Source: Hydrolagus colliei (lineage: Eukaryota). Taken from it: a DNA stretch of 64,000 nt. Numbering within the stretch: the stretch's first letter is position 1; every line of letters begins with the position of its first letter. The DNA is taken from the NCBI GenBank assembly GCA_035084275.1, contig CM068762.1, positions 11,780,001 to 11,844,000 of the forward strand. The letters run 5' to 3'. This document shows positions 1 through 64,000 of the stretch, piece by piece. The notes under the pieces are model-generated. The model saw only the letters and a list, made by a program, of their open reading frames with translations. It searched no databases and was not told where the DNA came from. The position numbers and the translations under genes were made by a program.

Positions 1-1369
1 TACTCTCGTTTTGATTCTCTGGTCCTGACTTGAGAGGTTTCGCTCTTGTAATGAGCGAGTGAGGGTTTCATTTCCTTCTATAAACAGCTGTGGCGGTTTT
101 GTGCTGACTAAACCGACTCAACGCAAGAGCAAAGAGCGAGAGGAAGAAAGGCAGGCCGGCAACGCAAATGCCTTCTCAGACCTTACAGCATGTCTAGTGT
201 GGAATAAATAAGTACCAGAGCATTCATGGTACAACAGCTCCTGCCTCCTGTCTTACATAAGCACCCGATTGTTCTCCCTCTCTCTCGCTCAAAGAATCGC
301 ATCGACTGTCCAACGTTGTTGGTGACTGAAACTGACCTCAGCAGCAAGGATAAAAACTCCCACACTCTACACAGTTGTCCATTCAATCGTGCGCGTTGCT
401 GCCCCGGTGCTCTGCCATAAGACCCGCTTTGTGATTTGAATGAATTTGCTCTTCACTCTCTTGCTGCGCACCGTTCCACAAGATCGTCTTGTGTGTGTGT
501 GTGCGTGTGTGTGTTTTGCTAATCTGTGTTTTAGCTGCCCCCGTTTAACACGTGTAGGAACTTAACTCCGATTGTGAAAGAAGAGTTACAAGTAGAGTTG
601 GGGGGAGGGAGGGGGGGACGGAACGACGACGACATTTTCTTTTTGTGTTAAAATAGAAGAAAGTTAACCCCTTTTTCTTTGGAGTTCTTGCCTTCCCTAT
701 CTTTAACCTTCTCCGCGGTCTAACTCCATTCTCTGTTTGGGTTCTGTACTCAAGAAAGAGGACCTGTGATTGTGGTGACATCCGCGACAAAGGCTCAAAG
801 TGTGTCAGCCTGGGATGTGGGTTTGAGCTGGGAGTTTTTTGAGATTGTGTTGACAGTCGAATGCAATACTGGGGAGTGGGGGGGGGGGGATACGATGCAT
901 TGTTAGAGGAGGTCTCCTCTGGGATGGGGTGGAGGGTGTGGAGGGAGGGGACGGGAGGGAGAGGAGAGGAATAGGAGGGGGGAAGAAGAGGAGGTTTTGT
1001 TTTGTCAAACAGTGAGTCTGTGAGTCTTTGGTCGATAGCTTAAGCGCTCTGAGACGCCGTCCGGCGTGGAGGGCGCTACATAAATCGAAGTTGTGGTTGT
1101 TGTTGTTATAGCTGTGTGTGTTTTTTTTGTCATTTCTTGTTTGCTTTGTTTCCCGACAGCGCGATCAATCAAGCGAAGGAAGTACGTTCAGAACAATTGT
1201 TAATAATGAGCAATCCTCGAGTTTTGATTCATTTCCGTATCAGATCACCCACGGCTCCCGAGGGAAAGGCTTTCACAGCGCAAAGCGGGCAGAGCTGGTT
1301 GGTATAGGCTTGATTCCAAACCAGGAAGGGACAGTCCCAAACGGGTGAGAGTGAACCACAGGAGCTCGC

Positions 1370-1830
1370 AACAACAACAGCAATAACAACTTTGATTTAT
1401 CCAGCGCTCTGCACGCCGGACGGTTCACGACAACGGATCCCGGGACCCGAGGCATGCGGTGGGGTGGGGGGGGGGGGGGCGCGAGAGGGGGAAAAAGGTG
1501 ACCAAAGGTGCGGACGAACAGAAAGGTCTTCAGCCAAGNNNNNNNNNNNNNNNNNNNNNNNNNNNNNNNNNNNNNNNNNNNNNNNNNNNNNNNNNNNNNN
1601 NNNNNNNNNNNNNNNNNNNNNNNNNNNNNNNNNNNNNNNNNNNNNNNNNNNNNNNNNNNNNNNNNNNNNNNNNNNNNNNNNNNNNNNNNNNNNNNNNNNN
1701 NNNNNNNNNNNNNNNNNNNNNNNNNNNNNNNNNNNNNNNNNNNNTGGCTGAAGGCACGGCTGCCGATGGTGGAGCGGAGGATTCGGGGGGGACAAGGAGG
1801 AGGCCAGAAGCGGAGGAGCGAGAGAAACAC
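1370..1830 (-). mobile_element. L2-clade LINE 3' fragment interrupted by an assembly gap
   Basis: RSTIGSRAFS and LKTFLF motifs on either side of the N run. Confidence 0.7.
1539..1744. other. Assembly gap (206 N)
   Basis: Run of N. Confidence 1.
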
Positions 1831-2344
1831 GATTCCTTTAGCATTTCACCATCTTTATTATCATTAGTATTATTATTATTATTAATAAGGAAAATAAATC
1901 TTTGCTTCAGACACAGCGCATTATCACGTCTCAAAGCGCTTCACGGGATGTCACTGGAAAGCGAATTGACTGTGTGTTTTGCCAGCGAAACGCGGCAGCC
2001 AATTGCTCGCACAGCAGCATCCCCCACAAACACTCGTGGATTGAGTAACCGCATTTCTGTCAGAAGGGATTAATATTACTCTCGGGGAAAGAGATCCGGG
2101 GGGGAATAGTAAGAATCATTATCGTCATCATAATAATACAGCAGTGATAATAACAGTAATAAATCCTTTGCGGTTGAGACAGGAGTGCGTCGCAAAGCGC
2201 TTCGCCAGATTTACTGTATAGTGTAGTGACTGTATGTTTTGGAGGCGAGCGAGGCAACCACTTTTTGTTAATGTCAATCCACTCAGGGGGAGTGGAGGTA
2301 GCGTCCCAACAATTACAGAAATGTTACTCATCGGTTACTCTGCG

Positions 2345-4691
2345 CTATTTTTGCACAATTGTCCAAACGCCCCAAAAGAGTAGGATAGCGAGGAAAGCCC
2401 AACGCAATATGCTCCACTTGAAGTAACGAAGAGCTCCTTCCCTGGATAAATAGAAACAAACATGATTTAATAATAATAATAATCCTTGCATTAGATGTAG
2501 CGCTTTTCACATCTTCTAGGCATCTCAAAGCGCTTCACAGATTATACTGTAACGCGAATGGACTGTTTACTTGTGGGCGAAACGCGGCAGCCAATTTCCG
2601 CACAGCGGCGTCCCCAACACAAACAGTGGTGGATTGAAATGGCCAATTTTATTATTATTTTTTTTCCCCCCATGGGATTACTATTAACAGGCGTGTGGGA
2701 GTAAGGAAACTTGCCCAAGGTTTGGCCCTGCCTGCCTGCCTGCCACGGTCTACTTTACAAGGGTGTGTTGGCCGCAGTCTGGTCTTTGAGTCAAAAGGAT
2801 GGTAGGTTTAAAAGCTTCTGTGTCGGGACTTTCATCTCAAGAGTCGAAACCGATGCAAGTTTGGGGGTGGGAGTGGGGTGAGGGAGAGAGGGAGGGAGGT
2901 GGGGAGCGCTGTAAATGTCAGAGGTGCTGTCCCGTGAAGTAGTGCAAATGTAAGTTTACCTTTGTTGGTCATCGTGAGGAGGCCCCGTCTGAGCTCCAAC
3001 TAAACACAATTCGATACGCGAAACAGTTAAAAGGAAGTGAGTGAATCTCTGCCGAGTCAGAACGCAAAGTTCGTCATTGCTCATCAATAATACCAATACA
3101 ATCACAATGAGTCATACCCATTAATGCTCATTAGTGCTCAATAATTATTATTAATTACACCCATCCGTTATTAGTACTATAATAATAATACTCATCGGCC
3201 GCAAAGTTAAACAATGCAAAGCTCTGCCAATAAACGTTAATTCATTCATGGAACTCTCTCTCTCTCTCTCTAAGTAATAATAATAATCCTTGTAATTGTT
3301 ATAGAGCTTTTCACGTTTGTAGACGTCTCAAAGACCTTCACAGAATATACTGTAAAGTGAATTGACTGTATATATTTGTGGGAGAAACGCAGCAGCCAAT
3401 TGCGCACAGCAGCGTCCCCCTACAGATAGTCATGGATTGAGAGACCAAATTATCATTGTTTTTTTTTAGGGATTATTATAAGACGTGTGGAGTAAGGAAA
3501 CTTGCCCTTGTCAGGTTTCGCCCTGACCTGACCTAACCTGACCTGACCTGCCGGGAATTGAACCCAGGTCCCTCGTTGGCGAGACGAGCGCTCTAGTAAG
3601 AAACACGCAGTCAGCGAGACGCACTGGATGGAGATGCAGCTGCTTACCTTTGTACACTATGAGCCAGACCGAGTGTTGTATGTTGAGAATACGAGGGTGT
3701 TCTATGCCACACCAATACCAACCGGCATCGCTCACTGTTAACCTCCTCATTGTCACTGAAAACTCGCCCCTGTGGTTATCCGCCTCCACTGTTATTCTCC
3801 CATCCTCGGTTGTGTTTTCAGGCCCCAGGGTCTGTGCCAAGACATTGCAGTGACTCTTGAAGTGGCCTTTACACCAGTATTTGCCGTACGTGCTGTAAAC
3901 TGTGTCATATTCGCACCTGATCTGCACCTGAGATCCCACCGAACCATTCACTGCCTGCGGTCCACTGATTGCCCTCACAGCTGGGAATAACAATAATATG
4001 ATAATGACTATAATGATCATCCTGGCATTGGATACAGCGCCTTATCACGTTGCTGAGATGTCTTAAAGCATCCACTTGTAAAGTGGAGTGACTGTATGTG
4101 GCGGCTGAAACGCAGCAGCCAATTGCGCACAGCCGGGTCCCGCAAACACTCGTGTATTGAGTGACCAATTTTGTTTTGGGGAGGGATTATTACCTGAAAG
4201 AGACCAACCGATTGACTAACAACAGTGTGGTGCAAATGGCTAGTTGAACAGATTTGTGTGGAGTAGGGAAACTTGCCTCCCCACCCTGGAATCGAACTAG
4301 GGTTCCTCTCGCTTGCAAGGCGAATGCTCTAACCACTGAGCCACTGGTTTCCACATAATTATTCTCTTAATGATTGTTTTCCCATTGCTACTGACTGCCT
4401 GCCTGCCTGCCTGCCTAGTAGCTGGTGGGGAGACCAGACTGAAATTAGCCGACACAAAATATCAGTGATGCTTTGTTTTTTTGCAGGTTATTCGAACTGA
4501 TTTTCTCCTCCTCTCCCACTCAGGCCTCTGCCAGATATCTTCTCTCTATTTCAACCAGCGCAACATTAAGCAAAGCCTCTGTGCGTACATCTCAACCGCC
4601 TGAACATTTATATACTGGGTAACCGTACAAAGGTTAGATTGTTCTTACCTGATGATAAGCAAGTAATGAATACGAACAATGTTAAATCCAT
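2345..4691 (-). CDS. R1: single-V CD300/pIgR-like activating-type receptor, about 170 aa, essentially no cytoplasmic tail (4 exons)
   Basis: Exons: leader 4649-4691 (MDLTLFVFITCLSS, donor G|gtaag), V 3648-3980 (phase 1-1; RCEY..KYWCKG..HC..DAGWYWCGI), stalk 2960-2999 (phase 1-2), TM/stop 2345-2441 (REGALRYFKWSILRWAFLAILLFWGVWTIVQK*). All junctions are GT-AG and the 513 nt join in frame. Confidence 0.82.
3648..3980 (-). CDS. R1 Ig V-domain exon (CD300/pIgR-type, 4 Cys)
   Basis: Lies inside ORF 3511-4020. Has the B-strand Cys, W-C..C extra disulfide and D-x-G-x-Y-W-C. Acceptor ttattcccag, donor AAAG|gtaag. Confidence 0.93.
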
Positions 4692-5739
4692 CTTTTTTTT
4701 GGGGTGGGGGTTCGTTGCTTGTTTAAAAGTCTCTCCCAAGTTTCATAAAGTTGCTGTTAGCTGCAGCGCTCTGTGTGCAATGCTAAGAATTTGCCTGTTC
4801 CTAAAACTCTTGTTTCGTTCATCTGTTTTGCGCAATCGCGGTGACCGACAGTGACCAGTCTGACAATTCTTGTGACTCTCGCACCATCAATTTGAGGAAC
4901 TGGGAGTTTGCCTGGCACACGACTGCTTGGTTTTACAGAAATGGCCTTGCATTCCATCTTGTCCCCACAAGATACCTTCCCCTTTGTAGTAATAATAAAA
5001 GTAATAACAATCCTTGCATTTGATATAGTGCGTTTCACATTTTATCGACGTCTCAAAGCGCTTCACAGAACACATACTGTAAAGTGAATTGACTGTGTAT
5101 TTGTGGGCGAAACAATATGATCAATGCAGCTCTCTATCACAGTTGTTGAGGCGTCTCACAGCGCTTCACAGGATGTACTGCGTATCGTGGATTGACCGCG
5201 CATTTTTGTGGGCAAAAGGCAGCAGCCAATTGGGGATGGAGTGACTCCCTCTTGGAGGCAATGCTGGGGGAGCGAGCGAGCGAGCGAGGGATGGAGGGAG
5301 GGTGGGTTTATTTACCCGTGAAAAGCAATCCGCCAATCGACCAACAATTGGGTTGATACTTACTGCCGGGTAAACTCCCTCCCCACACCCTCACTGTGCC
5401 GCGTGCTTTGCTGGAGACCTATCGCCAGGTCAAGGCCCTGGGCAAGGTTTACTCACAGTTGTCCAGCATTGCCAAGGGTCTGTCGCCAAAGTATGTGTCC
5501 TTGGCTGAACAGCTGCCAACAGACAGGCTACACGGTGACCGTGGGCTCCTCGCCATTTCTCTTGCGCCATCACTGCTACTGTCTGTGTGTCTTTACCTAT
5601 AACAATCCTCGCATTTCAATTCAAGACACTCAGAGTCTACATTCAGGTTTACAAGTCTCTTGTGCTGATTATATGGCTCCACAGAGTTCAGACGCATGAC
5701 ACCGAGTCCCACCATCTGCCTCTCGCCTTATAATAATAA

Positions 5740-6035
5740 TACTAATAATAATCCTGGCGTTTTAAGACATCTCAAAGCGCTTCACAGAATATACTGTAAA
5801 GTGAATTGACACTGTATTTGGGGGCGAACGCAGCAGCCAATTGCATGCAGCAGTGTCCCCACAAACAGTCATGGATTAAACTGACCGATTAATTTTTTTT
5901 TAGAGGCATTATTATCAGGTGTGTGTGTGTGTGGAGTAAGGAAACTTGCCCAAGGTTGTGCCCTGACCTGCCGGGAATCGAGCCCAGGTCTCTCTCTCTC
6001 TTGCAAAGCGAGTGCTCTGACCACTGAGCTATCGA
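5740..6035 (-). mobile_element. tRNA-derived SINE
   Basis: Full-length copy, reverse orientation. Confidence 0.8.
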
Positions 6036-7988
6036 TTCAACTCAAAATGGTTTACTAATCATTGTCCCTAAGTTTAAACCCCCCACTCCCTCTCTTTCTA
6101 CCCCCTTCCTCTCCCCAACTCCCTCCACCCTCCTCCCCAACTCCCTCCACCCTCCTCCCCACTCATTCTCTGGCCCTCTCCCCCTCCCAACCCACACCCC
6201 TCCACGTTGTATTACTACATAAATACTGCAATTGTAGAGACGTGTGGAGAAGGGGGTGGAAAGAATGGGGTGGTGGAGAGGGTGGGGGTTAAACTCAGGG
6301 ATAATGATGGGAAGCGACTTTACGATTGTATGACAGAGAGAGAGAGAGAGACAGACAGCGGAACTCAGGGTCATGTGTCTGAACTTTGTGTAGCCATACA
6401 AATTGGCACAAAAGACTAGTAAACAAGAGATCACGAGTTCGGTGGACAGTAGGCTCAGCCCGCCTGCACAGTCCTTGAATAATAATTTATTATTAGAGTC
6501 ATCGCGGTTGACACGGCGCCTTATCGCCTCTTGGGAAACGTCTCAGAAAGCGCTTCACGGAATGCACCGCAGAGTGCGTATCGTGGTGCGAGACGCGGCA
6601 GCCAATCAGCACACGGCAGCGTCCCCACAAACAGCCGTGGATGGATTGAGTGTGTGACCAACTTATTAATATTATTATTATTTTACAAGAGATCCGTCAA
6701 TGACGAATAACTAGGTTCAGACTTATTGCCTGGAACTCCATCCCACAGTCCCTTCCCCTCGCCTCGCTCCCGCCCTCGGGTCCTTCAAGGCCGGTCTCCT
6801 CTTCGACCGAGCCATCTGCCGCCCTCCCAACTCCCTCCCTCCCTCCCTCCCTCCCTCCCTCCCTTCCTCCCTCCCTCCCGCCACTCCTGACTCTCTCTCG
6901 GCCCGCCTCTCCCCCCTACCCTCCCTTGCTTGCATCCCGACCCCTGACTGTTCAGTGCCTTGGGACGTCCTCCCAACGTGAAAGGCGCTCTATCAATATA
7001 ATTTTGTTGTTGCTGTAGTAAACAGAGGCATGTGTGTGGAGTGAGGAAACTTGCCGAACACCTCTCCCTGGCCAGGTCCTATTGGCTTCCGAGGCGAGCT
7101 GGCTTTGTGTGAATGTTTTAAAGCAACAGGAACTGAGAGTGGTAGAGATTGAATCTTTTATAATGCATGCGTACATTTTCTGAGCGTCTTTTAGCAGATC
7201 AAACAGAAGCCACAACCTTCCTGTGTGAAACCAAGACGTGAAAGGCTGATCTTTCTAAAACCTTTAATCCTTGCCTTTGATATAGCACCTTATCGCATCT
7301 TCTAGACGTCTGAAAACGCTTCACAGAATGTATTGTCAAGTGAGTTCACTGTAGATTTGGTGAATCGATTCAATATACAATACACACATATATATATATA
7401 ATTATCGGTAATATGAATTAGTACTGAGGTAATCAGCAGAACATTATTAACATGAAACGCTACAACAACAAAAACAAATTGTGTTTCTACAGAGCCCTTC
7501 ACGCAGCGTAGCATCTCAGAGCACATGATAATAATAATAATCCAGCGTTCGACGTAGCTCCTTTATCACGTCTTCGAGACATCTCGCAGAATACACTGCA
7601 GAGTGAATAGGCTGTGAGTTCAGTGGGTGGGAAATCGTACTATCATCTCTGAACAAGGCTGTGGTTTCCCCAACCACCCTCCACACACACAAACACACTC
7701 ACAACACACACGCGGTGGAACCACTTCAAAGCCACACGTTTGCCTAGATGACATGATTGCTTTCCCTGACAGTCGGGCTGCGGTTTCCTTTCTCTGCCCA
7801 GACCACAACCTGCCCTGAAGTTGTAGGGCTGCACACAGTGTGTTCCTCCTCGCTGCTACACTCTCGCTTTGGCTTCCCGGCTGCCCCCTGCTAGCTTTCT
7901 GCTCTCAATCTTGACAGTGACAGACTTGATGTCCTCTCCGTTGCTGGGCTCAGGCTCTGTAAACCTCTGTGTCCCCCTTCTGATGGTT

Positions 7989-8045
7989 TTAGAATTCCCG
8001 CTGAACCATCGCATAAGTGACGCTGTCCTCTCCTGTGCTTGAAAC
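7989..8045 (-). other. Candidate orphan terminal exon with an ITIM (VSSTGEDSVTYAMVQREF*)
   Basis: Pyrimidine-rich acceptor ttctatctaag|, phase 0, motif VTYAMV. No upstream exons were found. Confidence 0.3.
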
Positions 8046-11000
8046 CTTAGATAGAAAGTGTTTACAAGAAACACAGAGGAATAGGGAGAGGGATGGGGCA
8101 GTTGGGGGGATGACTATAATGTTATTAATAAATAATAATAATTAATAATAGCGTTCCCGTGTGAAGGACACTATATTATTATTGCTGTGCGCAATTGGCT
8201 GCCGTGTTTCGCCCACAAAATATACAAGAGTTGCTACGCAAAGTGTAAAGTGAATTGACCGTATATATTTGTGGGCGAAACGGGGCAGCAGTCAGGGCTT
8301 TGGGACGTACCTCCTGAAAGGTGCTATACAACAGCAACAACAACAACAAAATTACATGTATAGAGCGCCTTTCACGCTTCTTCCCAAGGTGCTTATTGTG
8401 AATCGCTCTGAGATGCCGTCCAGCGTGGTGGTCGCTATATGAGTGGCTTTCACTCCGACCTTTGGCACCGCTCGCCTCTGTGGTAGTAAATAATAGTAAC
8501 ATTATTAATAACATATATGATAATTATATTGGCAAAATTTAATGCTTGTTTTATGTGAGCGAAACCGCAATGGATAGAAGAGCACACAGCAAAGCTGATG
8601 GTTTCGCAGAATAGGGAACCGGTTGGTAGGGGAAGGGGGACCGGAGGAGGTGGCAGGGTCACAGCGCATCGCAACCACATTCCCTCAGGCTGAAACGTAC
8701 TCGCATTTGTGAGAAGTGAAAGTAACGTCTGAGTATCTGTCTCGTCTGTGGAGCTCCGTGGTTAGAGCTACAAACGTGAGGCCCGAGTTTCGAGGCAGTT
8801 TAGGGTGAAACTTTGGGCAAGTTTCTTTACTTCACACACAGACGCTTAATAGAAATCCATCCAAAAATAACCTATAATAAAAAATTGATCATTTTCAATC
8901 CACGACTATTTGTGGTGACGCTGCTGCGCGCAATTGGCTGCCGCGTTTCGCCCACAAATATACAACGAATTCACTTTACAGTGTATTCTTTGAAGTGCTT
9001 TGAGGCGTCTAGAAGACATGAAAAGCACTATTTCAAAATGCAAGGATTATTATTATGATAATTATCTTGGTTACCAACAGCCTGAACAGCCAGTCACTCA
9101 GCGCATTGCTGCATCAGGACTAGCACCATGGACAGCTCATGGCTATTAAGTCTACTTATCCTCATGTAATGTTATTGCTGGAGTGTAAATTCGACAATTA
9201 TCTTCTATTTCTAGTGGTAATAAACCTGCCCCCACCAAAAAAAAATCCACGACTGTTTGTGGAGTACTCCTGGGCTCAGTTAGCTGCTGCGTTTCACCCA
9301 CGAAACACACAGTCAATCCACTTTACAGTACATCGTATGAAAGCCCTCCACGACCTCGCTTCTCTGCGACATCCTGTGGCTCGCAAGGCGCTGTACAAAT
9401 GTAGTTTTGTTGTTGTTCATGTCAATCATGTCATAAGACGCCATATCAAATCAAGGATTATCGTTTTTCTAAGGTTTAAATCCAAGTTGTTGTTATTATT
9501 CCAAAACAGGTCCCTGAAAGTACGCTTTTGACCCCCCCCACCCCACCCCCCAGTCACGGATTTCAACCAGTTGGAAAGCAACGGAAACTGAAAATAAACT
9601 TTGAGGAGAAACTGTTACAAACCCAAAATGGTAAGTGTCATAAGACTTCCTACAGGTCAAACTGATGAAAGGGAATAGAATCATTCCCCCAACTGTCTAG
9701 ACAGTGAGGGTGTCAATGTCAATCTTGCTGTGCTGTGTATTGTGTACAGTGTTGGGGAGAGAACCCATTTCACATTGGCCAAATTCTCTTATTTGTTGTT
9801 GACAGCCGGGTGTCTGACACTTGCGGAAACCCGTCACCGTGTTTAAGAGTCTCCCAACCAAGCTGAGAATTCCATGCATCCCCAGGCACCTGCGGAAATC
9901 CCAGAAAATTCCCCAAATTCTCACTCCGAGTCAGACTCTTTGTCGACGTACGTTTATTTTTGTGTTGTGTTGCTCGGGATCGCAGGAAACCCAGTATCTT
10001 TTGGTTTGCAGACAGTTAGGTTGGGATCAGTAATTGTCTCTGGACTCAAAATACACAGTCATTACAATGAGCGATATATCCTGTGAAACGCTTTGAGATC
10101 TCTCAACGACGTGATAAGGCACTGTCATAAATAACAATCCTTGCATTTGATACAACGCCTTATTCTGTTGACATCACAAAGCACTTCACAAAATATACTG
10201 TAAATTGTACACCAAGTGCAGGGATTATTATTATTATTTTATGACTTTGTTGTACTGGAGGGGAGAGAGGAAACCAGACTGAAACTCACTTCAATCCCAA
10301 AGTGTAGTAACTTGCTTCAGCCTCACGATGGCTCATGTGTAATAAAAGACAGAGACGCGTGATATCCAACAGTCTCATTCTGCCTCTGTCCCCAATCTGG
10401 AAATCAGTGCTGTCTAACCATTTCTGTTCTCTACAATTAGCCACTGGCTTTGACAAGGATCACGCATAGGGAGGAAAGGCACAATCTGTAACGATTACTC
10501 CTACAAGACACACAGTCCATTCATTTTACAGTATATCCCATCTCGATGACATGATAAGGCTCTATATCAAATGAGAGGATTATTCGTATTATTGTAATGA
10601 AGGTGATGAATAACCGGTGGTATATTCACAGTTTTTTTTACAAAAAACGTACATTTTATTTTCTTTCTCGCAAGTTAATTTTTCTTAGTGGTATTTTTAC
10701 AAAATGGCAATTTTTGCTGTTCAATGTGTTTTGGGAACAATTAAACATGACTTTCAAATTTGTTGAAAATTGCCTTTTACGCTTTTCCTGTTTCTATTTG
10801 CTTTGCCCCACATGTAAAAATGTTTTCATAAAACATCCGCCCTTGTGTGTTGTGGTGCAGTGAGGGAAGCCCACTGCTAGTGCAGAGCAGGGCTGTGGTT
10901 GACCTCTTTCGGAATCGCTTTCGAAACCTCAAGCTCAGCTTCAGTAAGCGTGACTGCTCCTCCCTCTCTCTGTGACCTCCGAGAGGTCACCCACAGAGAC

Positions 11001-11339
11001 TGCGTGTAACCACATCAACAGCAGCACCGTGGGGGAAAATACTACAATGGAGACATGTGGCTGAGTGGTCACTTAATCCATGACTGTTTGTGGGACATAA
11101 CTGTGTGCAATTAGCTGTTTTACTCACACACAAAACATTTCTTTGATAATAATAATAATCCTTGCATTGAGACCTCGCTCACAGTGCTTCATAGAATATA
11201 TTGTGTAGTGGATTGACTGTGTTTTAATAACCATACAGGTACTAATAATTCGGTCACTCAATCCGCGACTGGTTGCAGGACAATTAGCTGCTGCGTTTCG
11301 CCCACAAAATACAAAAGATTTTTCTTATTATATATGTCT

Positions 11340-11640
11340 ATGTAAGTGAATGTGTGTATATTAATTCAAGTATGTGTATTCTAATGTGTATTTGTGTATT
11401 AATGTGTGTGTGAATTATATGCGCGTGTATAACGTGTGTGCATATATTGATGTGTGTATTAATGTGTGTGTTTATTAATGCATGTGTTTATATTAATGTG
11501 TATATGTATATTAATGCATGTGTGTTTTAATGTGTGTTTATATTAATATGTATACATTAATCTGTGTGTATATTAATATATGTGAGTGTATGTATGTATA
11601 TTCTCTGTGTGTGTGTGTGTATTTTAATGTGTACATACAT
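11340..11640. repeat. AT/GT low-complexity tract (homologue at about 27960-28160 in reverse)
   Basis: Degenerate (TG)/(TA) repeats. Confidence 0.8.
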
Positions 11641-12337
11641 TGCCATTGGTAGATGGGAAGAAGATCACACTTCATCTCAAACCTTGGGTATGGGGCTCTT
11701 ATGCTTGTGTGATCTTTGTCTTGTCGGTGCTAATTTTTAAAGAAGTTCTTTCTTTCTATCAGCATTTTTAAAACCTGTATTATAATAATAATAATCCTTG
11801 CATTTGATACAGCCTTTTCACATCATGGCATCTCAAAGCGCCTCACAGAATATACTGTGAAGTGAATTGACTGTATATATGTGGGTGAAACGCAGCAGGA
11901 AATTGCACACAGCAGCGTCCCCACAAACAGTCATGGATTGAAATGAACAATTTATTCTTGTTTTCTTTTTTTGGGGGGGGGTTATTATTATTGGGTGGGT
12001 GGAGTAAGGAAACTTGCCCGAGGCTTCACCCAGCCGAGAATCGAACACAACAACAACAACAACAACAACAAAATTGCACTTATAGAGCGCCTTTCACGTC
12101 GGGAGGACGCCACAAACTGCTGAACAGTCAGGTTGGGACCTGTGCGGGGGTTGGGGGCGAGGGTCGGGATCGGGATCTGGGGAAGGGGAAGGAGAGTGGG
12201 AGTGGGAGGGGTGGGGGGGCGAAGGTGTGGACGAAGAAGAAGGTATTGAGACAGGACTCTTGGTTGCAAAGTAAATGCTCCAACCACTGAGCTACAGGAC
12301 TGAATGTATATCTAAAAAATATATAGGTTGGTGAGCT

Positions 12338-12360
12338 TGACTTCCACTTCCTTTTAACAC
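12338..12360 (+). promoter_or_regulatory. Tandem ETS/PU.1-type motifs in the TATA-less promoter of R2
   Basis: gacttccacttcctttt (reverse complement AAAAGGAAGTGGAAGTC), about 75-90 bp upstream of the ATG. Homologous motifs sit upstream of R3, R4, R6, R7 and R8, with one core in R5. Confidence 0.5.
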
Positions 12361-12428
12361 ACAAACTGCCTTTCCAGTAAGAAGCGCTGAGAGCTGCCAC
12401 ACAACAGACCTTGTTCCCTTCGCTGCTG

Positions 12429-15400
12429 ATGGACTTCACCTTGATTCTTCTCTTCTCTTCCCTCTCAGGTCAGTCACACCTGGAGCTGAGCAGCCAGATG
12501 TTCCCGTGGTTGGACTGGTTGGCATTTTGAAAGCAGTTGTTAAAAATGCTCTTGTTTTTTCTCTCATTGTCCTCTCTCTCTCTCTGTCTCTGAAAATTTC
12601 TCAACAATTGCAGAACTGTATTGAGATCTCAGTATAAAAAAACACTGTTAAGTTTCATGACTTCCCCTTACTTATTGCAAGAGTCGGATTACCGGCCTGG
12701 AGTCTGCATCTTGTGAATGTTTCAGGCATTCTCAATAAAATGGAGTCCTGTAGCTCAGTGGTTAGTGCTCTAGCCATGCCAGCGAAAGAGCTGGGTTCGA
12801 TTCCAGGCAGGGTGAAACATTGGGCAAGTTTTCGTACTCCAAACGCCTATTAATAATCCGTAAAAAAATACAAATTTGGCCACTCAAATCGCGACTGTTT
12901 GTGGGGACATTGCTGTAATTGGCTGCTGCGTTTCTCCCACAAATATACAGTCAATTCACTTTGCAGTCTATTCTGTGAGGCGCTTTAAGACGTCTAGAAG
13001 ATGTGAAAAGCCCTATATCAAATGCAAGGATTATATTCTTATTCTTATAAAATAGTATTTAGAAGTTGCTTTGCCATGCTTGGTATGAACGCTGTCACTT
13101 TCACTAAATATTCTCAGGATTGGACCAGTTTGAGATCAACGAAAATAAATGTACAAGGCTGAATAAAGAAGAACAAATAAAATTATAGAACCAACTATTT
13201 TTTTTGGAGTTGAGATAACGATCAGACATCATAAAATAGAAAAGCAGAACAGGCTCTGGGTGGGGGTGGGGGTGGGGGGCTGAATTATCTCCTCTTGTTC
13301 CTAATATAAAACAGGAAGAAATATGAAAATTCTTTCTTTTTTTTTAAAAGACCTTCTGGAAAGTCCCAGATTTTGTCATTGACTATTAGAATACCTGCGC
13401 CTTGTGACGTCCTCCTGACGTGATTGGTGTTGTATAAGTGTAATTTTGTTGTTGTTGCATTTGATGTAGTGCCTATCATGTTGTCAGGACGTCTGTCCCA
13501 AAGCTCTCCACAGGATATACGCTAAAGTGGATTGATTGTGTGTTTTGTGGGTGAAACGCGGCAGCCAAATTGGAGAAAAAGAAATAAACTAAAATGATGA
13601 AACAGGAAGAGAGTTTGACGGGGCTCCAGAAATCAGCCTCGGGTGTGGTCATCAGCTCCTCTGTCCCAGACCTGATACAGAACAAACAGCAATAACAGCA
13701 GCGTCCAGCCTCAGTGATCAATGCTTAAACCCCAATCACAATACACCAGCCGTTCAAATGTATGGATAAGAGCAGTGGTGCTCACAGTCTGTACACAGTT
13801 GGGAATCGTTTACTAAAGGAAGTGTTTGTATTGAGCAGTTATGGTTTGTTTCATTGGTGATGTTTTGTCTCTAGTTTCAGATGCAATATGGGGGGAAGCT
13901 GCTGTAACAGGAGTTGTGGGCCGAGCGGTCACAATAAACTGTCACTATGATAAACAGCGGTACCGGTCACACAGGAAATATTGGTGTTGGGGATACTATC
14001 GTGCTAGTTGTGAGGATGTAGTTGATACAAATAAGAAGAATGGACAACAAGGAAGATTCTCAATCACAGATCACACCAGTGACAGGGTATTTACTGTGAC
14101 TATGGAGGATCTCACCACTGGAGATGACGGATGGTATAACTGTGGTATTGATACACCTGGCTATGATCCACTGTTTGTTGTACGACTACACATATCCTAC
14201 GGTAAGCTACCTAAGCTATTGATTCTTATTTTAATGTGTAAAACTGTTACTTGTGAGTCTAACAAGGAAAATACAACGTTTGCAAAAAAGCTGCACATAT
14301 CTGTCCGTACCTTAAACCATTCACTTTAATTTGACTGATTTCATCTGCATCTTTCATTTGACTGTCATGATTTCCTAACTTAAGAAACTCTGTCGCATAT
14401 AACACAAGTCAGACTCCATGAGAAGTCAGTTTGTTATTCTATGACAGTTTTTAATCAGCTCCAATGTAGGAATTAGAATATGTCCGCTGTTGCTGAGCAA
14501 ATCTGAATTGTGTTCTTTGCCTATAAGCAGCTGAGATCACAGCAAAGCCAAAGTCAACCGCACACACTTCAACTACAAGTGACACACAAGACCTCAACAC
14601 GGCAGCTGCAGATGAAAAGCTCAGGTAGGAACAGAACTATTATCCCACGTGTCAGGCCCTGACATGTCATTGTGTCTTGGAGCGACAGACTGAACAGTGA
14701 GGGCAGGGATTCTTCTCATTCATCTCCTTCTAACCCTGTAAACTAACGGACAGGGTGGTCCTAGCTGGCGAAACAGTGAGAAACTTGCCTTTCAATAATT
14801 TCAGTGGTAAGTTAGGTACTTTAAGCTGATTAAACCCCAACAATTAACCCAATGGAGTCCACAAACCTCGGTCCTCACCAAACTGCAGCTCCCACAATTG
14901 TGAAACGAACCCTCCTCTACGTGTTGTAGTTTCGCCAACTTAGCAAAGAGTTGTACTTGACTCGAAAAGCCTTGTCACGTCCTGTTCTCTGCTCTCTAGG
15001 TTGGTGTACATTGTGCTGGGATTGCTGGGGCTGCTGCTGATCGCAGCCATTCTGTCTGTACTTATGCTCAGGAAGCAAAGGAAGAAGCGCGGTGAGTGTC
15101 TGACTCATATTAGGCTTTAATGGTTTATATTGACATTGATACAAATGATTTAATTGGTGTCAATTGGCTGCCCAGTCAATTCACTTCACAGTATATGAAG
15201 GGGTGGAGTCCTGTAGCTCAGTGGTAGGAACACTCGCCTTACAAGTGTGAGACCCATGTTCGAATCCAGACAGGTCAGGGTGAAACCTTTGGCAGGTTTC
15301 CTTACTCCACACACGCTTAGTAATAATCCCTCCAAAAAACATTTGTAATAAATTGATCATTTCAATCTACGACTGTTTGTGGGGATACTGCTGAGCGCAA

Positions 15401-17128
15401 TTGGCTGCTGCGTTTTCCCCACAAATGTACAGTTAATTCACTTAACAGTATATTCTGTGAAGCACTTTGAGATGTCTAGCTGGAAAGCACTCCTGTACAT
15501 TGATTGCAGGATTATTATTAGTATAATGTTTGATGAGATGACATTTTACTTTGGTGGTCACATCAAATCTGCAATGAGATGGCACAAATTCTGCAAGATT
15601 TAATACGAGTCGACAGAATGAAAATATTTAGATTGATCTGTGAGTTAGTGACTAGCGGGCAGTAATTTCACAGGGAGAATAAAGAAAACTTATTCAGTGA
15701 TTATCTGTGGCTTCAACTTTACTTCCAACATGTCAATGATTAGTAGCAGATTGTCAGGAGACACTTGTTGATTCTTGTGAACATTTTCCCTGTCTAGTTG
15801 GCTCACGTGGAGCAGGGAATGGTGATGAGGTAAGAAGCTTAATGTACGCTTCATGACGTTAAGAAAAGTTTAAACTGATGACCTGGGGCCTGTCCTCAGG
15901 TGGATGTTAAAGAGCCACTGATCACAAAGAGACGGGAGTTTCTCCCCATGTTTTGGCCAACAATCCACCAGATTAACTGGCCAGAGACTGCGGGATGGAA
16001 TTCCAGAGGTTGGGGGCAGAGTGGCTAAAGGCTCACCCGCCAATGTTGGGGCGGATGGGTCGGGGGACGTGGAGCAGGCCAGAGCCTGCTGAGCGGAAGG
16101 ACTGAGCAGATTGGTAAGGGGTTAGAAGGTCACAGATGTAGGGTGGGTCGAGGTTGTGGAGGACTGTAAATGTGAAGACCAAGATCTTGAATTGGTCAAG
16201 ATCAATGACCCCTCTGGATGATGGGGAGCCAATAGAGTCGGGTAAGGATGGGGCGATGGGGTCACAGAGTTTAGAACGGTAGAGGACATGGGCCGCAGAG
16301 TTCTGGATAATCTGCAACCTGTGGAGGGAGGAGTTGGGAAGGCTGACAAGCGAGGCATTTCCATAGTCGAGCCGGGATGTAATGAAGGCATGAATGAGGA
16401 TTTCAGCGGCTTTAGGGGGTCAGGTAATGGAGGAGTCATGAAATGTTGCACAGGAGGGAAAAGGCAGAGGTTGCATGTGGGGGAGGTAAGACAGTTGAGG
16501 GTCAAATACCTAGTTCAGACACCGAGGTTCCTGAGGCTCTCGGTGAGGTCGAGTGAGCAATCATGGAAGTTGATGCTGCCAGTGCCTGATGCATAAAGGA
16601 GGGCCTCTGTCTTGTTGATATTCAACTGTAGAAAGTTAGCTCTCATCCAGGACTTCACGTCTAACAGAAAGTCTATCAAGACAGTAGTAGTCCCGGAGTC
16701 GAGGGTAGAAGCAGAGAGATACAGTTGGGTGTCATCATACATGTGAAAGTTAGGCGCGATATCAAACACAAAGTTATTACGAAGCACAAAGCAAATCATG
16801 TCTGAGCATTGTATTGACCCGTGCAATTTAACTCCAGTTTGAAACCAATACAATTTTCGCCATCGTGCAGAAGAGGTCAGCGAGTTCTGTGGCTGGGAGC
16901 AGCGAGGCAGCCACACAGTTATGTACTGGAGATGCCAACATCACGTACGCAGAAGTGGAGTTTGTTCAGAGATCAGCAAAGGCAGAGAGTGGAACCCCAG
17001 CCACGCTCTCATCCAACACTGGCAACAACACCATTTACAGCAACATCATGGCTCAAAATCCACCCTCACAGGACAGGAAGGAAAACCCAGAGTTGAAAGT
17101 GACAGAATATGCCTCAGTTACAAATTAG
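12429..17128 (+). CDS. R2: single-V inhibitory-type CD300-like receptor, about 291 aa
   Basis: Exons: leader 12429-12468 (MDFTLILLFSSLS), V 13875-14201, stalk 14531-14624 (alternative AG 3 nt upstream), TM 15000-15091 (LVYIVLGLLGLLLIAAILSVLMLRKQRKKR), cyt1 15798-15829, cyt2 16838-17128 (ITYAEV, TIYSNI, TEYASV). Phases 1,1,2,1,0 give an open 876-nt CDS. Confidence 0.85.
12742..13045 (+). mobile_element. tRNA-derived SINE (Deu-like core, L2-like tail); representative of dozens of copies in the window
   Basis: A box (tagctcagtggttag), B box (gggttcgattcc), core aattggctgctgcgtttc, tail aaagcgcttt..atcaaatgcaaggatta(tta)n. Confidence 0.85.
13875..14201 (+). CDS. R2 Ig V exon
   Basis: Inside ORF 13841-14329; CHY..KYWCWG..SC..WYNCGI; ctag|tt acceptor and TAC G|gtaag donor. 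Confidence 0.93.
15204..15522 (+). mobile_element. tRNA-derived SINE
   Basis: Full-length copy of the same family. Confidence 0.85.
16000..16745 (-). mobile_element. L2-clade LINE fragment in the R2 cyt1-cyt2 intron
   Basis: Frameshifted QIIQNSAAHVL..FKILVFTF..HNLDPPYICDLLTPY..RS and YDDTQLY RT motifs. Absent from R4 and R5. Confidence 0.82.
16838..17128 (+). CDS. R2 terminal cytoplasmic exon with ITIM/ITSM motifs
   Basis: Acceptor aactccag| in phase 0. Extends ORF 16865-17128 and is paralogous to 30080-30382 and 46634-46936. Confidence 0.85.
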   Translation, partial: FETNTIFAIVQKRSASSVAGSSEAATQLCTGDANITYAEVEFVQRSAKAESGTPATLSSNTGNNTIYSNIMAQNPPSQDRKENPELKVTEYASVTN

Positions 17129-17749
17129 CAGCAAAAATAGTGATGGGGTGATGGGGAGGGGAGGGGGGGGTGTAACCCCTGATATCATAATTTCCACGCT
17201 GGATGATGTGGGGTAGGGGTATCTCACAATGCTGTTATTCCCGTTAGCATTTATTCAGAGGGAATATTTTTGGCTCCAGTAAAATGCGCACGGCTTTACG
17301 CGACAATCGTATTATGTTATTGTTTTGTCGGACGCTCAGAAACGCTGCATTGTTCGCGACCAAACTGTCCACAAAAACAAAGTGTCCCTGAAGGGAAGTC
17401 CTTTGCCTCGCTGACCAGACAGACACAAGCTGCTGGATTTACTTTTGGCTCCAATTAAACAACTCAGGGGATCCGATACCTGTGACCGGCATTGCCTAAT
17501 GTAACGCTGCTCTGAATGTTTACGCCTCTCAATGAGTTAAATAAAAGTCTTCAACTGCCTGACGTTCATTGTTCATTTGCCTGAATATTTGAGGATGAGA
17601 AGCGACCATAAGAGACTGTCCCTGATATTAACTGTCACCTTTCATGTGTTAGTGTTGTTTCCCATTGCGTTGGTTCTGAAGATATAGTTGACACAAATAT
17701 ACACATCTGTTCAATGGACGACTAGAAAGAAGTCAATCATTTACTACAG

Positions 17750-18375
17750 CAATAACAATTTGTAGAGCGCTTTTCATGTCGGGAGGATGTCCCAAGGTCC
17801 TGAACAGTCAGGGGTCAGGAACCGAGCATGGGGGGAAAGGGCAAGTTTGGGATGAGGGAGGGCAGAGAGGTGGGAGGGCTACTGAAGATGCGGTTGAAGA
17901 GGAGAAATTTTATCCCATGTCAACAGATGATGCCACCAAGGTGGAACATGTAGAGGTTGAAGAGGAGGGCACCAAGGACAGAGTCCTGAGGAACACCGTT
18001 CGAGACAGCGTGAGGGTTAGAAGAGAAAAGGTTGACGGAGACAAAGTGGAGATGGTGTGAGAGGTAGGACCTGAACAGGTCAAGGACAGAACCTTGAAGG
18101 TTGAGGTGAGAGGAGAGGCAGTGGAGGAGGATTGCCTCCTCGTCATCCTTGACCAAGGAGCCGAAGGTGGCATGGAGGTCGAGGATGACGAGGAGGCAGA
18201 GGCAGCCCTGGTCACAGACGGAGAAGATGTCATTTGTGACCTTTACCAGAGCAGTGCAGAAACCCAATTGAAGGGACTCATGGAGGGAGTGGGAGGAGAG
18301 GAAAGAGCTAAGCGGGGAAGCAATCACTCTTTCAAGGAATTTGGAAAGAAAAGGTAGGTTGGAGATGGGCCGTTA
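17750..18375 (-). mobile_element. Internally deleted L2-clade LINE (RT core joined to 3' tail)
   Basis: ORFs 17910-18233 and 17920-18327 (KVTND..LLVILDL..GVPQDSVLGALLFNLYM), followed by an L2 3' tail. Confidence 0.82.
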
Positions 18376-19925
18376 GTGGGTGAGACTCTTTGTTGGTGTA
18401 CATTAACTTTTGTGTTGATTCCCAGGATCGCAGGATTGAAACACAGTATTTTCTGGTTTGCCGACGGTTAGTTTGGGATCAGTCCTTGTCTCGGGAAAGG
18501 TTTGGAGAGTGATAAGTTCACTGTCAAGCTGTCAAACCTTTTTTGTGTGGGGTGAGATGTGTTTTATATTTAAAAAAAACTTCTTTTTTTACTCAATCCA
18601 CAACTGTCGGTGCAACTCTGCTGTGTCTAATTTGCTTCCGCGTTACATCCATAAAATACACAGTCATTCCACTGCGCAATATATTGTGTGAAATGCTTAG
18701 AGACCTCTCAAGGACTCAGTGACAAGGCACTGAAATAAATAACAATCCTTGTATTTGATCCAGTGCCTTATTCCTTCGTTGAATATACTGTAAAGTTATA
18801 CCAAATGCAAGGATTATTATTATTATTATTTTATGATTTTTTTTGTTGTATTGGCTTTGACATGGATCACACATAAGGGGAAAGGCACAATATGAAATGA
18901 TACCTGCTACACGGTCATAGTCCATCCATTTTACAGGACATCCCACGAAGAACTTTGAGGCGCCTAGAAGGCATGTAGGCGTTATATCAAATGTAAGGAA
19001 TATTACCAGTACCAGTCAATATAGAGGTTGAAGAGACCTAGTTTTAGGTCTCAGCTGAAGACCTTTCTGTTCGACCGTGCCTTCAGTCACCTTTTTCCCC
19101 CCCTCCCCATGGCTCGGGCCCGGGATCGGTCATTGTGAAGCGCTCGGAGACGCCGTGTCTCTATGAGGCACATCGCAGCTTCTCAAACGTCTGAAATGAA
19201 GGCTTGCGTTCTGGGTGGAGTCAATAGGCTTGTATCACACCAGAGACGAGTCAAACTCGTCACCACATCTCCACACGCCCATGTTCCAGCCCATCAATAA
19301 TCTTTAGAGCAAAATCCACAAAACCGCACACAGCTAAAGAGGGAACTGAAAACAGACAGTTTGTAGGGCTGGTTTCGTGCTGGCTGCATTAGCTGTTCAA
19401 ATGAATTTGGAGGGTTGCACGTACATATCTCTTCGTCAGAAGCTCAGGCGATTTTTGAGCTCACAGACTGGGCTGCTGCTCCAGCTCGTGGGTCAGGGAA
19501 TTGGGTCAATTTGAGTATCTTAATCATCATAATAGTATTAATAATAGTAATAATCCCTCCACCATAGTAATATTAATCTGATCACTCAATCCATGACTGG
19601 GTAGTCTTGTGAACATTTCAAGCCTTCTCTCCCGTGACAAAATGGAACTTACTTGAGAAGTTGCTTTGCGAGGTCTGGTTTGGTCTGAATGCTGTTTCAC
19701 AAGATTGCAGACTCCAGTCTGGTAGTCGGAGTTTGGCAATAAGTAACGGGAAGTTACGAAGCTTAACGTGTTTTTTTGTTTACTGAGATGTCAATACTGA
19801 TCTGCAATCGTTGCGAAATTGAGAGGAGGGAGAGAAAAAAAAGATTTTTTTTAAAAACCTCTTTCAAAATGGCAATCGGTTCAACCATGGGAACATCTGG
19901 CTGCTCAGCTCTGGGTGTGACTGAC

Positions 19926-19960
19926 TTGAGAGGGAAGAGAAGAATCAAGGTGATGTCAAT
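19926..19960 (-). pseudogene. Orphan defective leader exon of the receptor family
   Basis: Copy of the leader with ATG changed to ATT and a 5-nt deletion. It keeps flanking promoter and intron-1 homology, but no V exon follows it. Confidence 0.8.
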
Positions 19961-21462
19961 CAGGAGCGAAGGGAACAAGGTCTGTTGTGTGGCAGCTCTC
20001 AGCGCTTCTTACTGAAAAGGAAGTGTGATCTAGTGTGATTCCCCTCCCCAGCCAATGCACAGATTAAAACACACACATACACACTCATTGTCAAACACAC
20101 ACACACACACACACACACAAATATATATACGCACACATTAATACAGTATGTACACACATATATTATTATACATACAACTTAATATATACACACACAGAGA
20201 TTAATATACACATATGCACTTAGATAGACATATATATTAAGGCAAAATTTTGCATTGTATACAGTCCCATCCATTTATGTCAAATTCGATGATATTGAGA
20301 TTGTATATTGACAAAACAGTGAAGCCCTGATTCCTCCCCTGCAGATCATTACCATAAATATACAGTGTCTGTCGGCATCGATATAAACTCCGTCACACTG
20401 ACAGCCACCAACTCTTTCAGTTAATGGCAGTATCCACGGCCTTGTTTTATCACCCGTTACATCAACAGGCATTTTATCCTCATGAGTGAGAGTGACATGT
20501 GAGTGAGGGTGACACATGTGAGGCCTATGAATCAGCCGTGTTCCATGTGCCGATCATACTCTAAAGTCTATTGTCATAATCCATACAATACCGAGTTGGG
20601 ATAGGCGCATGTATATGATATAGCACCTCTCACGTCGTTGAGATGTTTCAAAAGATGTACTGTAACGTGTATTTGTCCCACGAGCAGTCGTGGATCAAAT
20701 GACCGTATTATTATCATTTTGAAAGGATTATTACTTCCGAAATGGCAACCCGCCAATGAATTATAAAGCTGACATTTAACGTTTGATGAAGAGACTGACC
20801 TAAAGATGGTGAGTTATGGGAATAGTGTAAGATTTATTACTTTGGGAGCAGCCGGACAGACAAGTGCAAATAAATAGATTTCAACCATTCTGGTGTCATT
20901 GTATCTTTTTATTGTATGGAATTCATAGAAAAGACATTCAAGGTTTCGGGAATGATTGAGTGGAAGAACCATTGGTTTTTGGTTAATAATAATCCTTGCA
21001 TTTGATATAAGGCTTTTCACGTCTTCTAGACGTCTCAAAGCGCTTCACAGAATATACTGTACTACACTATATATTTGTAGACGAAGCAAGCAGCAACAAC
21101 AACAACAACATTTGTATAAGCACTTCAGGTCGGAAGCACATCCAATTGCGCACAGCAATGTCCCTCACACAGTCTTGGATTGAAATGACCAATTAATTAT
21201 TGTTTCTTTCAAGAGATTATTGTCAGGCTTGTGGAGTAGGGAAACTTACCCTGCCTCTCTTTTCATTAAGAGAAGACAGTTTCTCTCAGTGACCTGGTCA
21301 ACGATTCTCCAGTTATTTACCAGCAGATGGCTGTGTGTGGGACATTGCTGTGTGTATAATGGCTGCTGCGTTTCACACCTAAAAGAAAAGCACTTTGAGA
21401 TGTTTCAATGCCATATTGAGCTATAAACATCACAAATCCATCTGATCTGGATTCATCGGCCT

Positions 21463-24400
21463 CTAGGTTGGACGCCCAGTGAGTCTCTTATTGCGTTCCT
21501 CGGGTTGAGCTGAAAAAGCAAATAATTAATCCATAGATAATATTGACGTGACTGTGAGTCAAAGAGCATTTTACTTATCAATTTAGAAATAGGTTTCACT
21601 TTAATGATGTTTCTGAATTGCTGAGAAAAGTACCGTATGTTTTGAATTGACCGACATTTATTATGTTAAGGATTAATAAGAAAGGATTATTGTTAAATTA
21701 TTCATAAAAAGAAGATAATCCTCACCGTGCCTTTTCTTTGAACAGTAAATGCCCAAACCCAGAGAAATAAGCAGGACAGCGAACAGGACCCAGCGTAGCC
21801 AGCGCCACAGGATGTAACTGGGCAAAACCACAGAACAAGACAGTCAAGTCTTAAAAGAGACAGTTTCCATTGTGACAAACACCACAATTTTGCGACATTC
21901 TGACTGTGACATTAATGCAAAAACTATCAGACATTGGCCTTTGGCTGCGGATTAGACTTTTGTTTCAGGTGAAGTTTTAGAGAAAAGTGTAAATGCAAAT
22001 TAGACATGAGAAACTCAGCATAACTAGGGTTTATGGACCAGCTTTCATCTGATCTGAATGTCCTACTGGGCTCAGGGATGCCTTTTGTGGGTTATTGCTA
22101 TAAGAAGTTAGTGATAGAGACAACAGAAGAAAACAGGATATACCAAAGGGCACTGGGAGTGCCACACACAAGTGTGGTTCAGAGTATTGATTGTGAGATG
22201 AGAATAAAGTCTGAAGCTTTTCGAAAGAAATGAGGGTGGAAGAGCATTGAGCCTCTCATTTGAACCTGACTTTTTTTTTAAAAAAAGAGAATAATGGAGG
22301 AACCATTGGGAAATATCCAGGATGAAATTTGTTTCTGTGTGACGAAACCTGAGCCAATCACTATTCCCAGTGAAGGTAGCAACAACAAGTTACACTGGTA
22401 AAGTTTCTTTCACATTGGGAGGAGATGCCAAGGCGGTGGATAATAAGGGATTGGTACCAACACTCAGACGCACACACATTCACACTCTCACACACACACA
22501 CACTCATACATTCAGCCACTCACTCACCAACACACTCACACAAGAAGGATGGTCAGAAATTGTGACTGTGATGTGCGAATTACCGACTGTCCGTTCCTAC
22601 CCTAGTTTGCTTGCAGTTGAAAGGGCCTGACACATGGAGAGATAGTTCCAATCCTACCTGTTGTCTTTACGTTCACCTGGCATTGTGGAGGCTTGTGTGT
22701 CAGTGGAGGAGATGGTTGTAGCTGGAACGTGTGCAGTTGACATTGGCACGGTTGTGATCTCGGGACAGGAATATTCATGTCCTTTGAAGGGAAGAACACA
22801 ATTCAGAATCTCAACAGCTGCTCAGAAGAGAACCCTGGCACCAACCTGCACCCCAGGCTTGAAATAACAGACAACACTTTCTCTGTGTTTGTCACTGGAC
22901 TGGTCAGCAGGGGACATTAGTACTGACGCACTCAACACGTAAATTGTTCATTTACTGCCCCGCCATCGCCACCCCGCCATCACCCTTTGGAACTCCATCC
23001 CACAATCCCTTCACCTCACTCCCAAACTTTAAAGGGTCACCTCAAGACATTTCTCTTCGATCAGGCCTTCGGTCACCCTCCTACCAACTTCTCTCCCTGC
23101 CCTCCACTCTCTTTATCCCATCCCCAGCTAGGGTGAATCTGTCCAGTGTCCTGAGACATCCTCCCTGTCATGGACTGCTATGTGGTCACCCATTCAGTAG
23201 AGGGGACATAACACAATGGGATTGTGCAGTGTGGATAATTTCCCCATTGATTGAATTAATCAACGGACAAATTCAAGGCACTCTGAGACGCAGACTGGCG
23301 TGGAGAGTGTTATATAAATTGAAGTTGTTGTTGTATTAACTAACCTGAGAATCGAGTCTGAATGGACATTATTTGTTTCTCATGAATCCTCTGTTCAACA
23401 CTGTACTCACCAATGCTGTTGATTCTAACCAGGTAATGGCACGTCTCATTCAGGAACTGTAAACCTGAGACTTCAACCATTTCACTTTGTCGTGTTCCTT
23501 TGTTATTTGAGGCTGTGCAGTAGCACTGGTGAGACTGGGAGATGGAGCCACATTGTATGTCTAGTTTGTTGCTGTGAGAGATCACTGAAGCTCCAGACTG
23601 TGTCTCTCTGTACCATTGATACTGAATGGGAAGGGATCCACTGATGGACTTACAGGAGATGGAGACATTACCTCCTGAACACGAGGCATTGGGAGCTGAT
23701 AAGAATCTAAGCTGAGGAACCGACACAGGCTCTGTGGGGAAAGAGACAATCAGTCACTGGCTGACAGATTCTAATTCCTGCATTGGGACTGTTTACAGGC
23801 TGTCATAGAATAAACAACTGACTTCTCATGGAGTCTGACTTGTGTTATATGCGACAGAGCTTCTTAAGTTAGGAAATCATAACTTTCTGTGGTGTAAACT
23901 GAGCCAAGCTGAAGTACTGATGAGCTGGGTATGTGCTGAGTTACACATTGTGTTTGTAACGTGTCAGTCAATCAGTCAAATTAAAGTGAATGGTTTAAGG
24001 TACGGACAGATATGTGTAGCTTTTTTGCAAAAGTTGTATTGTCCTTGTTTGACTCATAAGTAACAGTTTTACACATTAAAATAAGAATCAATAGCTTAGA
24101 TAGCTTACCGTAGGATATGTGTAGTCTTACAGTAAACATTGGATCATAGCCAGGTGTATCAATACCACAGTTATACTGATCTGCATCTCGAGTGGTGAGA
24201 TCCTCCATAGTCACAGTAAATACCCCGTCTCTGGTGTTATCTGTGATGGAGAATCTTCCTCGTCGTCCATTCTTGTCGTTTGTATTAACTACAACCTGAC
24301 AACTAGTACGATAGTATCCCCAACACCAATATTTCCTGTGTGACCGGTACCGCTGTTTATCATAATGACAGTTTATTGTGATCGCTCGGCCCACAACTCC

Positions 24401-27354
24401 TGTTACAGTATTTTTCGCACATAATGCGTCTGAAACTAGAGACAAAACATCACCAATGGAACAAATCATAACTGCTCAATACAAACACTTCCTTTAGTAA
24501 ACGATTCCCAACTGTGTACAGACTGTGAGCACCACTGCTCTTATCCATACAGTTGAACGGCTGGTGTATTGTGATTGGGGTTTAAGCATTGATCACTGAG
24601 GCTGGACGCTGCTGTTATTGCTGTTTGTTCTGTATCAGGTCTGGGACAGAGGAGCTGATGACTACATGCCTCGCAACCCACCTGTACCTCATTCATGTCA
24701 CATCACAAGAACGTCCTCTTCGATCGCGCCTTTGGTCACCCTCCTACCCCTACCCTCCACTCCTCCTGATCCCAGGCACCCGCTCGGGTCCCAATTCCTG
24801 ACTGTCCAGTGCCTTGAGACAACCTCACAATGTGAAATGTGCTGTGTAAATAGCATTTGTTGTTGATCTTGTGAATTGAAAGATAAATAATTTTCTCCCT
24901 TAAGAATCAATTAATTTCCCCCACCCCCAAATCTGAGAGAAGAAAAATTCTGCCTGGAAATTGACTTCAGCTCATTGGCCTTATCTCCATGAGCCTCTCA
25001 GCGATTGAGGTCCACAACGTTGCGCTCACAAACAGAGCAGCGCTGAGCCACAATATGTGTGAAACTGGATGTCAGTCTCCGACGAAGGGTTGTAGACCCG
25101 AAACTTTGTCTCTTTTTCCTTTCTCCATGGATGCTGCCTGACCTGCTGAGTTTCCCCGGCAACTTCTGTTTAAGTGCAATTGATATTTCCGGATTGTTGG
25201 CCAGGACACCAGGAGAGGCTCCCTGCTTGATATCCAGTCCGTTCTCATTTAATAGGTAAATAAATGTACAGTAGATATAGCAAGCAATTCCACTGTCTTT
25301 ACACAGGGGCACTTACCGTGACTGTTGATTTGTACCAAGCAACTGCAGGTTACCTGCGCAGTTTGTAGGATTGACACTTTAACCTTTTCACTGGATTGTG
25401 TTCCTTTGTTATTCGAGGCCGTGCAGTAATACGGGTGGCACTGGTGGGAGATGGAGCCACATTGTATGTCTAGTTTGTTGCTGTGAGAGATCACTGAAGA
25501 AGCTCCAGACTGTGTCTTTCTGTACCATTGATACTGAATGGGAAGGGATCCACTGATGGACTTACAGGAGATGGAGACATTACCTCCTGAACACGAGGCA
25601 TTGGGAGCTGATAAGAATCTAAGCTGAGGAACCGACACAGGCTCTGTGGGGAAAGAGACAATCAGTCACTGGCTGACAGATTCTAATTCCTGCATTGGGA
25701 CTGTTTACAGGCTGTCATAGAATAAACAACTGACTTCTCATGGAGTCTGACTTGTGTTATATGCGACAGAGCTTCTTAAGTTAGAAGTGAAATTAAAGTG
25801 AATGGTTTAAGGTATGGACAGATATGTGTAGCTTTTTTGCAAACGTTGTATTTTCCTTGTTAGACTCACAGTCACAAGTAACAGTTTTACACATTAAAAT
25901 AGAATCAATAGCTCAGGTAGCTTACCGTAGGATATGTGTAGTCTTACAGCAAACATTGGATCATTGCCAGGTGTATCAATACCACAGTTATACCAATCTG
26001 CATCTCTAGTGGTGAGATCCTCCATAGTGACAGTAAATACCCCGTCTCTGGTGTGATCTGTGATTGAGAATCTTCCTTGTTGTCCATTCTTGTCGTTTGT
26101 ATTAACTACAACCTGACAACTAGTACGATAGTATCCCCAACACCAATATTTCCTGTGTGACCGGTACAGCTGTTTATCATAGTGACAGTCTATTGTGACC
26201 GCTCGGCCCACAACTCCTGTTACAGCAGCTTTCCCCCATATTGCATCTGAAACTAGAGACAAAACATCACCAATGAAACAAACCATAACTGCTCAATACA
26301 AACACTTCCTTTAGTAAACGATTCCCAACTGTGTACAGACTGTGAGCACCACTGCTCTTAGCCATACAGTTGAATGGCTGGTGTATTGTGATTGGGGTTT
26401 AAGCATTGATCACTGAGGCTGGACGCTGCTGTTATTGCTGTTTGTTCTGTATCAGGTCTGGGACAGAGGAGCTGATGACCTCTTCCTTTTTCATCATTTT
26501 AGATTATTTTGTTTTCTCCAATTTGGCTGCCACGTTTCACCCACAAAACACACAATCAAAGCCTGTTCTGCCATTCTATTAGACCCTGGTTGATCGGTGC
26601 CTCAACTACCAAAAAAGGGTTGGTTTTACAATTATTTTTTCTTTGTATTCAGTCTTTACATTGATTTTGACTGATCTCAAACTGGTCAAATCCTGGGAAT
26701 GTTTAGTGAAAGCGACAGCGTTCATACCAAGCACGGCAAAGCAACTTCTAAGTTCTGTTTTGCAACAATAATAGTAACCCTGGCATTTGACATAGACACA
26801 TTCATGTCTTCTAGACGTCTCATAGCGCTTCACAGAATAGACTGCAAAGTGAATTGACTGTATTTGTGGGTGAAATGCGGCAGCATATTAAACACAGCAG
26901 CGTCCCCACAAACAGACGTGGCTTGAGTGGCCAAATTATTATTGTTTTCTTTAGGGATTATTGATAGGTATGTGGAGTAAGGTTTCACCCTGCCTGGAAT
27001 CGAACCCGGCTTTTTTTCCCTGCATGGCTAGAGCTCTAACCACTGAGCTAAAGGACTCCATTTTGTCGAGAAGACTTAAAACGTTCACAAGATGCAGACT
27101 CCAAGCCGGTAATCAGAGTGCGGCGATAAGTAAGGGGAAGTCATGAAACTTAACAGTTTTTTTTATATACTGAGATCTCAATACGGGAAATTTTGAGAAA
27201 CCGAGAGAGAGCGAGAGACAAAGAGAGAGGAGAACGCTTTTAACAACTACTTTCAAAATGGCAACCAGTTCAACCACAGGAACGTCTGGCTGCTCAGCTC
27301 TGGATGTGACTGACCTGAGAGCGAAGAGAAGAGAAGAATCAAAGTGATGTCCAT
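21463..27354 (-). CDS. R3: activating-type receptor, predicted V-C2-V-C2 four-Ig ectodomain, about 534 aa
   Basis: Exons: leader 27315-27354, V1 25926-26252, C2' 25317-25643, V2 24109-24435, C2 23411-23731, stalk 22658-22781, TM 21726-21817 (YILWRWLRWVLFAVLLISLGLGIYCSKKRH), tail 21463-21509 (AQPEERNKRLTGRPT*). There is no leader between C2' and V2, and the 1605 nt join in frame. Confidence 0.72.
23411..23731 (-). CDS. R3 second C2-type Ig exon
   Basis: ORF 23340-23726; ccccacag|AGCC acceptor, ATT G|gtgagt donor. Confidence 0.9.
24109..24435 (-). CDS. R3 second Ig V exon
   Basis: Inside ORF 23981-24469; canonical splice sites. Confidence 0.9.
25317..25643 (-). CDS. R3 first C2/I-type Ig exon (divergent 3' third)
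   Basis: ORF 25249-25638; SISC..YQWY..PYYCTASN; acceptor ccccacag, donor CAC G|gtaagt. Confidence 0.88.
25926..26252 (-). CDS. R3 first Ig V exon
   Basis: Inside ORF 25894-26286; canonical splice sites; paralogous to the other V exons. Confidence 0.92.
26765..27060 (-). mobile_element. tRNA-derived SINE in R3 intron 1
   Basis: Full-length copy, reverse orientation. Confidence 0.8.
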
Positions 27355-29094
27355 CAGGAGCGAAGGAAACAATATCTATTGTGTGGGCAGCTCTCAGCAC
27401 TTCTTACCGAAAAGGCGTGAGTTAAACGGAAGAGGAAGTCGAGCTCGACAAAATATGCTTTTATTCTATTTATGTGGAGTCCTGTAGCTCAGTGGTTGCA
27501 ACACTCGCCTTACAAGCAAGCATCCTGTGTTTGATTTCCGGCAGGGTGAAATCTTGGGCAAGTTTCATTACTCCACACGAAACGCAGCGCAGGCAATTGC
27601 ACAAAGCAGTGTCCCACAGACAGCCATGGATTAAAATGAACGATTTATTTTTTGTTTTTTTGGGGAGTGTATTATTATTGGGCGTGTGGAGCTGGGAAAC
27701 TTGCCCAAGATTTCACCCTACTGAGAATCAAACACAGGACTCTTGCTTGCAAGGCGAGTGTTGCAACCACAGAGACCCGTGTTTGATTCTCGGCTGGGCA
27801 AGTTTCCTTACTCCATACGCCCAATAATCATTCTTATACCGTTTTAAAAATGCTGAGAGATAGAAAGAACTTCTGTAATAATTTGCAGTGACAGGATCTA
27901 GATCAGACCATCAGCCAGCCTAAGACGCCCAAGGTTTGAGATACCAACTCATGTGTACACACATTAAAACACACGTAGACACACACACACAAACACATAT
28001 ATATTAATAGACACAGGCACACACAGATTAATATACACATATTAATTTCATTAAAATGCGTGCACACACATTAATACACACGCATTAACATACACACATG
28101 CACGTTAATATAAACACACACACATTAAATCAAACATGTTTGGATTAATTATACATTCACATTCACTTACATCGACATATATGATAAGAAGAATCTTTCT
28201 TCTGCCTTGTTTTATCACCGCTTACGTCAAGAAGTCTTTTCCTCATGAGTGAGTGTGACATATGAGTCATTGTGACACTTGTTAGGCCTATGAATTAGCC
28301 ATGTTGCATGAATTAGCCATGTTCACACTCTATAGTCTATTGTCTATAATCTATACAATACTGAGTTGAGTTAGGTACATGTATAATAGTCATAAGGTGT
28401 TGTATCAAATACAAGGAATATCATTATTATTAGTAGTATGAAGCTTGTGGGAAAAAGAACTTTAATTATTATTATTTAGAGATATGTACGTGTGAGGCAG
28501 GCTGTCACCCTCCAAATTCATTTGAACAGCTAATGTAGCCAGCAGGAAACCAGCCCCACAAACTGTCTGTTTCAGCTCAATCTTTAGCTGTGTGCGGTTT
28601 TGTGGGTTTTGCTCTAAAGATTATTGATGGGCTGAAACGTGGGCGAGTGCAGATGTGATGACGAGTTTGACTTGTCTCTGGTGTGATACAAGTCTTTTGA
28701 CTCGACCCAGAATGTAAGCCTTCATTGCAGATGTGAGTGAGGCTGCGACGTGCTTCATAGAGACACGGCTCAGTGTTTTTCCATTAAGTATTCCGTGATG
28801 TTTTTCTTCATATGAGCATTGATGTTATTGCCAGTACTGCAGTAATAACTAATAATAAACCTTGCATTTGGTATAACGCCTTATCACATCTTCTAGATGT
28901 CTCCAAGGGCTTCACAGGAAATAATGTAAAATGGATGGAGTGTGTACCTTATGGGAGGAATCATTACTTATTGTGCCTTTCCTCCTATGTGTGTGATCCT
29001 TGTCAAAACCAATACAAAAAACAAATCATAAAATAATAGTAATAATCCTTGAAAAACACGGTATCAAATGAAAGGATTATCATTATTATTGTTA

Positions 29095-29490
29095 ACCACA
29101 CTCTCGCTCGTCTCCACTGGCTTGCCATACCTCAGAGGATCGAATTCAAGATCCTCAGCCTCACTTTCAAGGACCTCATTTGCCCCCTCCTACCTCTCTG
29201 AGCTGCTGACCCCCTAACAACCTATCCATTCCCTCCGCCCAGGCTTTCAGCCTCCCCGCCCCTATGCTTTAGAACTTCATCTCACAATCCCTTGCTCCCT
29301 CACTTGCCTCCTTTAAGACCGGTCTCAATACCTTCCTTTTCAACCGTGCCTTCAGTACCTATCTCTCTGCCCTCCCTCATCCCAAACCTGTCCTTTCCCC
29401 CCCATGCTCGGTTCCTCCCTGACTGTCCAGCACTTTGGGACATACTCCTGATGTGAAAGGCGCTCTACAAATGTCATTTGTTGTTATTGT
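29095..29490 (+). mobile_element. L2-clade LINE 3' fragment
   Basis: ctccactggcttgcc..gaattcaagatcctc..tgtgaaaggcgctctacaaat tail. Confidence 0.72.
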
Positions 29491-30079
29491 TGTTCCAAGT
29501 GATTGACTTTCTTTCCAATCGTCCATTGAACAGATGTGTATATTTGTGTCCTCAGACACAATATATCCTCAGAACCAACGCAATGGGAAACAACACTAAC
29601 ACATGAAAGGTGACAGTTAATATCAGGGACAGTCTGTTATGGTCGCTCCTCATCCCCAAATATTCAGGCAAATGAGCAATGAACGTCAGGCAGTTGAAGA
29701 CTTTTATTTAACTCATCGAGAGGCGTAAACATTCAGAGCAGCGTTACATTAGGCAATGCCGGTCACAGGTATGGGATCCCCTGAGTTGTTAATTGGAGCC
29801 AGAGTAAAAATAGTTTATTGTGGACCGTTTGGTCATGAACAGTGCAGCGTTTCTGAGAGTCCGAAAAAACAATAACATGAAAGGATTGTCGCGTAAAGCC
29901 CTGCGCAATTTACTGGAGCCAAAAATATTCCCTCTGAATAAATCCTGATGGGAATAATAGCATTGTGAGATATCCCTGCCCCACATCATCTAGCGTGAAA
30001 ATTGCGACTTGTGATGATTAGCACATCATGGGTTACATCCACCCTCACCCCCACCTCATGTACACACACACCACAATCA

Positions 30080-30382
30080 CTATTTTCGCTGTGAAAATAC
30101 AACTGTAGCATATTCTGTCACTGTCAACTCTGGATTTTCCTTCCTGTCCTGTGAGGGTGGATTTTGAGCCGTGATGTTGCTGTAAATGTTACTGTCGCCA
30201 GTGTTGGATGAGAGCGTGGCTGGGGCTCCATTCTCTGCCTTTGCTGATCTCTGAACAAATTTCACTTCTGCGTACGTGATGTTGGCATCTCCAGTACATA
30301 ACTGTGTGGCTGCCTCGCTGCTCCCAGCCACAGAACGCGCTGACCTCTTCTGCACGTTTGCGTAAGTTGTATTGGTTTCAAG
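30080..30382 (-). CDS. R4 terminal cytoplasmic exon, four Tyr motifs
   Basis: Extends ORF 30080-30355 up to the acceptor aactccag. Confidence 0.87.
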   Translation of the reverse strand, partial: LETNTTYANVQKRSARSVAGSSEAATQLCTGDANITYAEVKFVQRSAKAENGAPATLSSNTGDSNIYSNITAQNPPSQDRKENPELTVTEYATVVFSQRK

Positions 30383-33300
30383 CTGGAGTTAAATTGCACG
30401 GGTCAATACAATCCTAAGACATGATTTGCTTTGTGCTTAGTAATAAGTTTGTGTTTGATATCGCGCCTATAATGTCACCATCTCAAAGTGTTCACTTCAC
30501 AGTCTGCTCACACAATCTCTCACAAACAGCCTGGAGGTGACTGACCAGTTAATCTGGTGGATTGTTGGCCAAAACACGGGGAGAAACTCCCATCTCTTTG
30601 TGATCAGTGGCTCTTTCACATCCACCTGAGGCAGGTCCCAGGTCATCAGTTTAAACTTTTCTTAACGTACATTAAACTTCTTACCTCATCACCATTCCCT
30701 GCTCCACGTGAGCCAACTGTTCTTCTATGTGAAGCTGCAATACGGAGATCTTAGACAGAGGGAAAATGTTCACAAGAATCAACAACTGTCTCTTGACAAT
30801 CTGCTACTAATCATTGACATGTTGGAAGTAAAGTTAAAGCCACAGAAAATCACTGAATAACTTTCCTTTATTCTCCCTCCTTTGCTAAATATCTGAAATC
30901 AGTGCCCTCTAGTCTCTAACTCACTGATCAACCCAAATAATTAAATTCTGTCGACTCATCAAATCTCATTGCAGATTTGATGTGATCACCAAACTAAAAT
31001 GTCACTTAATCAAGCATAATAATAATAATCCTTGTATTTAAGACAGCGCTTTTCACGTTTTTTAAACTTCTCAAAGCGCTTCACAGAATATACTGTATTG
31101 ACTATGATTGTAGTGAATTGACTGTATATTTGGGGGTGAAATGTGGCAGCCAATTGCGCACAGCATTGTCCCATAAACAGTCGTGAATTTCTTTTAAAAA
31201 TTGCAAGGGATTATTACCAGATATGTGAAGTAAGGAAACTTGCCCAAGGTTTCACGCTGCCCGGAATCGAACCCAGGTCTCTCACCTTCAAGGTGAGTGC
31301 TCTCGCTACTGAGCTACAGGATTCCAAATATAGCGCATTATTGAGTGTTCAAGACATCTCAAAGCGCTTCGCTGAACATACAGTGAAATTAATTGACCGG
31401 GCAGCCAATTGTCAACAATTAAATCGTTTGTATCCATGTCAATATAAACCATTAAAGCCTTATATGAGTCAGACACTTACCGCGCTTCTTCCTTTGCTTC
31501 CTCAGCACAAGTACAGACAGAATGGCTGCGATCAGCAGCAGCCCCAGCAATCCCAGCACAATGTACACCAACCTAGAGAGCAGAGAACAGGACGTGACAA
31601 GGCTTTTCGAGACACGTAAAATTATTTTCTAAGTTGGTGAAACTACAACACGTTTCACAATTGTGGGAGTTGCAGTTTGGTGAGGACCGAGGTTTGTGGA
31701 CTCCATTGGGTTAATTGTTGGGGTTTAATCTGCTTAAAATACCTAACTTACCACTGAAATTATTGAAAGGCAAGTTTCTCACTGTGTCTCCAGCTCCTAC
31801 CTGAGCTTTTCACCTGCAACTGCACTGTTGAGGTCTTGTGTGTCAGTGGGGTCTTGTGTGACAGTGGAGGAGATGGTTGTTGCTGGAACGTGTGCAGTTG
31901 ACATTGGCGCGGTTGTGATCTCGGGACAGGAATATTCATTTCCTTTGAAGGGAAAGAACACAATTCAGATTTGCTCAACAGCTGCTCAGAGGAGAACCCT
32001 GGCACCAACCTGCACCTCAGGCTTGAAATAACAGACAACACTTTCTCTGTGATTGTCACTGGGCTGGTCAGCGGGGGACATTAGTACTGACGCACTCACC
32101 ATTTATACTGTTAATTTAGAGCCCCACCATCGCTTCCCTGCCTGCACTCCATCCCACAGTCCCTTCGCCTCACTCCAACCCTGGCCTCTTTCAAGACACA
32201 TCTCAAAACACTCCTCTTCAATCGGGCCTAGTGTCATCCTCCTACCATCTACACACCCTGCCCTCCACCCTCCCTTTTCCCAGCCTCCAGCTCAGGTGCA
32301 ATTCTCTCACTGTCCAGTGCCTTAGGACATCCTCTCTCCTACCCTCTCCTACCCATTTAGTACAGGGGACATAACACAATGGGTTTGTGCAGTGTGGACA
32401 ATTTCTCCATTTATTGAATTAACTAACCCGAGAATCCAGTCTGAATGGACATTATTTGTTTCTCATGAATCCTCTGATCAACACTGTACTCACCAATGCT
32501 GTTGATTCTAACCAGGTAACGGCACGTCTCATTCAGGAACTGTAAACCTGAGACTTCAACCATTTCACTTTGTTGTGTTCCTTTGTTATTTGAGGCTGTG
32601 CAGTAGCACTGGTGAGACTGGGAGATGGAGCCACATTGTATGTCTAGTTTGTTGCTGTGAGAGATCACTGAAGAAGCTCCAGACTGTGTCTCTCTGTACC
32701 ATTGATACTGAATGGGAAGGGATCCACTGATGGACTTACAGGAGATGGAGACATCACCTCCTGAACACGAGGCATTGGGAGCTGATAAGAATCTAAGCTG
32801 AGGAACTGACACAGGCTCTGTGGGGAAAGAGACAATCAGTCACTGGCTGACAGATTCTAATTCCTGCATTGGGACTGTTTACAGGCTGTCATAGAATAAA
32901 CAACTGACTTCTCATGGAGTCTGACTTGTGTTATATGTGACAGAGCTTCTTAAATTAGAAGTGAAATTAAAGTGAATGGTTTAAGGTACGGACAGATATG
33001 TGTAGCTTTTTTGCAAACGTATTTTCCTTGTTAGACTCACAGTCACAAGTAACAGTTTTACACATTAAATAAGAATCAATAGCTCAGGTAGCTTACCGTA
33101 AGATATGTGTAGTCTTACAGCAAACATTGGATCATAGCCAGGTGTATCAATACCACAGTTATACTGATCTGCATCTCCAGTGGTGAGATCCTCCATAGTC
33201 ACAGTAAATACCCCGTCTCTGGTGTGATCTGTGATTGAGAATCTTCCTCGTCGTCCATTCTTGTTGTTTGTATTAACTACAACCTGACAACTAGCACGAT

Positions 33301-34771
33301 AGTGTCCCCAACACCAATATTTCCTGTGTGACCAGTACAGCTGTTTATCATAGTGACAGTCTATTGTGACCGCTCGGCCCACAACTCCTGTTACAGCAGC
33401 TTTCCCCCATATTACATCTGAAACTAGAGACAAAACATCACCAATGAAACAAACCATAACTGCTCAATACAAACACTTCCTTTAGTAAACGATTCCCAAC
33501 TGTGTACAGACTGTGAGCACCACTGCTCTTATCCATACATTGAACGGCTGGTGTATTGTGATTGGGGTTTAAGCATTGATCACTGAGGCTGGACACTGCT
33601 GTTATTGCTGTTTGTACTTTATTTGATATAGGGATTTTCACGTCATCTAGATGTCTCAAAGCTCTTCACAGAATAGATTGTGACTGTATTTTTGTGTGAC
33701 ACGTGGCAGCCAATTACGTACAGCAGCGTTTTCTTTAAGGATTACCGATAGACATGTGGAGTAAGCAAACTTGCCCAAGGTTTCACCCTGCCTAGAATCG
33801 AACACAGCTTTTTCACTGTAAATGCTACAGCTCTAACCATTGAGCTACAGGACTCCATTTTGTCGAGAAGACCTGAAACGTTCACATGGTGGAAACTCCA
33901 GGCCGGTAATCAGAGTGAGGCTATAACAGCAACTTCAATTTATATAGCGCCCCCCACACCGGACAATGTCTCAGAGCGCTTCACAACGGATCCCAGGATC
34001 AGGGGTAGAAAGGTGACCAAAGGCGTGGTCGAATAAAAAGCTGAGGCCTGAAACTGGGTAGAGAAGTGGCGAGGCAAAGGGAGTGAGGAAGGGAGATCCA
34101 GAGCCTCAATGCGTAGCAGCTGAAAGCATGGCGCAGCGGAGGATTTGGTCGACAATGAGGAGCCGGTGGAGCGAAGGCAACGGGAGCTGGTTTGAGGAGA
34201 GAGGAGGTCAGAGAAGTAGGGGGTGCAGAGGAGTGGAGGGATTTGAAAACAGGGGTGAGGATCTTGAAATCGATCCTCTTTGGGACAGGGAGCCAGTGAA
34301 GTCTGGCGAGGACTGGGGTAATGGGGAGCAAATTTTGGTGTGGGTGAGAGTACGGGCGGCAGAATTTTGAATGAGTTGGATTTGATGGATTGTGGTGGAG
34401 GGGAGACAGGTGAGGAGGGCATTGGAGTAGTCCAGCCGAGAGATGGCAAAAGTACGGATCAGGGTTTCAGCGGCTCGTGGGATAAGATATTGCTGGAGTA
34501 ATGTATGTAAGGGGAAGTTGTGAAACTTTTTTTGGTACTGAAATCACAATACATTTCTGCAATTATTGAGAAATTTTGAGGGACAGAAAGAGAGACACAC
34601 AATGAGAGAGAGGCAATGAGAGAGAGAGGCAATGAGAGAGAAAATAAGACCATTTTAAACAACTGCTTAGAAAATGGCAACCAGTTCAACCATGGGAACA
34701 ACCCGACTGCTCAGCTCCGGGTGTGACTGACCTGAGAGGGAAGTGAAGAGAAGAATCAAAGTGAAGTCCAT
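30080..34771 (-). CDS. R4: V-C2 inhibitory-type receptor, about 430 aa
   Basis: Exons: leader 34732-34771, V 33097-33423, C2 32494-32817, stalk 31801-31942, TM 31481-31572, cyt1 30685-30749, cyt2 30080-30382 (TTYANV, ITYAEV, NIYSNI, TEYATV). The 1293 nt join in frame. Confidence 0.87.
31015..31325 (-). mobile_element. tRNA-derived SINE in the R4 TM-cyt1 intron
   Basis: Full-length copy. SINEs sit at the same position in R2, R5 and R8. Confidence 0.8.
32494..32817 (-). CDS. R4 C2-type Ig exon
   Basis: ORF 32423-32812; canonical splice sites. Confidence 0.9.
33097..33423 (-). CDS. R4 Ig V exon
   Basis: Inside ORF 33065-33457; canonical splice sites. Confidence 0.92.
33925..34460 (-). mobile_element. 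L2-clade LINE 3' fragment
   Basis: ITPVLARLHWLPVPKRIDFKIL motif (ORF 33999-34331). Confidence 0.82.
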
Positions 34772-36699
34772 CAGGAGCGAAGGGAACAATGTCTGTTGTG
34801 TGGCAGCTCTCAGCGCTTCTTACTGGAAAGGCAGTTTGTGTGTTAAAAGGAAGCGGAAGTCTAGCTCACCAAAACACCCCCTTTTTTTATATACATGTGT
34901 TAAAAGTGACAGATTCATATACGCACACACATTTATAGATATATACACACACACAGATTAACATACATACATGCACATAGATAGACATATGTAATAAATC
35001 CCACAAATTTATGTCAATCTCGATGATATTGAGATCCTGTGTATATTAACTCAACAGTGAAGTCCTGATTCCTCCCCTGCAGATCACTACCATAAATGTA
35101 CAGTGTATGTCGGCATCGATATAAACTCCGTCACACTGACAGCCACCAACTCTTTCAGTTACTGGCAGTATCCACGGCCTTGTTTTATCGCCACTTACAT
35201 CAACAGGCATTTTATCCTCATGAGTGAGTGTGACGTGTGAGTGAGGGTGACACATGTGAGGCCTATGAATCAGTCGTGTTCCATGTGTCGATCCTACTCT
35301 TTACAGTATTCTATTGTCATAATAATCCATACAATACTGAATTATGTGAAGCACGTCTATGTGATATAGCACCTATATTTTCTGTCAGTACAAACCAGGA
35401 AATTACGTTGGATTTGCTGTATCGCCTTTTCATGTTCTTGAGACATATTAAAAGTGATGCACAGAATATATTGGAAAGTGCAGTGACTGTATATTTTGTG
35501 GGCAAAATGCGACAGCCAACCGCACACAGCAATGTCCCACAAACAGTCAGGGGGTTGAGTAATGAAAGTCAGGGATTAGTAATAATAAATGATAAATAAA
35601 TAATAACTTATTATTATTATTTTGGGTGAGGGATTATTAACATCATGATTAAGATCTCAAATTGACCCAATTCCCTGAGCCGTGAGCTGGAGCAGCAGCC
35701 CAGTCTACGAGCTCAAAGATCCCATGGCCTTTCTGACACAGAGATACGTACGTGTGAGGCAGGCTGTCACCCTCCAAGTTCATTTGAACAGCTAATGTAG
35801 CCAGCAGGAAACCAGCCCCACAAACTGTCTGTTTCAGCTCAATCTTTAGCTGTGTGCGGTTTTGTGGGTTTTGCTCTAAAGATTATTGATGGGCTGAAAC
35901 GTGGGCGAGTGCAGATGTGATGACAAGTTTGACTTGGTGTGATACAAGTCTTTTGATTCGACCCAGAATAAGAACAAGGCTTCATTTCAGATGTTTGTGA
36001 AGCTGCAATGTGCTTCATCGAGACACGGTTCAGTGTTATTTCCGTTTAAGTATTCCGTGATGTTTTTCTTCATATGAGCATTGATGTTATTGTCTGTACT
36101 GCAGTAAAAACAATACTATATAGCGCCTTAAAATGCCTTATAGATCTCTCCAAAGGCTTCACAGGATATACTGTGAAATGGATGGAGTGTGTACCTTATA
36201 GGAGGAATCATTACATATTGGGCCTTTTCTCCCATGTGTGATCCTTGTCAAAGCCAATACAACAAAGAAATCATATAATAATGATAATCCCTGCACTTGA
36301 TATAACTTTACAGTTTATTCAATGAGGCAATAAGGCCTCAGAATAAGACTGTATTTTAGTGCCTTGTCACTGGGTCATTGAGAGGTCTCTAAGCATTTCA
36401 AAGGATATATTGCACAGTGAAATGACTGTGTATTTTGTGGGTGTAACGCGGAAGCCAATTAGACACAGCAGAGTTATACCAACAGTTGTGGATTGAGTAA
36501 AAAAAAATGCTTTTTGAAATATAAAACGCACCTCACCCCACGCAAAAAAGATTTGACAGCTTGACAGTGAACCTAGCGTTTTCCAAACCTTTCCCAAGAC
36601 AAGGACTGATCCCAAAACAACTGTCTGCAAACCGGAACATATTGAGTTTCAATCCTGCGATCCTGAGAAACAATACAAAAGTAAATACACACCACCAAC

Positions 36700-37150
36700 A
36701 ACAAAATTACATTTATAGAACACCTTTCACATTGGGAGGACTTCCCAAGGTGCTGAACAATCAGGATGGGGCCCGAGCAAGGGAGAGGGAGAGGGGGAGG
36801 GGAGAGGGGCAGGAGAGAGTTAGGAGGGGAGGGAGAGATTTGGGAGGGCAGTGGAAGAGAAGTGTCTTGAGACCAGCCTTGAAGGAGGCGAGGGAGGGAG
36901 TGAGGCGAAGGGAAGGTGGGATGGAGTTCCAGAGTGTGGGGGCAGAGAGGCTGAAAGCCCTTCCCCCGATGGTAGGGCAGATCGGGCAATGGACATGGAC
37001 CAGAGACTGTTGAACGGAGGGGACGGGCGGGCTGATAGGGAGACAGCAGATCGGAGATAGGCGGGGGCAAGGCCGTGAACGGCCTTGAAGGTGAGGACGA
37101 GGATGAGGACAGCAGGGGCTAGCGGGGAAGTCACAGCCAAAGTGTAGCAG
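36700..37150 (-). mobile_element. L2-clade LINE 3' fragment
   Basis: LVLTFKAVHGLAPAYL motif plus L2 tail. Confidence 0.78.
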
Positions 37151-38394
37151 CGAGGAGATTGTGGTCTGGGAGGAGAGAGGAAACCACAGGCCGACTGTCA
37201 GGAGAAGGAATCTGTCATTTATATAAACGTGTGGCTTTGAAGTGGTTCCACCAATGTGTGAGTGTGAGTGTGTGTGTGAGTGGGGGTGGGGGGGGAGGGG
37301 GGGGAGTGGGGGGAACCACAGCCTTGTTCAGAGATGATAGATGGTTTTCTACCCACAGAACACACAGCCAATTCACTCTGCAGTGTATTCTGTGAGGCGC
37401 CATTGAGATGTGATAAGGAAATTTGTCGAACGCCAGGATTATTATTATTATCATTATGTTGTCAAACCTTTTTTGTGTGGGGTGAGGTTTTTTTATATTA
37501 ATTTTTTTAAAAACTCAATCCATGACTGTTGGTGCATATCTGCTGTCATTCCACTGCGCAATATATCCTGTGACGCTCTTGGAGACCTCTCAACGACTCA
37601 GTGATAAGGCACCGTGATAAATAATAATCCTTGTATTTGATACAGAGCCTTATTCCCACGTTGAATATACTGTACTGTACCAAGTGCAGGGATTATTATT
37701 ATTTTATGACTTCTTTGTTGTACTGGACGGGAGAGAGGAAACCAGTGTGATTGAAACTCACTTCAATCCCAAAGTGTAGTAACTTGCTTCAGCCTCACGA
37801 TGGCTCATGTGTAATAAAAGGCGTGGAACTGTGGTACCCGACAGTCTCATTCTGCCTCTGTCCCCAATCTGGAAATCAGTGCTGTCTAACCATTTCTGTT
37901 CTCTACAATTAGCCACTGGCTTTGACAAGGATCACGCATAGGGAGGAAAGGCACAATCTGTAACGATTGCTCCTACAAGACACACAGTCCTTTCATTTTA
38001 CAGTATATCCCATCTCGATGACATGATAAGGCTCTATATCAAATGAGAGGATTATTCGTATTATTATAATGAAACTATCTGCCCATCCGCCCTTGTGTGT
38101 TGTGGTGCAGTGAGGGAAGCCCACTGCTAGTGCAGAGCAGGGCTGTGGTTGAATCGCTTTCGAAACCTCAAGCTCAGCTTCAGTAAGCGTGACTGCTCCT
38201 CCCTCTCTCTGTGACCTCCGAGAGGTCACCCACAGAGACTGCGTGTAACCACATCAACAGCAGCAGAGTGGGGGTAATCACTATAATGGAGACATGTGGC
38301 TGAGTGGTTAGAGCACTCGCCTCGCAAGAGAGAAGACCTTTTATCAGGGTTTGAATATAGCGTACAAGGGACTTGTCTCAACCTAATGAAGGGG

Positions 38395-38945
38395 AGGAAC
38401 ATTGGAACTGGAGGAGGCCATTCTGCCCGGCTGATCACTATCTCTAATCAACCTTTCCGTTCCAATTCCCTGCTTTCTTGTCTCCCCCATCGTCTCCCTG
38501 ATCTATCAAGCTCACTTTTGCAGGTTTGAATGGATCCAACATCTAAGACCTTTTGGGGGAGAGAATTCCAGATTTCCACCAACTCTATGAATGGAAAAAA
38601 TACTTCCTGATTTCACTCATAAATGGCCCGGTTCTAATTTTAAGACTGTGTGACTGTGGGATTCCCCCCAACAGAGGAAATAACTTCTCTTTATCTGCTC
38701 CATCAAAGCCTTTTACCATCGTAAATACCTCAATTGAATCACTCCTAAACCTTCTAAACTGAAGGGAATACAATCCAAATTTACGCAGCCTTTCCTCGTA
38801 ACTTAACCCTTAAGGCCCGGTCACACTCTGGTGAACCTCTCTGCGCTGCACGCCCTTCAGGGTCATTATATCTTTCCTGAGGTGTTGTTGCCGAAAACTG
38901 AACGCAGTCTCAATGGGGTCTGACTAATGCTCTATACAGCTGAAG
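38395..38945 (-). mobile_element. CR1-clade LINE 3' fragment
   Basis: Degenerate CR1 C-terminus (ORF 38585-38773) and a 3' end similar to 41995-42300. Confidence 0.7.
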
Positions 38946-39834
38946 CATCATTTCAATGGGCAATTAATTGCTGAGTTACGCCCACACGCAAAACATACAC
39001 TTTACAGGATATTCTGTGAAGCGTTTTAAGACGTTTGAAAGGCATGTTAAGGCGCTATATCGAATGCAAGGATTACTATCAGTTGTGTTATTACCAGAGT
39101 AGTGCCAATAACATAAATGTTGATATTAAAAAAAAGTCACGGAATCCTTAATGGAAATAGCACTGAACCATGTCTCTATGAAGCACATCACATTAACGTC
39201 TGAAATTTATTTTGGGTCGAAGTCAAAAGACTTGTATCACACCAGAGACAAGTCAAACTCGTCACCGCATCTGCACATGTTCCCGTCCATCAAAAATCTT
39301 TATAGCAAAACCCACCAAACCGCACACAGCTAAAGAGGGAACTGAAATTTCCAGATTGTGGGGCTGTTTTCCAGCTGGCATTTGAAAGTGAATTTGGATA
39401 GTGACAGCCTGCCTCACACGTACGTGAGTCTCTGGGTTAGAAGGTCAAGGGATCTTTGAGCTCCCAGACTGGGCTGCTGCTCCAGCTCCATGGCTCAGGG
39501 AATTGGGTCAATTTGAGTTCCTTATAATAATAATAATAATAATAGTAATAAATAATCCCTCCCCCCAAAATAATAATAATAATTTGGTCACCCGATCCAC
39601 AATTGTTTGTGGGACACTGCTGTGTGTAATTAGTCATATTTTGCTCACAAAATGCGCAGTCACTGCAATTTACGATATACTGTGTAAAGAACTCTTGAGA
39701 GATCTCAAGGACACGATAAGGCGTGATATAGTGTGTACAAAGTGTACAGTAAATTCACTTTTACAGAATATCCTGTGAAGTGCTTTGAAACATCTCAACA
39801 GCATGATAAGCTTATATAACAATCCTTGTAGTCG

Positions 39835-39880
39835 ATTCATTCATTCATTCATTCATTCATTCATTCATTCATTCATTCAT
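39835..39880 (+). repeat. (ATTC)n microsatellite
   Basis: About 11 perfect units. Confidence 0.95.
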
Positions 39881-40541
39881 GTGCCTCATCCAACTCGGTA
39901 TTGTATAAATTATGACAATAGACTATAGAGTGCGATCGGCACATGCAACACGGCTAATTCATAGGCCTGACATGTGTCGCACTCACTCACATGTCACACT
40001 CACTCATGAGGACAAAAGGCCCATGAAAGAGTTTGTGGCTGTCAGTCTGACGGAGTTTATATCGATGCCGACAGACACTATATGTTTATGGTAATGATCT
40101 GCAAAGGAGGAACCAGGACTTCACTGTTTAGTCAATAGACACGGGATCTCGACATAATCACGTTTGATGTATGGGTCTGTATATAAATGCAAAGATTCTT
40201 CTTATTATCTATGTCTATGTAAGTGCATGTGTGTATTAATCTGTGTGTGTATGTTAATGTGTGTGTGTAGTGTGCGTGTGTGTGTGTGTGTTTTAATGTG
40301 TGCACACATGCGTTGATGGCTAGGGAGAGGATCACACTTCATCTCAAATCTTGGGTGTTTGCTGATTTTGTGATCTTGTCTTGTCAGTGCAAACGGTTAA
40401 GGAAGTTGTTTCTTTCTATCAGCATTTTCAAAATATGTTTTTTGACAGAAAGACTGTTTTTGGTGAGCTTGACTTCTGCTTCCTTTCCAGTAAGAAGCGC
40501 TGAGAGCTGCCACACAACAGACCTTGTTCCCTTCGCTCCTG

Positions 40542-43500
40542 ATGGACTTCACCTTGATTCTTCTCTTCTCTTCCATCTCAGGTCAGTCACACCCGGAGCT
40601 GAGCAGCCAGATGTTCCCGTGGTTGGACTGGTTGCCATTTTGAAAGCAGTTGTTAAAAACGTTCTGTTTTTTTCTCTGTCATCTCAAAATTTCTCAATGG
40701 TTGAAGGACAGTAATTAGGATCTCAGTAAACACAAAAAAACGGTTAAGTTTCGTAACTTCCCGTTACTAATTGCCACACTCCAATTACCAGCCTGGAGTC
40801 CGCATCTTGCCAACGTTTCAAGACTTGTCTCTCTCCCTCTCTCTCTCTCTCGACAAAATACAACTTAGAAATTGCTTTGCCAGGTTTGGTCTGAACACCG
40901 TTGCTGTCACTAAACATTCTCAGGATTGGACCAGTACAATCTGAGGTACAGATCAGCCATGGTCTAATAGAATGGTGGAACAGGCTCAGGAGGTGCTGAG
41001 TTGTCTCCTTCTGTTCCTATGTTCTACGGCAAGAAAAGCAAACATTTGTGGAAATTTACGAATTTAGTCTACGATTATTGTAATAATGCTTGCATTTGAT
41101 CACGTCATCAGGACATCTGTCCCAAAGGATATAGCCTAAAGTGGATTGATTGTGTGTTTTGTGGGTGAAACGCGGCAGCCAAATTGAGGAAAACTAAAAA
41201 ACGAAATAACCTAAAATTACGAAAATGGAAGAGAGTTTGACGGGGCTCCAGAGATCAGCCTCTGGTGTGGTCATCAGCTCCTCTGTCCCAGACCTGATAC
41301 AGAACAAACAGCAATAACAGCAGCGTCCAGCCTCAGTGATCAATGCTTAAACCCCAATCACAATACAACAGCCGTTCAACTGTATGGATAAGAGCAGTGG
41401 TGCTCACAGTCTGTACACAGTTGGGAATCGTTTACTAAAGGAAGTGTTTGTATTGAGCAGTTATGGTTTGTTTCATTGGTGATGTTTTGTCTCTAGTTTC
41501 AGATGCAATATGGGGGAAAGCTGCTGTAACAGGAGTTGTGGGCCGAGCGGTCACAATAGACTGTCACTATGATAAACAGCGGTACCGGTCACACAGCAAA
41601 TATTGGTGTTGGGGATGGTATCGTACTAGTTGTCAGGTTGTAGTTAATACAAACGACAAGAATGGACGACGAGGAAGATTCTCAATCACAGATCACACCA
41701 GAGACGGGGTATTTACTGTCACTATGGAGGATCTCACCACTGGAGATGCAGATTGGTATAACTGTGGTATTGATACACCTGGCAATGATCCAATGTTTGC
41801 TGTAAGACTACACATATCTTACGGTAAGCTATCTGAGCTATTGATTCGTATTTGAATGTGTAAAACTGTTACTTATGAGTCAAACAAGGAAAATACAACA
41901 TTTGCAAAAAAACTACACATATCTGACCGTATCTTAAACCATTGACTTTAATTTGAACTTTAAACACAATGTGTAAACTTAGCACATACCCAGCTCATCA
42001 GTATTACAGAATCATAGAATTTTATGGCACAAAAGGAGGCCATTCAGCTCATCTAGTCTGTGCCAGCTCTTTGAAAAGAGCAACTCAATCCCACTCTGCC
42101 CTGCTCTCTCCCCATAACTTGACAGACCTGTTCTCCCTAAATCAAAATAAAGATAAATAAAGATGTAATTCTCTTTTAAAAGCTGGAATCGAATCGGCCT
42201 CCACCACCTTTTCAGGCAATGCATTGCAGATTTGAATAACCCGCTGAGTGAAAACATTTCTCTTCAGATCCCCTCTGCTTTGTTTTGAGACTATTTTAAA
42301 TCTGTGGCCACGAGTCACAGATTTGCCCACCAGTGGAAACAGTTTTTTTCTTATTCACCCTGTCGAATCCCCTCATGATTTTACAAACCCATATTAGGTC
42401 TCCTCTCAACCTTCTCTGTTCTAAAGAGAATAAAGCTAGCCTATCTAGCCTTTCCCCATAACTGAAGTCCCTCAATCCTGGTACCATTCCAGTAAACCTT
42501 CTTTGCACCGTTTCCAATGTCTTAACATCCTTTCTATAGTGTGGTGACCAGAATTGGACACAATCCTCCAGCTGAGGCCTAACCAAAGTCTTATAGAGGT
42601 TAGTCAGCACTTCCTGACTTTTGTACTCAATACTCCTATTCATAAAGCCTAGTATCCCATATGCCTTCTTAACGGATTTGTCTACCTGTCCTGCCACCTT
42701 CAAAGAGTCACTAACACAAATCCCCAGGTCTCTCTTGTTCCCTCACACCTTTAAAATTGTACTATCTAGCCTATATTGCCTCCTCTCATTTCTTCTCACA
42801 AAATGTATCACCTAACACTTCTCTGCATTAAACTTAATCTGCCATGTTTCTGCCCACTTTACCATTTTATCCATATCTTCTCGCAGATGGTTACTATCCT
42901 CCTCACTATTTACGATTCTCCCTAACTTAGTATCATCTGCAAACTTGGAAACTGTGTTCCGTACACCAAAGTCCAGATCGTTAATATATATTAAGCTTCT
43001 TTAGCTTGGCTCAAGTACTTCAGCTTGGCTCAGTTTACACCACAGAAAGTTATGATTTCCTACCTTAAGAAGCTCTGTCACATATAACACAAGTCAGACT
43101 CCATGAGAAGTCAGTTGTTTATTCTATGACAGCCTGTAAACAGTCCCAATGCAGGAATTAGAATCTGTCAGCCAGTGACTGATTGTCTCTTTCCCCACAG
43201 AGCCTGTGTCGGTTCCTCAGCTTAGATTCTTATCAGCTCCCAATGCCTCGTGTTCAGGAGGTAATGTCTCCATCTCCTGTAAGTCCATCAGTGGATCCCT
43301 TCCCATTCAGTATCAATGGTACAGAGAGACACAGTCTGGAGCTTCAGTGATCTCTCACAGCAACAAACTAGACATACAATGTGGCTCCATCTCCCAGTCT
43401 CACCAGTGCTACTGCACAGCCTCAAATAACCAAGGAACACGACAAAGTGAAATGGTTGAAGTCTCAGATTTACAGTTCCTGAATGAGACGTGCCGTTACC

Positions 43501-46500
43501 TGGTTAGGATCAACAGCATTGGTGAGTACAGTGTTGAACAGAGGATTCATGAGAAACAAATAATGTCCATTCAGACTGGATTCTCTGATCAGTTAATTCA
43601 ATCAATGGAGAAATTGTCCACACTGCACAAACCTATTGTGTTATGTCCCTTGTACTAAATGGATGACCACTAACCAGTCCATGCCAGTGAAGATGTCCCA
43701 AGGCACTGGACAGATTCACCGTAGCTGGGATTTGATATAAAGAGGGAGGAGGGCAAGGAGAGAAGAGGGTTGGAGGGTGACCAAAGGAATGATCGAAGAG
43801 AAGAGTCTGGAGGCATGCTTTGAAAGGCCAGGGTTGGAGTGAGTTGAAGGGACTGTGGGATGGAGTTCCAGAGGTTGGGTGCAGAATCACTAACTGCTCG
43901 CCCACCAATGGTGGGGAGGGTGTGTCAGGGGGTGGAGCAGGCCAGAGAACATAAGAACAGAAGAATTAATCCCCCAGAACCTGCTGAGCAGAGGGAGCTG
44001 GCAGGTTGCTAGGGGGTTAGGAGATTGTCGAGGTAGGGTGGAGTGAGGCCATGGAAAGCTTTGAATGTGAAGACCAGGATCTTGAATTGGATGCTCTGGA
44101 TGATGGGGAGCCAATTGAGTCGGGCAAAGATGGTGGAGATGGGAGTCATAAAGCTTGGAGTGGTAGCGGACACTGGCCACAGATTCCTGGATTATCTCCC
44201 CAAAGAGGGAGGAATTGGGAAGGCTGACCAACAGGGCGTTTGCGTAGTCAAGCCGGGATGTAATGAAAGCATAAATAACCAGCCCAGTGACAATCACAGA
44301 GAAAGTGTTGTCTGTTATTTCAAGCCTGAGGTGCAGGTTGGTGCCAGGGTTCTCTTCTGAGCAGCTGTTGAGCAAATCTGAATTGTGTTCTTTCCCTTCA
44401 AAGGACATGAATATTCCTGTCCCGAGATCACAACCGCGCCAATGTTAACTGCACACGTTCCAATTACACGCATCTCGTCCACTGACACACAAGACTCCAG
44501 CATTCCAGTTAAAAACAACAGGTAAGAATGGAACTATCACCCCATGTGTTAGGCTCTGAAATGTCATCCTGTTTTGGAGGGGCAGAATGGACACTGAGGG
44601 CAAGGATTCTTCTCATTCACCTCCTTTTAACGCTGTGAACTGATAAGGTGGTGCTAGCTGGAGAAACAGTGGGAAACTTTCCTTGCAATACTTTCAGTGG
44701 TAAGTTAGGCAGTTTAAGCTTGCTAAATAAGGAGTCAACAAACCTCAGCTACAGCAACAACAACCAATAGCGGACGGCGTCTCAGAGCACTTCACAAAAC
44801 AGGTCCCGGGGCCAGCCAGGAGGAGGGGGAATAAGGTGACCAAAAGCGCAGTCGACAAGAAAAGTCTTTAGGCACAACTGAAAATAGGAAGGGAGGGGAC
44901 GAGGCGAAGAGAGTGAGGGAGGGCGTTCCAGAGCCTCGGGCCGTAGTGGCTGAAGGTACGGCCGCCAACGGTGGAACGGAGGATTCGGGGGGGGCGAGGA
45001 CGAGGCCAGAACCGGTGGAGCGAAGGCAACGGATACTGTGGTGTAACAGCTGTCACCAAACTGCAGCTCACACAATTGCGAAACGAACCCTCCTCTACGT
45101 GTTGTAGTTCTGCAAACTTAGCAAAGAGTTGTACGTGTCTCGAAAAGCCTTGTCACGTCCTGTTCTCTGCTCTCCAGGTTGGTGTACATTGTGCTGGGAT
45201 TGCTGGGGCTGCTGCTGATCGCAGCCATTCTGTCTGTACTTGTGCTCAGGGAGCAAAGGAAGAAGCGCGGTAAGTGTCTGACTCATACAAGGCTTTAATG
45301 GTTTATATTGACATGGATACAAATGATTTAATTGTAGTCAATTAGCTGCCCAGTCAATTCACTTCACGGTATATTCTGTGAAACACTTTGAGAAGTCTCG
45401 AAGAATTGATAAGGTTCTATGTATGGAGTCACTGTAGCTCAGTGCTTAGAGCACTTGCCTTGAAAGCGAGAGACTCGGTTCGATTCTAGGCAGGATGAAA
45501 CCTTGGGCAAGTTTCCCCACTCCACGTGCATAATAATCCCTAGAAAAAAAAGCAATAAGCATTTCAATCCACGACTGTTTGCGGGGACACTGCTGTGACC
45601 AATTGGCTGCCACGTTTCGCCCACAAACATACAGTCAATTCATTTTACACTATATTCTTTTGAAGCGCTTTGAGACATCTAGCAGATGTGAAAGCCCTAC
45701 ATGAAATGCAAGGATTATTATTATTAAACACAAGGATTGTTAGTATAATGGCTGAAAAGATGGCATTTTACTTTGGTGATCCAATCAATGATGGGAGGGC
45801 GCAAATTCTGAAAGATTTTGATAAGTGGCTATAGGATGAAACTGGATTGTGTTTGGATTGATCAGTGAGTTAGTGACTAGAGGGCAGTAATTTCAGATAG
45901 TTAACAAAGGAGGGAGAATAAAGGAAAGTTATTACTCGGAGTTTTTACACAGAGTATGGAATGCCTCTCTGGGCAGTGGTTGAGACAGGATCTATATTAG
46001 ATTACAGGAGGGTGTTAGACAACTGTCTGAAGAGCAATAAGTGGCAGGAGTTTGGGGAAAAGGAAAGGCAATGGGACTGAACAGATTGCTCTGTCAATGA
46101 GCCAGCACAGGCACAATGGGCCAAATGGCCTTTTTCTGTACTGTATGTTTCAGTGATTTTCTGTGGCTTTAACTTTACTTCCAACATGTCAATGATTAGT
46201 AGCAGATTGTCAGGAGACAGTTGTTGATTCTTGTGACCATTTTCCCTGCGTCTAAGATCTCCGTATTGCTGCTTCATATAGAAGAACAGTTGGCTCACGT
46301 GGAGCAGGGAATGGTGATGAGGTAAGAAGTTTAATGTACGCTTCATGACGTTAAGAAAAGTTTAAACTGATGACCTGGGACCTGCCTCAGGTGGATGTTA
46401 AAGAGCCACTGATCACAAAGAGATGGGAGTTTCTCCCCGTGTTTTGGCCAACAATCCACCAGATTAACTGGTCAGTCACCTCCAGGCTGTTTGTGAGAGA

Positions 46501-46936
46501 TTGTGTGAGCAGACTGTGAAGTGAACACTTTGAGATGGTGACATTATAGGCGCGATATCAAACACAAACTTATTACTAAGCACAAAGCAAATCATGTCTG
46601 AGGATTGTATTGACCCGTGCAATTTAACTCCAGCTTGAAACCAATACAACTTACGCAAACGTGCAGAAGAGGTCAGCGCGTTCTGTGGCTGGGAGCAGCG
46701 AGGCAGCCACACAGTTATGCACTGGAGATGCCAACATCACGTACGCAGAAGTGAAGTTTGTTCAGAGATCAGCAAAGACAGAAAGTGGAACCCCAGCCAC
46801 GCTCTCATCCGACACTGGCGACAGTAACATGTACAGCAACATCACGGCTCAAAATCCACCCTCACAGGACAGGAAGGAAAACCCAGAGTTGGAATTAACA
46901 GAATATGCTACAGTTGTATTTTCACAGCGAAAATAG
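40542..46936 (+). CDS. R5: V-C2 inhibitory-type receptor, about 421 aa (435 aa with the 42-nt exon)
   Basis: Exons: leader 40542-40581, V 41497-41823, C2 43201-43521, stalk 44404-44521, optional 44658-44699, TM 45178-45269, cyt1 46257-46321, cyt2 46634-46936. In frame throughout. Confidence 0.87.
41497..41823 (+). CDS. R5 Ig V exon
   Basis: Inside ORF 41463-41855; canonical splice sites. Confidence 0.92.
41995..42985 (-). mobile_element. CR1-clade LINE 3' fragment in the R5 V-C2 intron
   Basis: ORF 42296-42703 (LYKTLVRPQLEDCVQFWSPHYRKDV..RRLRGDLI) is the typical CR1 RT C-terminus. The fragment is absent from paralogous introns. Confidence 0.88.
43201..43521 (+). CDS. R5 C2-type Ig exon
   Basis: ORF 43206-43658; canonical splice sites. 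Confidence 0.9.
43690..44280 (-). mobile_element. L2-clade LINE fragment in the R5 C2-stalk intron
   Basis: AFITSRLDYANALLVSLP motif (ORF 43890-44408). Confidence 0.78.
45425..45725 (+). mobile_element. tRNA-derived SINE
   Basis: Full-length copy. Confidence 0.8.
45880..46150 (+). mobile_element. CR1-like LINE 3' fragment (paralogous copy at about 63640-63895)
   Basis: tggaatgcctctctgggcagtggttgagacagga...aatgggccaaatggcc, present in the TM-cyt1 introns of R5 and R8. Confidence 0.55.
46634..46936 (+). CDS. R5 terminal cytoplasmic exon, four Tyr motifs
   Basis: LETNTTYANV..ITYAEV..NMYSNI..TEYATVVFSQRK*. Confidence 0.87.
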   Translation, partial: LETNTTYANVQKRSARSVAGSSEAATQLCTGDANITYAEVKFVQRSAKTESGTPATLSSDTGDSNMYSNITAQNPPSQDRKENPELELTEYATVVFSQRK

Positions 46937-49900
46937 TGATGGTGTGTGTGTACATGAGGTGGGGGTGAGGGTGGATGTAACCCATGATGTGCTAATTGTC
47001 ACAAGTTGCAATTTTCACGCCAGATGATGTGAGGCAGCGGTATCCTACAATACTGTTATTCCCGTTAGCATTTATTCAGAGGGAATTTTTTTGGTTCCAG
47101 TAAATTGCGCACAGCTTTACACGACAATCCTTTTATGTTATTGTTTTGTCGGACGCTCAGAAACGCTGCATTATTCGCGACTAAATTGTCCACAAAAAAA
47201 ACTTGTCCATGACAGGAAGTCCTTTGCCTCGTTGACCAGACAGACACAAGCTTCCAGATTTACTCTGGCTCCAATTAAACAACTCCCATATCTGTGACCA
47301 GCATTGCCTAATGTAACACTGCCCTGAATGTTTATGCCTTTTGATGGGTTAAATAAAAGTCTTCAACTGCCCTATCGTTCATTGTTCATTTGCCTGAATA
47401 TTTGGGGATGAGGAGCGACCATAACAGACTGTCCCTGATATTAACTGTAACCTTTCATGTGTTAGTGTTGTTTCCCATTGCGTTGGTTCTGAGGATATAG
47501 TTGACACAAATATACACATCTGTTCAATGGACGACTAGAGACAACAACAACAGCAAGAAAGGAATACCAGTCACTTACAACAATAACAAAATTACATTTG
47601 TAGAGCGCCTTTCGTGTTGGGAGGGGCTAATTAGTTAGCCTTATTACTCTATCATTCATGTGCCTAACCCAACACGGTATTGTATGGATTATGACAAGAG
47701 AGTATAGAGTGTGGTCGGCTCGGCACATGCAACATGACTAATTCTTCGGCTTAACATGTGTCACTCTCACTCACATGTCACAGTCACTCATGAGGACAAA
47801 AGGCCCACTAAAGAGTTTGTGGCTGTCAGGGTGACGGAGTTTATATCGGTGCAGACAGACACTGTATATTTATGAGAATGATCTGCAGAGGAGGAACCAC
47901 TGTTTCGTCAATACACACGGGATTTCAACATCATCAAGTTTGACATAAGTGGGTGGGACTGTATATAAAGTGAAAGATTCTTCTTATTATATATGTCTAT
48001 GTAAGTGTGCGTGTAAATTTGTGCATCTGAAGCAGTATCCCGTCCAGCGCCTTGGGACGTCCTCCTGACATGAAAGCCCCTATACAAATGTAATTTTGTT
48101 GTTATTGTTGTGTGTGTGTGTTTTAATCTGCGTGTATTAACACCTGTGTGTGTGTATTAATATATGTGTGTATATTAATGTGGCTGGGGAAGGATCAAAC
48201 TTCATCTCAAACCTTAAGACATGAGCTTCCTCAAACCCTGGAAGGTTTGAAGAAGATCTTGCAGAGTGCAAATTCTTAAGCAAGTTCTATCTGTCTATCA
48301 GCATTTTTAAAACTGTATATAGACAGAAAGGTTGTTTTTGGTGAGCTTGACTTCCTCTTCCTTTTCCTTTTATCACACAAACTGCCTTTTCAGTAAGAAG
48401 CGCTGAGAGCTGCCACACAACAGACCTTGTTCCCTTCGCTCCTGATGGACTTCACCTTGATTCTTCTCTTCCCTCTCAGGTCAGTCACACCCGGAGCTGA
48501 GCAGCCAGATGTTCCTATGGTTAAGAGAAAGGGAGGGGGGGTGGAGACAGGGCAAGGAAGACATAGGAGAAATTGCGGTAGGGGCCGGAGAGACGGGTTA
48601 ATGAGCTGTTAATGTGGTAAACCAAAGAGTAAATTGCAACAAGACTTGAGAGAAGAGGTGTTAATAATGCTAAAACAAAGGAAAAGTGAAATTGCCCCCA
48701 AAAAACGGCCGATCGGGTATTGGCAGAAGAAGTGGAAGGTGAGCTGATCCATGTGGGATTACTTGATGTTTAAGGCAATTACTCAAGAAAGAAGTATGGC
48801 TATTAAAACGTGTTTTAGTGAACACAACATCTGCCTCTCTGTCTCTCAAACTCCCTCTCTGTCCCATTTGAAAGCGGTTGTTAAAAAATCTTCTTGTTTT
48901 CCCTCTTTCTCGTCGTCTCTCTCTCGCTCTCTCAAAATTTCTCAAGAATGCGGAACAATATTGGCATCTGAGTATCAAAAAAACCTGAAGTTTCATGACT
49001 TCCTGTCTCTGTACTTATTGCCACACTCTCGTAAAAAAAACTACAACTTAGAATAAGTTCGAAGTCAGAAGGCGCTTTGCCATATTTGGTATGAACGCTG
49101 TTGCTATCGCTGAACGTTCTCAGGATTTGACCGGTTTGAAGCTTGGGGTGGTATCTGAAATTGTGTTCTCCTGTTCCTATGTACCACAGGAAGAAATGTA
49201 AAAAATTGTCGTTGGTTTAACTCCTTGTGGAAATTCCCAGATTTTCCCAGAAATTCCCCTATTGTAATAATACTTGCATTTGATGTAGCTCTTCATCAGG
49301 TCATCAGTCTGCCCCAAAGCTCTCCACACGATACACCCTAAAGTGCATTGATTGTGTGTTTTGTGGGAGAAACGCGGCAGCCAAATTGGAGAAGAAGAAA
49401 TGACCGAAAATGATGAAAAAGAGAGTTTGACGGGGCTCCACAAATCAGCCTCGGATGTGGTCATCAGCTCCTCTGTCCCAGACCTGATACAGAACAAACA
49501 GCAATAACAGCAGCGTCCAGCCTCAGTGATCAATGCTTAAACCCCAATCACAATACACCAGCCGTTCAACTGTATGGCTAAGAGCAGTGGTGCTCACAGT
49601 CTGTACACAGTTGGGAATCATTTACTAAAGGAAGTGTTTGTATTGAGCAGTTATGGTTTGTTTCATTGGTGATGTTTTGTCTCTAGTTTCAGATGCAATA
49701 TGGGGGAAAGCTGCTGTGACAGGAGTTGTGGGCGGAGTGACCACAATAGACTGTCACTATGATAAACAGCTGTACCGGTAACACAGCAAATATTGGTGTC
49801 GGGGATGATATCGTGCTAGTTGTGAGGTTGTAGTTGAAACAAACGACAAGAATGGACGACGAGGAATATTCTCAATCACAGATAACACCAGAGACGGGGT

Positions 49901-50139
49901 ATTTACTGTGACTATGGAGGATCTCACCACTGGAGATGCAGGATGGTATAACTGTGGTATTGATACATCTGGCTATGATCCAATGTTTGTTGTACGACTA
50001 CACATATTCTACGGTAAGCTACCTGAGCTATTGATTCTTCTTTTAATGTGTAAAACTGTTACTTGTGAGTCTAACAAGGAAAATACGTTTGCAAAAAAGC
50101 TACACATATCTGACCGTATTTTAAACCATTCAACAACAA

Positions 50140-50690
50140 CAACAAAATTGCACTTATAAATTGCACTTGCCTTTCACATCCAAAGCGCTGAACAGTCAGG
50201 TCGGGACCCAAGCGGGGGGGAGTGGGGGGTGGGAGGGAAGGAAGAGTTAGTGGGGAAGCCGAAGGTGTGGTCCAAGAGGAAGGTCTTGAGACCGGCCTTG
50301 AAGGAGGTAAGGGAGGAAGCGAGGTGGAGGGGCTGCGGGATGGAGTTCCACAGTGTGGGGGCAGAGAGGCTGAAAGCCCAGCCGCCGATGGTTGGGCGGT
50401 TAGGGCTGGTGGACGCGGAGCAGGCCTGAGGCTGCTGAACGGAGGGGACGGGCACAGGCTGATGGGGAGACAGCAGGTCAGAGAGATAGGTGGGGGCAAG
50501 GCCGCGAATGGCCTTGAAAGTATGGACGAGGATCTTGAATTCGATCCTCTGGGGGACAGGGAGCCAGGGTAGATGGGCGAGGGTGGGATTGATATGGCGC
50601 AGAGCCTAGTATGGGAGAGAACACAAGCTGCAGAATTCAGAATGTGCTGCAGCCTGTGAAGGGAGGAGCTGGGGAGGCCGACGAGGATTA
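50140..50690 (-). mobile_element. L2-clade LINE 3' fragment
   Basis: RPTIGGWAFSLSAPTLWNSIP..FKAGLKTFL motif. Confidence 0.78.
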
Positions 50691-51477
50691 ATTCACTTTA
50701 ATTTGACTGATTGACTGACACTTTACAAACACAATGTGTAAACTCAGCACATACCCAGCATATATTAAACTTCTTCAGCTTGGCTCAAGTACTTCAGCTT
50801 GGCTCAGTTTACACCACAGAAAGTTATGATTTCCTCATTTAAGAAGCTCTGTCGCATATAACACAAGTCAGACTCCATGAGAAGTCAGTTCTTTATTCTA
50901 TGACAGCCTGGAAACAAGTCCCAATGCAGGAATTAGAATCTGTCAGCAGTTCTTGAGCAAATCTGAATTGTGTTCTTTGCCTATAAGCAACTGAGATCAC
51001 ATCAAAGCCAAAGTCACCGGCGCATGTTCCAGCTACAAGCAACTCCTCCACTGTCACACAAGTCTCCAACACGGCAACTGTGGGTGAAAAGCTGAGGTAG
51101 GAATGGACTTGTAGTGGTTAGGACATCACAATCATAATTTCTGAGCATCGGTCTAGTGTGAGTGTTGGTGAGTGAGTGTGTGATTGTATGAGTGTTGATG
51201 AGTGTGTGGGTCACCATGTGTGTGTGTATCTGTTGTTACCAATCCATTACTGTGCAGCGCCTTGACACATCCTCCCAAAGTGAAAGATACTTTGCAAGTT
51301 TAACTTGTTGTTGTTCTTGCCTTGCCAGAGAATAGTGTTGCTGCAAATCTCAACACACAAATTTCACCCTGTATATTTCCCAATGGTTCCTCCAATATTC
51401 TCTTTTTAAAAAAGTCAAGATAATGTGAGCATCTCAACGCTCTTCTGCCCACATTGCCCACATTGCTTTGCAATTCT

Positions 51478-51715
51478 TCACTCAGAGGGTAGTGAATTTA
51501 TGGGATTCACTACCCCAGAAGGCTGTAGATGCTCAGTCCTTGAACATTTTCAAGGCTGAGACTGACAGATTTTTAAAATATAGAGGGATTAGGGGATATG
51601 GGGATAGGGCAGGTAATCAGAGTTAGGTCAGAAGATCAGCCATGATCTTATCAAATGGCGGGGCAGGCTCGAGGGGCTGAATGGCCTACTCCTGCTCCTA
51701 ATTCCTGTGTTCTTA
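51478..51715 (+). mobile_element. CR1-like LINE 3' end fragment
   Basis: Similar to the 3' ends of the other CR1 fragments (gatcagccatgatc..gaatggcctactcctgctcc). Confidence 0.65.
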
Positions 51716-53496
51716 AGCTTCAGACTTCATTCTCATCTCACAATCAATACTCTGAACCACTCTTGTGTGTGGCACTCCCAGTGCCCTTTGGTATATCCTG
51801 TTTTCTTCTGATTTTCTCTTTCCTAATTATCACTAACTTCTTACAGCAATAACCCACAAAAGGCATCCCTGAGCCCAACAGTAGGACATTCAGATGAGAT
51901 GAAAGCTGGTCCATAAACCCTAGTTATGCCGCGTTTCTCATGTCTAATTTGCATTTAGACTTTTCTCTAAAACTTCACATAAAACAAAAGTCTAATCCGC
52001 AGCCAAAGGCCAATGTCTGATAGTTTTTGCATTAATGTCACAGTCAGAATGTCGCAAAATAGTGGTGTTTGTCACAATGGAAACTGTCTCTTTTAAGACT
52101 TGACTGTCTTGTTCTGTGTTTTTGCCCAGTTACATCCTGTGGCGCTGGCTACGCTGGGTCCTGTTTGCTGCCCTGCTTATTTCTCTGGTTTTGGGCATTT
52201 ACTGTTCAAAGAAAAGGCACGGTGAGGATTATCTTCTTTTTATTAATGATTAACAATAATCCTTTCTTATTAATCCTTAACATAATACGTTTGATTCAGT
52301 TCAAGGAAGAGTTTGGTACTTTTCTGAGCAATTCAGAAACATCATTAAAGTGAAACCTATTTCTAAATTGATAAGTAAAATGCTCTTTGACTCACAGTCA
52401 CGTCAATATAATCTATGGATTAATTATTTTATTTTTCAGCTCAACCCGAGGAACGCAATAAGAGACTCACTGGGCGTCCAACCTGGAGACCGATGAATCC
52501 AGATCAGGTGGATTTGTGATGTTTATAGCTCAATATGGCATTGAAACATCTCAAAGTGCTTTACTTTTAGGTGTGAAACGCAGCAGCCATTATACACACA
52601 GCAATGTCCCACACACAGCCATCTGCTGGTAAGTAGCTGGAGAATCGTTGACCGGGTCACTGAGAGAAACTGCCTTCTCTTAATGAAAAGATCACCTTTC
52701 ACCTTTAACGTTCACCTCAATAGACAGATGGGACCTCAGCTTAATGTCATTATCCCAAAGCTAACGACAATTCTGAAAATGCAGCTCCCACAATGATAGT
52801 TGAGCTGGAGTCTCAGCCTAGATTATCAACTCAGGTCCTATAGTGAGGTTTGAGCTAATAACCTTCTGACCCACAGACAAGGAAATTGTTGATACTAGAT
52901 ATATATATATCTATATATATATATATATATCTGTATATATGGATTTCATTCCTGGCAGGGCCAAACCTTGGGTAATATGCCTTACTCCACAAGCCTGATA
53001 ATAAGCCCTGCAAGAAAAAATCCAATTATAAATTGGTCATTTCAATCCATGACTGTGTGAGGGTCACCGCTGTGTAGAATTGGACGTCCTCTCGACATGA
53101 AAGGTGCTATACAAATGTAATCTTGTTGTTTTTATTGCCTTGCTTCGCTTGCAAAAATCTAATACCATATATTCTGTGAAGCGCTTTGAGACGTCTAGAA
53201 TATGTGAAATGCCTTATATCAAATGCAAAGATTATTAATAACCAAAAACCAATGGTTCTTCCACTCAATCATTCCTGAAACCTTGAATGTCTTTTCTATG
53301 AATTTCGTACAATAAAAGATACAATGACACCAGAATGGTTGAAATCTATTTATTTGCACTTGTCTGGCCGGCTGCTCCCAAAGTAACAAATCTTACACTA
53401 TTCCCATAACTCACCATCTTTAGGTCAGTCTCTTCATCAAACGTTAAAGGTCACCTTTTTAGTTGATTGGCGGATCACTTTTCCAAGGTTAATAAT

Positions 53497-54148
53497 TGTT
53501 ATATTTTATATTTTATATTATCATTGCTTTTGCTACTGCGTACGTGTGTAACTTAGAGTGTTCAGCAAATTGGTAAAGTGCACAATAAGGAGAAGCCAGA
53601 TAGACGTTGTGGAAACCACAGACTCCTGATGGTTCAAAATAGAACCAGGGACGAGTGGAGAGGTGTTGTGTCTTGTGTAACATGTGTTTACAGAAGTTGT
53701 GACCTTGTTGTCACGAGATAAGTGTATTGTGTACTGGGCAGACAAGGAACAGACCTCGGATAGAGGAACGATGAGTGCGTGGGGCAGGAAGATACCCAGA
53801 CAACACAATCATCGGAAAGGGGGGCCATTCCGAGAAACCAGGGCAAGGTGCAGGAAAGGATGGCGAGACATGTGACACCCACGAGATGTGCACGAGGAGC
53901 CCACGATAACATCATGTGTATGACTCTCGGACTGTGGACTACAAACAAGTGACTGTGTTAGTAAGAGGGGGCTTCCTTTTCTTCAAGAGAGAGAGAGAGA
54001 CCAGATCGGTGCTGATCCAGCAGAAGTACCCCTCTGGTAGTATTGTTTTATTTGAAGCGCTGTATTATGGTGTTACTCAGGTAATGATTGATTATGCTTT
54101 GTTAAATAGAATTGCTTTATAAATAACGGATGAAGCCGTATTCTTACA
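53497..54148. mobile_element. Solo LTR (652 bp) with 4-bp target-site duplication
   Basis: TGT...ACA termini flanked by TAAT at 53493-53496 and 54149-54152. The paralogous block at about 59050-59070 shows the empty site. Confidence 0.8.
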
Positions 54149-54611
54149 TAATCCTTTCAAAGGTCTCTGTACATTATTGGCGTTGTGAATGGCGCTGTAT
54201 AAGAGCAATTTTGTTGTTGTTCGTGATAAAACAAGGCCATCAATACAAGCAAGCAAACAAACAAACAAAAGTATATTTCTAGAGCGCCAGGAACTGAAAG
54301 AGTTTGTGGCTGTCAGTGTGACAGCTTCACAGAATTCACAGTAACGTGAAGTCATTGCCCATGTGTGGGCAAAACACAGCAGCCTATTGTACACAGCCGT
54401 GTCCCACAAACAGTCATGGATTGAAGTGACCGATTAATTGTTATTTTTTGTGAGTGATTATTATTGCTCGTGTGGAAGTAAGGAAATTTACCCAACGTTT
54501 CGCCCTGACCTGCCGGGAATTGAATCCAGGTCTCTCACTTACAAGGAGAGTGCTCTAACCGCTGAGCCACAGGACCGAATATATATAAAAAGAACGGATG
54601 CTTTGGTGAGT

Positions 54612-54632
54612 TTGACTTCCTCTTCCTTTTAA
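54612..54632 (+). promoter_or_regulatory. Tandem ETS/PU.1-type motifs upstream of R7
   Basis: gacttcctcttcctttt (AAAAGGAAGAGGAAGTC, which contains the PU box GAGGAA). Confidence 0.5.
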
Positions 54633-54703
54633 CCCCTAAACTGCCTTTCCAGTAAGAAGCGCTGAGAGCTGCCACACAACAGACCTTGTTCCCTTCGCTC
54701 CTG

Positions 54704-57700
54704 ATGGACTTCACCTTGATTCTTCTCTTCTCTTCCCTCTCAGGTCAGTCACACCCGGAGCTGAGCAGCCAGATGTTCCCATGGTTGGACTGGTTGGCAT
54801 TTTGAAAGCGGTTGTTAAAAATTGAATTATTTCTCTCTCTCTGCGTCTCAAAATTTCTCAATAATTTCAGAATAGTAACTGGAATCTCAGTAAAGGAAAA
54901 TAATGTTAACTTTCCCCTTACTTATTGCCTTACTCTGATTATTAGCCTGAAGTCTGCATCTTGTGAATGTTTCAAGCCTTGTCTGTTTCCCTCTCGACAA
55001 AATACAACTTAGAAGTTGCTTTGCCGGGTTTGGTCAGAACGCTGTTGGTGTCACTGAACATTCTCAGGACGAACAGCCTGAACAGTTTGAGATCAGTCCC
55101 AAATCGAATAAAAAATTAACGTACAAAACTGAATAAAACCAACAAAAAAAAATCAATATAAAACCAACCTGTTTTTTGGGGAGTTGAGGGACAGATCAGT
55201 CATGATCTAATAGAATGGCAGAACAGGCTTCGGAGGCTGAATTACCTCCTCCTGTCCCACAGGAAGAAATGAACAAATTTGTTGTTGGTTTAAACTCCTT
55301 CTAGAAATTCCCAGATTTTCTCCATGACTATTGTAATAATATTGTATTATTCTATTGATGCAGTTATGGTTTGTGTGATTGGTGATGTTCTGTCTGTAGT
55401 TTCAGGAGCATTAATAGCAAAAGCTGCTGTAACAGGAGTTGTGGGTCGAGCGGTCAAGATAGACTGTCACTATGATAAATATTATCAGTTATATTTCAAA
55501 TATTGGTGTCGGGGACGGTATCGCTCCAGTTGTGAGTTACTTATTCAGACAAATGACAACAATGGACGACGAGGAAGATTCTCAATCACAGATAACACCA
55601 GAGATGGGGTATTTACTGTGACTATGAAGGGTCTCACCACTGGAGATGACAGATGGTATTATTGTGGTATTGAAAAGAATGGCTATGATTCAATGTTTGC
55701 TGTAAGACTACACATATCCTACGGTAAGCTATCTGAGCTATTGGTTCTTATTTTAATGTGTAAAACTGTTACTTGTAAGTCTAACATGGAAAATACAACG
55801 TTTGCAAAAAAGCTGCACATATCTGTCCGTACCTTAAACCATTCACTTTAATTTGACTGATTGACTGACACGTTACAAACACAATGTGTAACTCAGCACA
55901 TACCCAGCTCATCAGTACTTCAGCTTGGCTCAGTTTACACCACAGAAAGTTATGATTTCCTACCTTAAGAAGCTCTGTCACATATAACACAAGTCAGACT
56001 CCATGAGAAGTCAGTTGTTTATTCTATGACAGCCTGTAAACAGTCCCAATGCAGGAATTAGAATCTGTCAGCCAGTGACTGATTGTCTCTTTCCCCACAG
56101 AGCCTGTGTCGGTTCCTCAGCTTAGATTCTTATCAGCTCCCAATGCCTCGTGTTCAGGAGGTGATGTCTCCATCTCCTGTAAGTCCATCAGTGGATCCCT
56201 TCCCATTCAGTATCAATGGTACAGAGAGACACAGTCTGGAGCTTCAGTGATCTCTCACAGCAACAAACTAGACATACAATGTGGCTCCATCTCCCAGTCT
56301 CACCAGTGCTACTGCACAGCCTCAAATAACAAAGGAGCACGACGAAGTGAAATGGTTGAAGTCTCAGGTTTACAGTTCCTGAAGGAGACGTGCCGTTACC
56401 TGGTTAGAATCAACAACGTTGGTGAGTACAGTGTTGAACAGAGGATTCAGGAGAAACAAATAATCCATTCAGATGGATTCCCGGTACTAAATGGATGACC
56501 ACTAACCAGTCCATGACAGGGAGGATGTCACAAGGCACTGGATAGATTCAACCAAGCTGAGTGTTGGGATATAGAGGTTGGAGGGGAGGGAGTGAAAATG
56601 GTAGGAGAGGGACCAAAGGCTTGATCGAAGAGAAGGGCCTTGAGGCATCTCTTGATAATTTGGGAGTGAGGCGAAGGGACTGTGGGATAGAGTTCCAAAG
56701 GGTGAGGGTGGGGAGGCGATCATAAGGCAGCAAATGAACAATTTACATGTTGAGTGCGTCAGTACTAATGTCCCTTGCTGACCAGCCCAGTGACAATCAC
56801 AGAGAAAGTGTTGTCTGTTATTTCAAGCCTGAGGTGCAGGTTGGTGCCAGGGTTCTCCTCTGAGCAGCTGTTGAGCAAATCTGAATTGTGTTCTTTCACT
56901 TCAAAGGAAATGAATATTCCTGTCCCAAGATCACAACCGCGCGAATGTCAACTGCACACGCTCCAGCGACAAGCATCTCCTCCACTGTCACACAAGCCTC
57001 CACTGACACACAAGCCTCCACTGACACACAAGCCTCCACTGACACACAAGCCTCCACTGACACACAAGCCTCTAACATGGCAGCTGCAGGTGAAAAGCTC
57101 AGGTAGGAATGGACAGGTAATCGGTAGCAAATCACAGTTACAATTTGTGACCATCCGTCTGGTGTGTGTGTGTGCATGAGTCTGTGTATGTGTGATTGTA
57201 TGAGTGTGTGTGCATGAATGTGTGTGTGTGTGCATGAGTGTTTGTGTATGTATGACTGTATAAGTCTCTTTCCTAATTATTCCTCATTATCGTTAACTTA
57301 TTATAGCAATATCCCACAGAAGATATCCCTGAGCCCAACAGTAGGTCATTCAGATCAGATGAAAGCTGGTCCATAGACCCTGGTTTCTCTTCTCTAAGTT
57401 GCATTTAGACTTTTCTCTGAAGCTTTTCTCTAAAAATGGAGAGTGGGATTGAATTGCTTTTTTCAAATAGCCTGCACAGACTGGATGGGCCAAATGGCCT
57501 CCTTTTGTGCCATAAGAGTCTACTATTCTATGATTCTATTAGACAAACGTCTAATCCACAGGCAAAGGCCAATGTCTGATAGTTTTTGCATTAATGCCAC
57601 AGTCAGAAAGTGGGAAAATTGTGGTGTTTGTCACAATGGAAACTGTCTCTTTTAAGACTTGACTGTTTTGTTCTATGGTTTTGCCCAGTTACATCCTGTG

Positions 57701-58045
57701 GAGCTGGCTACGCTGGGTCCTGTTTGCTGCCCTGCTTATTTCTCTGGTTTTGGGCATTTACTGTTCAAAGAAAAGGCACGGTGAGGATTATCTTCTTTTT
57801 ATTAATGATTAACAATAATCCTTTCTTATTAATCCTTAACATAATAAGTTTCATTCAGTTCAAGGAGGAGTTTGGTACTTTTCTCAGCAATTCAGAAACA
57901 TCATTAAAGTGAAACCTATTTCTAAATTGATAAGTAAAATGCTCTTTGACTCACAGTCACGTCAATATAATCTATGGATTAATTATTTGCTTTTTCAGCT
58001 CAACCCGAGGAACGCAATAAGAGACTCACTGGGCATCCAACCTAG
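54704..58045 (+). CDS. R7: V-C2 activating-type receptor, about 339 aa
   Basis: Exons: leader 54704-54743, V 55400-55723, C2 56101-56421, stalk 56907-57102 (STDTQA repeats), TM 57689-57780 (YILWSWLRWVLFAALLISLVLGIYCSKKRH), tail 57999-58045. The 1020 nt join in frame. Confidence 0.86.
55400..55723 (+). CDS. R7 Ig V exon
   Basis: Inside ORF 55324-55851; canonical splice sites. Confidence 0.92.
56101..56421 (+). CDS. R7 C2-type Ig exon
   Basis: ORF 56106-56498; canonical splice sites. Confidence 0.9.
56981..57070 (+). repeat. Coding 18-bp tandem repeat, 5 units (STVTQA then STDTQA x4)
   Basis: Unit tccactgacacacaagcc within the R7 stalk exon. Confidence 0.95.
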
Positions 58046-58454
58046 AGGCCGATGAATCCAGATCAGGTGGATTTGTGATGTTTATAGCTCAATATGGCAT
58101 TGAAACATCTCAAAGTGCTTTACTTTTAGGTGTGAAACGCAGCAGCCATTATACACACAGCAATGTCCCACACACAGCCATCTGCTGGTGAATAGCTGGA
58201 GAATCGTTGACCGGGTCACTGAGAGAAACTGCCTTCTCTTAATGAAAAGATCACCTTTCACCTTTAACGTTCACCTCAATAGACAGATGGGACCTCAGCT
58301 TAATGTCATTATCCCAAAGCTAACGACAATTCTGAAAATGCAGCTCCCACAATGATAGTTGTGCTGGAGTCTCAGCCTAGATTATCAACTCAGGTCCTAT
58401 AGTGAGGTTTGAGCTAATAACCTTCTGACCCACAGACAAGGAAGTTGTTGATAC

Positions 58455-58485
<31 letters not shown>

Positions 58486-59626
58486 CTGTATACATGGATT
58501 TCATTCCTGGCAGGGCCAAACCTTGGGTAATATGCCTTACTCCACAAGCCTGATAATAAGCCCTACAAGAAAAAACCCAATTATAAATTGGTCATTTCAA
58601 TCCATGACTGTGTGAGGGACACCGCTGTGTAGAATTGGACGTCCTCTCGACATGAAAGGTGCTGTACAAATGTAATCTTGTTGTTGTTGTGTTGTTGTTA
58701 TTGCCTTGCTTCGCTTGCAAAAATCTAATACCATATATTCTGTGAAGCGCTTTGAGACGTCTAGAATATGTGAAATGCCTTATATCAAATGCAAAGATTA
58801 TTATTAACCAAAAACCAATGGTTCTTCCACTCAATCATTCCTGAAACCTTGAATGTCTTTTCTATGAATTTCATACAATAAAAAGATACAATGACACCAG
58901 AATAGTTAAAATCTATTTATTTACACTTGTCTGTCCGGCTGCTCCCAAAGTAACAAATTTTACACTATTCCCATAACTCACCATCTTTAGGTCAGTCTCT
59001 TCATCAAACGTTAAAGGTCACCTTTTTAGTTGATTGGCGGATCGCTTTTCCAAGGGTAATAATCCTCTCAAATGTCTCTGTACATTATTGGCGTTGTGAA
59101 TGGCGCTGTATAAGTGCAATTTTGTTGTTGTTCGTGATAAAACAACGTCATCAATACAAGCAAACAAACAAACAAACAAACAAACACAAGTATATTTCTA
59201 GAGCGCCAGGAACTCAAAGAGTTTGTGGCTGTCAGTGTGACAGCCACAAACGCAGTATTCACAGTAACGTGAAGTCATTGTACATGTGTCGGCAAAACAC
59301 AGCAGCCTATTGTGCACAGCAGTGTCCCACAAACAGTCATGGATTGAAGTGACCGATTAATTGTTATTTTTTGTGAGTGATTATTATTGCTCGTGTGGAA
59401 GTAAGGAAATTTACCCAACGTTTCGCCCTGACCTACCGGGAATTGAAACCAGGTCTCTCACTTACAAGGAGAGCGCTCTAACCACTGAGCCACAGGGCTG
59501 AACGTATATACTGTAAAAGGAACGGATGCTTTGGTGAGTTTGACTTCCTCTTCCTTTTAACATAAGCCTTTTCAGCAAGAAGCGCTGAGAGCTGCCACAC
59601 AACAGACCTTGTTCCCTTCGCTCCTG

Positions 59627-62600
59627 ATGGACTTCACCTTGATTCTTCTCATTTCTTCCCTCTCAGGTCAGTCACACCCGGAGCTGAGCAGCCAGATGTT
59701 CCCATGGTTGGACTGGTTGCCATTTTGAAAGCTGTTGGTTTGTTTTCTCTCACATTGTCTGTCTCTCTCTCTCTCTCTCTCTCTACCTCTCAAAATTTCT
59801 CAACAATTTCAGAACAGTATTGGAATCTCTGAAAAGATTTTTTAAAAACAATTTCATGACTTCCCCTAACTCATTGCCACACTCTGATTACCAGTCTGGA
59901 GTCTACATCTTGTGAATGTTTCAAGCCTCCTGTCTCTCTCTCTCTCTCAACAAAATACAACTTAGAAGTTGCTTTGTTAGGTTTGGTCTGAACGCTGTTG
60001 CTGTCACTAAACATTCTCCGGATTGGACCCCCAATCACAATACACCAGCCGTTCAACTGTGTGGATGAGAGCAGTGGTGCTCACAGTCTGTACACAGTTG
60101 GGAATCGTTTACTAAACGAAGGGTTTGTATTGAGCAGTTATGGTTTGTTTGATTGGTGATGTTTTGTCTCTAGTTTCGGACGCATTATGGGCGAAAGCTG
60201 CTGTGACAGGAGTTGTGGGCCGAGCGGTCACAATAGACTGTCACTATGAGAAACAGTGGTACCGGTCACACGGGAAATATTGGTGTTGGGGATGGTATCG
60301 CTCCAGTTGTAAGGTTGTAGTTAATACAAACGACAACAATGGACAACGAGGAAGATTCTCAATCGCAGATAACACCAGTGCCGGGGTATTTACTGTGACT
60401 ATGGAGGATCTCACCACTGGAGATGCAGGATGGTATAACTGTGGTGTTTATTCACTTGTTAAAGGCCCAATGTTTGCTGTAAAACTACAGATATCCTACG
60501 GTAAGCAATCTGAGCTGTTCACTCTAATTTAAAAGTGTAAAACTGTTCCATGTTAGTCAAACAAATAAAATACAAAACCAGAATTCCTGGGAAAATCAGT
60601 AGGTCAGGCAGCAGCCATGGAGGAAAGAAAGTGAGTCAACGTTTCGGGTCCATGACCCTTTGACAGAACTTTGACAGAAGGAAAATTCAATGTTTGCAAA
60701 TACTGTACATTACACATATCTGACCGTACTTTAAACCGTTGACTTTAATTTGACTTATTGACTGACACGTTACAAACACAATGTGTAACTCAGCACATAC
60801 CCAGCTCATCAGTACTTCAGCTTGGCTCAGTTTACACCTCAGAAAGTTATGATTTCCTACCTTAAGAAGCTCTGTCAATACACAAGTCAGACTCCATGAG
60901 AAGTCAGTTGTTTATTCTATGACAGCCTGTAAACAGTCCCAATGCAGGAATTAGAATCTGTCAGCCAGTGACTGATTGTCTCTTTCCCCACAGAACCTGT
61001 GTCGGTTCCTCAGCTTAGATTCTTATCAGCTCCCAATGCCTCGTGTTCAGGGGTTGATGTCTCCATCTCCTGTAAGTCCATCAGTGGATCCCTTCCCATT
61101 CAGTATCAATGGTACAGAGAGACACATTCTGGAGCTTCAGTGATCTCTCACAGCAACAAACTAGACATACAATGTGGCTCCATCTCCCCGTCTCACCAGT
61201 GCTACTGCACAGCCTCAAATAACAAAGGAACACAACAAAGTGAAATGGTTGAAGTCTCAGGTTTACAGTTCCTGAATGAGACATGCCGTTACCTGGTTAG
61301 AATCAACAGCATTGGTGAGTACAGTGTTGAACAGAGGATTCAGGAGAAACAAATAATGTCCATTCAGACTGGATTCTCGGGTGAGTTAATTCAATCAATA
61401 GAGAAATTATCCACACTGCACAAACCCATTGTGTTGTGTCCCTTGTACTAAATGGGTGACCACTAACCAGTCCATGACTGTGAGGGAGGGAGGTAGCGCG
61501 GGCGGGTGGGCAGGGAGAAAAAGGAATAGAAGAGAGGATTTCCTAAGGCACTGCACAGAAACCTGCACAGGCACTGCACAGAAATCTGTTAGTGAATTTC
61601 ACCTGAGCTGGGGGCTGGGCCAAGGCAGGGTGGAGGGCAAGGAGATAAGAGGTTAGGAGGATGACACTAGACCCGATTGAAGAGGAACGTCTTGAGACAT
61701 GCCTTGAAAGAGGCCAACAACAACAAAACAACAACAATTTAAACTTATAAAGCGCCTTTCACGTCGGGAGGACGTCCCAAGGCGCTGCACAGGAGGCGTG
61801 TGACCCGAGCTGGGAGGGGAGAGTTCGGGAAGTGGTGAAACACGAAGGGGAGGTCAAAAAGTTCGGTGGGGAACAAAAGGCACGATCGAAGAGGAAAGTC
61901 TTCAAACCGGCCTTGAAAGAGGAAAGGGAAGAAACGAGATGGAGGGATTGGGGGATGGAATTCCACTGGGTGGGAGCGGAGAAACTGAAGGCCCGGCCTC
62001 CGATGGTGGGGCGGTTCGGGCGGGGGGCTTGGAGCAGGCCAAGTCCAGATGAACAGAGGATCCGGGTGGGCTTATAGGGGGAGAGTAAATCGGTTAAATA
62101 GGGCGGAGCAAGGCCATGTAAGGCCTTGAAGGTGAGGACGAGGTTCTTGAACTCGATCCTCTGGAGGATGGGGAGCCAATGGAGACGGGCGAGGGTGGGG
62201 GTTATGTGGTCGCGGAGGCGGGTGCGGGATAGTACACGGGCTGCAGAGTTTTGGCCAGGGTTGGAGCGAGGCAAACAGACTGTAGGATGGAGTTCCAATG
62301 GGTGAAGATAGGGTAGAGATGGTGGCATGGTAAATTAACAGTATAAATGGTGAGTGCGTCAACACTAATGTCCCCCCGCTGACCAGCCCAGTGACAATCA
62401 CAGAGAAAGTGTTGTCTGTTATTTCAAGCCTGAGGTGCAGGTTGGTGCCAGGGTTCTCCTCTGAGCAGCTGTTGAGCAAATCTGAATTGTGTTCTTTCCC
62501 TTCAAAGGAAATGAATATTTCTGTCCCAAGATCACAACCGCGCCAATGTCAACTGCACACGTTCCAGCGACAACCATCTCCTCCACTGTCACACAAACCT

Positions 62601-64000
62601 CCACAACGCCAGGTGAACCTGAAGACAACAGGTAGGATTGGAACTATCTCTCCGTATGTCAGGCCCTGACATGTCATTATGTCTTGGAGGGGTAGACTGG
62701 ACAGAGAGGGCAAGGATTATTCTCATTAATCTCCTTTTAACCTTGTAAACTAACGGGTAGGGTGGTCCTAGCTCGAGAAATAATCATTTCAGTCATAAAT
62801 TAGCCACTGAAAGCTGATTAAACCGCACAATTTACTGAATGTAGCCCATAAACCTTGGCCCTCACCAAACTGCAGCTCACGCAATTGCAAAGCGAGCCCT
62901 CGTCTACGTGTTATAGTTTTGCAAACTTTGCAAAGAGGTGTAAGTGTGTCGAGAAGCCTTGTCACTTCTTGTTGTCTGCTCTGTAGGTTGGTGTACATTG
63001 TGCTGGGATTGCTGGGGCTGCTGCTGATCGCAGTCATTCTGTCTGTACTTGTGTTCAGGGAGCAAAGGAAGAAGCGCGGTGAGTGTCTGACTCATTAGGA
63101 TTCAATGGTTTATATTGACATTTATATACGTTATTCCACACCGTGCCCAGTCATTTCACTCCACAGAATATTCTGTGGGACGTTTTGAGGCGTCTCGAAG
63201 ACGTGATAAGGAGCTATATTTGGAATCCTGTAGCTCAGTGGTTAGAGCACTCGCCTTGAAAGTGAGAGAAATGGATTCGATATTAGGCAGGGTGCAACCT
63301 TGCGCGAGATTGCTTATCTCACACGTCTGATAATTTGTTTTTTTAATCCACGACTGTTTATGTGATGCTGCAGTGAACAAATGGGCGCCACATTTCGCCC
63401 ACAAACATACGGTTAATTCAGGTGACAGCATATTCTAAGAAGCGCTTTGAGATATCTAGAAGACATGAAAAATGCTACATCAAATGCAAGGATTATTATT
63501 ACTACAATGTTTGATGAGATGACTTTCCACTTTAGTGGTCACATGAAATCTACAGTGACATGGTGCAAATTTAGAAATTTGATAAGAGTCGATAGGTTGA
63601 AATTATTTGGATTGAACAGTGAGTTAGTGACTAGAGGGCAGTAATTCCAGATAGTTAACAAAAGAAGGAGAATAAAGGAAAGTTATTACACAGAGTTATT
63701 AGACAGGATGTGGAATGCCTCTCTGGGCAGTGGTCGAGACAGGATCTATATTAGATTACAGGAGGGTGTTAGACAACTGTCTGAAGAGCAATAAGTGGCA
63801 GGAGTTTGGGAAAAAGGAAACTGAACAGATTGCTCTGTCAATGAGCCAGCACAGACACAATGGGCCAAATTGCCTTTTTCTGTACTGTATATTTCAGTGA
63901 TTTTCTGTGGCTTTAACTTTACTTCCAACATGTCAATGATTAGTAGCAGATTGTCAGGAGACAGTTGTTGATTCTTGTGAACATTTTCCCTCTGTCTAAG
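59627..64000 (+). CDS. R8: V-C2 inhibitory-type receptor, 3' part outside the window
   Basis: Exons: leader 59627-59666, V 60174-60500, C2 60994-61314, stalk 62508-62631, TM 62987-63078. The window ends exactly at the cyt1 acceptor (tttccctctgtctaag), matching R4 and R5. Confidence 0.83.
60174..60500 (+). CDS. R8 Ig V exon
   Basis: Inside ORF 60140-60532; canonical splice sites. Confidence 0.92.
60578..60680 (-). mobile_element. Short retroposon tail fragment resembling the shark HE1 SINE/HER1 LINE 3' end (second copy at about 25060-25175, +)
   Basis: gaaggg..gacccgaaac..gctgcctgacctgctga motif; inserted relative to paralogous introns. The family assignment is from memory. Confidence 0.45.
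60994..61314 (+). CDS. R8 C2-type Ig exon
   Basis: ORF 60999-61451; canonical splice sites. Confidence 0.9.
61730..62330 (-). mobile_element. L2-clade LINE 3' fragment in the R8 C2-stalk intron
   Basis: ORF 61759-62328: QNSAARVL..HITPTLARLHWLP..APTQWNSIP. Confidence 0.85.
63220..63503 (+). mobile_element. tRNA-derived SINE
   Basis: Full-length copy. Confidence 0.8.

Follow-up and report, generated by a model that had tools for sequence, protein, structure and literature searches.

Do the activating and inhibitory receptor genes clustered in this part of the Hydrolagus colliei genome belong to separate lines that have each kept their own signalling tail, or are shared ectodomains combined with two kinds of tail? 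The window, meaning the whole 64,000-nt stretch analysed, contains eight related loci (R1 to R8) that draw on a small set of exon types, namely a leader, a CD300/pIgR-type V, a C2, a stalk, a TM, and tails. By tblastn and blastn self-search of the window, we counted nine V, six C2, four uncharged-TM, three Arg-TM, and three ITIM tail exons, with the divergent Arg-TM exon of R1 counted beside those three, as well as eight leader exons of the R2-R8 type (the R1 leader is of its own type). In the exon models all junctions are GT-AG and all frames are maintained, with canonical splice sites and intact frames in seven of the eight loci. With 81-99% identity between copies, and with frames that stay open through 4-8 exons in each, chance does not account for the loci. 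The eight-locus architecture proposed in the initial annotation holds almost to the base:

2345-4691, minus strand: R1, a 170-aa single-V receptor with Arg in the TM, an open frame, and GT-AG junctions; leader 4691-4649 (MDLTLFVFITCLSS), V 3980-3648, stalk 2999-2960 (40 nt, defined by RNA contig alignment), TM plus stop 2441-2345 (ending in YFKWSILRWAFLAILLFWGVWTIVQK and the stop).
12429-17140, plus strand: R2, V-only, inhibitory, with ITYAEV, TIYSNI, and TEYASV in the tail; leader 12429-12468, V 13875-14201, stalk 14528-14624, uncharged TM 15000-15091, first cytoplasmic exon (CY1) 15798-15829, tail exon (CY2) 16838-17140.
19926-19960, minus strand: orphan leader exon relic without a gene, in which ATT replaces ATG and 5 nt are deleted.
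21463-27354, minus strand: R3, V-C2-V-C2, activating, one 534-aa open frame; leader 27354-27315, V 26252-25926, C2 25643-25317, V 24435-24109, C2 23731-23411, stalk 22781-22658, Arg-TM 21817-21726, last exon 21509-21463.
30080-34771, minus strand: R4, V-C2, inhibitory, 430-aa open frame, with TTYANV, ITYAEV, and TEYATV in the tail; leader 34771-34732, V 33423-33097, C2 32817-32494, stalk 31942-31801, uncharged TM 31572-31481, CY1 30749-30685, CY2 30382-30080.
40542-46936, plus strand: R5, V-C2, inhibitory, 421-aa open frame; leader 40542-40581, V 41497-41823, C2 43201-43521, stalk 44404-44521, uncharged TM 45178-45269, CY1 46257-46321, CY2 46634-46936.
48445-52519, plus strand: R6, a pseudogene with a V-only, activating layout and one codon lost after VVG; leader 48445-48479 (5-nt deletion), V 49687-50013 (two in-frame stops), stalk 50988-51096, Arg-TM 52130-52221, last exon 52440-52519.
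54704-58045, plus strand: R7, V-C2, activating, 339-aa open frame; leader 54704-54743, V 55400-55723, C2 56101-56421, stalk 56907-57102 (TQASTD five times), Arg-TM 57689-57780 (YILWSWLRWVLFAALLISLVLGIYCSKKRH), last exon 57999-58045 (AQPEERNKRLTGHPT and the stop).
59627-63078, plus strand: R8, V-C2 with an uncharged (inhibitory-type) TM; leader 59627-59666, V 60174-60500, C2 60994-61314, stalk 62508-62631, uncharged TM 62987-63078; cytoplasmic exons past the window end.

Position 2345, from which the cluster was earlier said to start, is the final base of the R1 stop codon. At the other end, R5 45053-46256 aligns to 62862-64000, so CY1 of R8 would start just past base 64000. The leader of the R2-R8 type was located using the N-terminus of Callorhinchus milii; the conserved 230 nt directly upstream of the V exon are intron, and the true leader (MDFTLILLFSSLS) lies ∼0.5-1.4 kb upstream. 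Self-search of the window found no V, C2, or TM exon after the orphan leader on the minus strand; in R3, neither a leader nor a TM exon separates the first V-C2 unit from the second. Genes with one, two, and four Ig domains and with both TM types are present in the window, in which a secreted form was not seen. Large intergenic ORFs were rejected as genes: they are repeat-derived, and their sole Pfam match is a below-threshold reverse transcriptase.

Two 3' modules complete these genes. The inhibitory module has an uncharged TM (R2, R4, R5, and R8) and a tail with one ITIM and two ITSM-like motifs (R2, R4, and R5), and the activating module has Arg about one third into the TM followed by a motif-free tail of ∼20 residues (R3, R7, and the pseudogene R6, with R1 as a divergent single-V Arg-TM gene). 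A direct TM-to-tail join in the inhibitory genes was rejected because it yields a stop; hence the small extra cytoplasmic exon between the two, CY1, which is 65 nt long except in R2, where it is 32 nt, 33 nt shorter and in frame. Activating genes finish in a separate short exon (AQPEERNKRLTGHPT in R7), and R3 and R7 stop at a TAG where R6 and C. milii continue (TGHPT and stop versus TGRPTW). The activating 3' modules of R3, R6, and R7 share 94-96% identity over at least 0.5-0.8 kb. Since a single 3' module lies downstream of each gene, we rejected the possibility that a gene is alternatively spliced to the two TM types.

The uncharged-TM and Arg-TM exons of R2-R8 are, as first described, all exactly 92 nt long, entered in phase 2 and left in phase 1, with AG/GT at both ends. 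Nucleotide similarity between the two types is undetectable (29/92 positions match, no better than in shuffled sequence, p = 0.15), so their homology is not supported; equal length is thus no evidence of common descent. It is phase compatibility, not equal length, that permits exchange of 3' modules. Since the two TM modules have no detectable similarity, the activating form is also unlike a recently truncated inhibitory gene.

The V domain had been assigned to the four-Cys CD300/pIgR/TREM type, and this assignment is well founded. It is a V-set (Pfam E = 2e-13 and 3e-16) with a second Cys pair (...KYWC...C...) beside the canonical one; all four Cys align with pIgR D1, the PDB matches are pIgR (D1-D5), CD300f, CD300a, TREM2, and NKp44, with CD300f and CD300a the best of the single-domain entries. 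To the earlier account we add that the C2 domain is, by sequence similarity, FCRL5-type: it matches the repeated domains of FCRL5 (whole-chain E = 4.8e-29) and has the motifs PVSxPxL, GSLPI.Y..Y, and YYCTA.N.G in common with them.

The expectation of a chondrichthyan gene cluster agrees with the best protein matches, which are from C. milii (64-65% identity; ∼78% in DNA, introns included). Over 99% of its length, R5 has 65% identity to C. milii LOC103182453, in which the R5 CY1 peptide RTVGSRGAGNGDE likewise runs on into the tail as LE(S/T)N; for the TM and last exon of R7, identity to C. milii 'CMRF35-like molecule 2' (P0037) is 71%. Farther afield, a Rhinoraja longicauda homologue is 54% identical over the V-C2 part, R1 has orthologues in Mustelus and Narcine, and a Leucoraja pIgR-like protein matched the R1 V. 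Evidence that the exons are spliced as modelled is direct only for R1, whose four exons are matched at 96-98% identity and with exact junctions by the four aligned blocks of SRR6291258_32503, a spliced RNA contig from a close relative; for R2-R8 it is indirect and comes from orthologous gene models, such as the automatic C. milii predictions P0037, which uses the Arg-TM to last-exon junction, and P0006, which uses the junctions of uncharged TM, CY1, and CY2. Logan contig ERR6050737_398197 is genomic and was rejected as splice evidence.

The activating half of the system had been predicted to escape ORF-based annotation. Current annotation does not miss it: the same Arg-TM is present in NCBI models of C. 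milii (P0037), Heptranchias, Mobula, Pristis, and Hemitrygon. Each of the two 3' modules is found again in gene models of sharks, rays, and chimaeras, where the motif W..(L/G)RW(V/L)LFALL and ITIM forms occur in proteins of 220-744 aa; Mobula P0012 is V-C2-V-C2 ending in Arg-TM, and Heptranchias P0005 has two V domains and Arg-TM.

Mixing of ectodomains and signalling modules across types, the central claim of the initial annotation, is borne out by cross-type identity, breakpoints, and the V tree. The first V of R3 (activating) is 98% identical to the V of R5 (inhibitory), and the second C2 of R3 is 99% identical to the C2 of R4 and R5 (both inhibitory). Stalks cross the divide as well, activating R3 matching inhibitory R8 and activating R7 matching inhibitory R4 at 92% each, and inhibitory R2 has a variant stalk acceptor in common with activating R6. 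Between genes of the two types, homology ends 6-40 nt 3' of the stalk donor, beyond which the 3' modules are type-specific. In the V tree, activating and inhibitory V domains are sisters or nearest neighbours in Mobula, Pristis, C. milii, and the window. An activating ectodomain has its closest relative in an inhibitory gene, in the window as in these three other species.

The cluster was also described as fast-evolving, which applies to parts of the V domain only: across the cluster, copies of C2, TM, and tails hardly differ, and the shark, ray, and chimaera models repeat both the Arg-TM motif and the ITIM-bearing form. Pairwise V dN/dS is ∼0.65-3, as estimated from few substitutions. The V of R7 has dS ∼0.26 against other copies, compared with 0-0.03 for its C2, and its divergence falls in stretches coding the presumed CDR1/C-C' and F-G loops.

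We consider it likely that these loci are paired immunoreceptor genes of a holocephalan, clustered in tandem and inverted orientation, of a family matching the skate MDIR description. Each gene comprises an ectodomain cassette (leader, CD300/pIgR-type V, zero, one, or two V-C2 units, and a Ser/Thr-rich stalk) and one of two unrelated 3' modules, and unequal crossing-over or gene conversion in the cluster may re-pair or homogenise ectodomains across tail types while V-loop codons diverge. Inhibitory forms would recruit SH2 phosphatases through their ITIM/ITSM motifs, Arg-TM forms would signal through an Asp-bearing ITAM adaptor (DAP12-, FcR-gamma-, or CD3-zeta-like), and on leukocytes the two would oppose each other in setting thresholds for identical or similar ligands. 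Two points count against this explanation: R6 shows that some activating copies decay, and the FcR-gamma homologue, one potential partner of the Arg, is reported not found in sharks (PMC4016189).

The same pattern is given by exon shuffling of tails and by gene conversion of ectodomains. Conversion may even have acted alone, homogenising ectodomains while each gene kept its own tail since an old duplication, with no swap; we regard this as a serious but less probable alternative. Conversion is favoured by the 96-99% identity of C2 exons (dS 0-0.04) in genes whose V dS is as high as 0.27, by an 809-nt tract of 97% identity that terminates within the R7 V exon, and by the grouping of V domains by species in the V tree. 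However, the architectures V, V-C2, and V-C2-V-C2 are each found with different tails, and the stalk subtypes (GEKL-type end, KDN/EDN-type end, and variant acceptor) each occur with both tail types, distributions for which recombination in the stalk-TM intron is a simpler account than conversion alone. The common boundary just past the stalk donor fits conversion and swapping alike.

It is unlikely that, in this species, duplication has left the Arg-TM genes of the R3/R6/R7 type as decaying by-products without function. R6 is clearly a pseudogene, and the TAG stop in R3 and R7 falls where R6 and C. milii read through, but R3 and R7 keep open frames across eight and six exons with all splice sites intact, chimaeras, sharks, and rays have all retained the TM motif, and spliced transcripts of the related R1 type occur in a close relative. 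That the mixing is an assembly artefact of collapsed or chimeric joins is very improbable: copies are 90-99% identical over kilobases and the window has an N gap, but substitutions, intron lengths, and repeat insertions are particular to every copy, the gap (1539-1744, the only one) lies outside all genes, and the independent C. milii assembly has an activating gene beside an inhibitory gene with nearly identical V domains.

The preferred reading, a paired-receptor cluster, places these genes beside several known systems. KIR, LILR/PIR, SIRP, and the teleost NITR, LITR, and NILT carry near-identical ectodomains on ITIM tails or charged TMs, and such clusters evolve by duplication, conversion, and pseudogenisation. 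The chimaera genes likewise have related ectodomains on either an ITIM tail or a charged TM with a short tail in one cluster, but differ from all of these in domain types. Mammalian CD300 (CMRF35-like) proteins carry a single V domain and are not known to have a C2. The chimaera cluster shares with them the four-Cys V type and the presence of ITIM members beside charged-TM members, and departs from them in having up to four domains, with V alternating with FCRL-type C2, and in placing the Arg in a conserved WxxLRW motif. The likeness to FCRL5 and pIgR lies in the C2 motifs and in a V that aligns to all five pIgR domains, but neither FCRL nor pIgR pairs V and C2 types in this fashion. Every chimaera gene opens with a CD300-type V and two genes lack C2, which limits the FCRL relation to the domain level; V alternates with C2 and tails are ITIM/ITSM-bearing or very short, unlike pIgR. 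For NILT clusters, duplication, conversion, and pseudogenisation are documented (bioRxiv 10.1101/2022.04.21.489081).

Likeness to the modular skate MDIRs had also been suggested. As far as they are described in PMC3031540, which cites the 2006 study (Immunogenetics 58:362), these IgSF receptors, MDIR1-5 in Raja eglanteria, form a multigene family of chondrichthyans with activating and inhibitory members, and the chimaera cluster matches that description, by description rather than by sequence. The family is also present in shark annotations, and no protein named MDIR is among the protein database matches to the window genes. Skate MDIRs reportedly have variable Ig domain number, secreted forms, and some similarity to FcR homologues; modularity, variable domain number, and the two signalling forms are the features in common. 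The window itself shows the genomic layout, the exon phases, a sharp module boundary, and holocephalan members.

Homologues of pIgR, FcRL, and FcR-gamma are stated to be lacking in cartilaginous fish (PMC4016189, 2014; PMC13337447, 2026; Fc receptor reviews), and the 2026 review (PMC13337447) asks how these animals manage Fc-dependent phagocytosis and Ig transport into secretions. Genes with a pIgR/CD300-type V and an FCRL5-type C2 throughout cartilaginous fish are concrete candidates to set against this stated lack. The family could conceivably be a cartilaginous-fish equivalent of Fc and poly-Ig receptors, or reflect an ancestral locus before the CD300/pIgR and FCRL lineages separated, a proposal we hold to be a long shot; if true, some members would bind shark IgM, IgW, or IgNAR.

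The window thus provides a base-level map of a chondrichthyan paired-receptor cluster in which the ectodomain cassette meets the signalling modules just past the stalk exon, modules that recur across chimaera, shark, and ray while V domains appear to have been re-paired or homogenised repeatedly within species. On the annotation side the genes are ordinary, both halves being already in NCBI models under misleading names (pIgR-like, FcRL5, CMRF35-like), of which 'pIgR-like' reflects the V domain only.

The window, eukaryotic DNA with a single N gap (1539-1744), holds nine V-type Ig exons (V), six exons of a second Ig type (C2), four uncharged transmembrane (TM) exons of the inhibitory type and three ITIM-bearing tail exons, as counted by six-frame reading and a tblastn self-search. 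Homologous exons were located to the base with their splice context, using the R5 exons with 25-nt flanks as probes, and then joined gene by gene; the N-terminal sequence of a homologue from Callorhinchus milii led to the leader exons. All junctions follow AG/GT, and phases are uniform between genes. This mapping recovered the eight-locus architectures that the initial annotation had read from the sequence by itself, along with its 92-nt, phase 2-1 TM exons in R2-R8.

Exon types and architectures of the receptor loci R1-R8
Leader exon: 40 nt, exit phase 1
V exon: 327 nt, phase 1-1
C2 exon: 321-327 nt, phase 1-1
Stalk exon (before TM): 97-196 nt, phase 1-2
TM exon: 92 nt, phase 2-1
Small exon after TM, inhibitory genes: 65 nt, phase 1-0 (R2: 32 nt, shortened in frame)
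Tail exon, inhibitory genes: 303 nt, after the small phase 1-0 exon
Last exon, activating genes: encodes AQPEERNKRLTGHPT*
R1: V exon at 3980-3648 (-), only about 41% identical to other V domains
R2: V-only, inhibitory
R3: V-C2-V-C2, activating
R4, R5 and R8 (truncated by the window end): V-C2, inhibitory
R6: V-only, activating; dead, the leader with a 5-nt deletion and the V exon with two stops
R7: V-C2, activating

Identity between individual exons ignores tail type. The V exon of R3a, the first of two V-C2 units in activating R3, is 98% identical to that of inhibitory R5, and the C2 exon of the other unit, R3b, is 99% identical to those of inhibitory R4 and R5. Stalks behave likewise (activating R3 versus inhibitory R8, 92% and gapless; activating R7 versus inhibitory R4, 92%), and inhibitory R2 and activating R6, both V-only, have in common a variant stalk acceptor by which the (H/N)EY(S/F)CP peptide is lost. 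In alignments from the stalk exon onward, similarity between activating and inhibitory genes persists for just 6-40 nt past the stalk donor, beyond which intron and exons are specific to each tail type. Among R3, R6 and R7 the activating module is 94-96% identical across at least 0.5-0.8 kb, reaching 1.5 kb for R6-R7, despite stalks of merely 72-85% identity. A tree of V domains places activating and inhibitory forms as sisters or nearest neighbours within Mobula, Pristis, C. milii and the window, with grouping otherwise by species. The combinatorial mixing of ectodomains and tails proposed earlier is borne out by these cross-type identities, by the breakpoints at the stalk donor and by the tree.

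Two processes would leave this record. Exchange of 3' modules through recombination in the stalk-TM intron predicts the observed identities, boundary and tree patterns, and gene conversion homogenising the ectodomain exons predicts identical ones; we favour a mixture of both. The two TM exon types match at 29 of 92 positions, not above shuffled sequence, so their shared 92-nt length is no evidence of common origin, and their shared phase is the only property relevant to module exchange.

Judged from substitution patterns, ectodomain history is mosaic too, and not just at the ectodomain/tail junction. The R7 V exon differs from other copies at a dS of about 0.26, compared with 0-0.03 for its C2 exon, and an 809-nt tract in which R7 is 97% identical to R3b begins within the V exon. 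The R7 differences cluster where the presumed CDR1/C-C' and F-G loops are encoded. Between R7 (55400-56464) and R3b (24435-23368), V stretches at 55450-55549 and 55650-55699 are 70-80% identical, and identity from position 55700 to the end of the C2 exon is 96-100%. Raw pairwise dN/dS values for V of about 0.65-3 are consistent with relaxed or diversifying selection. The membrane-distal C2 exon of R3 (25317-25643, -) is 86-87% identical to the other C2 exons, themselves mutually 96-99% identical, and its C-terminal part looks closer to C. milii C2 domains. The R7 stalk contains 5.2 copies, 98% identical, of an 18-nt unit, CCTCCACTGACACACAAG (56979-57072), which encode TQASTD five times; the R4 stalk has two copies (31832-31867), and stalk length therefore varies via a coding minisatellite.

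R4 and R5, arranged head to head, are 76-98% identical all the way from the leader to the 3' flank (29500-35000, -, against 40300-47500, +), so the cluster forms two opposed blocks, R4-R3-orphan leader (-) and R5-R8 (+). The orphan is one of eight leaders of R2-R8 type in the window (19960-19926, -). It has ATT for ATG and a 5-nt deletion, belongs to no gene, and lies directly downstream of the R3 3' end, facing the R2 3' end; it is probably the remnant of another minus-strand gene lost at a rearrangement.

The sole direct splice evidence among R1-R8 concerns R1. Representative proteins, scanned in full with HMMER, yielded a 170-aa protein 94% identical to R1, whose source is a 976-nt Logan contig from run SRR6291258. 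Against the window the contig aligns as four blocks, each 96-98% identical (4773-4649, 3983-3648, 3001-2955 and 2443-1964), corresponding to leader, V exon, 40-nt stalk exon and TM exon with its stop at 2347-2345. It is a spliced R1-type transcript of a close relative. The R1 TM (YFKWSILRWAFLAILLFWGVW) and that of R3, R6 and R7 (YILWSWLRWVLFAALLISLVLGIY) have a common core, WS.LRW...A.LL, and genes of the R1 type have been annotated in Mustelus asterias and Narcine bancroftii.

The best database matches to the cluster are C. milii proteins (64-65% identity); numerous models from sharks and rays come next, labelled pIgR-like, Fc receptor-like 5 or CMRF35-like. C. milii DNA is about 78% identical to the window, introns counted, so that another holocephalan is the most likely origin of the window and a divergent paralogous cluster a less likely reading. 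The C. milii gene LOC103182453 has the order of the window genes: leader, V, C2, stalk, TM, RTVGSRGAGNGDE, ITIM tail. With the last 60 residues of R7 as sole query, we found the C. milii 'CMRF35-like molecule 2', whose C-terminus reads SYTLWSWLRWVLFAVLLISLISAIYCSKKRH-AEPEQHHKILTGHPTW...; this gene model therefore has both proposed exons, the activating Arg-TM exon and the last one. The adjacent gene on its scaffold is a V-C2-V-C2 form with an ITIM. Models of 220-744 aa from Heptranchias, Mobula, Pristis and Hemitrygon contain the Arg-TM motif too, and these species have ITIM forms as well, so both signalling modules recur in models from chimaera, shark and ray. The initial annotation holds in its observation and in most of its interpretation, and errs in expecting the activating half to be missed by ORF-based annotation: automatic models from C. 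milii, sharks and rays contain the Arg-TM.

A TAG ends activating R3 (21463-21465) and R7 (58043-58045) where the R6 pseudogene has TGG (52485-52487) and C. milii a Trp, both reading on to ...TGRPTWRPMNPDQVDL*; the intact R3 and R7 have therefore lost about 11 tail residues. In a C. milii region (MU249850.1, 1853896-1878172), model P0001 reads past the donor of the first C2 exon and has a leader-like peptide mid-protein (MRAATQQTL...MDISLILLF); automatic annotation may have fused two adjacent units here.

The earlier assignment of V to a four-cysteine CD300/pIgR/TREM type agrees with its Pfam V-set match, with PDB matches to all five pIgR domains, then CD300f, CD300a, TREM2, NKp44 and TIM proteins, and with alignment of four of four cysteines to pIgR D1. 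In single-domain scoring CD300f ranks top (73 bits; pIgR D1 about 36-40). The C2 domain, under Pfam cut-offs, matches FCRL5 in its repeated domains (9loc, whole-chain E = 4.8e-29), with common motifs PVSxPxL, GSLPI.Y..Y and YYCTA.N.G, a likeness that had been missed. In the inhibitory tails a single ITIM (ITYAEV) is accompanied by two TxYxx[IV] motifs. Because its domain combination differs, the cluster is not a strict member of the CD300, FCRL or pIgR family.

The cluster fits the description of the skate MDIRs (2006 work, as cited in PMC3031540); by that description the receptor kind is already known, the window cluster would be a further member, and its novelty is modest. According to a survey from 2014 and a review from 2026, cartilaginous fish are without pIgR, FcRL and classical Fc receptors (PMC4016189, PMC13337447). 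At the domain level our sequence matches contradict this, and the family is of some value as putative Ig receptors in cartilaginous fish. By analogy with other paired receptors, ITIM/ITSM forms would recruit SH2 phosphatases and Arg-TM forms would pair with an Asp-bearing ITAM adaptor; the 2014 survey found no FcR-gamma homologue in sharks (PMC4016189).

Seven Rfam tRNA matches (4285-4343, 5974-6038, 31252-31323, 45428-45497, 54505-54576, 59428-59499 and 63224-63285) fall inside a repeat with many window copies, one of them in the R5 intron between TM and the small cytoplasmic exon, and are probably heads of tRNA-derived SINEs. A LINE reverse-transcriptase fragment lies at 17923-18372 (-) (RVT_1, E = 2.6e-5, under the Pfam cut-off). 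The R5 V-C2 intron measures 1377 nt, compared with 279-493 nt in other copies, and a second LINE-like insert (42000-42750) appears to explain much of this length.

What the first reader, a model, noticed from the sequence alone, without database searches (positions are those of the whole stretch)
22560..22781. Visible recombination junction converting an inhibitory-type gene into an activating one
Seen (minus strand): the R3 stalk exon and the first ~35 nt of its intron (gtaggattggaactatctctccatgtgtcaggccct) nearly match inhibitory R8 (stalk 62508-62631 and gtaggattggaactatctctccgtatgtcaggccct). At about 22622 the sequence switches abruptly to the activating-type intron of R6/R7 (gtaggaacggacag..cacatcacagtcacaatttctgaccatcc; compare 57103-57160), which leads to the Arg-TM exon. 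Conversely, R2 and R4 (inhibitory) share the GEKL/DEKL-type stalk end with R6 and R7 (activating). Inference: the sequence just 3' of the stalk donor is a hotspot for signalling-module swaps, the mechanism proposed for generating activating counterbalance receptors.
Basis: partly seen in the sequence, partly recalled or inferred. Interest (0 to 1): 0.78.

Follow-up and report, generated by a model that had tools for sequence, protein, structure and literature searches.

The report
Recombination scar in shark-type immune receptor
One gene in a cluster of paired activating and inhibitory immune receptors of a cartilaginous fish carries a real base-level scar where inhibitory-type sequence was joined to an activating-type signalling end, a known way for such receptors to evolve but rarely seen this clearly.

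Summary
On the minus strand, the R3 stalk exon (22781-22658) and the first 36 intron bases (22657-22622) match inhibitory R8 (34/36). After 21 unassignable bases (22621-22601), a second complete donor (GT at 22600) opens the activating-type intron of R6/R7. That intron leads to an Arg-containing transmembrane exon (21817-21726) and a short tail. All exons are open, in phase and have canonical splice sites.

The tract that is unambiguously inhibitory-type is only 63-288 nt. The intron just upstream (23200-22900) groups R3 with activating R7 (support 100/99; AU test rejects R3+R8). R3 is therefore a mosaic. Either an inhibitory/activating fusion was later eroded by gene conversion, or an activating gene received a short patch.

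The hotspot idea is not supported. The general activating/inhibitory homology edge (intron +7 to +11) is one ancient boundary shared with Callorhinchus milii.

C. milii has an independent, recent junction of the same design. A ~6.8 kb tandem duplication fused a copy of an inhibitory gene's 5' part to a copy of an activating gene's 3' part.

The family is chondrichthyan CD300/pIgR-like (MDIR-like). This is a new example of a known kind of event and is moderately interesting.

The parts
22658..22781 (-). R3 stalk exon (124 nt, phase 1 in, phase 2 out). Its last ~27 nt are the R8/R5-type '..PGERKDN' end.
   Evidence: It is 92.6% identical to the R8 stalk exon. Splice sites are caaag|ga and acag|gtagga.
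22622..22657 (-). The donor presumed to be in use (d1), plus the first 36 nt of the inhibitory-type intron.
   Evidence: 34/36 identical to R8 62632-62667, with 0 matches expected by chance. Homologous to the intron starts of R2, R5 and C. milii CmInh.
22601..22621 (-). 21-nt filler of unresolved origin. It may be a decayed remnant of the activating partner's stalk end.
   Evidence: Unique in the window. Not significantly like the stalk ends of R6, R7, R2 or R4, nor like inhibitory intron +37 onwards. The best resemblance is to a C. milii stalk end, p~0.01 before correction for about 12 comparisons.
21818..22600 (-). Activating-type intron. It starts with a retained second donor (d2, gtaggaacggacag). 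An imperfect (TG)n tract lies at 22460-22542.
   Evidence: The 5' part is 78.8% identical to R6 and 79.5% to C. milii. From about 22300 downwards it is 94-98% identical to R6 and R7.
21726..21817 (-). Transmembrane exon with Arg in the membrane span (activating type).
   Evidence: The same module occurs in C. milii P0021 and in sharks and a ray (P0001, P0014, P0003).
21463..21509 (-). Last coding exon, a short cytoplasmic tail AQPEERNKRLTGRPT followed by a stop.
   Evidence: Matches the tail AEPEQHHKILTGHPT of C. milii P0021.
22900..23200 (-). Intron segment upstream of the stalk exon in which R3 is sister to activating R7.
   Evidence: R3+R7 support 100/99. AU test rejects R3+R8, p=3e-4.
23411..23731 (-). 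R3 C2-type Ig exon, homogenised with R4, R5, R7 and R8 (97-100%).
24109..24435 (-). R3 V-type Ig exon (CD300/pIgR-like).
   Evidence: Pfam V-set, 52 bits.
25317..27354 (-). Leader exon (27354-27315), a further V exon (26252-25926) and a further C2 exon (25643-25317). These probably belong to R3, making it a four-Ig gene.
   Evidence: Phases are compatible and the ORF is open from end to end. No leader exon lies between this unit and the R3 V exon. Heptranchias P0001 has the same V-C2-V-C2-stalk-Arg-TM layout.
62508..62667 (+). Comparator: R8 stalk exon plus the first 36 nt of its inhibitory-type intron.
56907..57160 (+). Comparator: R7 stalk exon (GEKL end) plus the start of the activating-type intron.

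Best explanation
R3 is a chimeric but intact activating receptor gene. The junction at 22622/22600 is the scar of a non-homologous (illegitimate) recombination between two paralogues of opposite signalling type.

**Most likely sequence of events**
1. A duplication or unequal exchange had one breakpoint 36 nt into the stalk-to-TM intron of an inhibitory gene of the R8/R5 ('NN' stalk-end) type.
2. The other breakpoint lay at, or up to 21 nt before, the stalk donor of an activating gene.
3. The product kept the inhibitory partner's stalk end and donor. These now lie upstream of the activating partner's own donor, intron, Arg-TM exon and short tail.
4. Splicing from the first donor (d1) to the Arg-TM exon is in frame.
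5. The second donor (d2) is now buried in the intron. Reading past d1 gives an immediate stop (aac agg tag).
6. Frequent gene conversion among paralogues later overwrote the 5' side. Only 63-288 nt of the inhibitory parent can still be recognised.

**Shown:** the junction, the two donors, the intact reading frame, the mosaic similarity profile, and the parallel event in C. milii.

**Inferred:** the order of events, the type of rearrangement, use of d1, and signalling through an Asp-bearing adaptor that pairs with the membrane Arg.
For: - **Junction.** Similarity switches at the junction and cannot be chance.
- **Not a join of other window copies.** R3 differs from every other copy in the window on both flanks, by 7-8% on the 5' side and about 21% on the 3' side.
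- **Two donors.** They lie 57 nt apart.
- **Intact gene.** Exons are open and in phase with canonical splice sites. TM and tail match the C. milii activating protein P0021.
- **Parallel in C. milii (locus L001).**
  - The arrangement has the same design: stalk exon with its donor, then inhibitory-type intron, then a remnant of the activating stalk end with its old donor, then activating intron and Arg-TM exon.
  - The flanks are 98-100% identical to the neighbouring inhibitory and activating genes.
  - The gene order is Act1-Hybrid-Inh2, with uniform 98.8-98.9% identity over a ~6.8 kb repeat unit.
  - This is the expected product of one tandem duplication with breakpoints in two adjacent genes.
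- **Conversion is pervasive.**
  - C2 exons are 97-100% identical across genes of both types.
  - The TM tract is 94-98% identical among R3, R6 and R7 but 83-85% to C. milii.
  - The intron 5' part is only about 79% identical to both.
- **Literature.** Replacement of an inhibitory receptor's signalling domain by that of an existing activating receptor is the main documented route to new activating KIR and Ly49 (PMC2213150).
Against: - The intron immediately upstream of the stalk exon groups R3 with activating R7, not with R8 or R4. The fusion model therefore needs a second event, a later conversion from an R7-like gene. The patch model needs only one event.
- The origin of the 21-nt filler is not established.
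- Neighbouring genes no longer show an Act-Hybrid-Inh order around R3.
- There is no expression or read-level evidence.
- The sequence at the junction is predicted identically by the fusion and patch models.
Confidence: 0.45

Rival explanations
1. Short patch into a gene that was already activating. A break near the end of the stalk exon of an old activating gene was repaired by copying from an R8-like inhibitory paralogue. Copying ran 25 nt past the edge of homology (intron +11 to +36). The end was then joined without homology to the other broken end about 21 nt before the old donor. No change of signalling type occurred. Only the membrane-proximal stalk end and the donor were replaced.
For: - Both flanks of the tract are of activating lineage. 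Upstream, R3+R7 has support 100/99. Downstream is the activating intron.
- Flank divergence is old, about 16-21% from R7 and R6. The tract is only about 8% from R8.
- The tract length of 63-288 nt is typical of conversion tracts.
- One event explains everything, including the duplicated donor.
Against: - Grouping in the upstream intron need not mark a signalling lineage. In C. milii the activating and inhibitory neighbours are 95-100% identical there.
- Divergence-based ordering is unreliable where conversion is frequent.
- The only directly documented event of this design, in C. milii, is a duplication fusion and not a patch.
Confidence: 0.35
2. Assembly artefact: a chimeric join between two near-identical paralogues.
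For: The cluster is highly repetitive, with exon blocks 93-100% identical. No read data are available.
Against: - R3 differs by 7-8% and about 21% from the nearest other copies on the two flanks, so it is not a join of copies present in the window.
- The junction lies in unique sequence. It has a 21-nt filler found nowhere else and a duplicated donor, which mis-joins do not create.
- All reading frames and splice sites are intact.
Confidence: 0.04
3. True recombination hotspot. The first bases of the stalk-to-TM intron, or the nearby (TG)n tract of the activating intron, promote repeated breakage and module swapping.
For: - Several boundaries lie close to the stalk donor: the general homology edge at +7 to +11, the R3 junction at +36, and an R4 deletion starting at +7.
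- In both known junctions the activating-side breakpoint lies in the last 0-47 nt of the stalk exon.
- R3, R6 and R7 all carry TG-rich microsatellites 60-200 nt into the activating intron.
Against: - The +7 to +11 edge is shared with C. milii, so it is one ancient event.
- The inhibitory-side breakpoints differ widely, +36 versus about +640.
- The R4 change is a plain deletion.
- With only two junctions, clustering is explained by the need to keep a whole stalk exon with donor and a whole TM exon with acceptor.
Confidence: 0.08

Closest known systems
Recombinant activating KIR and Ly49 (for example KIR3DS1 and rhesus KIR3DH), formed when the signalling domain of an inhibitory receptor is replaced by that of an existing activating receptor (Abi-Rached & Parham 2005, PMC2213150)
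   Same: Multigene cluster of paired receptors. The activating module (charged TM plus short tail) forms one clade, while ectodomain trees mix activating and inhibitory genes. New combinations arise by recombination between the ectodomain and TM exons.
   Different: Different receptor family (CD300/pIgR-like V plus C2 domains) and a cartilaginous fish. The KIR and Ly49 cases were inferred from domain-by-domain trees. Here the junction is non-homologous and visible at base level, with a retained second donor. Whether R3 changed its signalling type at this event is not resolved.
Ectodomain homogenisation of paired receptors by gene conversion (KLRC/NKG2, PMC3210942; Siglec-11/16, PMC5701461; CD300A/CD300C, PMC12447643; CEACAM, PMC2832619). 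Abstracts only, seen.
   Same: Activating and inhibitory partners keep near-identical ligand-binding exons. Identity ends before the TM exon. In the window, C2 exons are 97-100% identical across types and homology stops at intron +7 to +11.
   Different: In R3 the copied tract overshoots the homology edge and ends in a non-homologous join. Those systems are described with conversion tracts that end within homology.
Modular domain immune-type receptors (MDIR) of the clearnose skate and CD300/CMRF35-like molecules (PMC3031540 for the description; Cannon et al. 2006 from my own memory, not read here)
   Same: Chondrichthyan multigene family with CD300/pIgR-like V domains, variable numbers of Ig domains, and both activating and inhibitory members.
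   Different: Membership rests on database names and domain matches. No direct comparison with the skate MDIR sequences was made. The window comes from a chimaera-like species, not a skate.
Fusion genes made by unequal exchange or tandem duplication between neighbouring paralogues (haemoglobin Lepore/anti-Lepore type; my own knowledge)
   Same: The 5' part of one paralogue is joined to the 3' part of its neighbour. The C. milii case has the gene order expected of the duplication product.
   Different: Lepore-type exchanges occur within homologous sequence. Both junctions here are non-homologous: a 21-nt filler in R3 and a 7-nt templated filler in C. milii.

Membership tests
CD300/CMRF35-like / pIgR-like (MDIR-like) immune receptors of cartilaginous fish | N-terminal V-set Ig domain of the CD300/pIgR type | tested here: met
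   Pfam V-set, 52 bits, E 9e-14. Best database relatives are named polymeric immunoglobulin receptor-like or CMRF35-like in Heptranchias, Cetorhinus, Callorhinchus and others, E down to 5e-165.
CD300/CMRF35-like / pIgR-like (MDIR-like) immune receptors of cartilaginous fish | Clustered multigene family with a variable number of Ig domains | tested here: met
   At least eight gene units in 64 kb. Layouts seen are V only, V-stalk, V-C2-stalk and probably V-C2-V-C2-stalk.
CD300/CMRF35-like / pIgR-like (MDIR-like) immune receptors of cartilaginous fish | Direct sequence relationship to the published skate MDIR proteins | not tested
   The skate MDIR sequences were not retrieved. The link rests on the description in PMC3031540 and on my memory.
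Paired activating/inhibitory receptors | Inhibitory members have an uncharged TM and cytoplasmic ITIM/ITSM motifs | tested here: met
   TM is LVYIVLGLLGLLLIAAILSVL in R2, R4, R5 and R8. Cytoplasmic ORFs of R2 and R5 carry ITYAEV, TEYA(S/T)V and TTYANV. The same holds in C. milii P0006. The R8 cytoplasmic exons lie beyond the window.
Paired activating/inhibitory receptors | Activating members have a basic residue in the TM and a short tail without motifs | tested here: met
   SYILWRWLRWVLF.. plus a 15-residue tail in R3. The same TM exon occurs in R6 and R7. It is conserved in C. milii, sharks and a ray.
Paired activating/inhibitory receptors | Association with an ITAM adaptor and opposite signalling output | not testable with these tools
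   This needs co-expression, co-precipitation and signalling assays.
Recombinant activating receptor formed by signalling-domain replacement (KIR3DS1 type) | The 3' module groups with activating genes | tested here: met
   Below 22601, R3 matches only R6 and R7 and the C. milii activating genes.
Recombinant activating receptor formed by signalling-domain replacement (KIR3DS1 type) | The 5' (ectodomain and stalk) part groups with an inhibitory gene | tested here: inconclusive
   This is true only for 63-288 nt at the stalk end and intron start (nearest R8 at 92%; AU test rejects R3+R7, p=6e-5). The next 300 nt upstream group with activating R7 (100/99). V and C2 are homogenised across types.
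Recombinant activating receptor formed by signalling-domain replacement (KIR3DS1 type) | A definable breakpoint between the last ectodomain exon and the TM exon | tested here: met
   Junction at 22622/22600 in the stalk-to-TM intron.

The most novel reading that the evidence does not exclude
The interval from the end of the stalk exon into the stalk-to-TM intron is a genuine, sequence-driven breakage hotspot. One candidate driver is the TG-rich microsatellite that follows the activating-type donor in R3, R6 and R7. On this reading, cartilaginous fish have used it for over 100 million years to swap signalling modules between paired receptors. The R3 scar and the C. milii duplication junction would be two surviving products of a recurrent process.
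Probability: 0.08. Interest if true: 0.65.

Novelty: new member of a known kind. Interest (0 to 1): 0.4.

Why it matters
Paired activating and inhibitory receptors are thought to gain new activating members by recombination that swaps signalling modules. That idea rests mostly on conflicting domain trees in mammalian KIR, Ly49, Siglec and CEACAM genes.

Here the exchange can be read base by base in a cartilaginous fish. There are two independent scars in two species. Both are non-homologous joins that leave a spare donor in the intron.

- The process is at least as old as jawed vertebrates' receptor clusters.
- It can operate by duplication with breakpoints in adjacent genes.
- Later gene conversion erases all but a few dozen bases of the evidence.

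That last point is a caution for tree-based inference of which parent was which.

Tried and rejected
1. **Is the 21-nt filler a decayed copy of the GEKL/DEKL stalk end?** Semi-global alignments against the R6, R7, R2, R4 and R8 stalk ends were no better than shuffles. Only one C. milii stalk end reached p~0.01 before correction for about 12 comparisons. I left this as a possibility only.
2. **Does the inhibitory-type intron hold an old internal copy of the donor region that could have guided a homologous exchange?** The candidate is gggtagactggacag at about +60 in R8. The similarity is not significant, p~0.1 or worse. Rejected.
3. **Was the filler copied from elsewhere in the window?** There is no other copy within 3 mismatches.
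4. **A max-chi-square breakpoint test on the R3/R7/R8 triplet.** The nominal result is inflated because R8 at the 5' end and R7 at the 3' end are aligned to non-homologous sequence. I used only the sites between 23030 and 22685 and replaced the test with segment trees and AU tests.
5. **Using 'R7 missing' in windows 23300-23200 as a sign that R3 is inhibitory-like there.** This reflects an R7-specific deletion of about 60 nt, so it is uninformative.
6. **Dating the event from divergences.** The values are 8% for the tract and 16-21% for the flanks. I judge this unreliable because conversion is frequent.
7. **Literature search for MDIR.** It returned one relevant paper. No paper on chondrichthyan CD300-like clusters was found.
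8. **RDP/GARD.** These programs are not installed and were not run.
Full report
**What the window is.** The 64 kb window holds at least eight related gene units for type I Ig-superfamily receptors.

- Each unit has a short leader exon, a V-set exon and usually a C2-like exon. A Thr/Ser-rich stalk exon follows, and then one of two unrelated 3' ends.
- The inhibitory-type end has an uncharged TM exon (LVYIVLGLLGLLLIAAILSVL). Cytoplasmic exons follow with ITYAEV, TEYA(S/T)V and TTYANV motifs.
- The activating-type end has a TM exon with an Arg in the span (SYILWRWLRWVLF...). It is followed by a 15-residue tail.
- Pfam finds a V-set domain at 52 bits.
- The nearest database proteins are chondrichthyan 'polymeric immunoglobulin receptor-like' and 'CMRF35-like' proteins. 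Callorhinchus milii is closest at 64-70% identity over partial matches.
- Both TM modules recur in C. milii, sharks and rays. Both are therefore ancient.
- The family fits the description of skate MDIR/CD300-like receptors (PMC3031540). I did not compare directly with the skate sequences.
  - R2, plus strand, V exon at 13875, inhibitory
  - R3, minus strand, activating
  - R4, minus strand, V exon at 33423, inhibitory
  - R5, plus strand, V exon at 41497, inhibitory
  - R6, plus strand, V exon at 49687, activating
  - R7, plus strand, V exon at 55400, activating
  - R8, plus strand, V exon at 60174, inhibitory

**The observation.** It is correct in every detail.

- The R3 stalk exon is 22781-22658 and is 92.6% identical to R8's.
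- The next 36 bases (22657-22622) are the start of the inhibitory-type intron and match R8 at 34 of 36 positions.
- BLAST and a sliding-window comparison against all paralogues show R8, R5 and R2 similarity stopping at 22622. Only R6 and R7 similarity appears from 22601 down.
- Neither match can be chance.
- Two details refine the picture:
  - The blocks are separated by 21 bases (22621-22601) that match nothing else in the window.
  - The activating-type block begins with its own complete donor (gtaggaacggacag, GT at 22600). R3 therefore has two donor motifs 57 nt apart.
- R3 reads as an intact gene. All exons are open, phases fit (1, 1, 1 then 2, then 1) and splice sites are canonical.
- The TM exon and last exon line up with the annotated C. 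milii activating protein P0021.
- Reading past the first donor gives an immediate stop (aac agg tag).

- An alignment of the stalk region shows that only the last ~27 nt of the exon plus the 36 intron bases (22684-22622, 63 nt) are specifically of the R8/R5 type.
- The body of the exon carries no decisive sites.
- From 22909 upwards R3 shares derived states with activating R7, for example aaatgaacaatttac versus aaattaacagtataa in R8, R4 and all C. milii copies.
- A tree of 23200-22900 gives R3+R7 at 100/99 and R4+R8 at 96/92. The AU test rejects R3+R8 (p=3e-4).
- A tree of the stalk exon plus 36 nt puts R7 with R4 (97/96) and R3 nearest R8. The AU test rejects R3+R7 (p=6e-5).
- I named these groups after seeing the alignments, so the p-values are indicative only.
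- Further upstream, C2 and V are 93-100% identical among genes of both types.
- Downstream, the first ~330 nt of the activating intron are as far from R6 (78.8%) as from C. milii (79.5%). From about 22300 on, through the TM exon, R3, R6 and R7 are 94-98% identical, against 83-85% to C. milii.
- R3 is therefore a patchwork shaped by repeated gene conversion. The recognisable inhibitory-type tract is an island of 63-288 nt.

**A parallel in another species.** I fetched the C. milii loci that encode P0021 and P0006.

- The second gene unit in L001 has the same design as R3 in this order:
  - a stalk exon with its own end and donor
  - the whole inhibitory-type intron
  - a destroyed acceptor (ccgcag changed to cagtac)
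  - the first 14 nt of the inhibitory TM exon
  - a 7-nt filler that repeats the start of that exon
  - the last 47 nt of an activating gene's stalk exon with its donor
  - the activating intron and the Arg-TM exon
- Its 5' part is 98-100% identical to the next gene downstream, which is inhibitory. Its 3' part is 97-100% identical to the gene upstream, which is activating.
- Self-comparison shows a repeat unit of about 6.8 kb with uniform 98.8-98.9% identity across the activating 3' end, the intergenic DNA and the next gene's 5' part.
- The gene order Act1-Hybrid-Inh2 is what one tandem duplication produces when its breakpoints fall in two adjacent genes.
It is subject to confirmation that the duplication is not an assembly error.

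**What R3 most likely is.** Two histories predict exactly the same junction.

- *Fusion.* A duplication or unequal exchange joined an R8-like inhibitory gene at intron +36 to an activating gene at or just before its stalk donor. Later conversion from R7-like and other paralogues overwrote the 5' side up to the point where the stalk ends differ.
- *Patch.* An old activating gene suffered a break near its stalk end and copied from an R8-like gene. Copying ran 25 nt beyond the homology edge, and the end was joined without homology.
- The patch model needs one event and fits the activating-lineage flanks. The fusion model needs one more conversion, which is common here, and has the C. milii precedent.
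- I give fusion 0.45, patch 0.35, a true hotspot 0.08 and an assembly artefact 0.04.
- That the junction is a genuine scar of illegitimate recombination between paralogues of opposite type I hold at about 0.9.

**The hotspot claim.** I do not think it holds.

- The place where activating and inhibitory genes stop being alignable (intron +7 to +11) is the same for R2/R6, for R7 versus R2, and for the C. milii pair.
- Both intron types are conserved between the two species at about 80%. That edge is therefore one old boundary that has been inherited. It is also where conversion tracts must stop.
- The R4 peculiarity is a ~150-nt intron deletion.
- The two true junctions have inhibitory-side breakpoints at +36 and about +640.
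- A junction must keep a whole stalk exon with its donor and a whole TM exon with its acceptor to give a working gene. Survivors will therefore cluster in this interval without any hotspot.

**Supporting evidence for module shuffling in general.**

- The stalk-end type (EKL or NN) and the signalling type occur in all four combinations.
- R2 (inhibitory) and R6 (activating) share a derived deletion that removed the C2 exon and the start of the stalk exon. Their alignment ends at intron +7.

**Comparison with what is known, and verdict.**

- The event belongs to a well-described class. New activating KIR and Ly49 arise mainly by recombination that replaces an inhibitory receptor's signalling domain with an existing activating one (PMC2213150).
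- Ectodomains of paired receptors are homogenised by gene conversion (PMC3210942, PMC5701461, PMC12447643; abstracts seen).
- Three things are new here: the taxon and family, the base-level visibility of non-homologous junctions that retain a second donor, and the demonstration that conversion can erase nearly all trace of one parent.
- I rate it a new member of a known kind, with interest 0.4.

Noticed in passing
window 27354-21463 (-): R3 is probably a four-Ig gene (leader, V, C2, V, C2, stalk, Arg-TM, tail). The upstream V (26252-25926) and C2 (25643-25317) exons are intact. The C2 donor is phase 1 and fits the R3 V acceptor. The joined ORF is open from end to end, and no leader exon lies between the two halves. 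Heptranchias P0001 has the same layout.
   Followed up: partly
L001 12831-24277 (Callorhinchus milii, MU249850.1): A recent ~6.8 kb tandem duplication (98.8-98.9% identity) has breakpoints in an activating and an adjacent inhibitory gene. The junction at L001 19629/19637 makes a hybrid gene unit with a dead inhibitory TM acceptor and a 7-nt templated filler. The public annotation merges this unit with the next gene into one 669-residue product.
   Followed up: yes
window 14470-14520 (+) and 50960-51000 (+): R2 (inhibitory) and R6 (activating) share a deletion that removed the C2 exon and the start of the stalk exon. The junction reads gaatctgtcagc|agttcttgagcaaatc, with possible 'cagc' microhomology. 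They nevertheless carry opposite signalling modules.
   Followed up: partly
window 48445-48479 (+): The R6 leader exon has a 5-nt deletion relative to all other leaders. It ends in phase 2 and does not fit the phase-1 V acceptor, so R6 may be a pseudogene or may use another donor.
   Followed up: no
window 19960-19920 (-): A dead leader copy downstream of R3. ATG is changed to ATT, it has the same 5-nt deletion as the R6 leader, and its donor ag|gt is changed to aa|gt.
   Followed up: no
window 56979-57072 (+): The R7 stalk exon contains 5.2 tandem copies of an 18-nt unit (CCTCCACTGACACACAAG, 98% matches). They encode (STDTQA)n, a mucin-like expansion of the stalk. R4 has two copies.
   Followed up: partly
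window about 22300 (-), compared with 21260-22219: There is a sharp rise in R3 identity to R6 and R7, from about 79% in the 5' part of the activating intron to 94-98% around the TM exon. Identity to C. milii stays at 83-85%. The activating module is being homogenised among paralogues, with a tract boundary inside the intron.
   Followed up: partly
window 31794-31801 (-): The R4 stalk-to-TM intron lacks about 150 nt (from +7 to about +158 of the R2 intron). This is a simple deletion, not a module junction.
   Followed up: partly
window 3514-4041 (-): A more distant CD300-like V-domain ORF (..KYWCKGHF..DAGWYWCGIE..) lies apart from the main family, with no obvious partner exons nearby.
   Followed up: no
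window 51413-51715 (+): A ~300-nt repeat element is inserted in the R6 activating-type intron and is absent from R3 and R7. R5 and R8 share a different repeat insertion upstream of their stalk exons (about 43900-44270 and 61990-62255).
   Followed up: no
   Followed up: no
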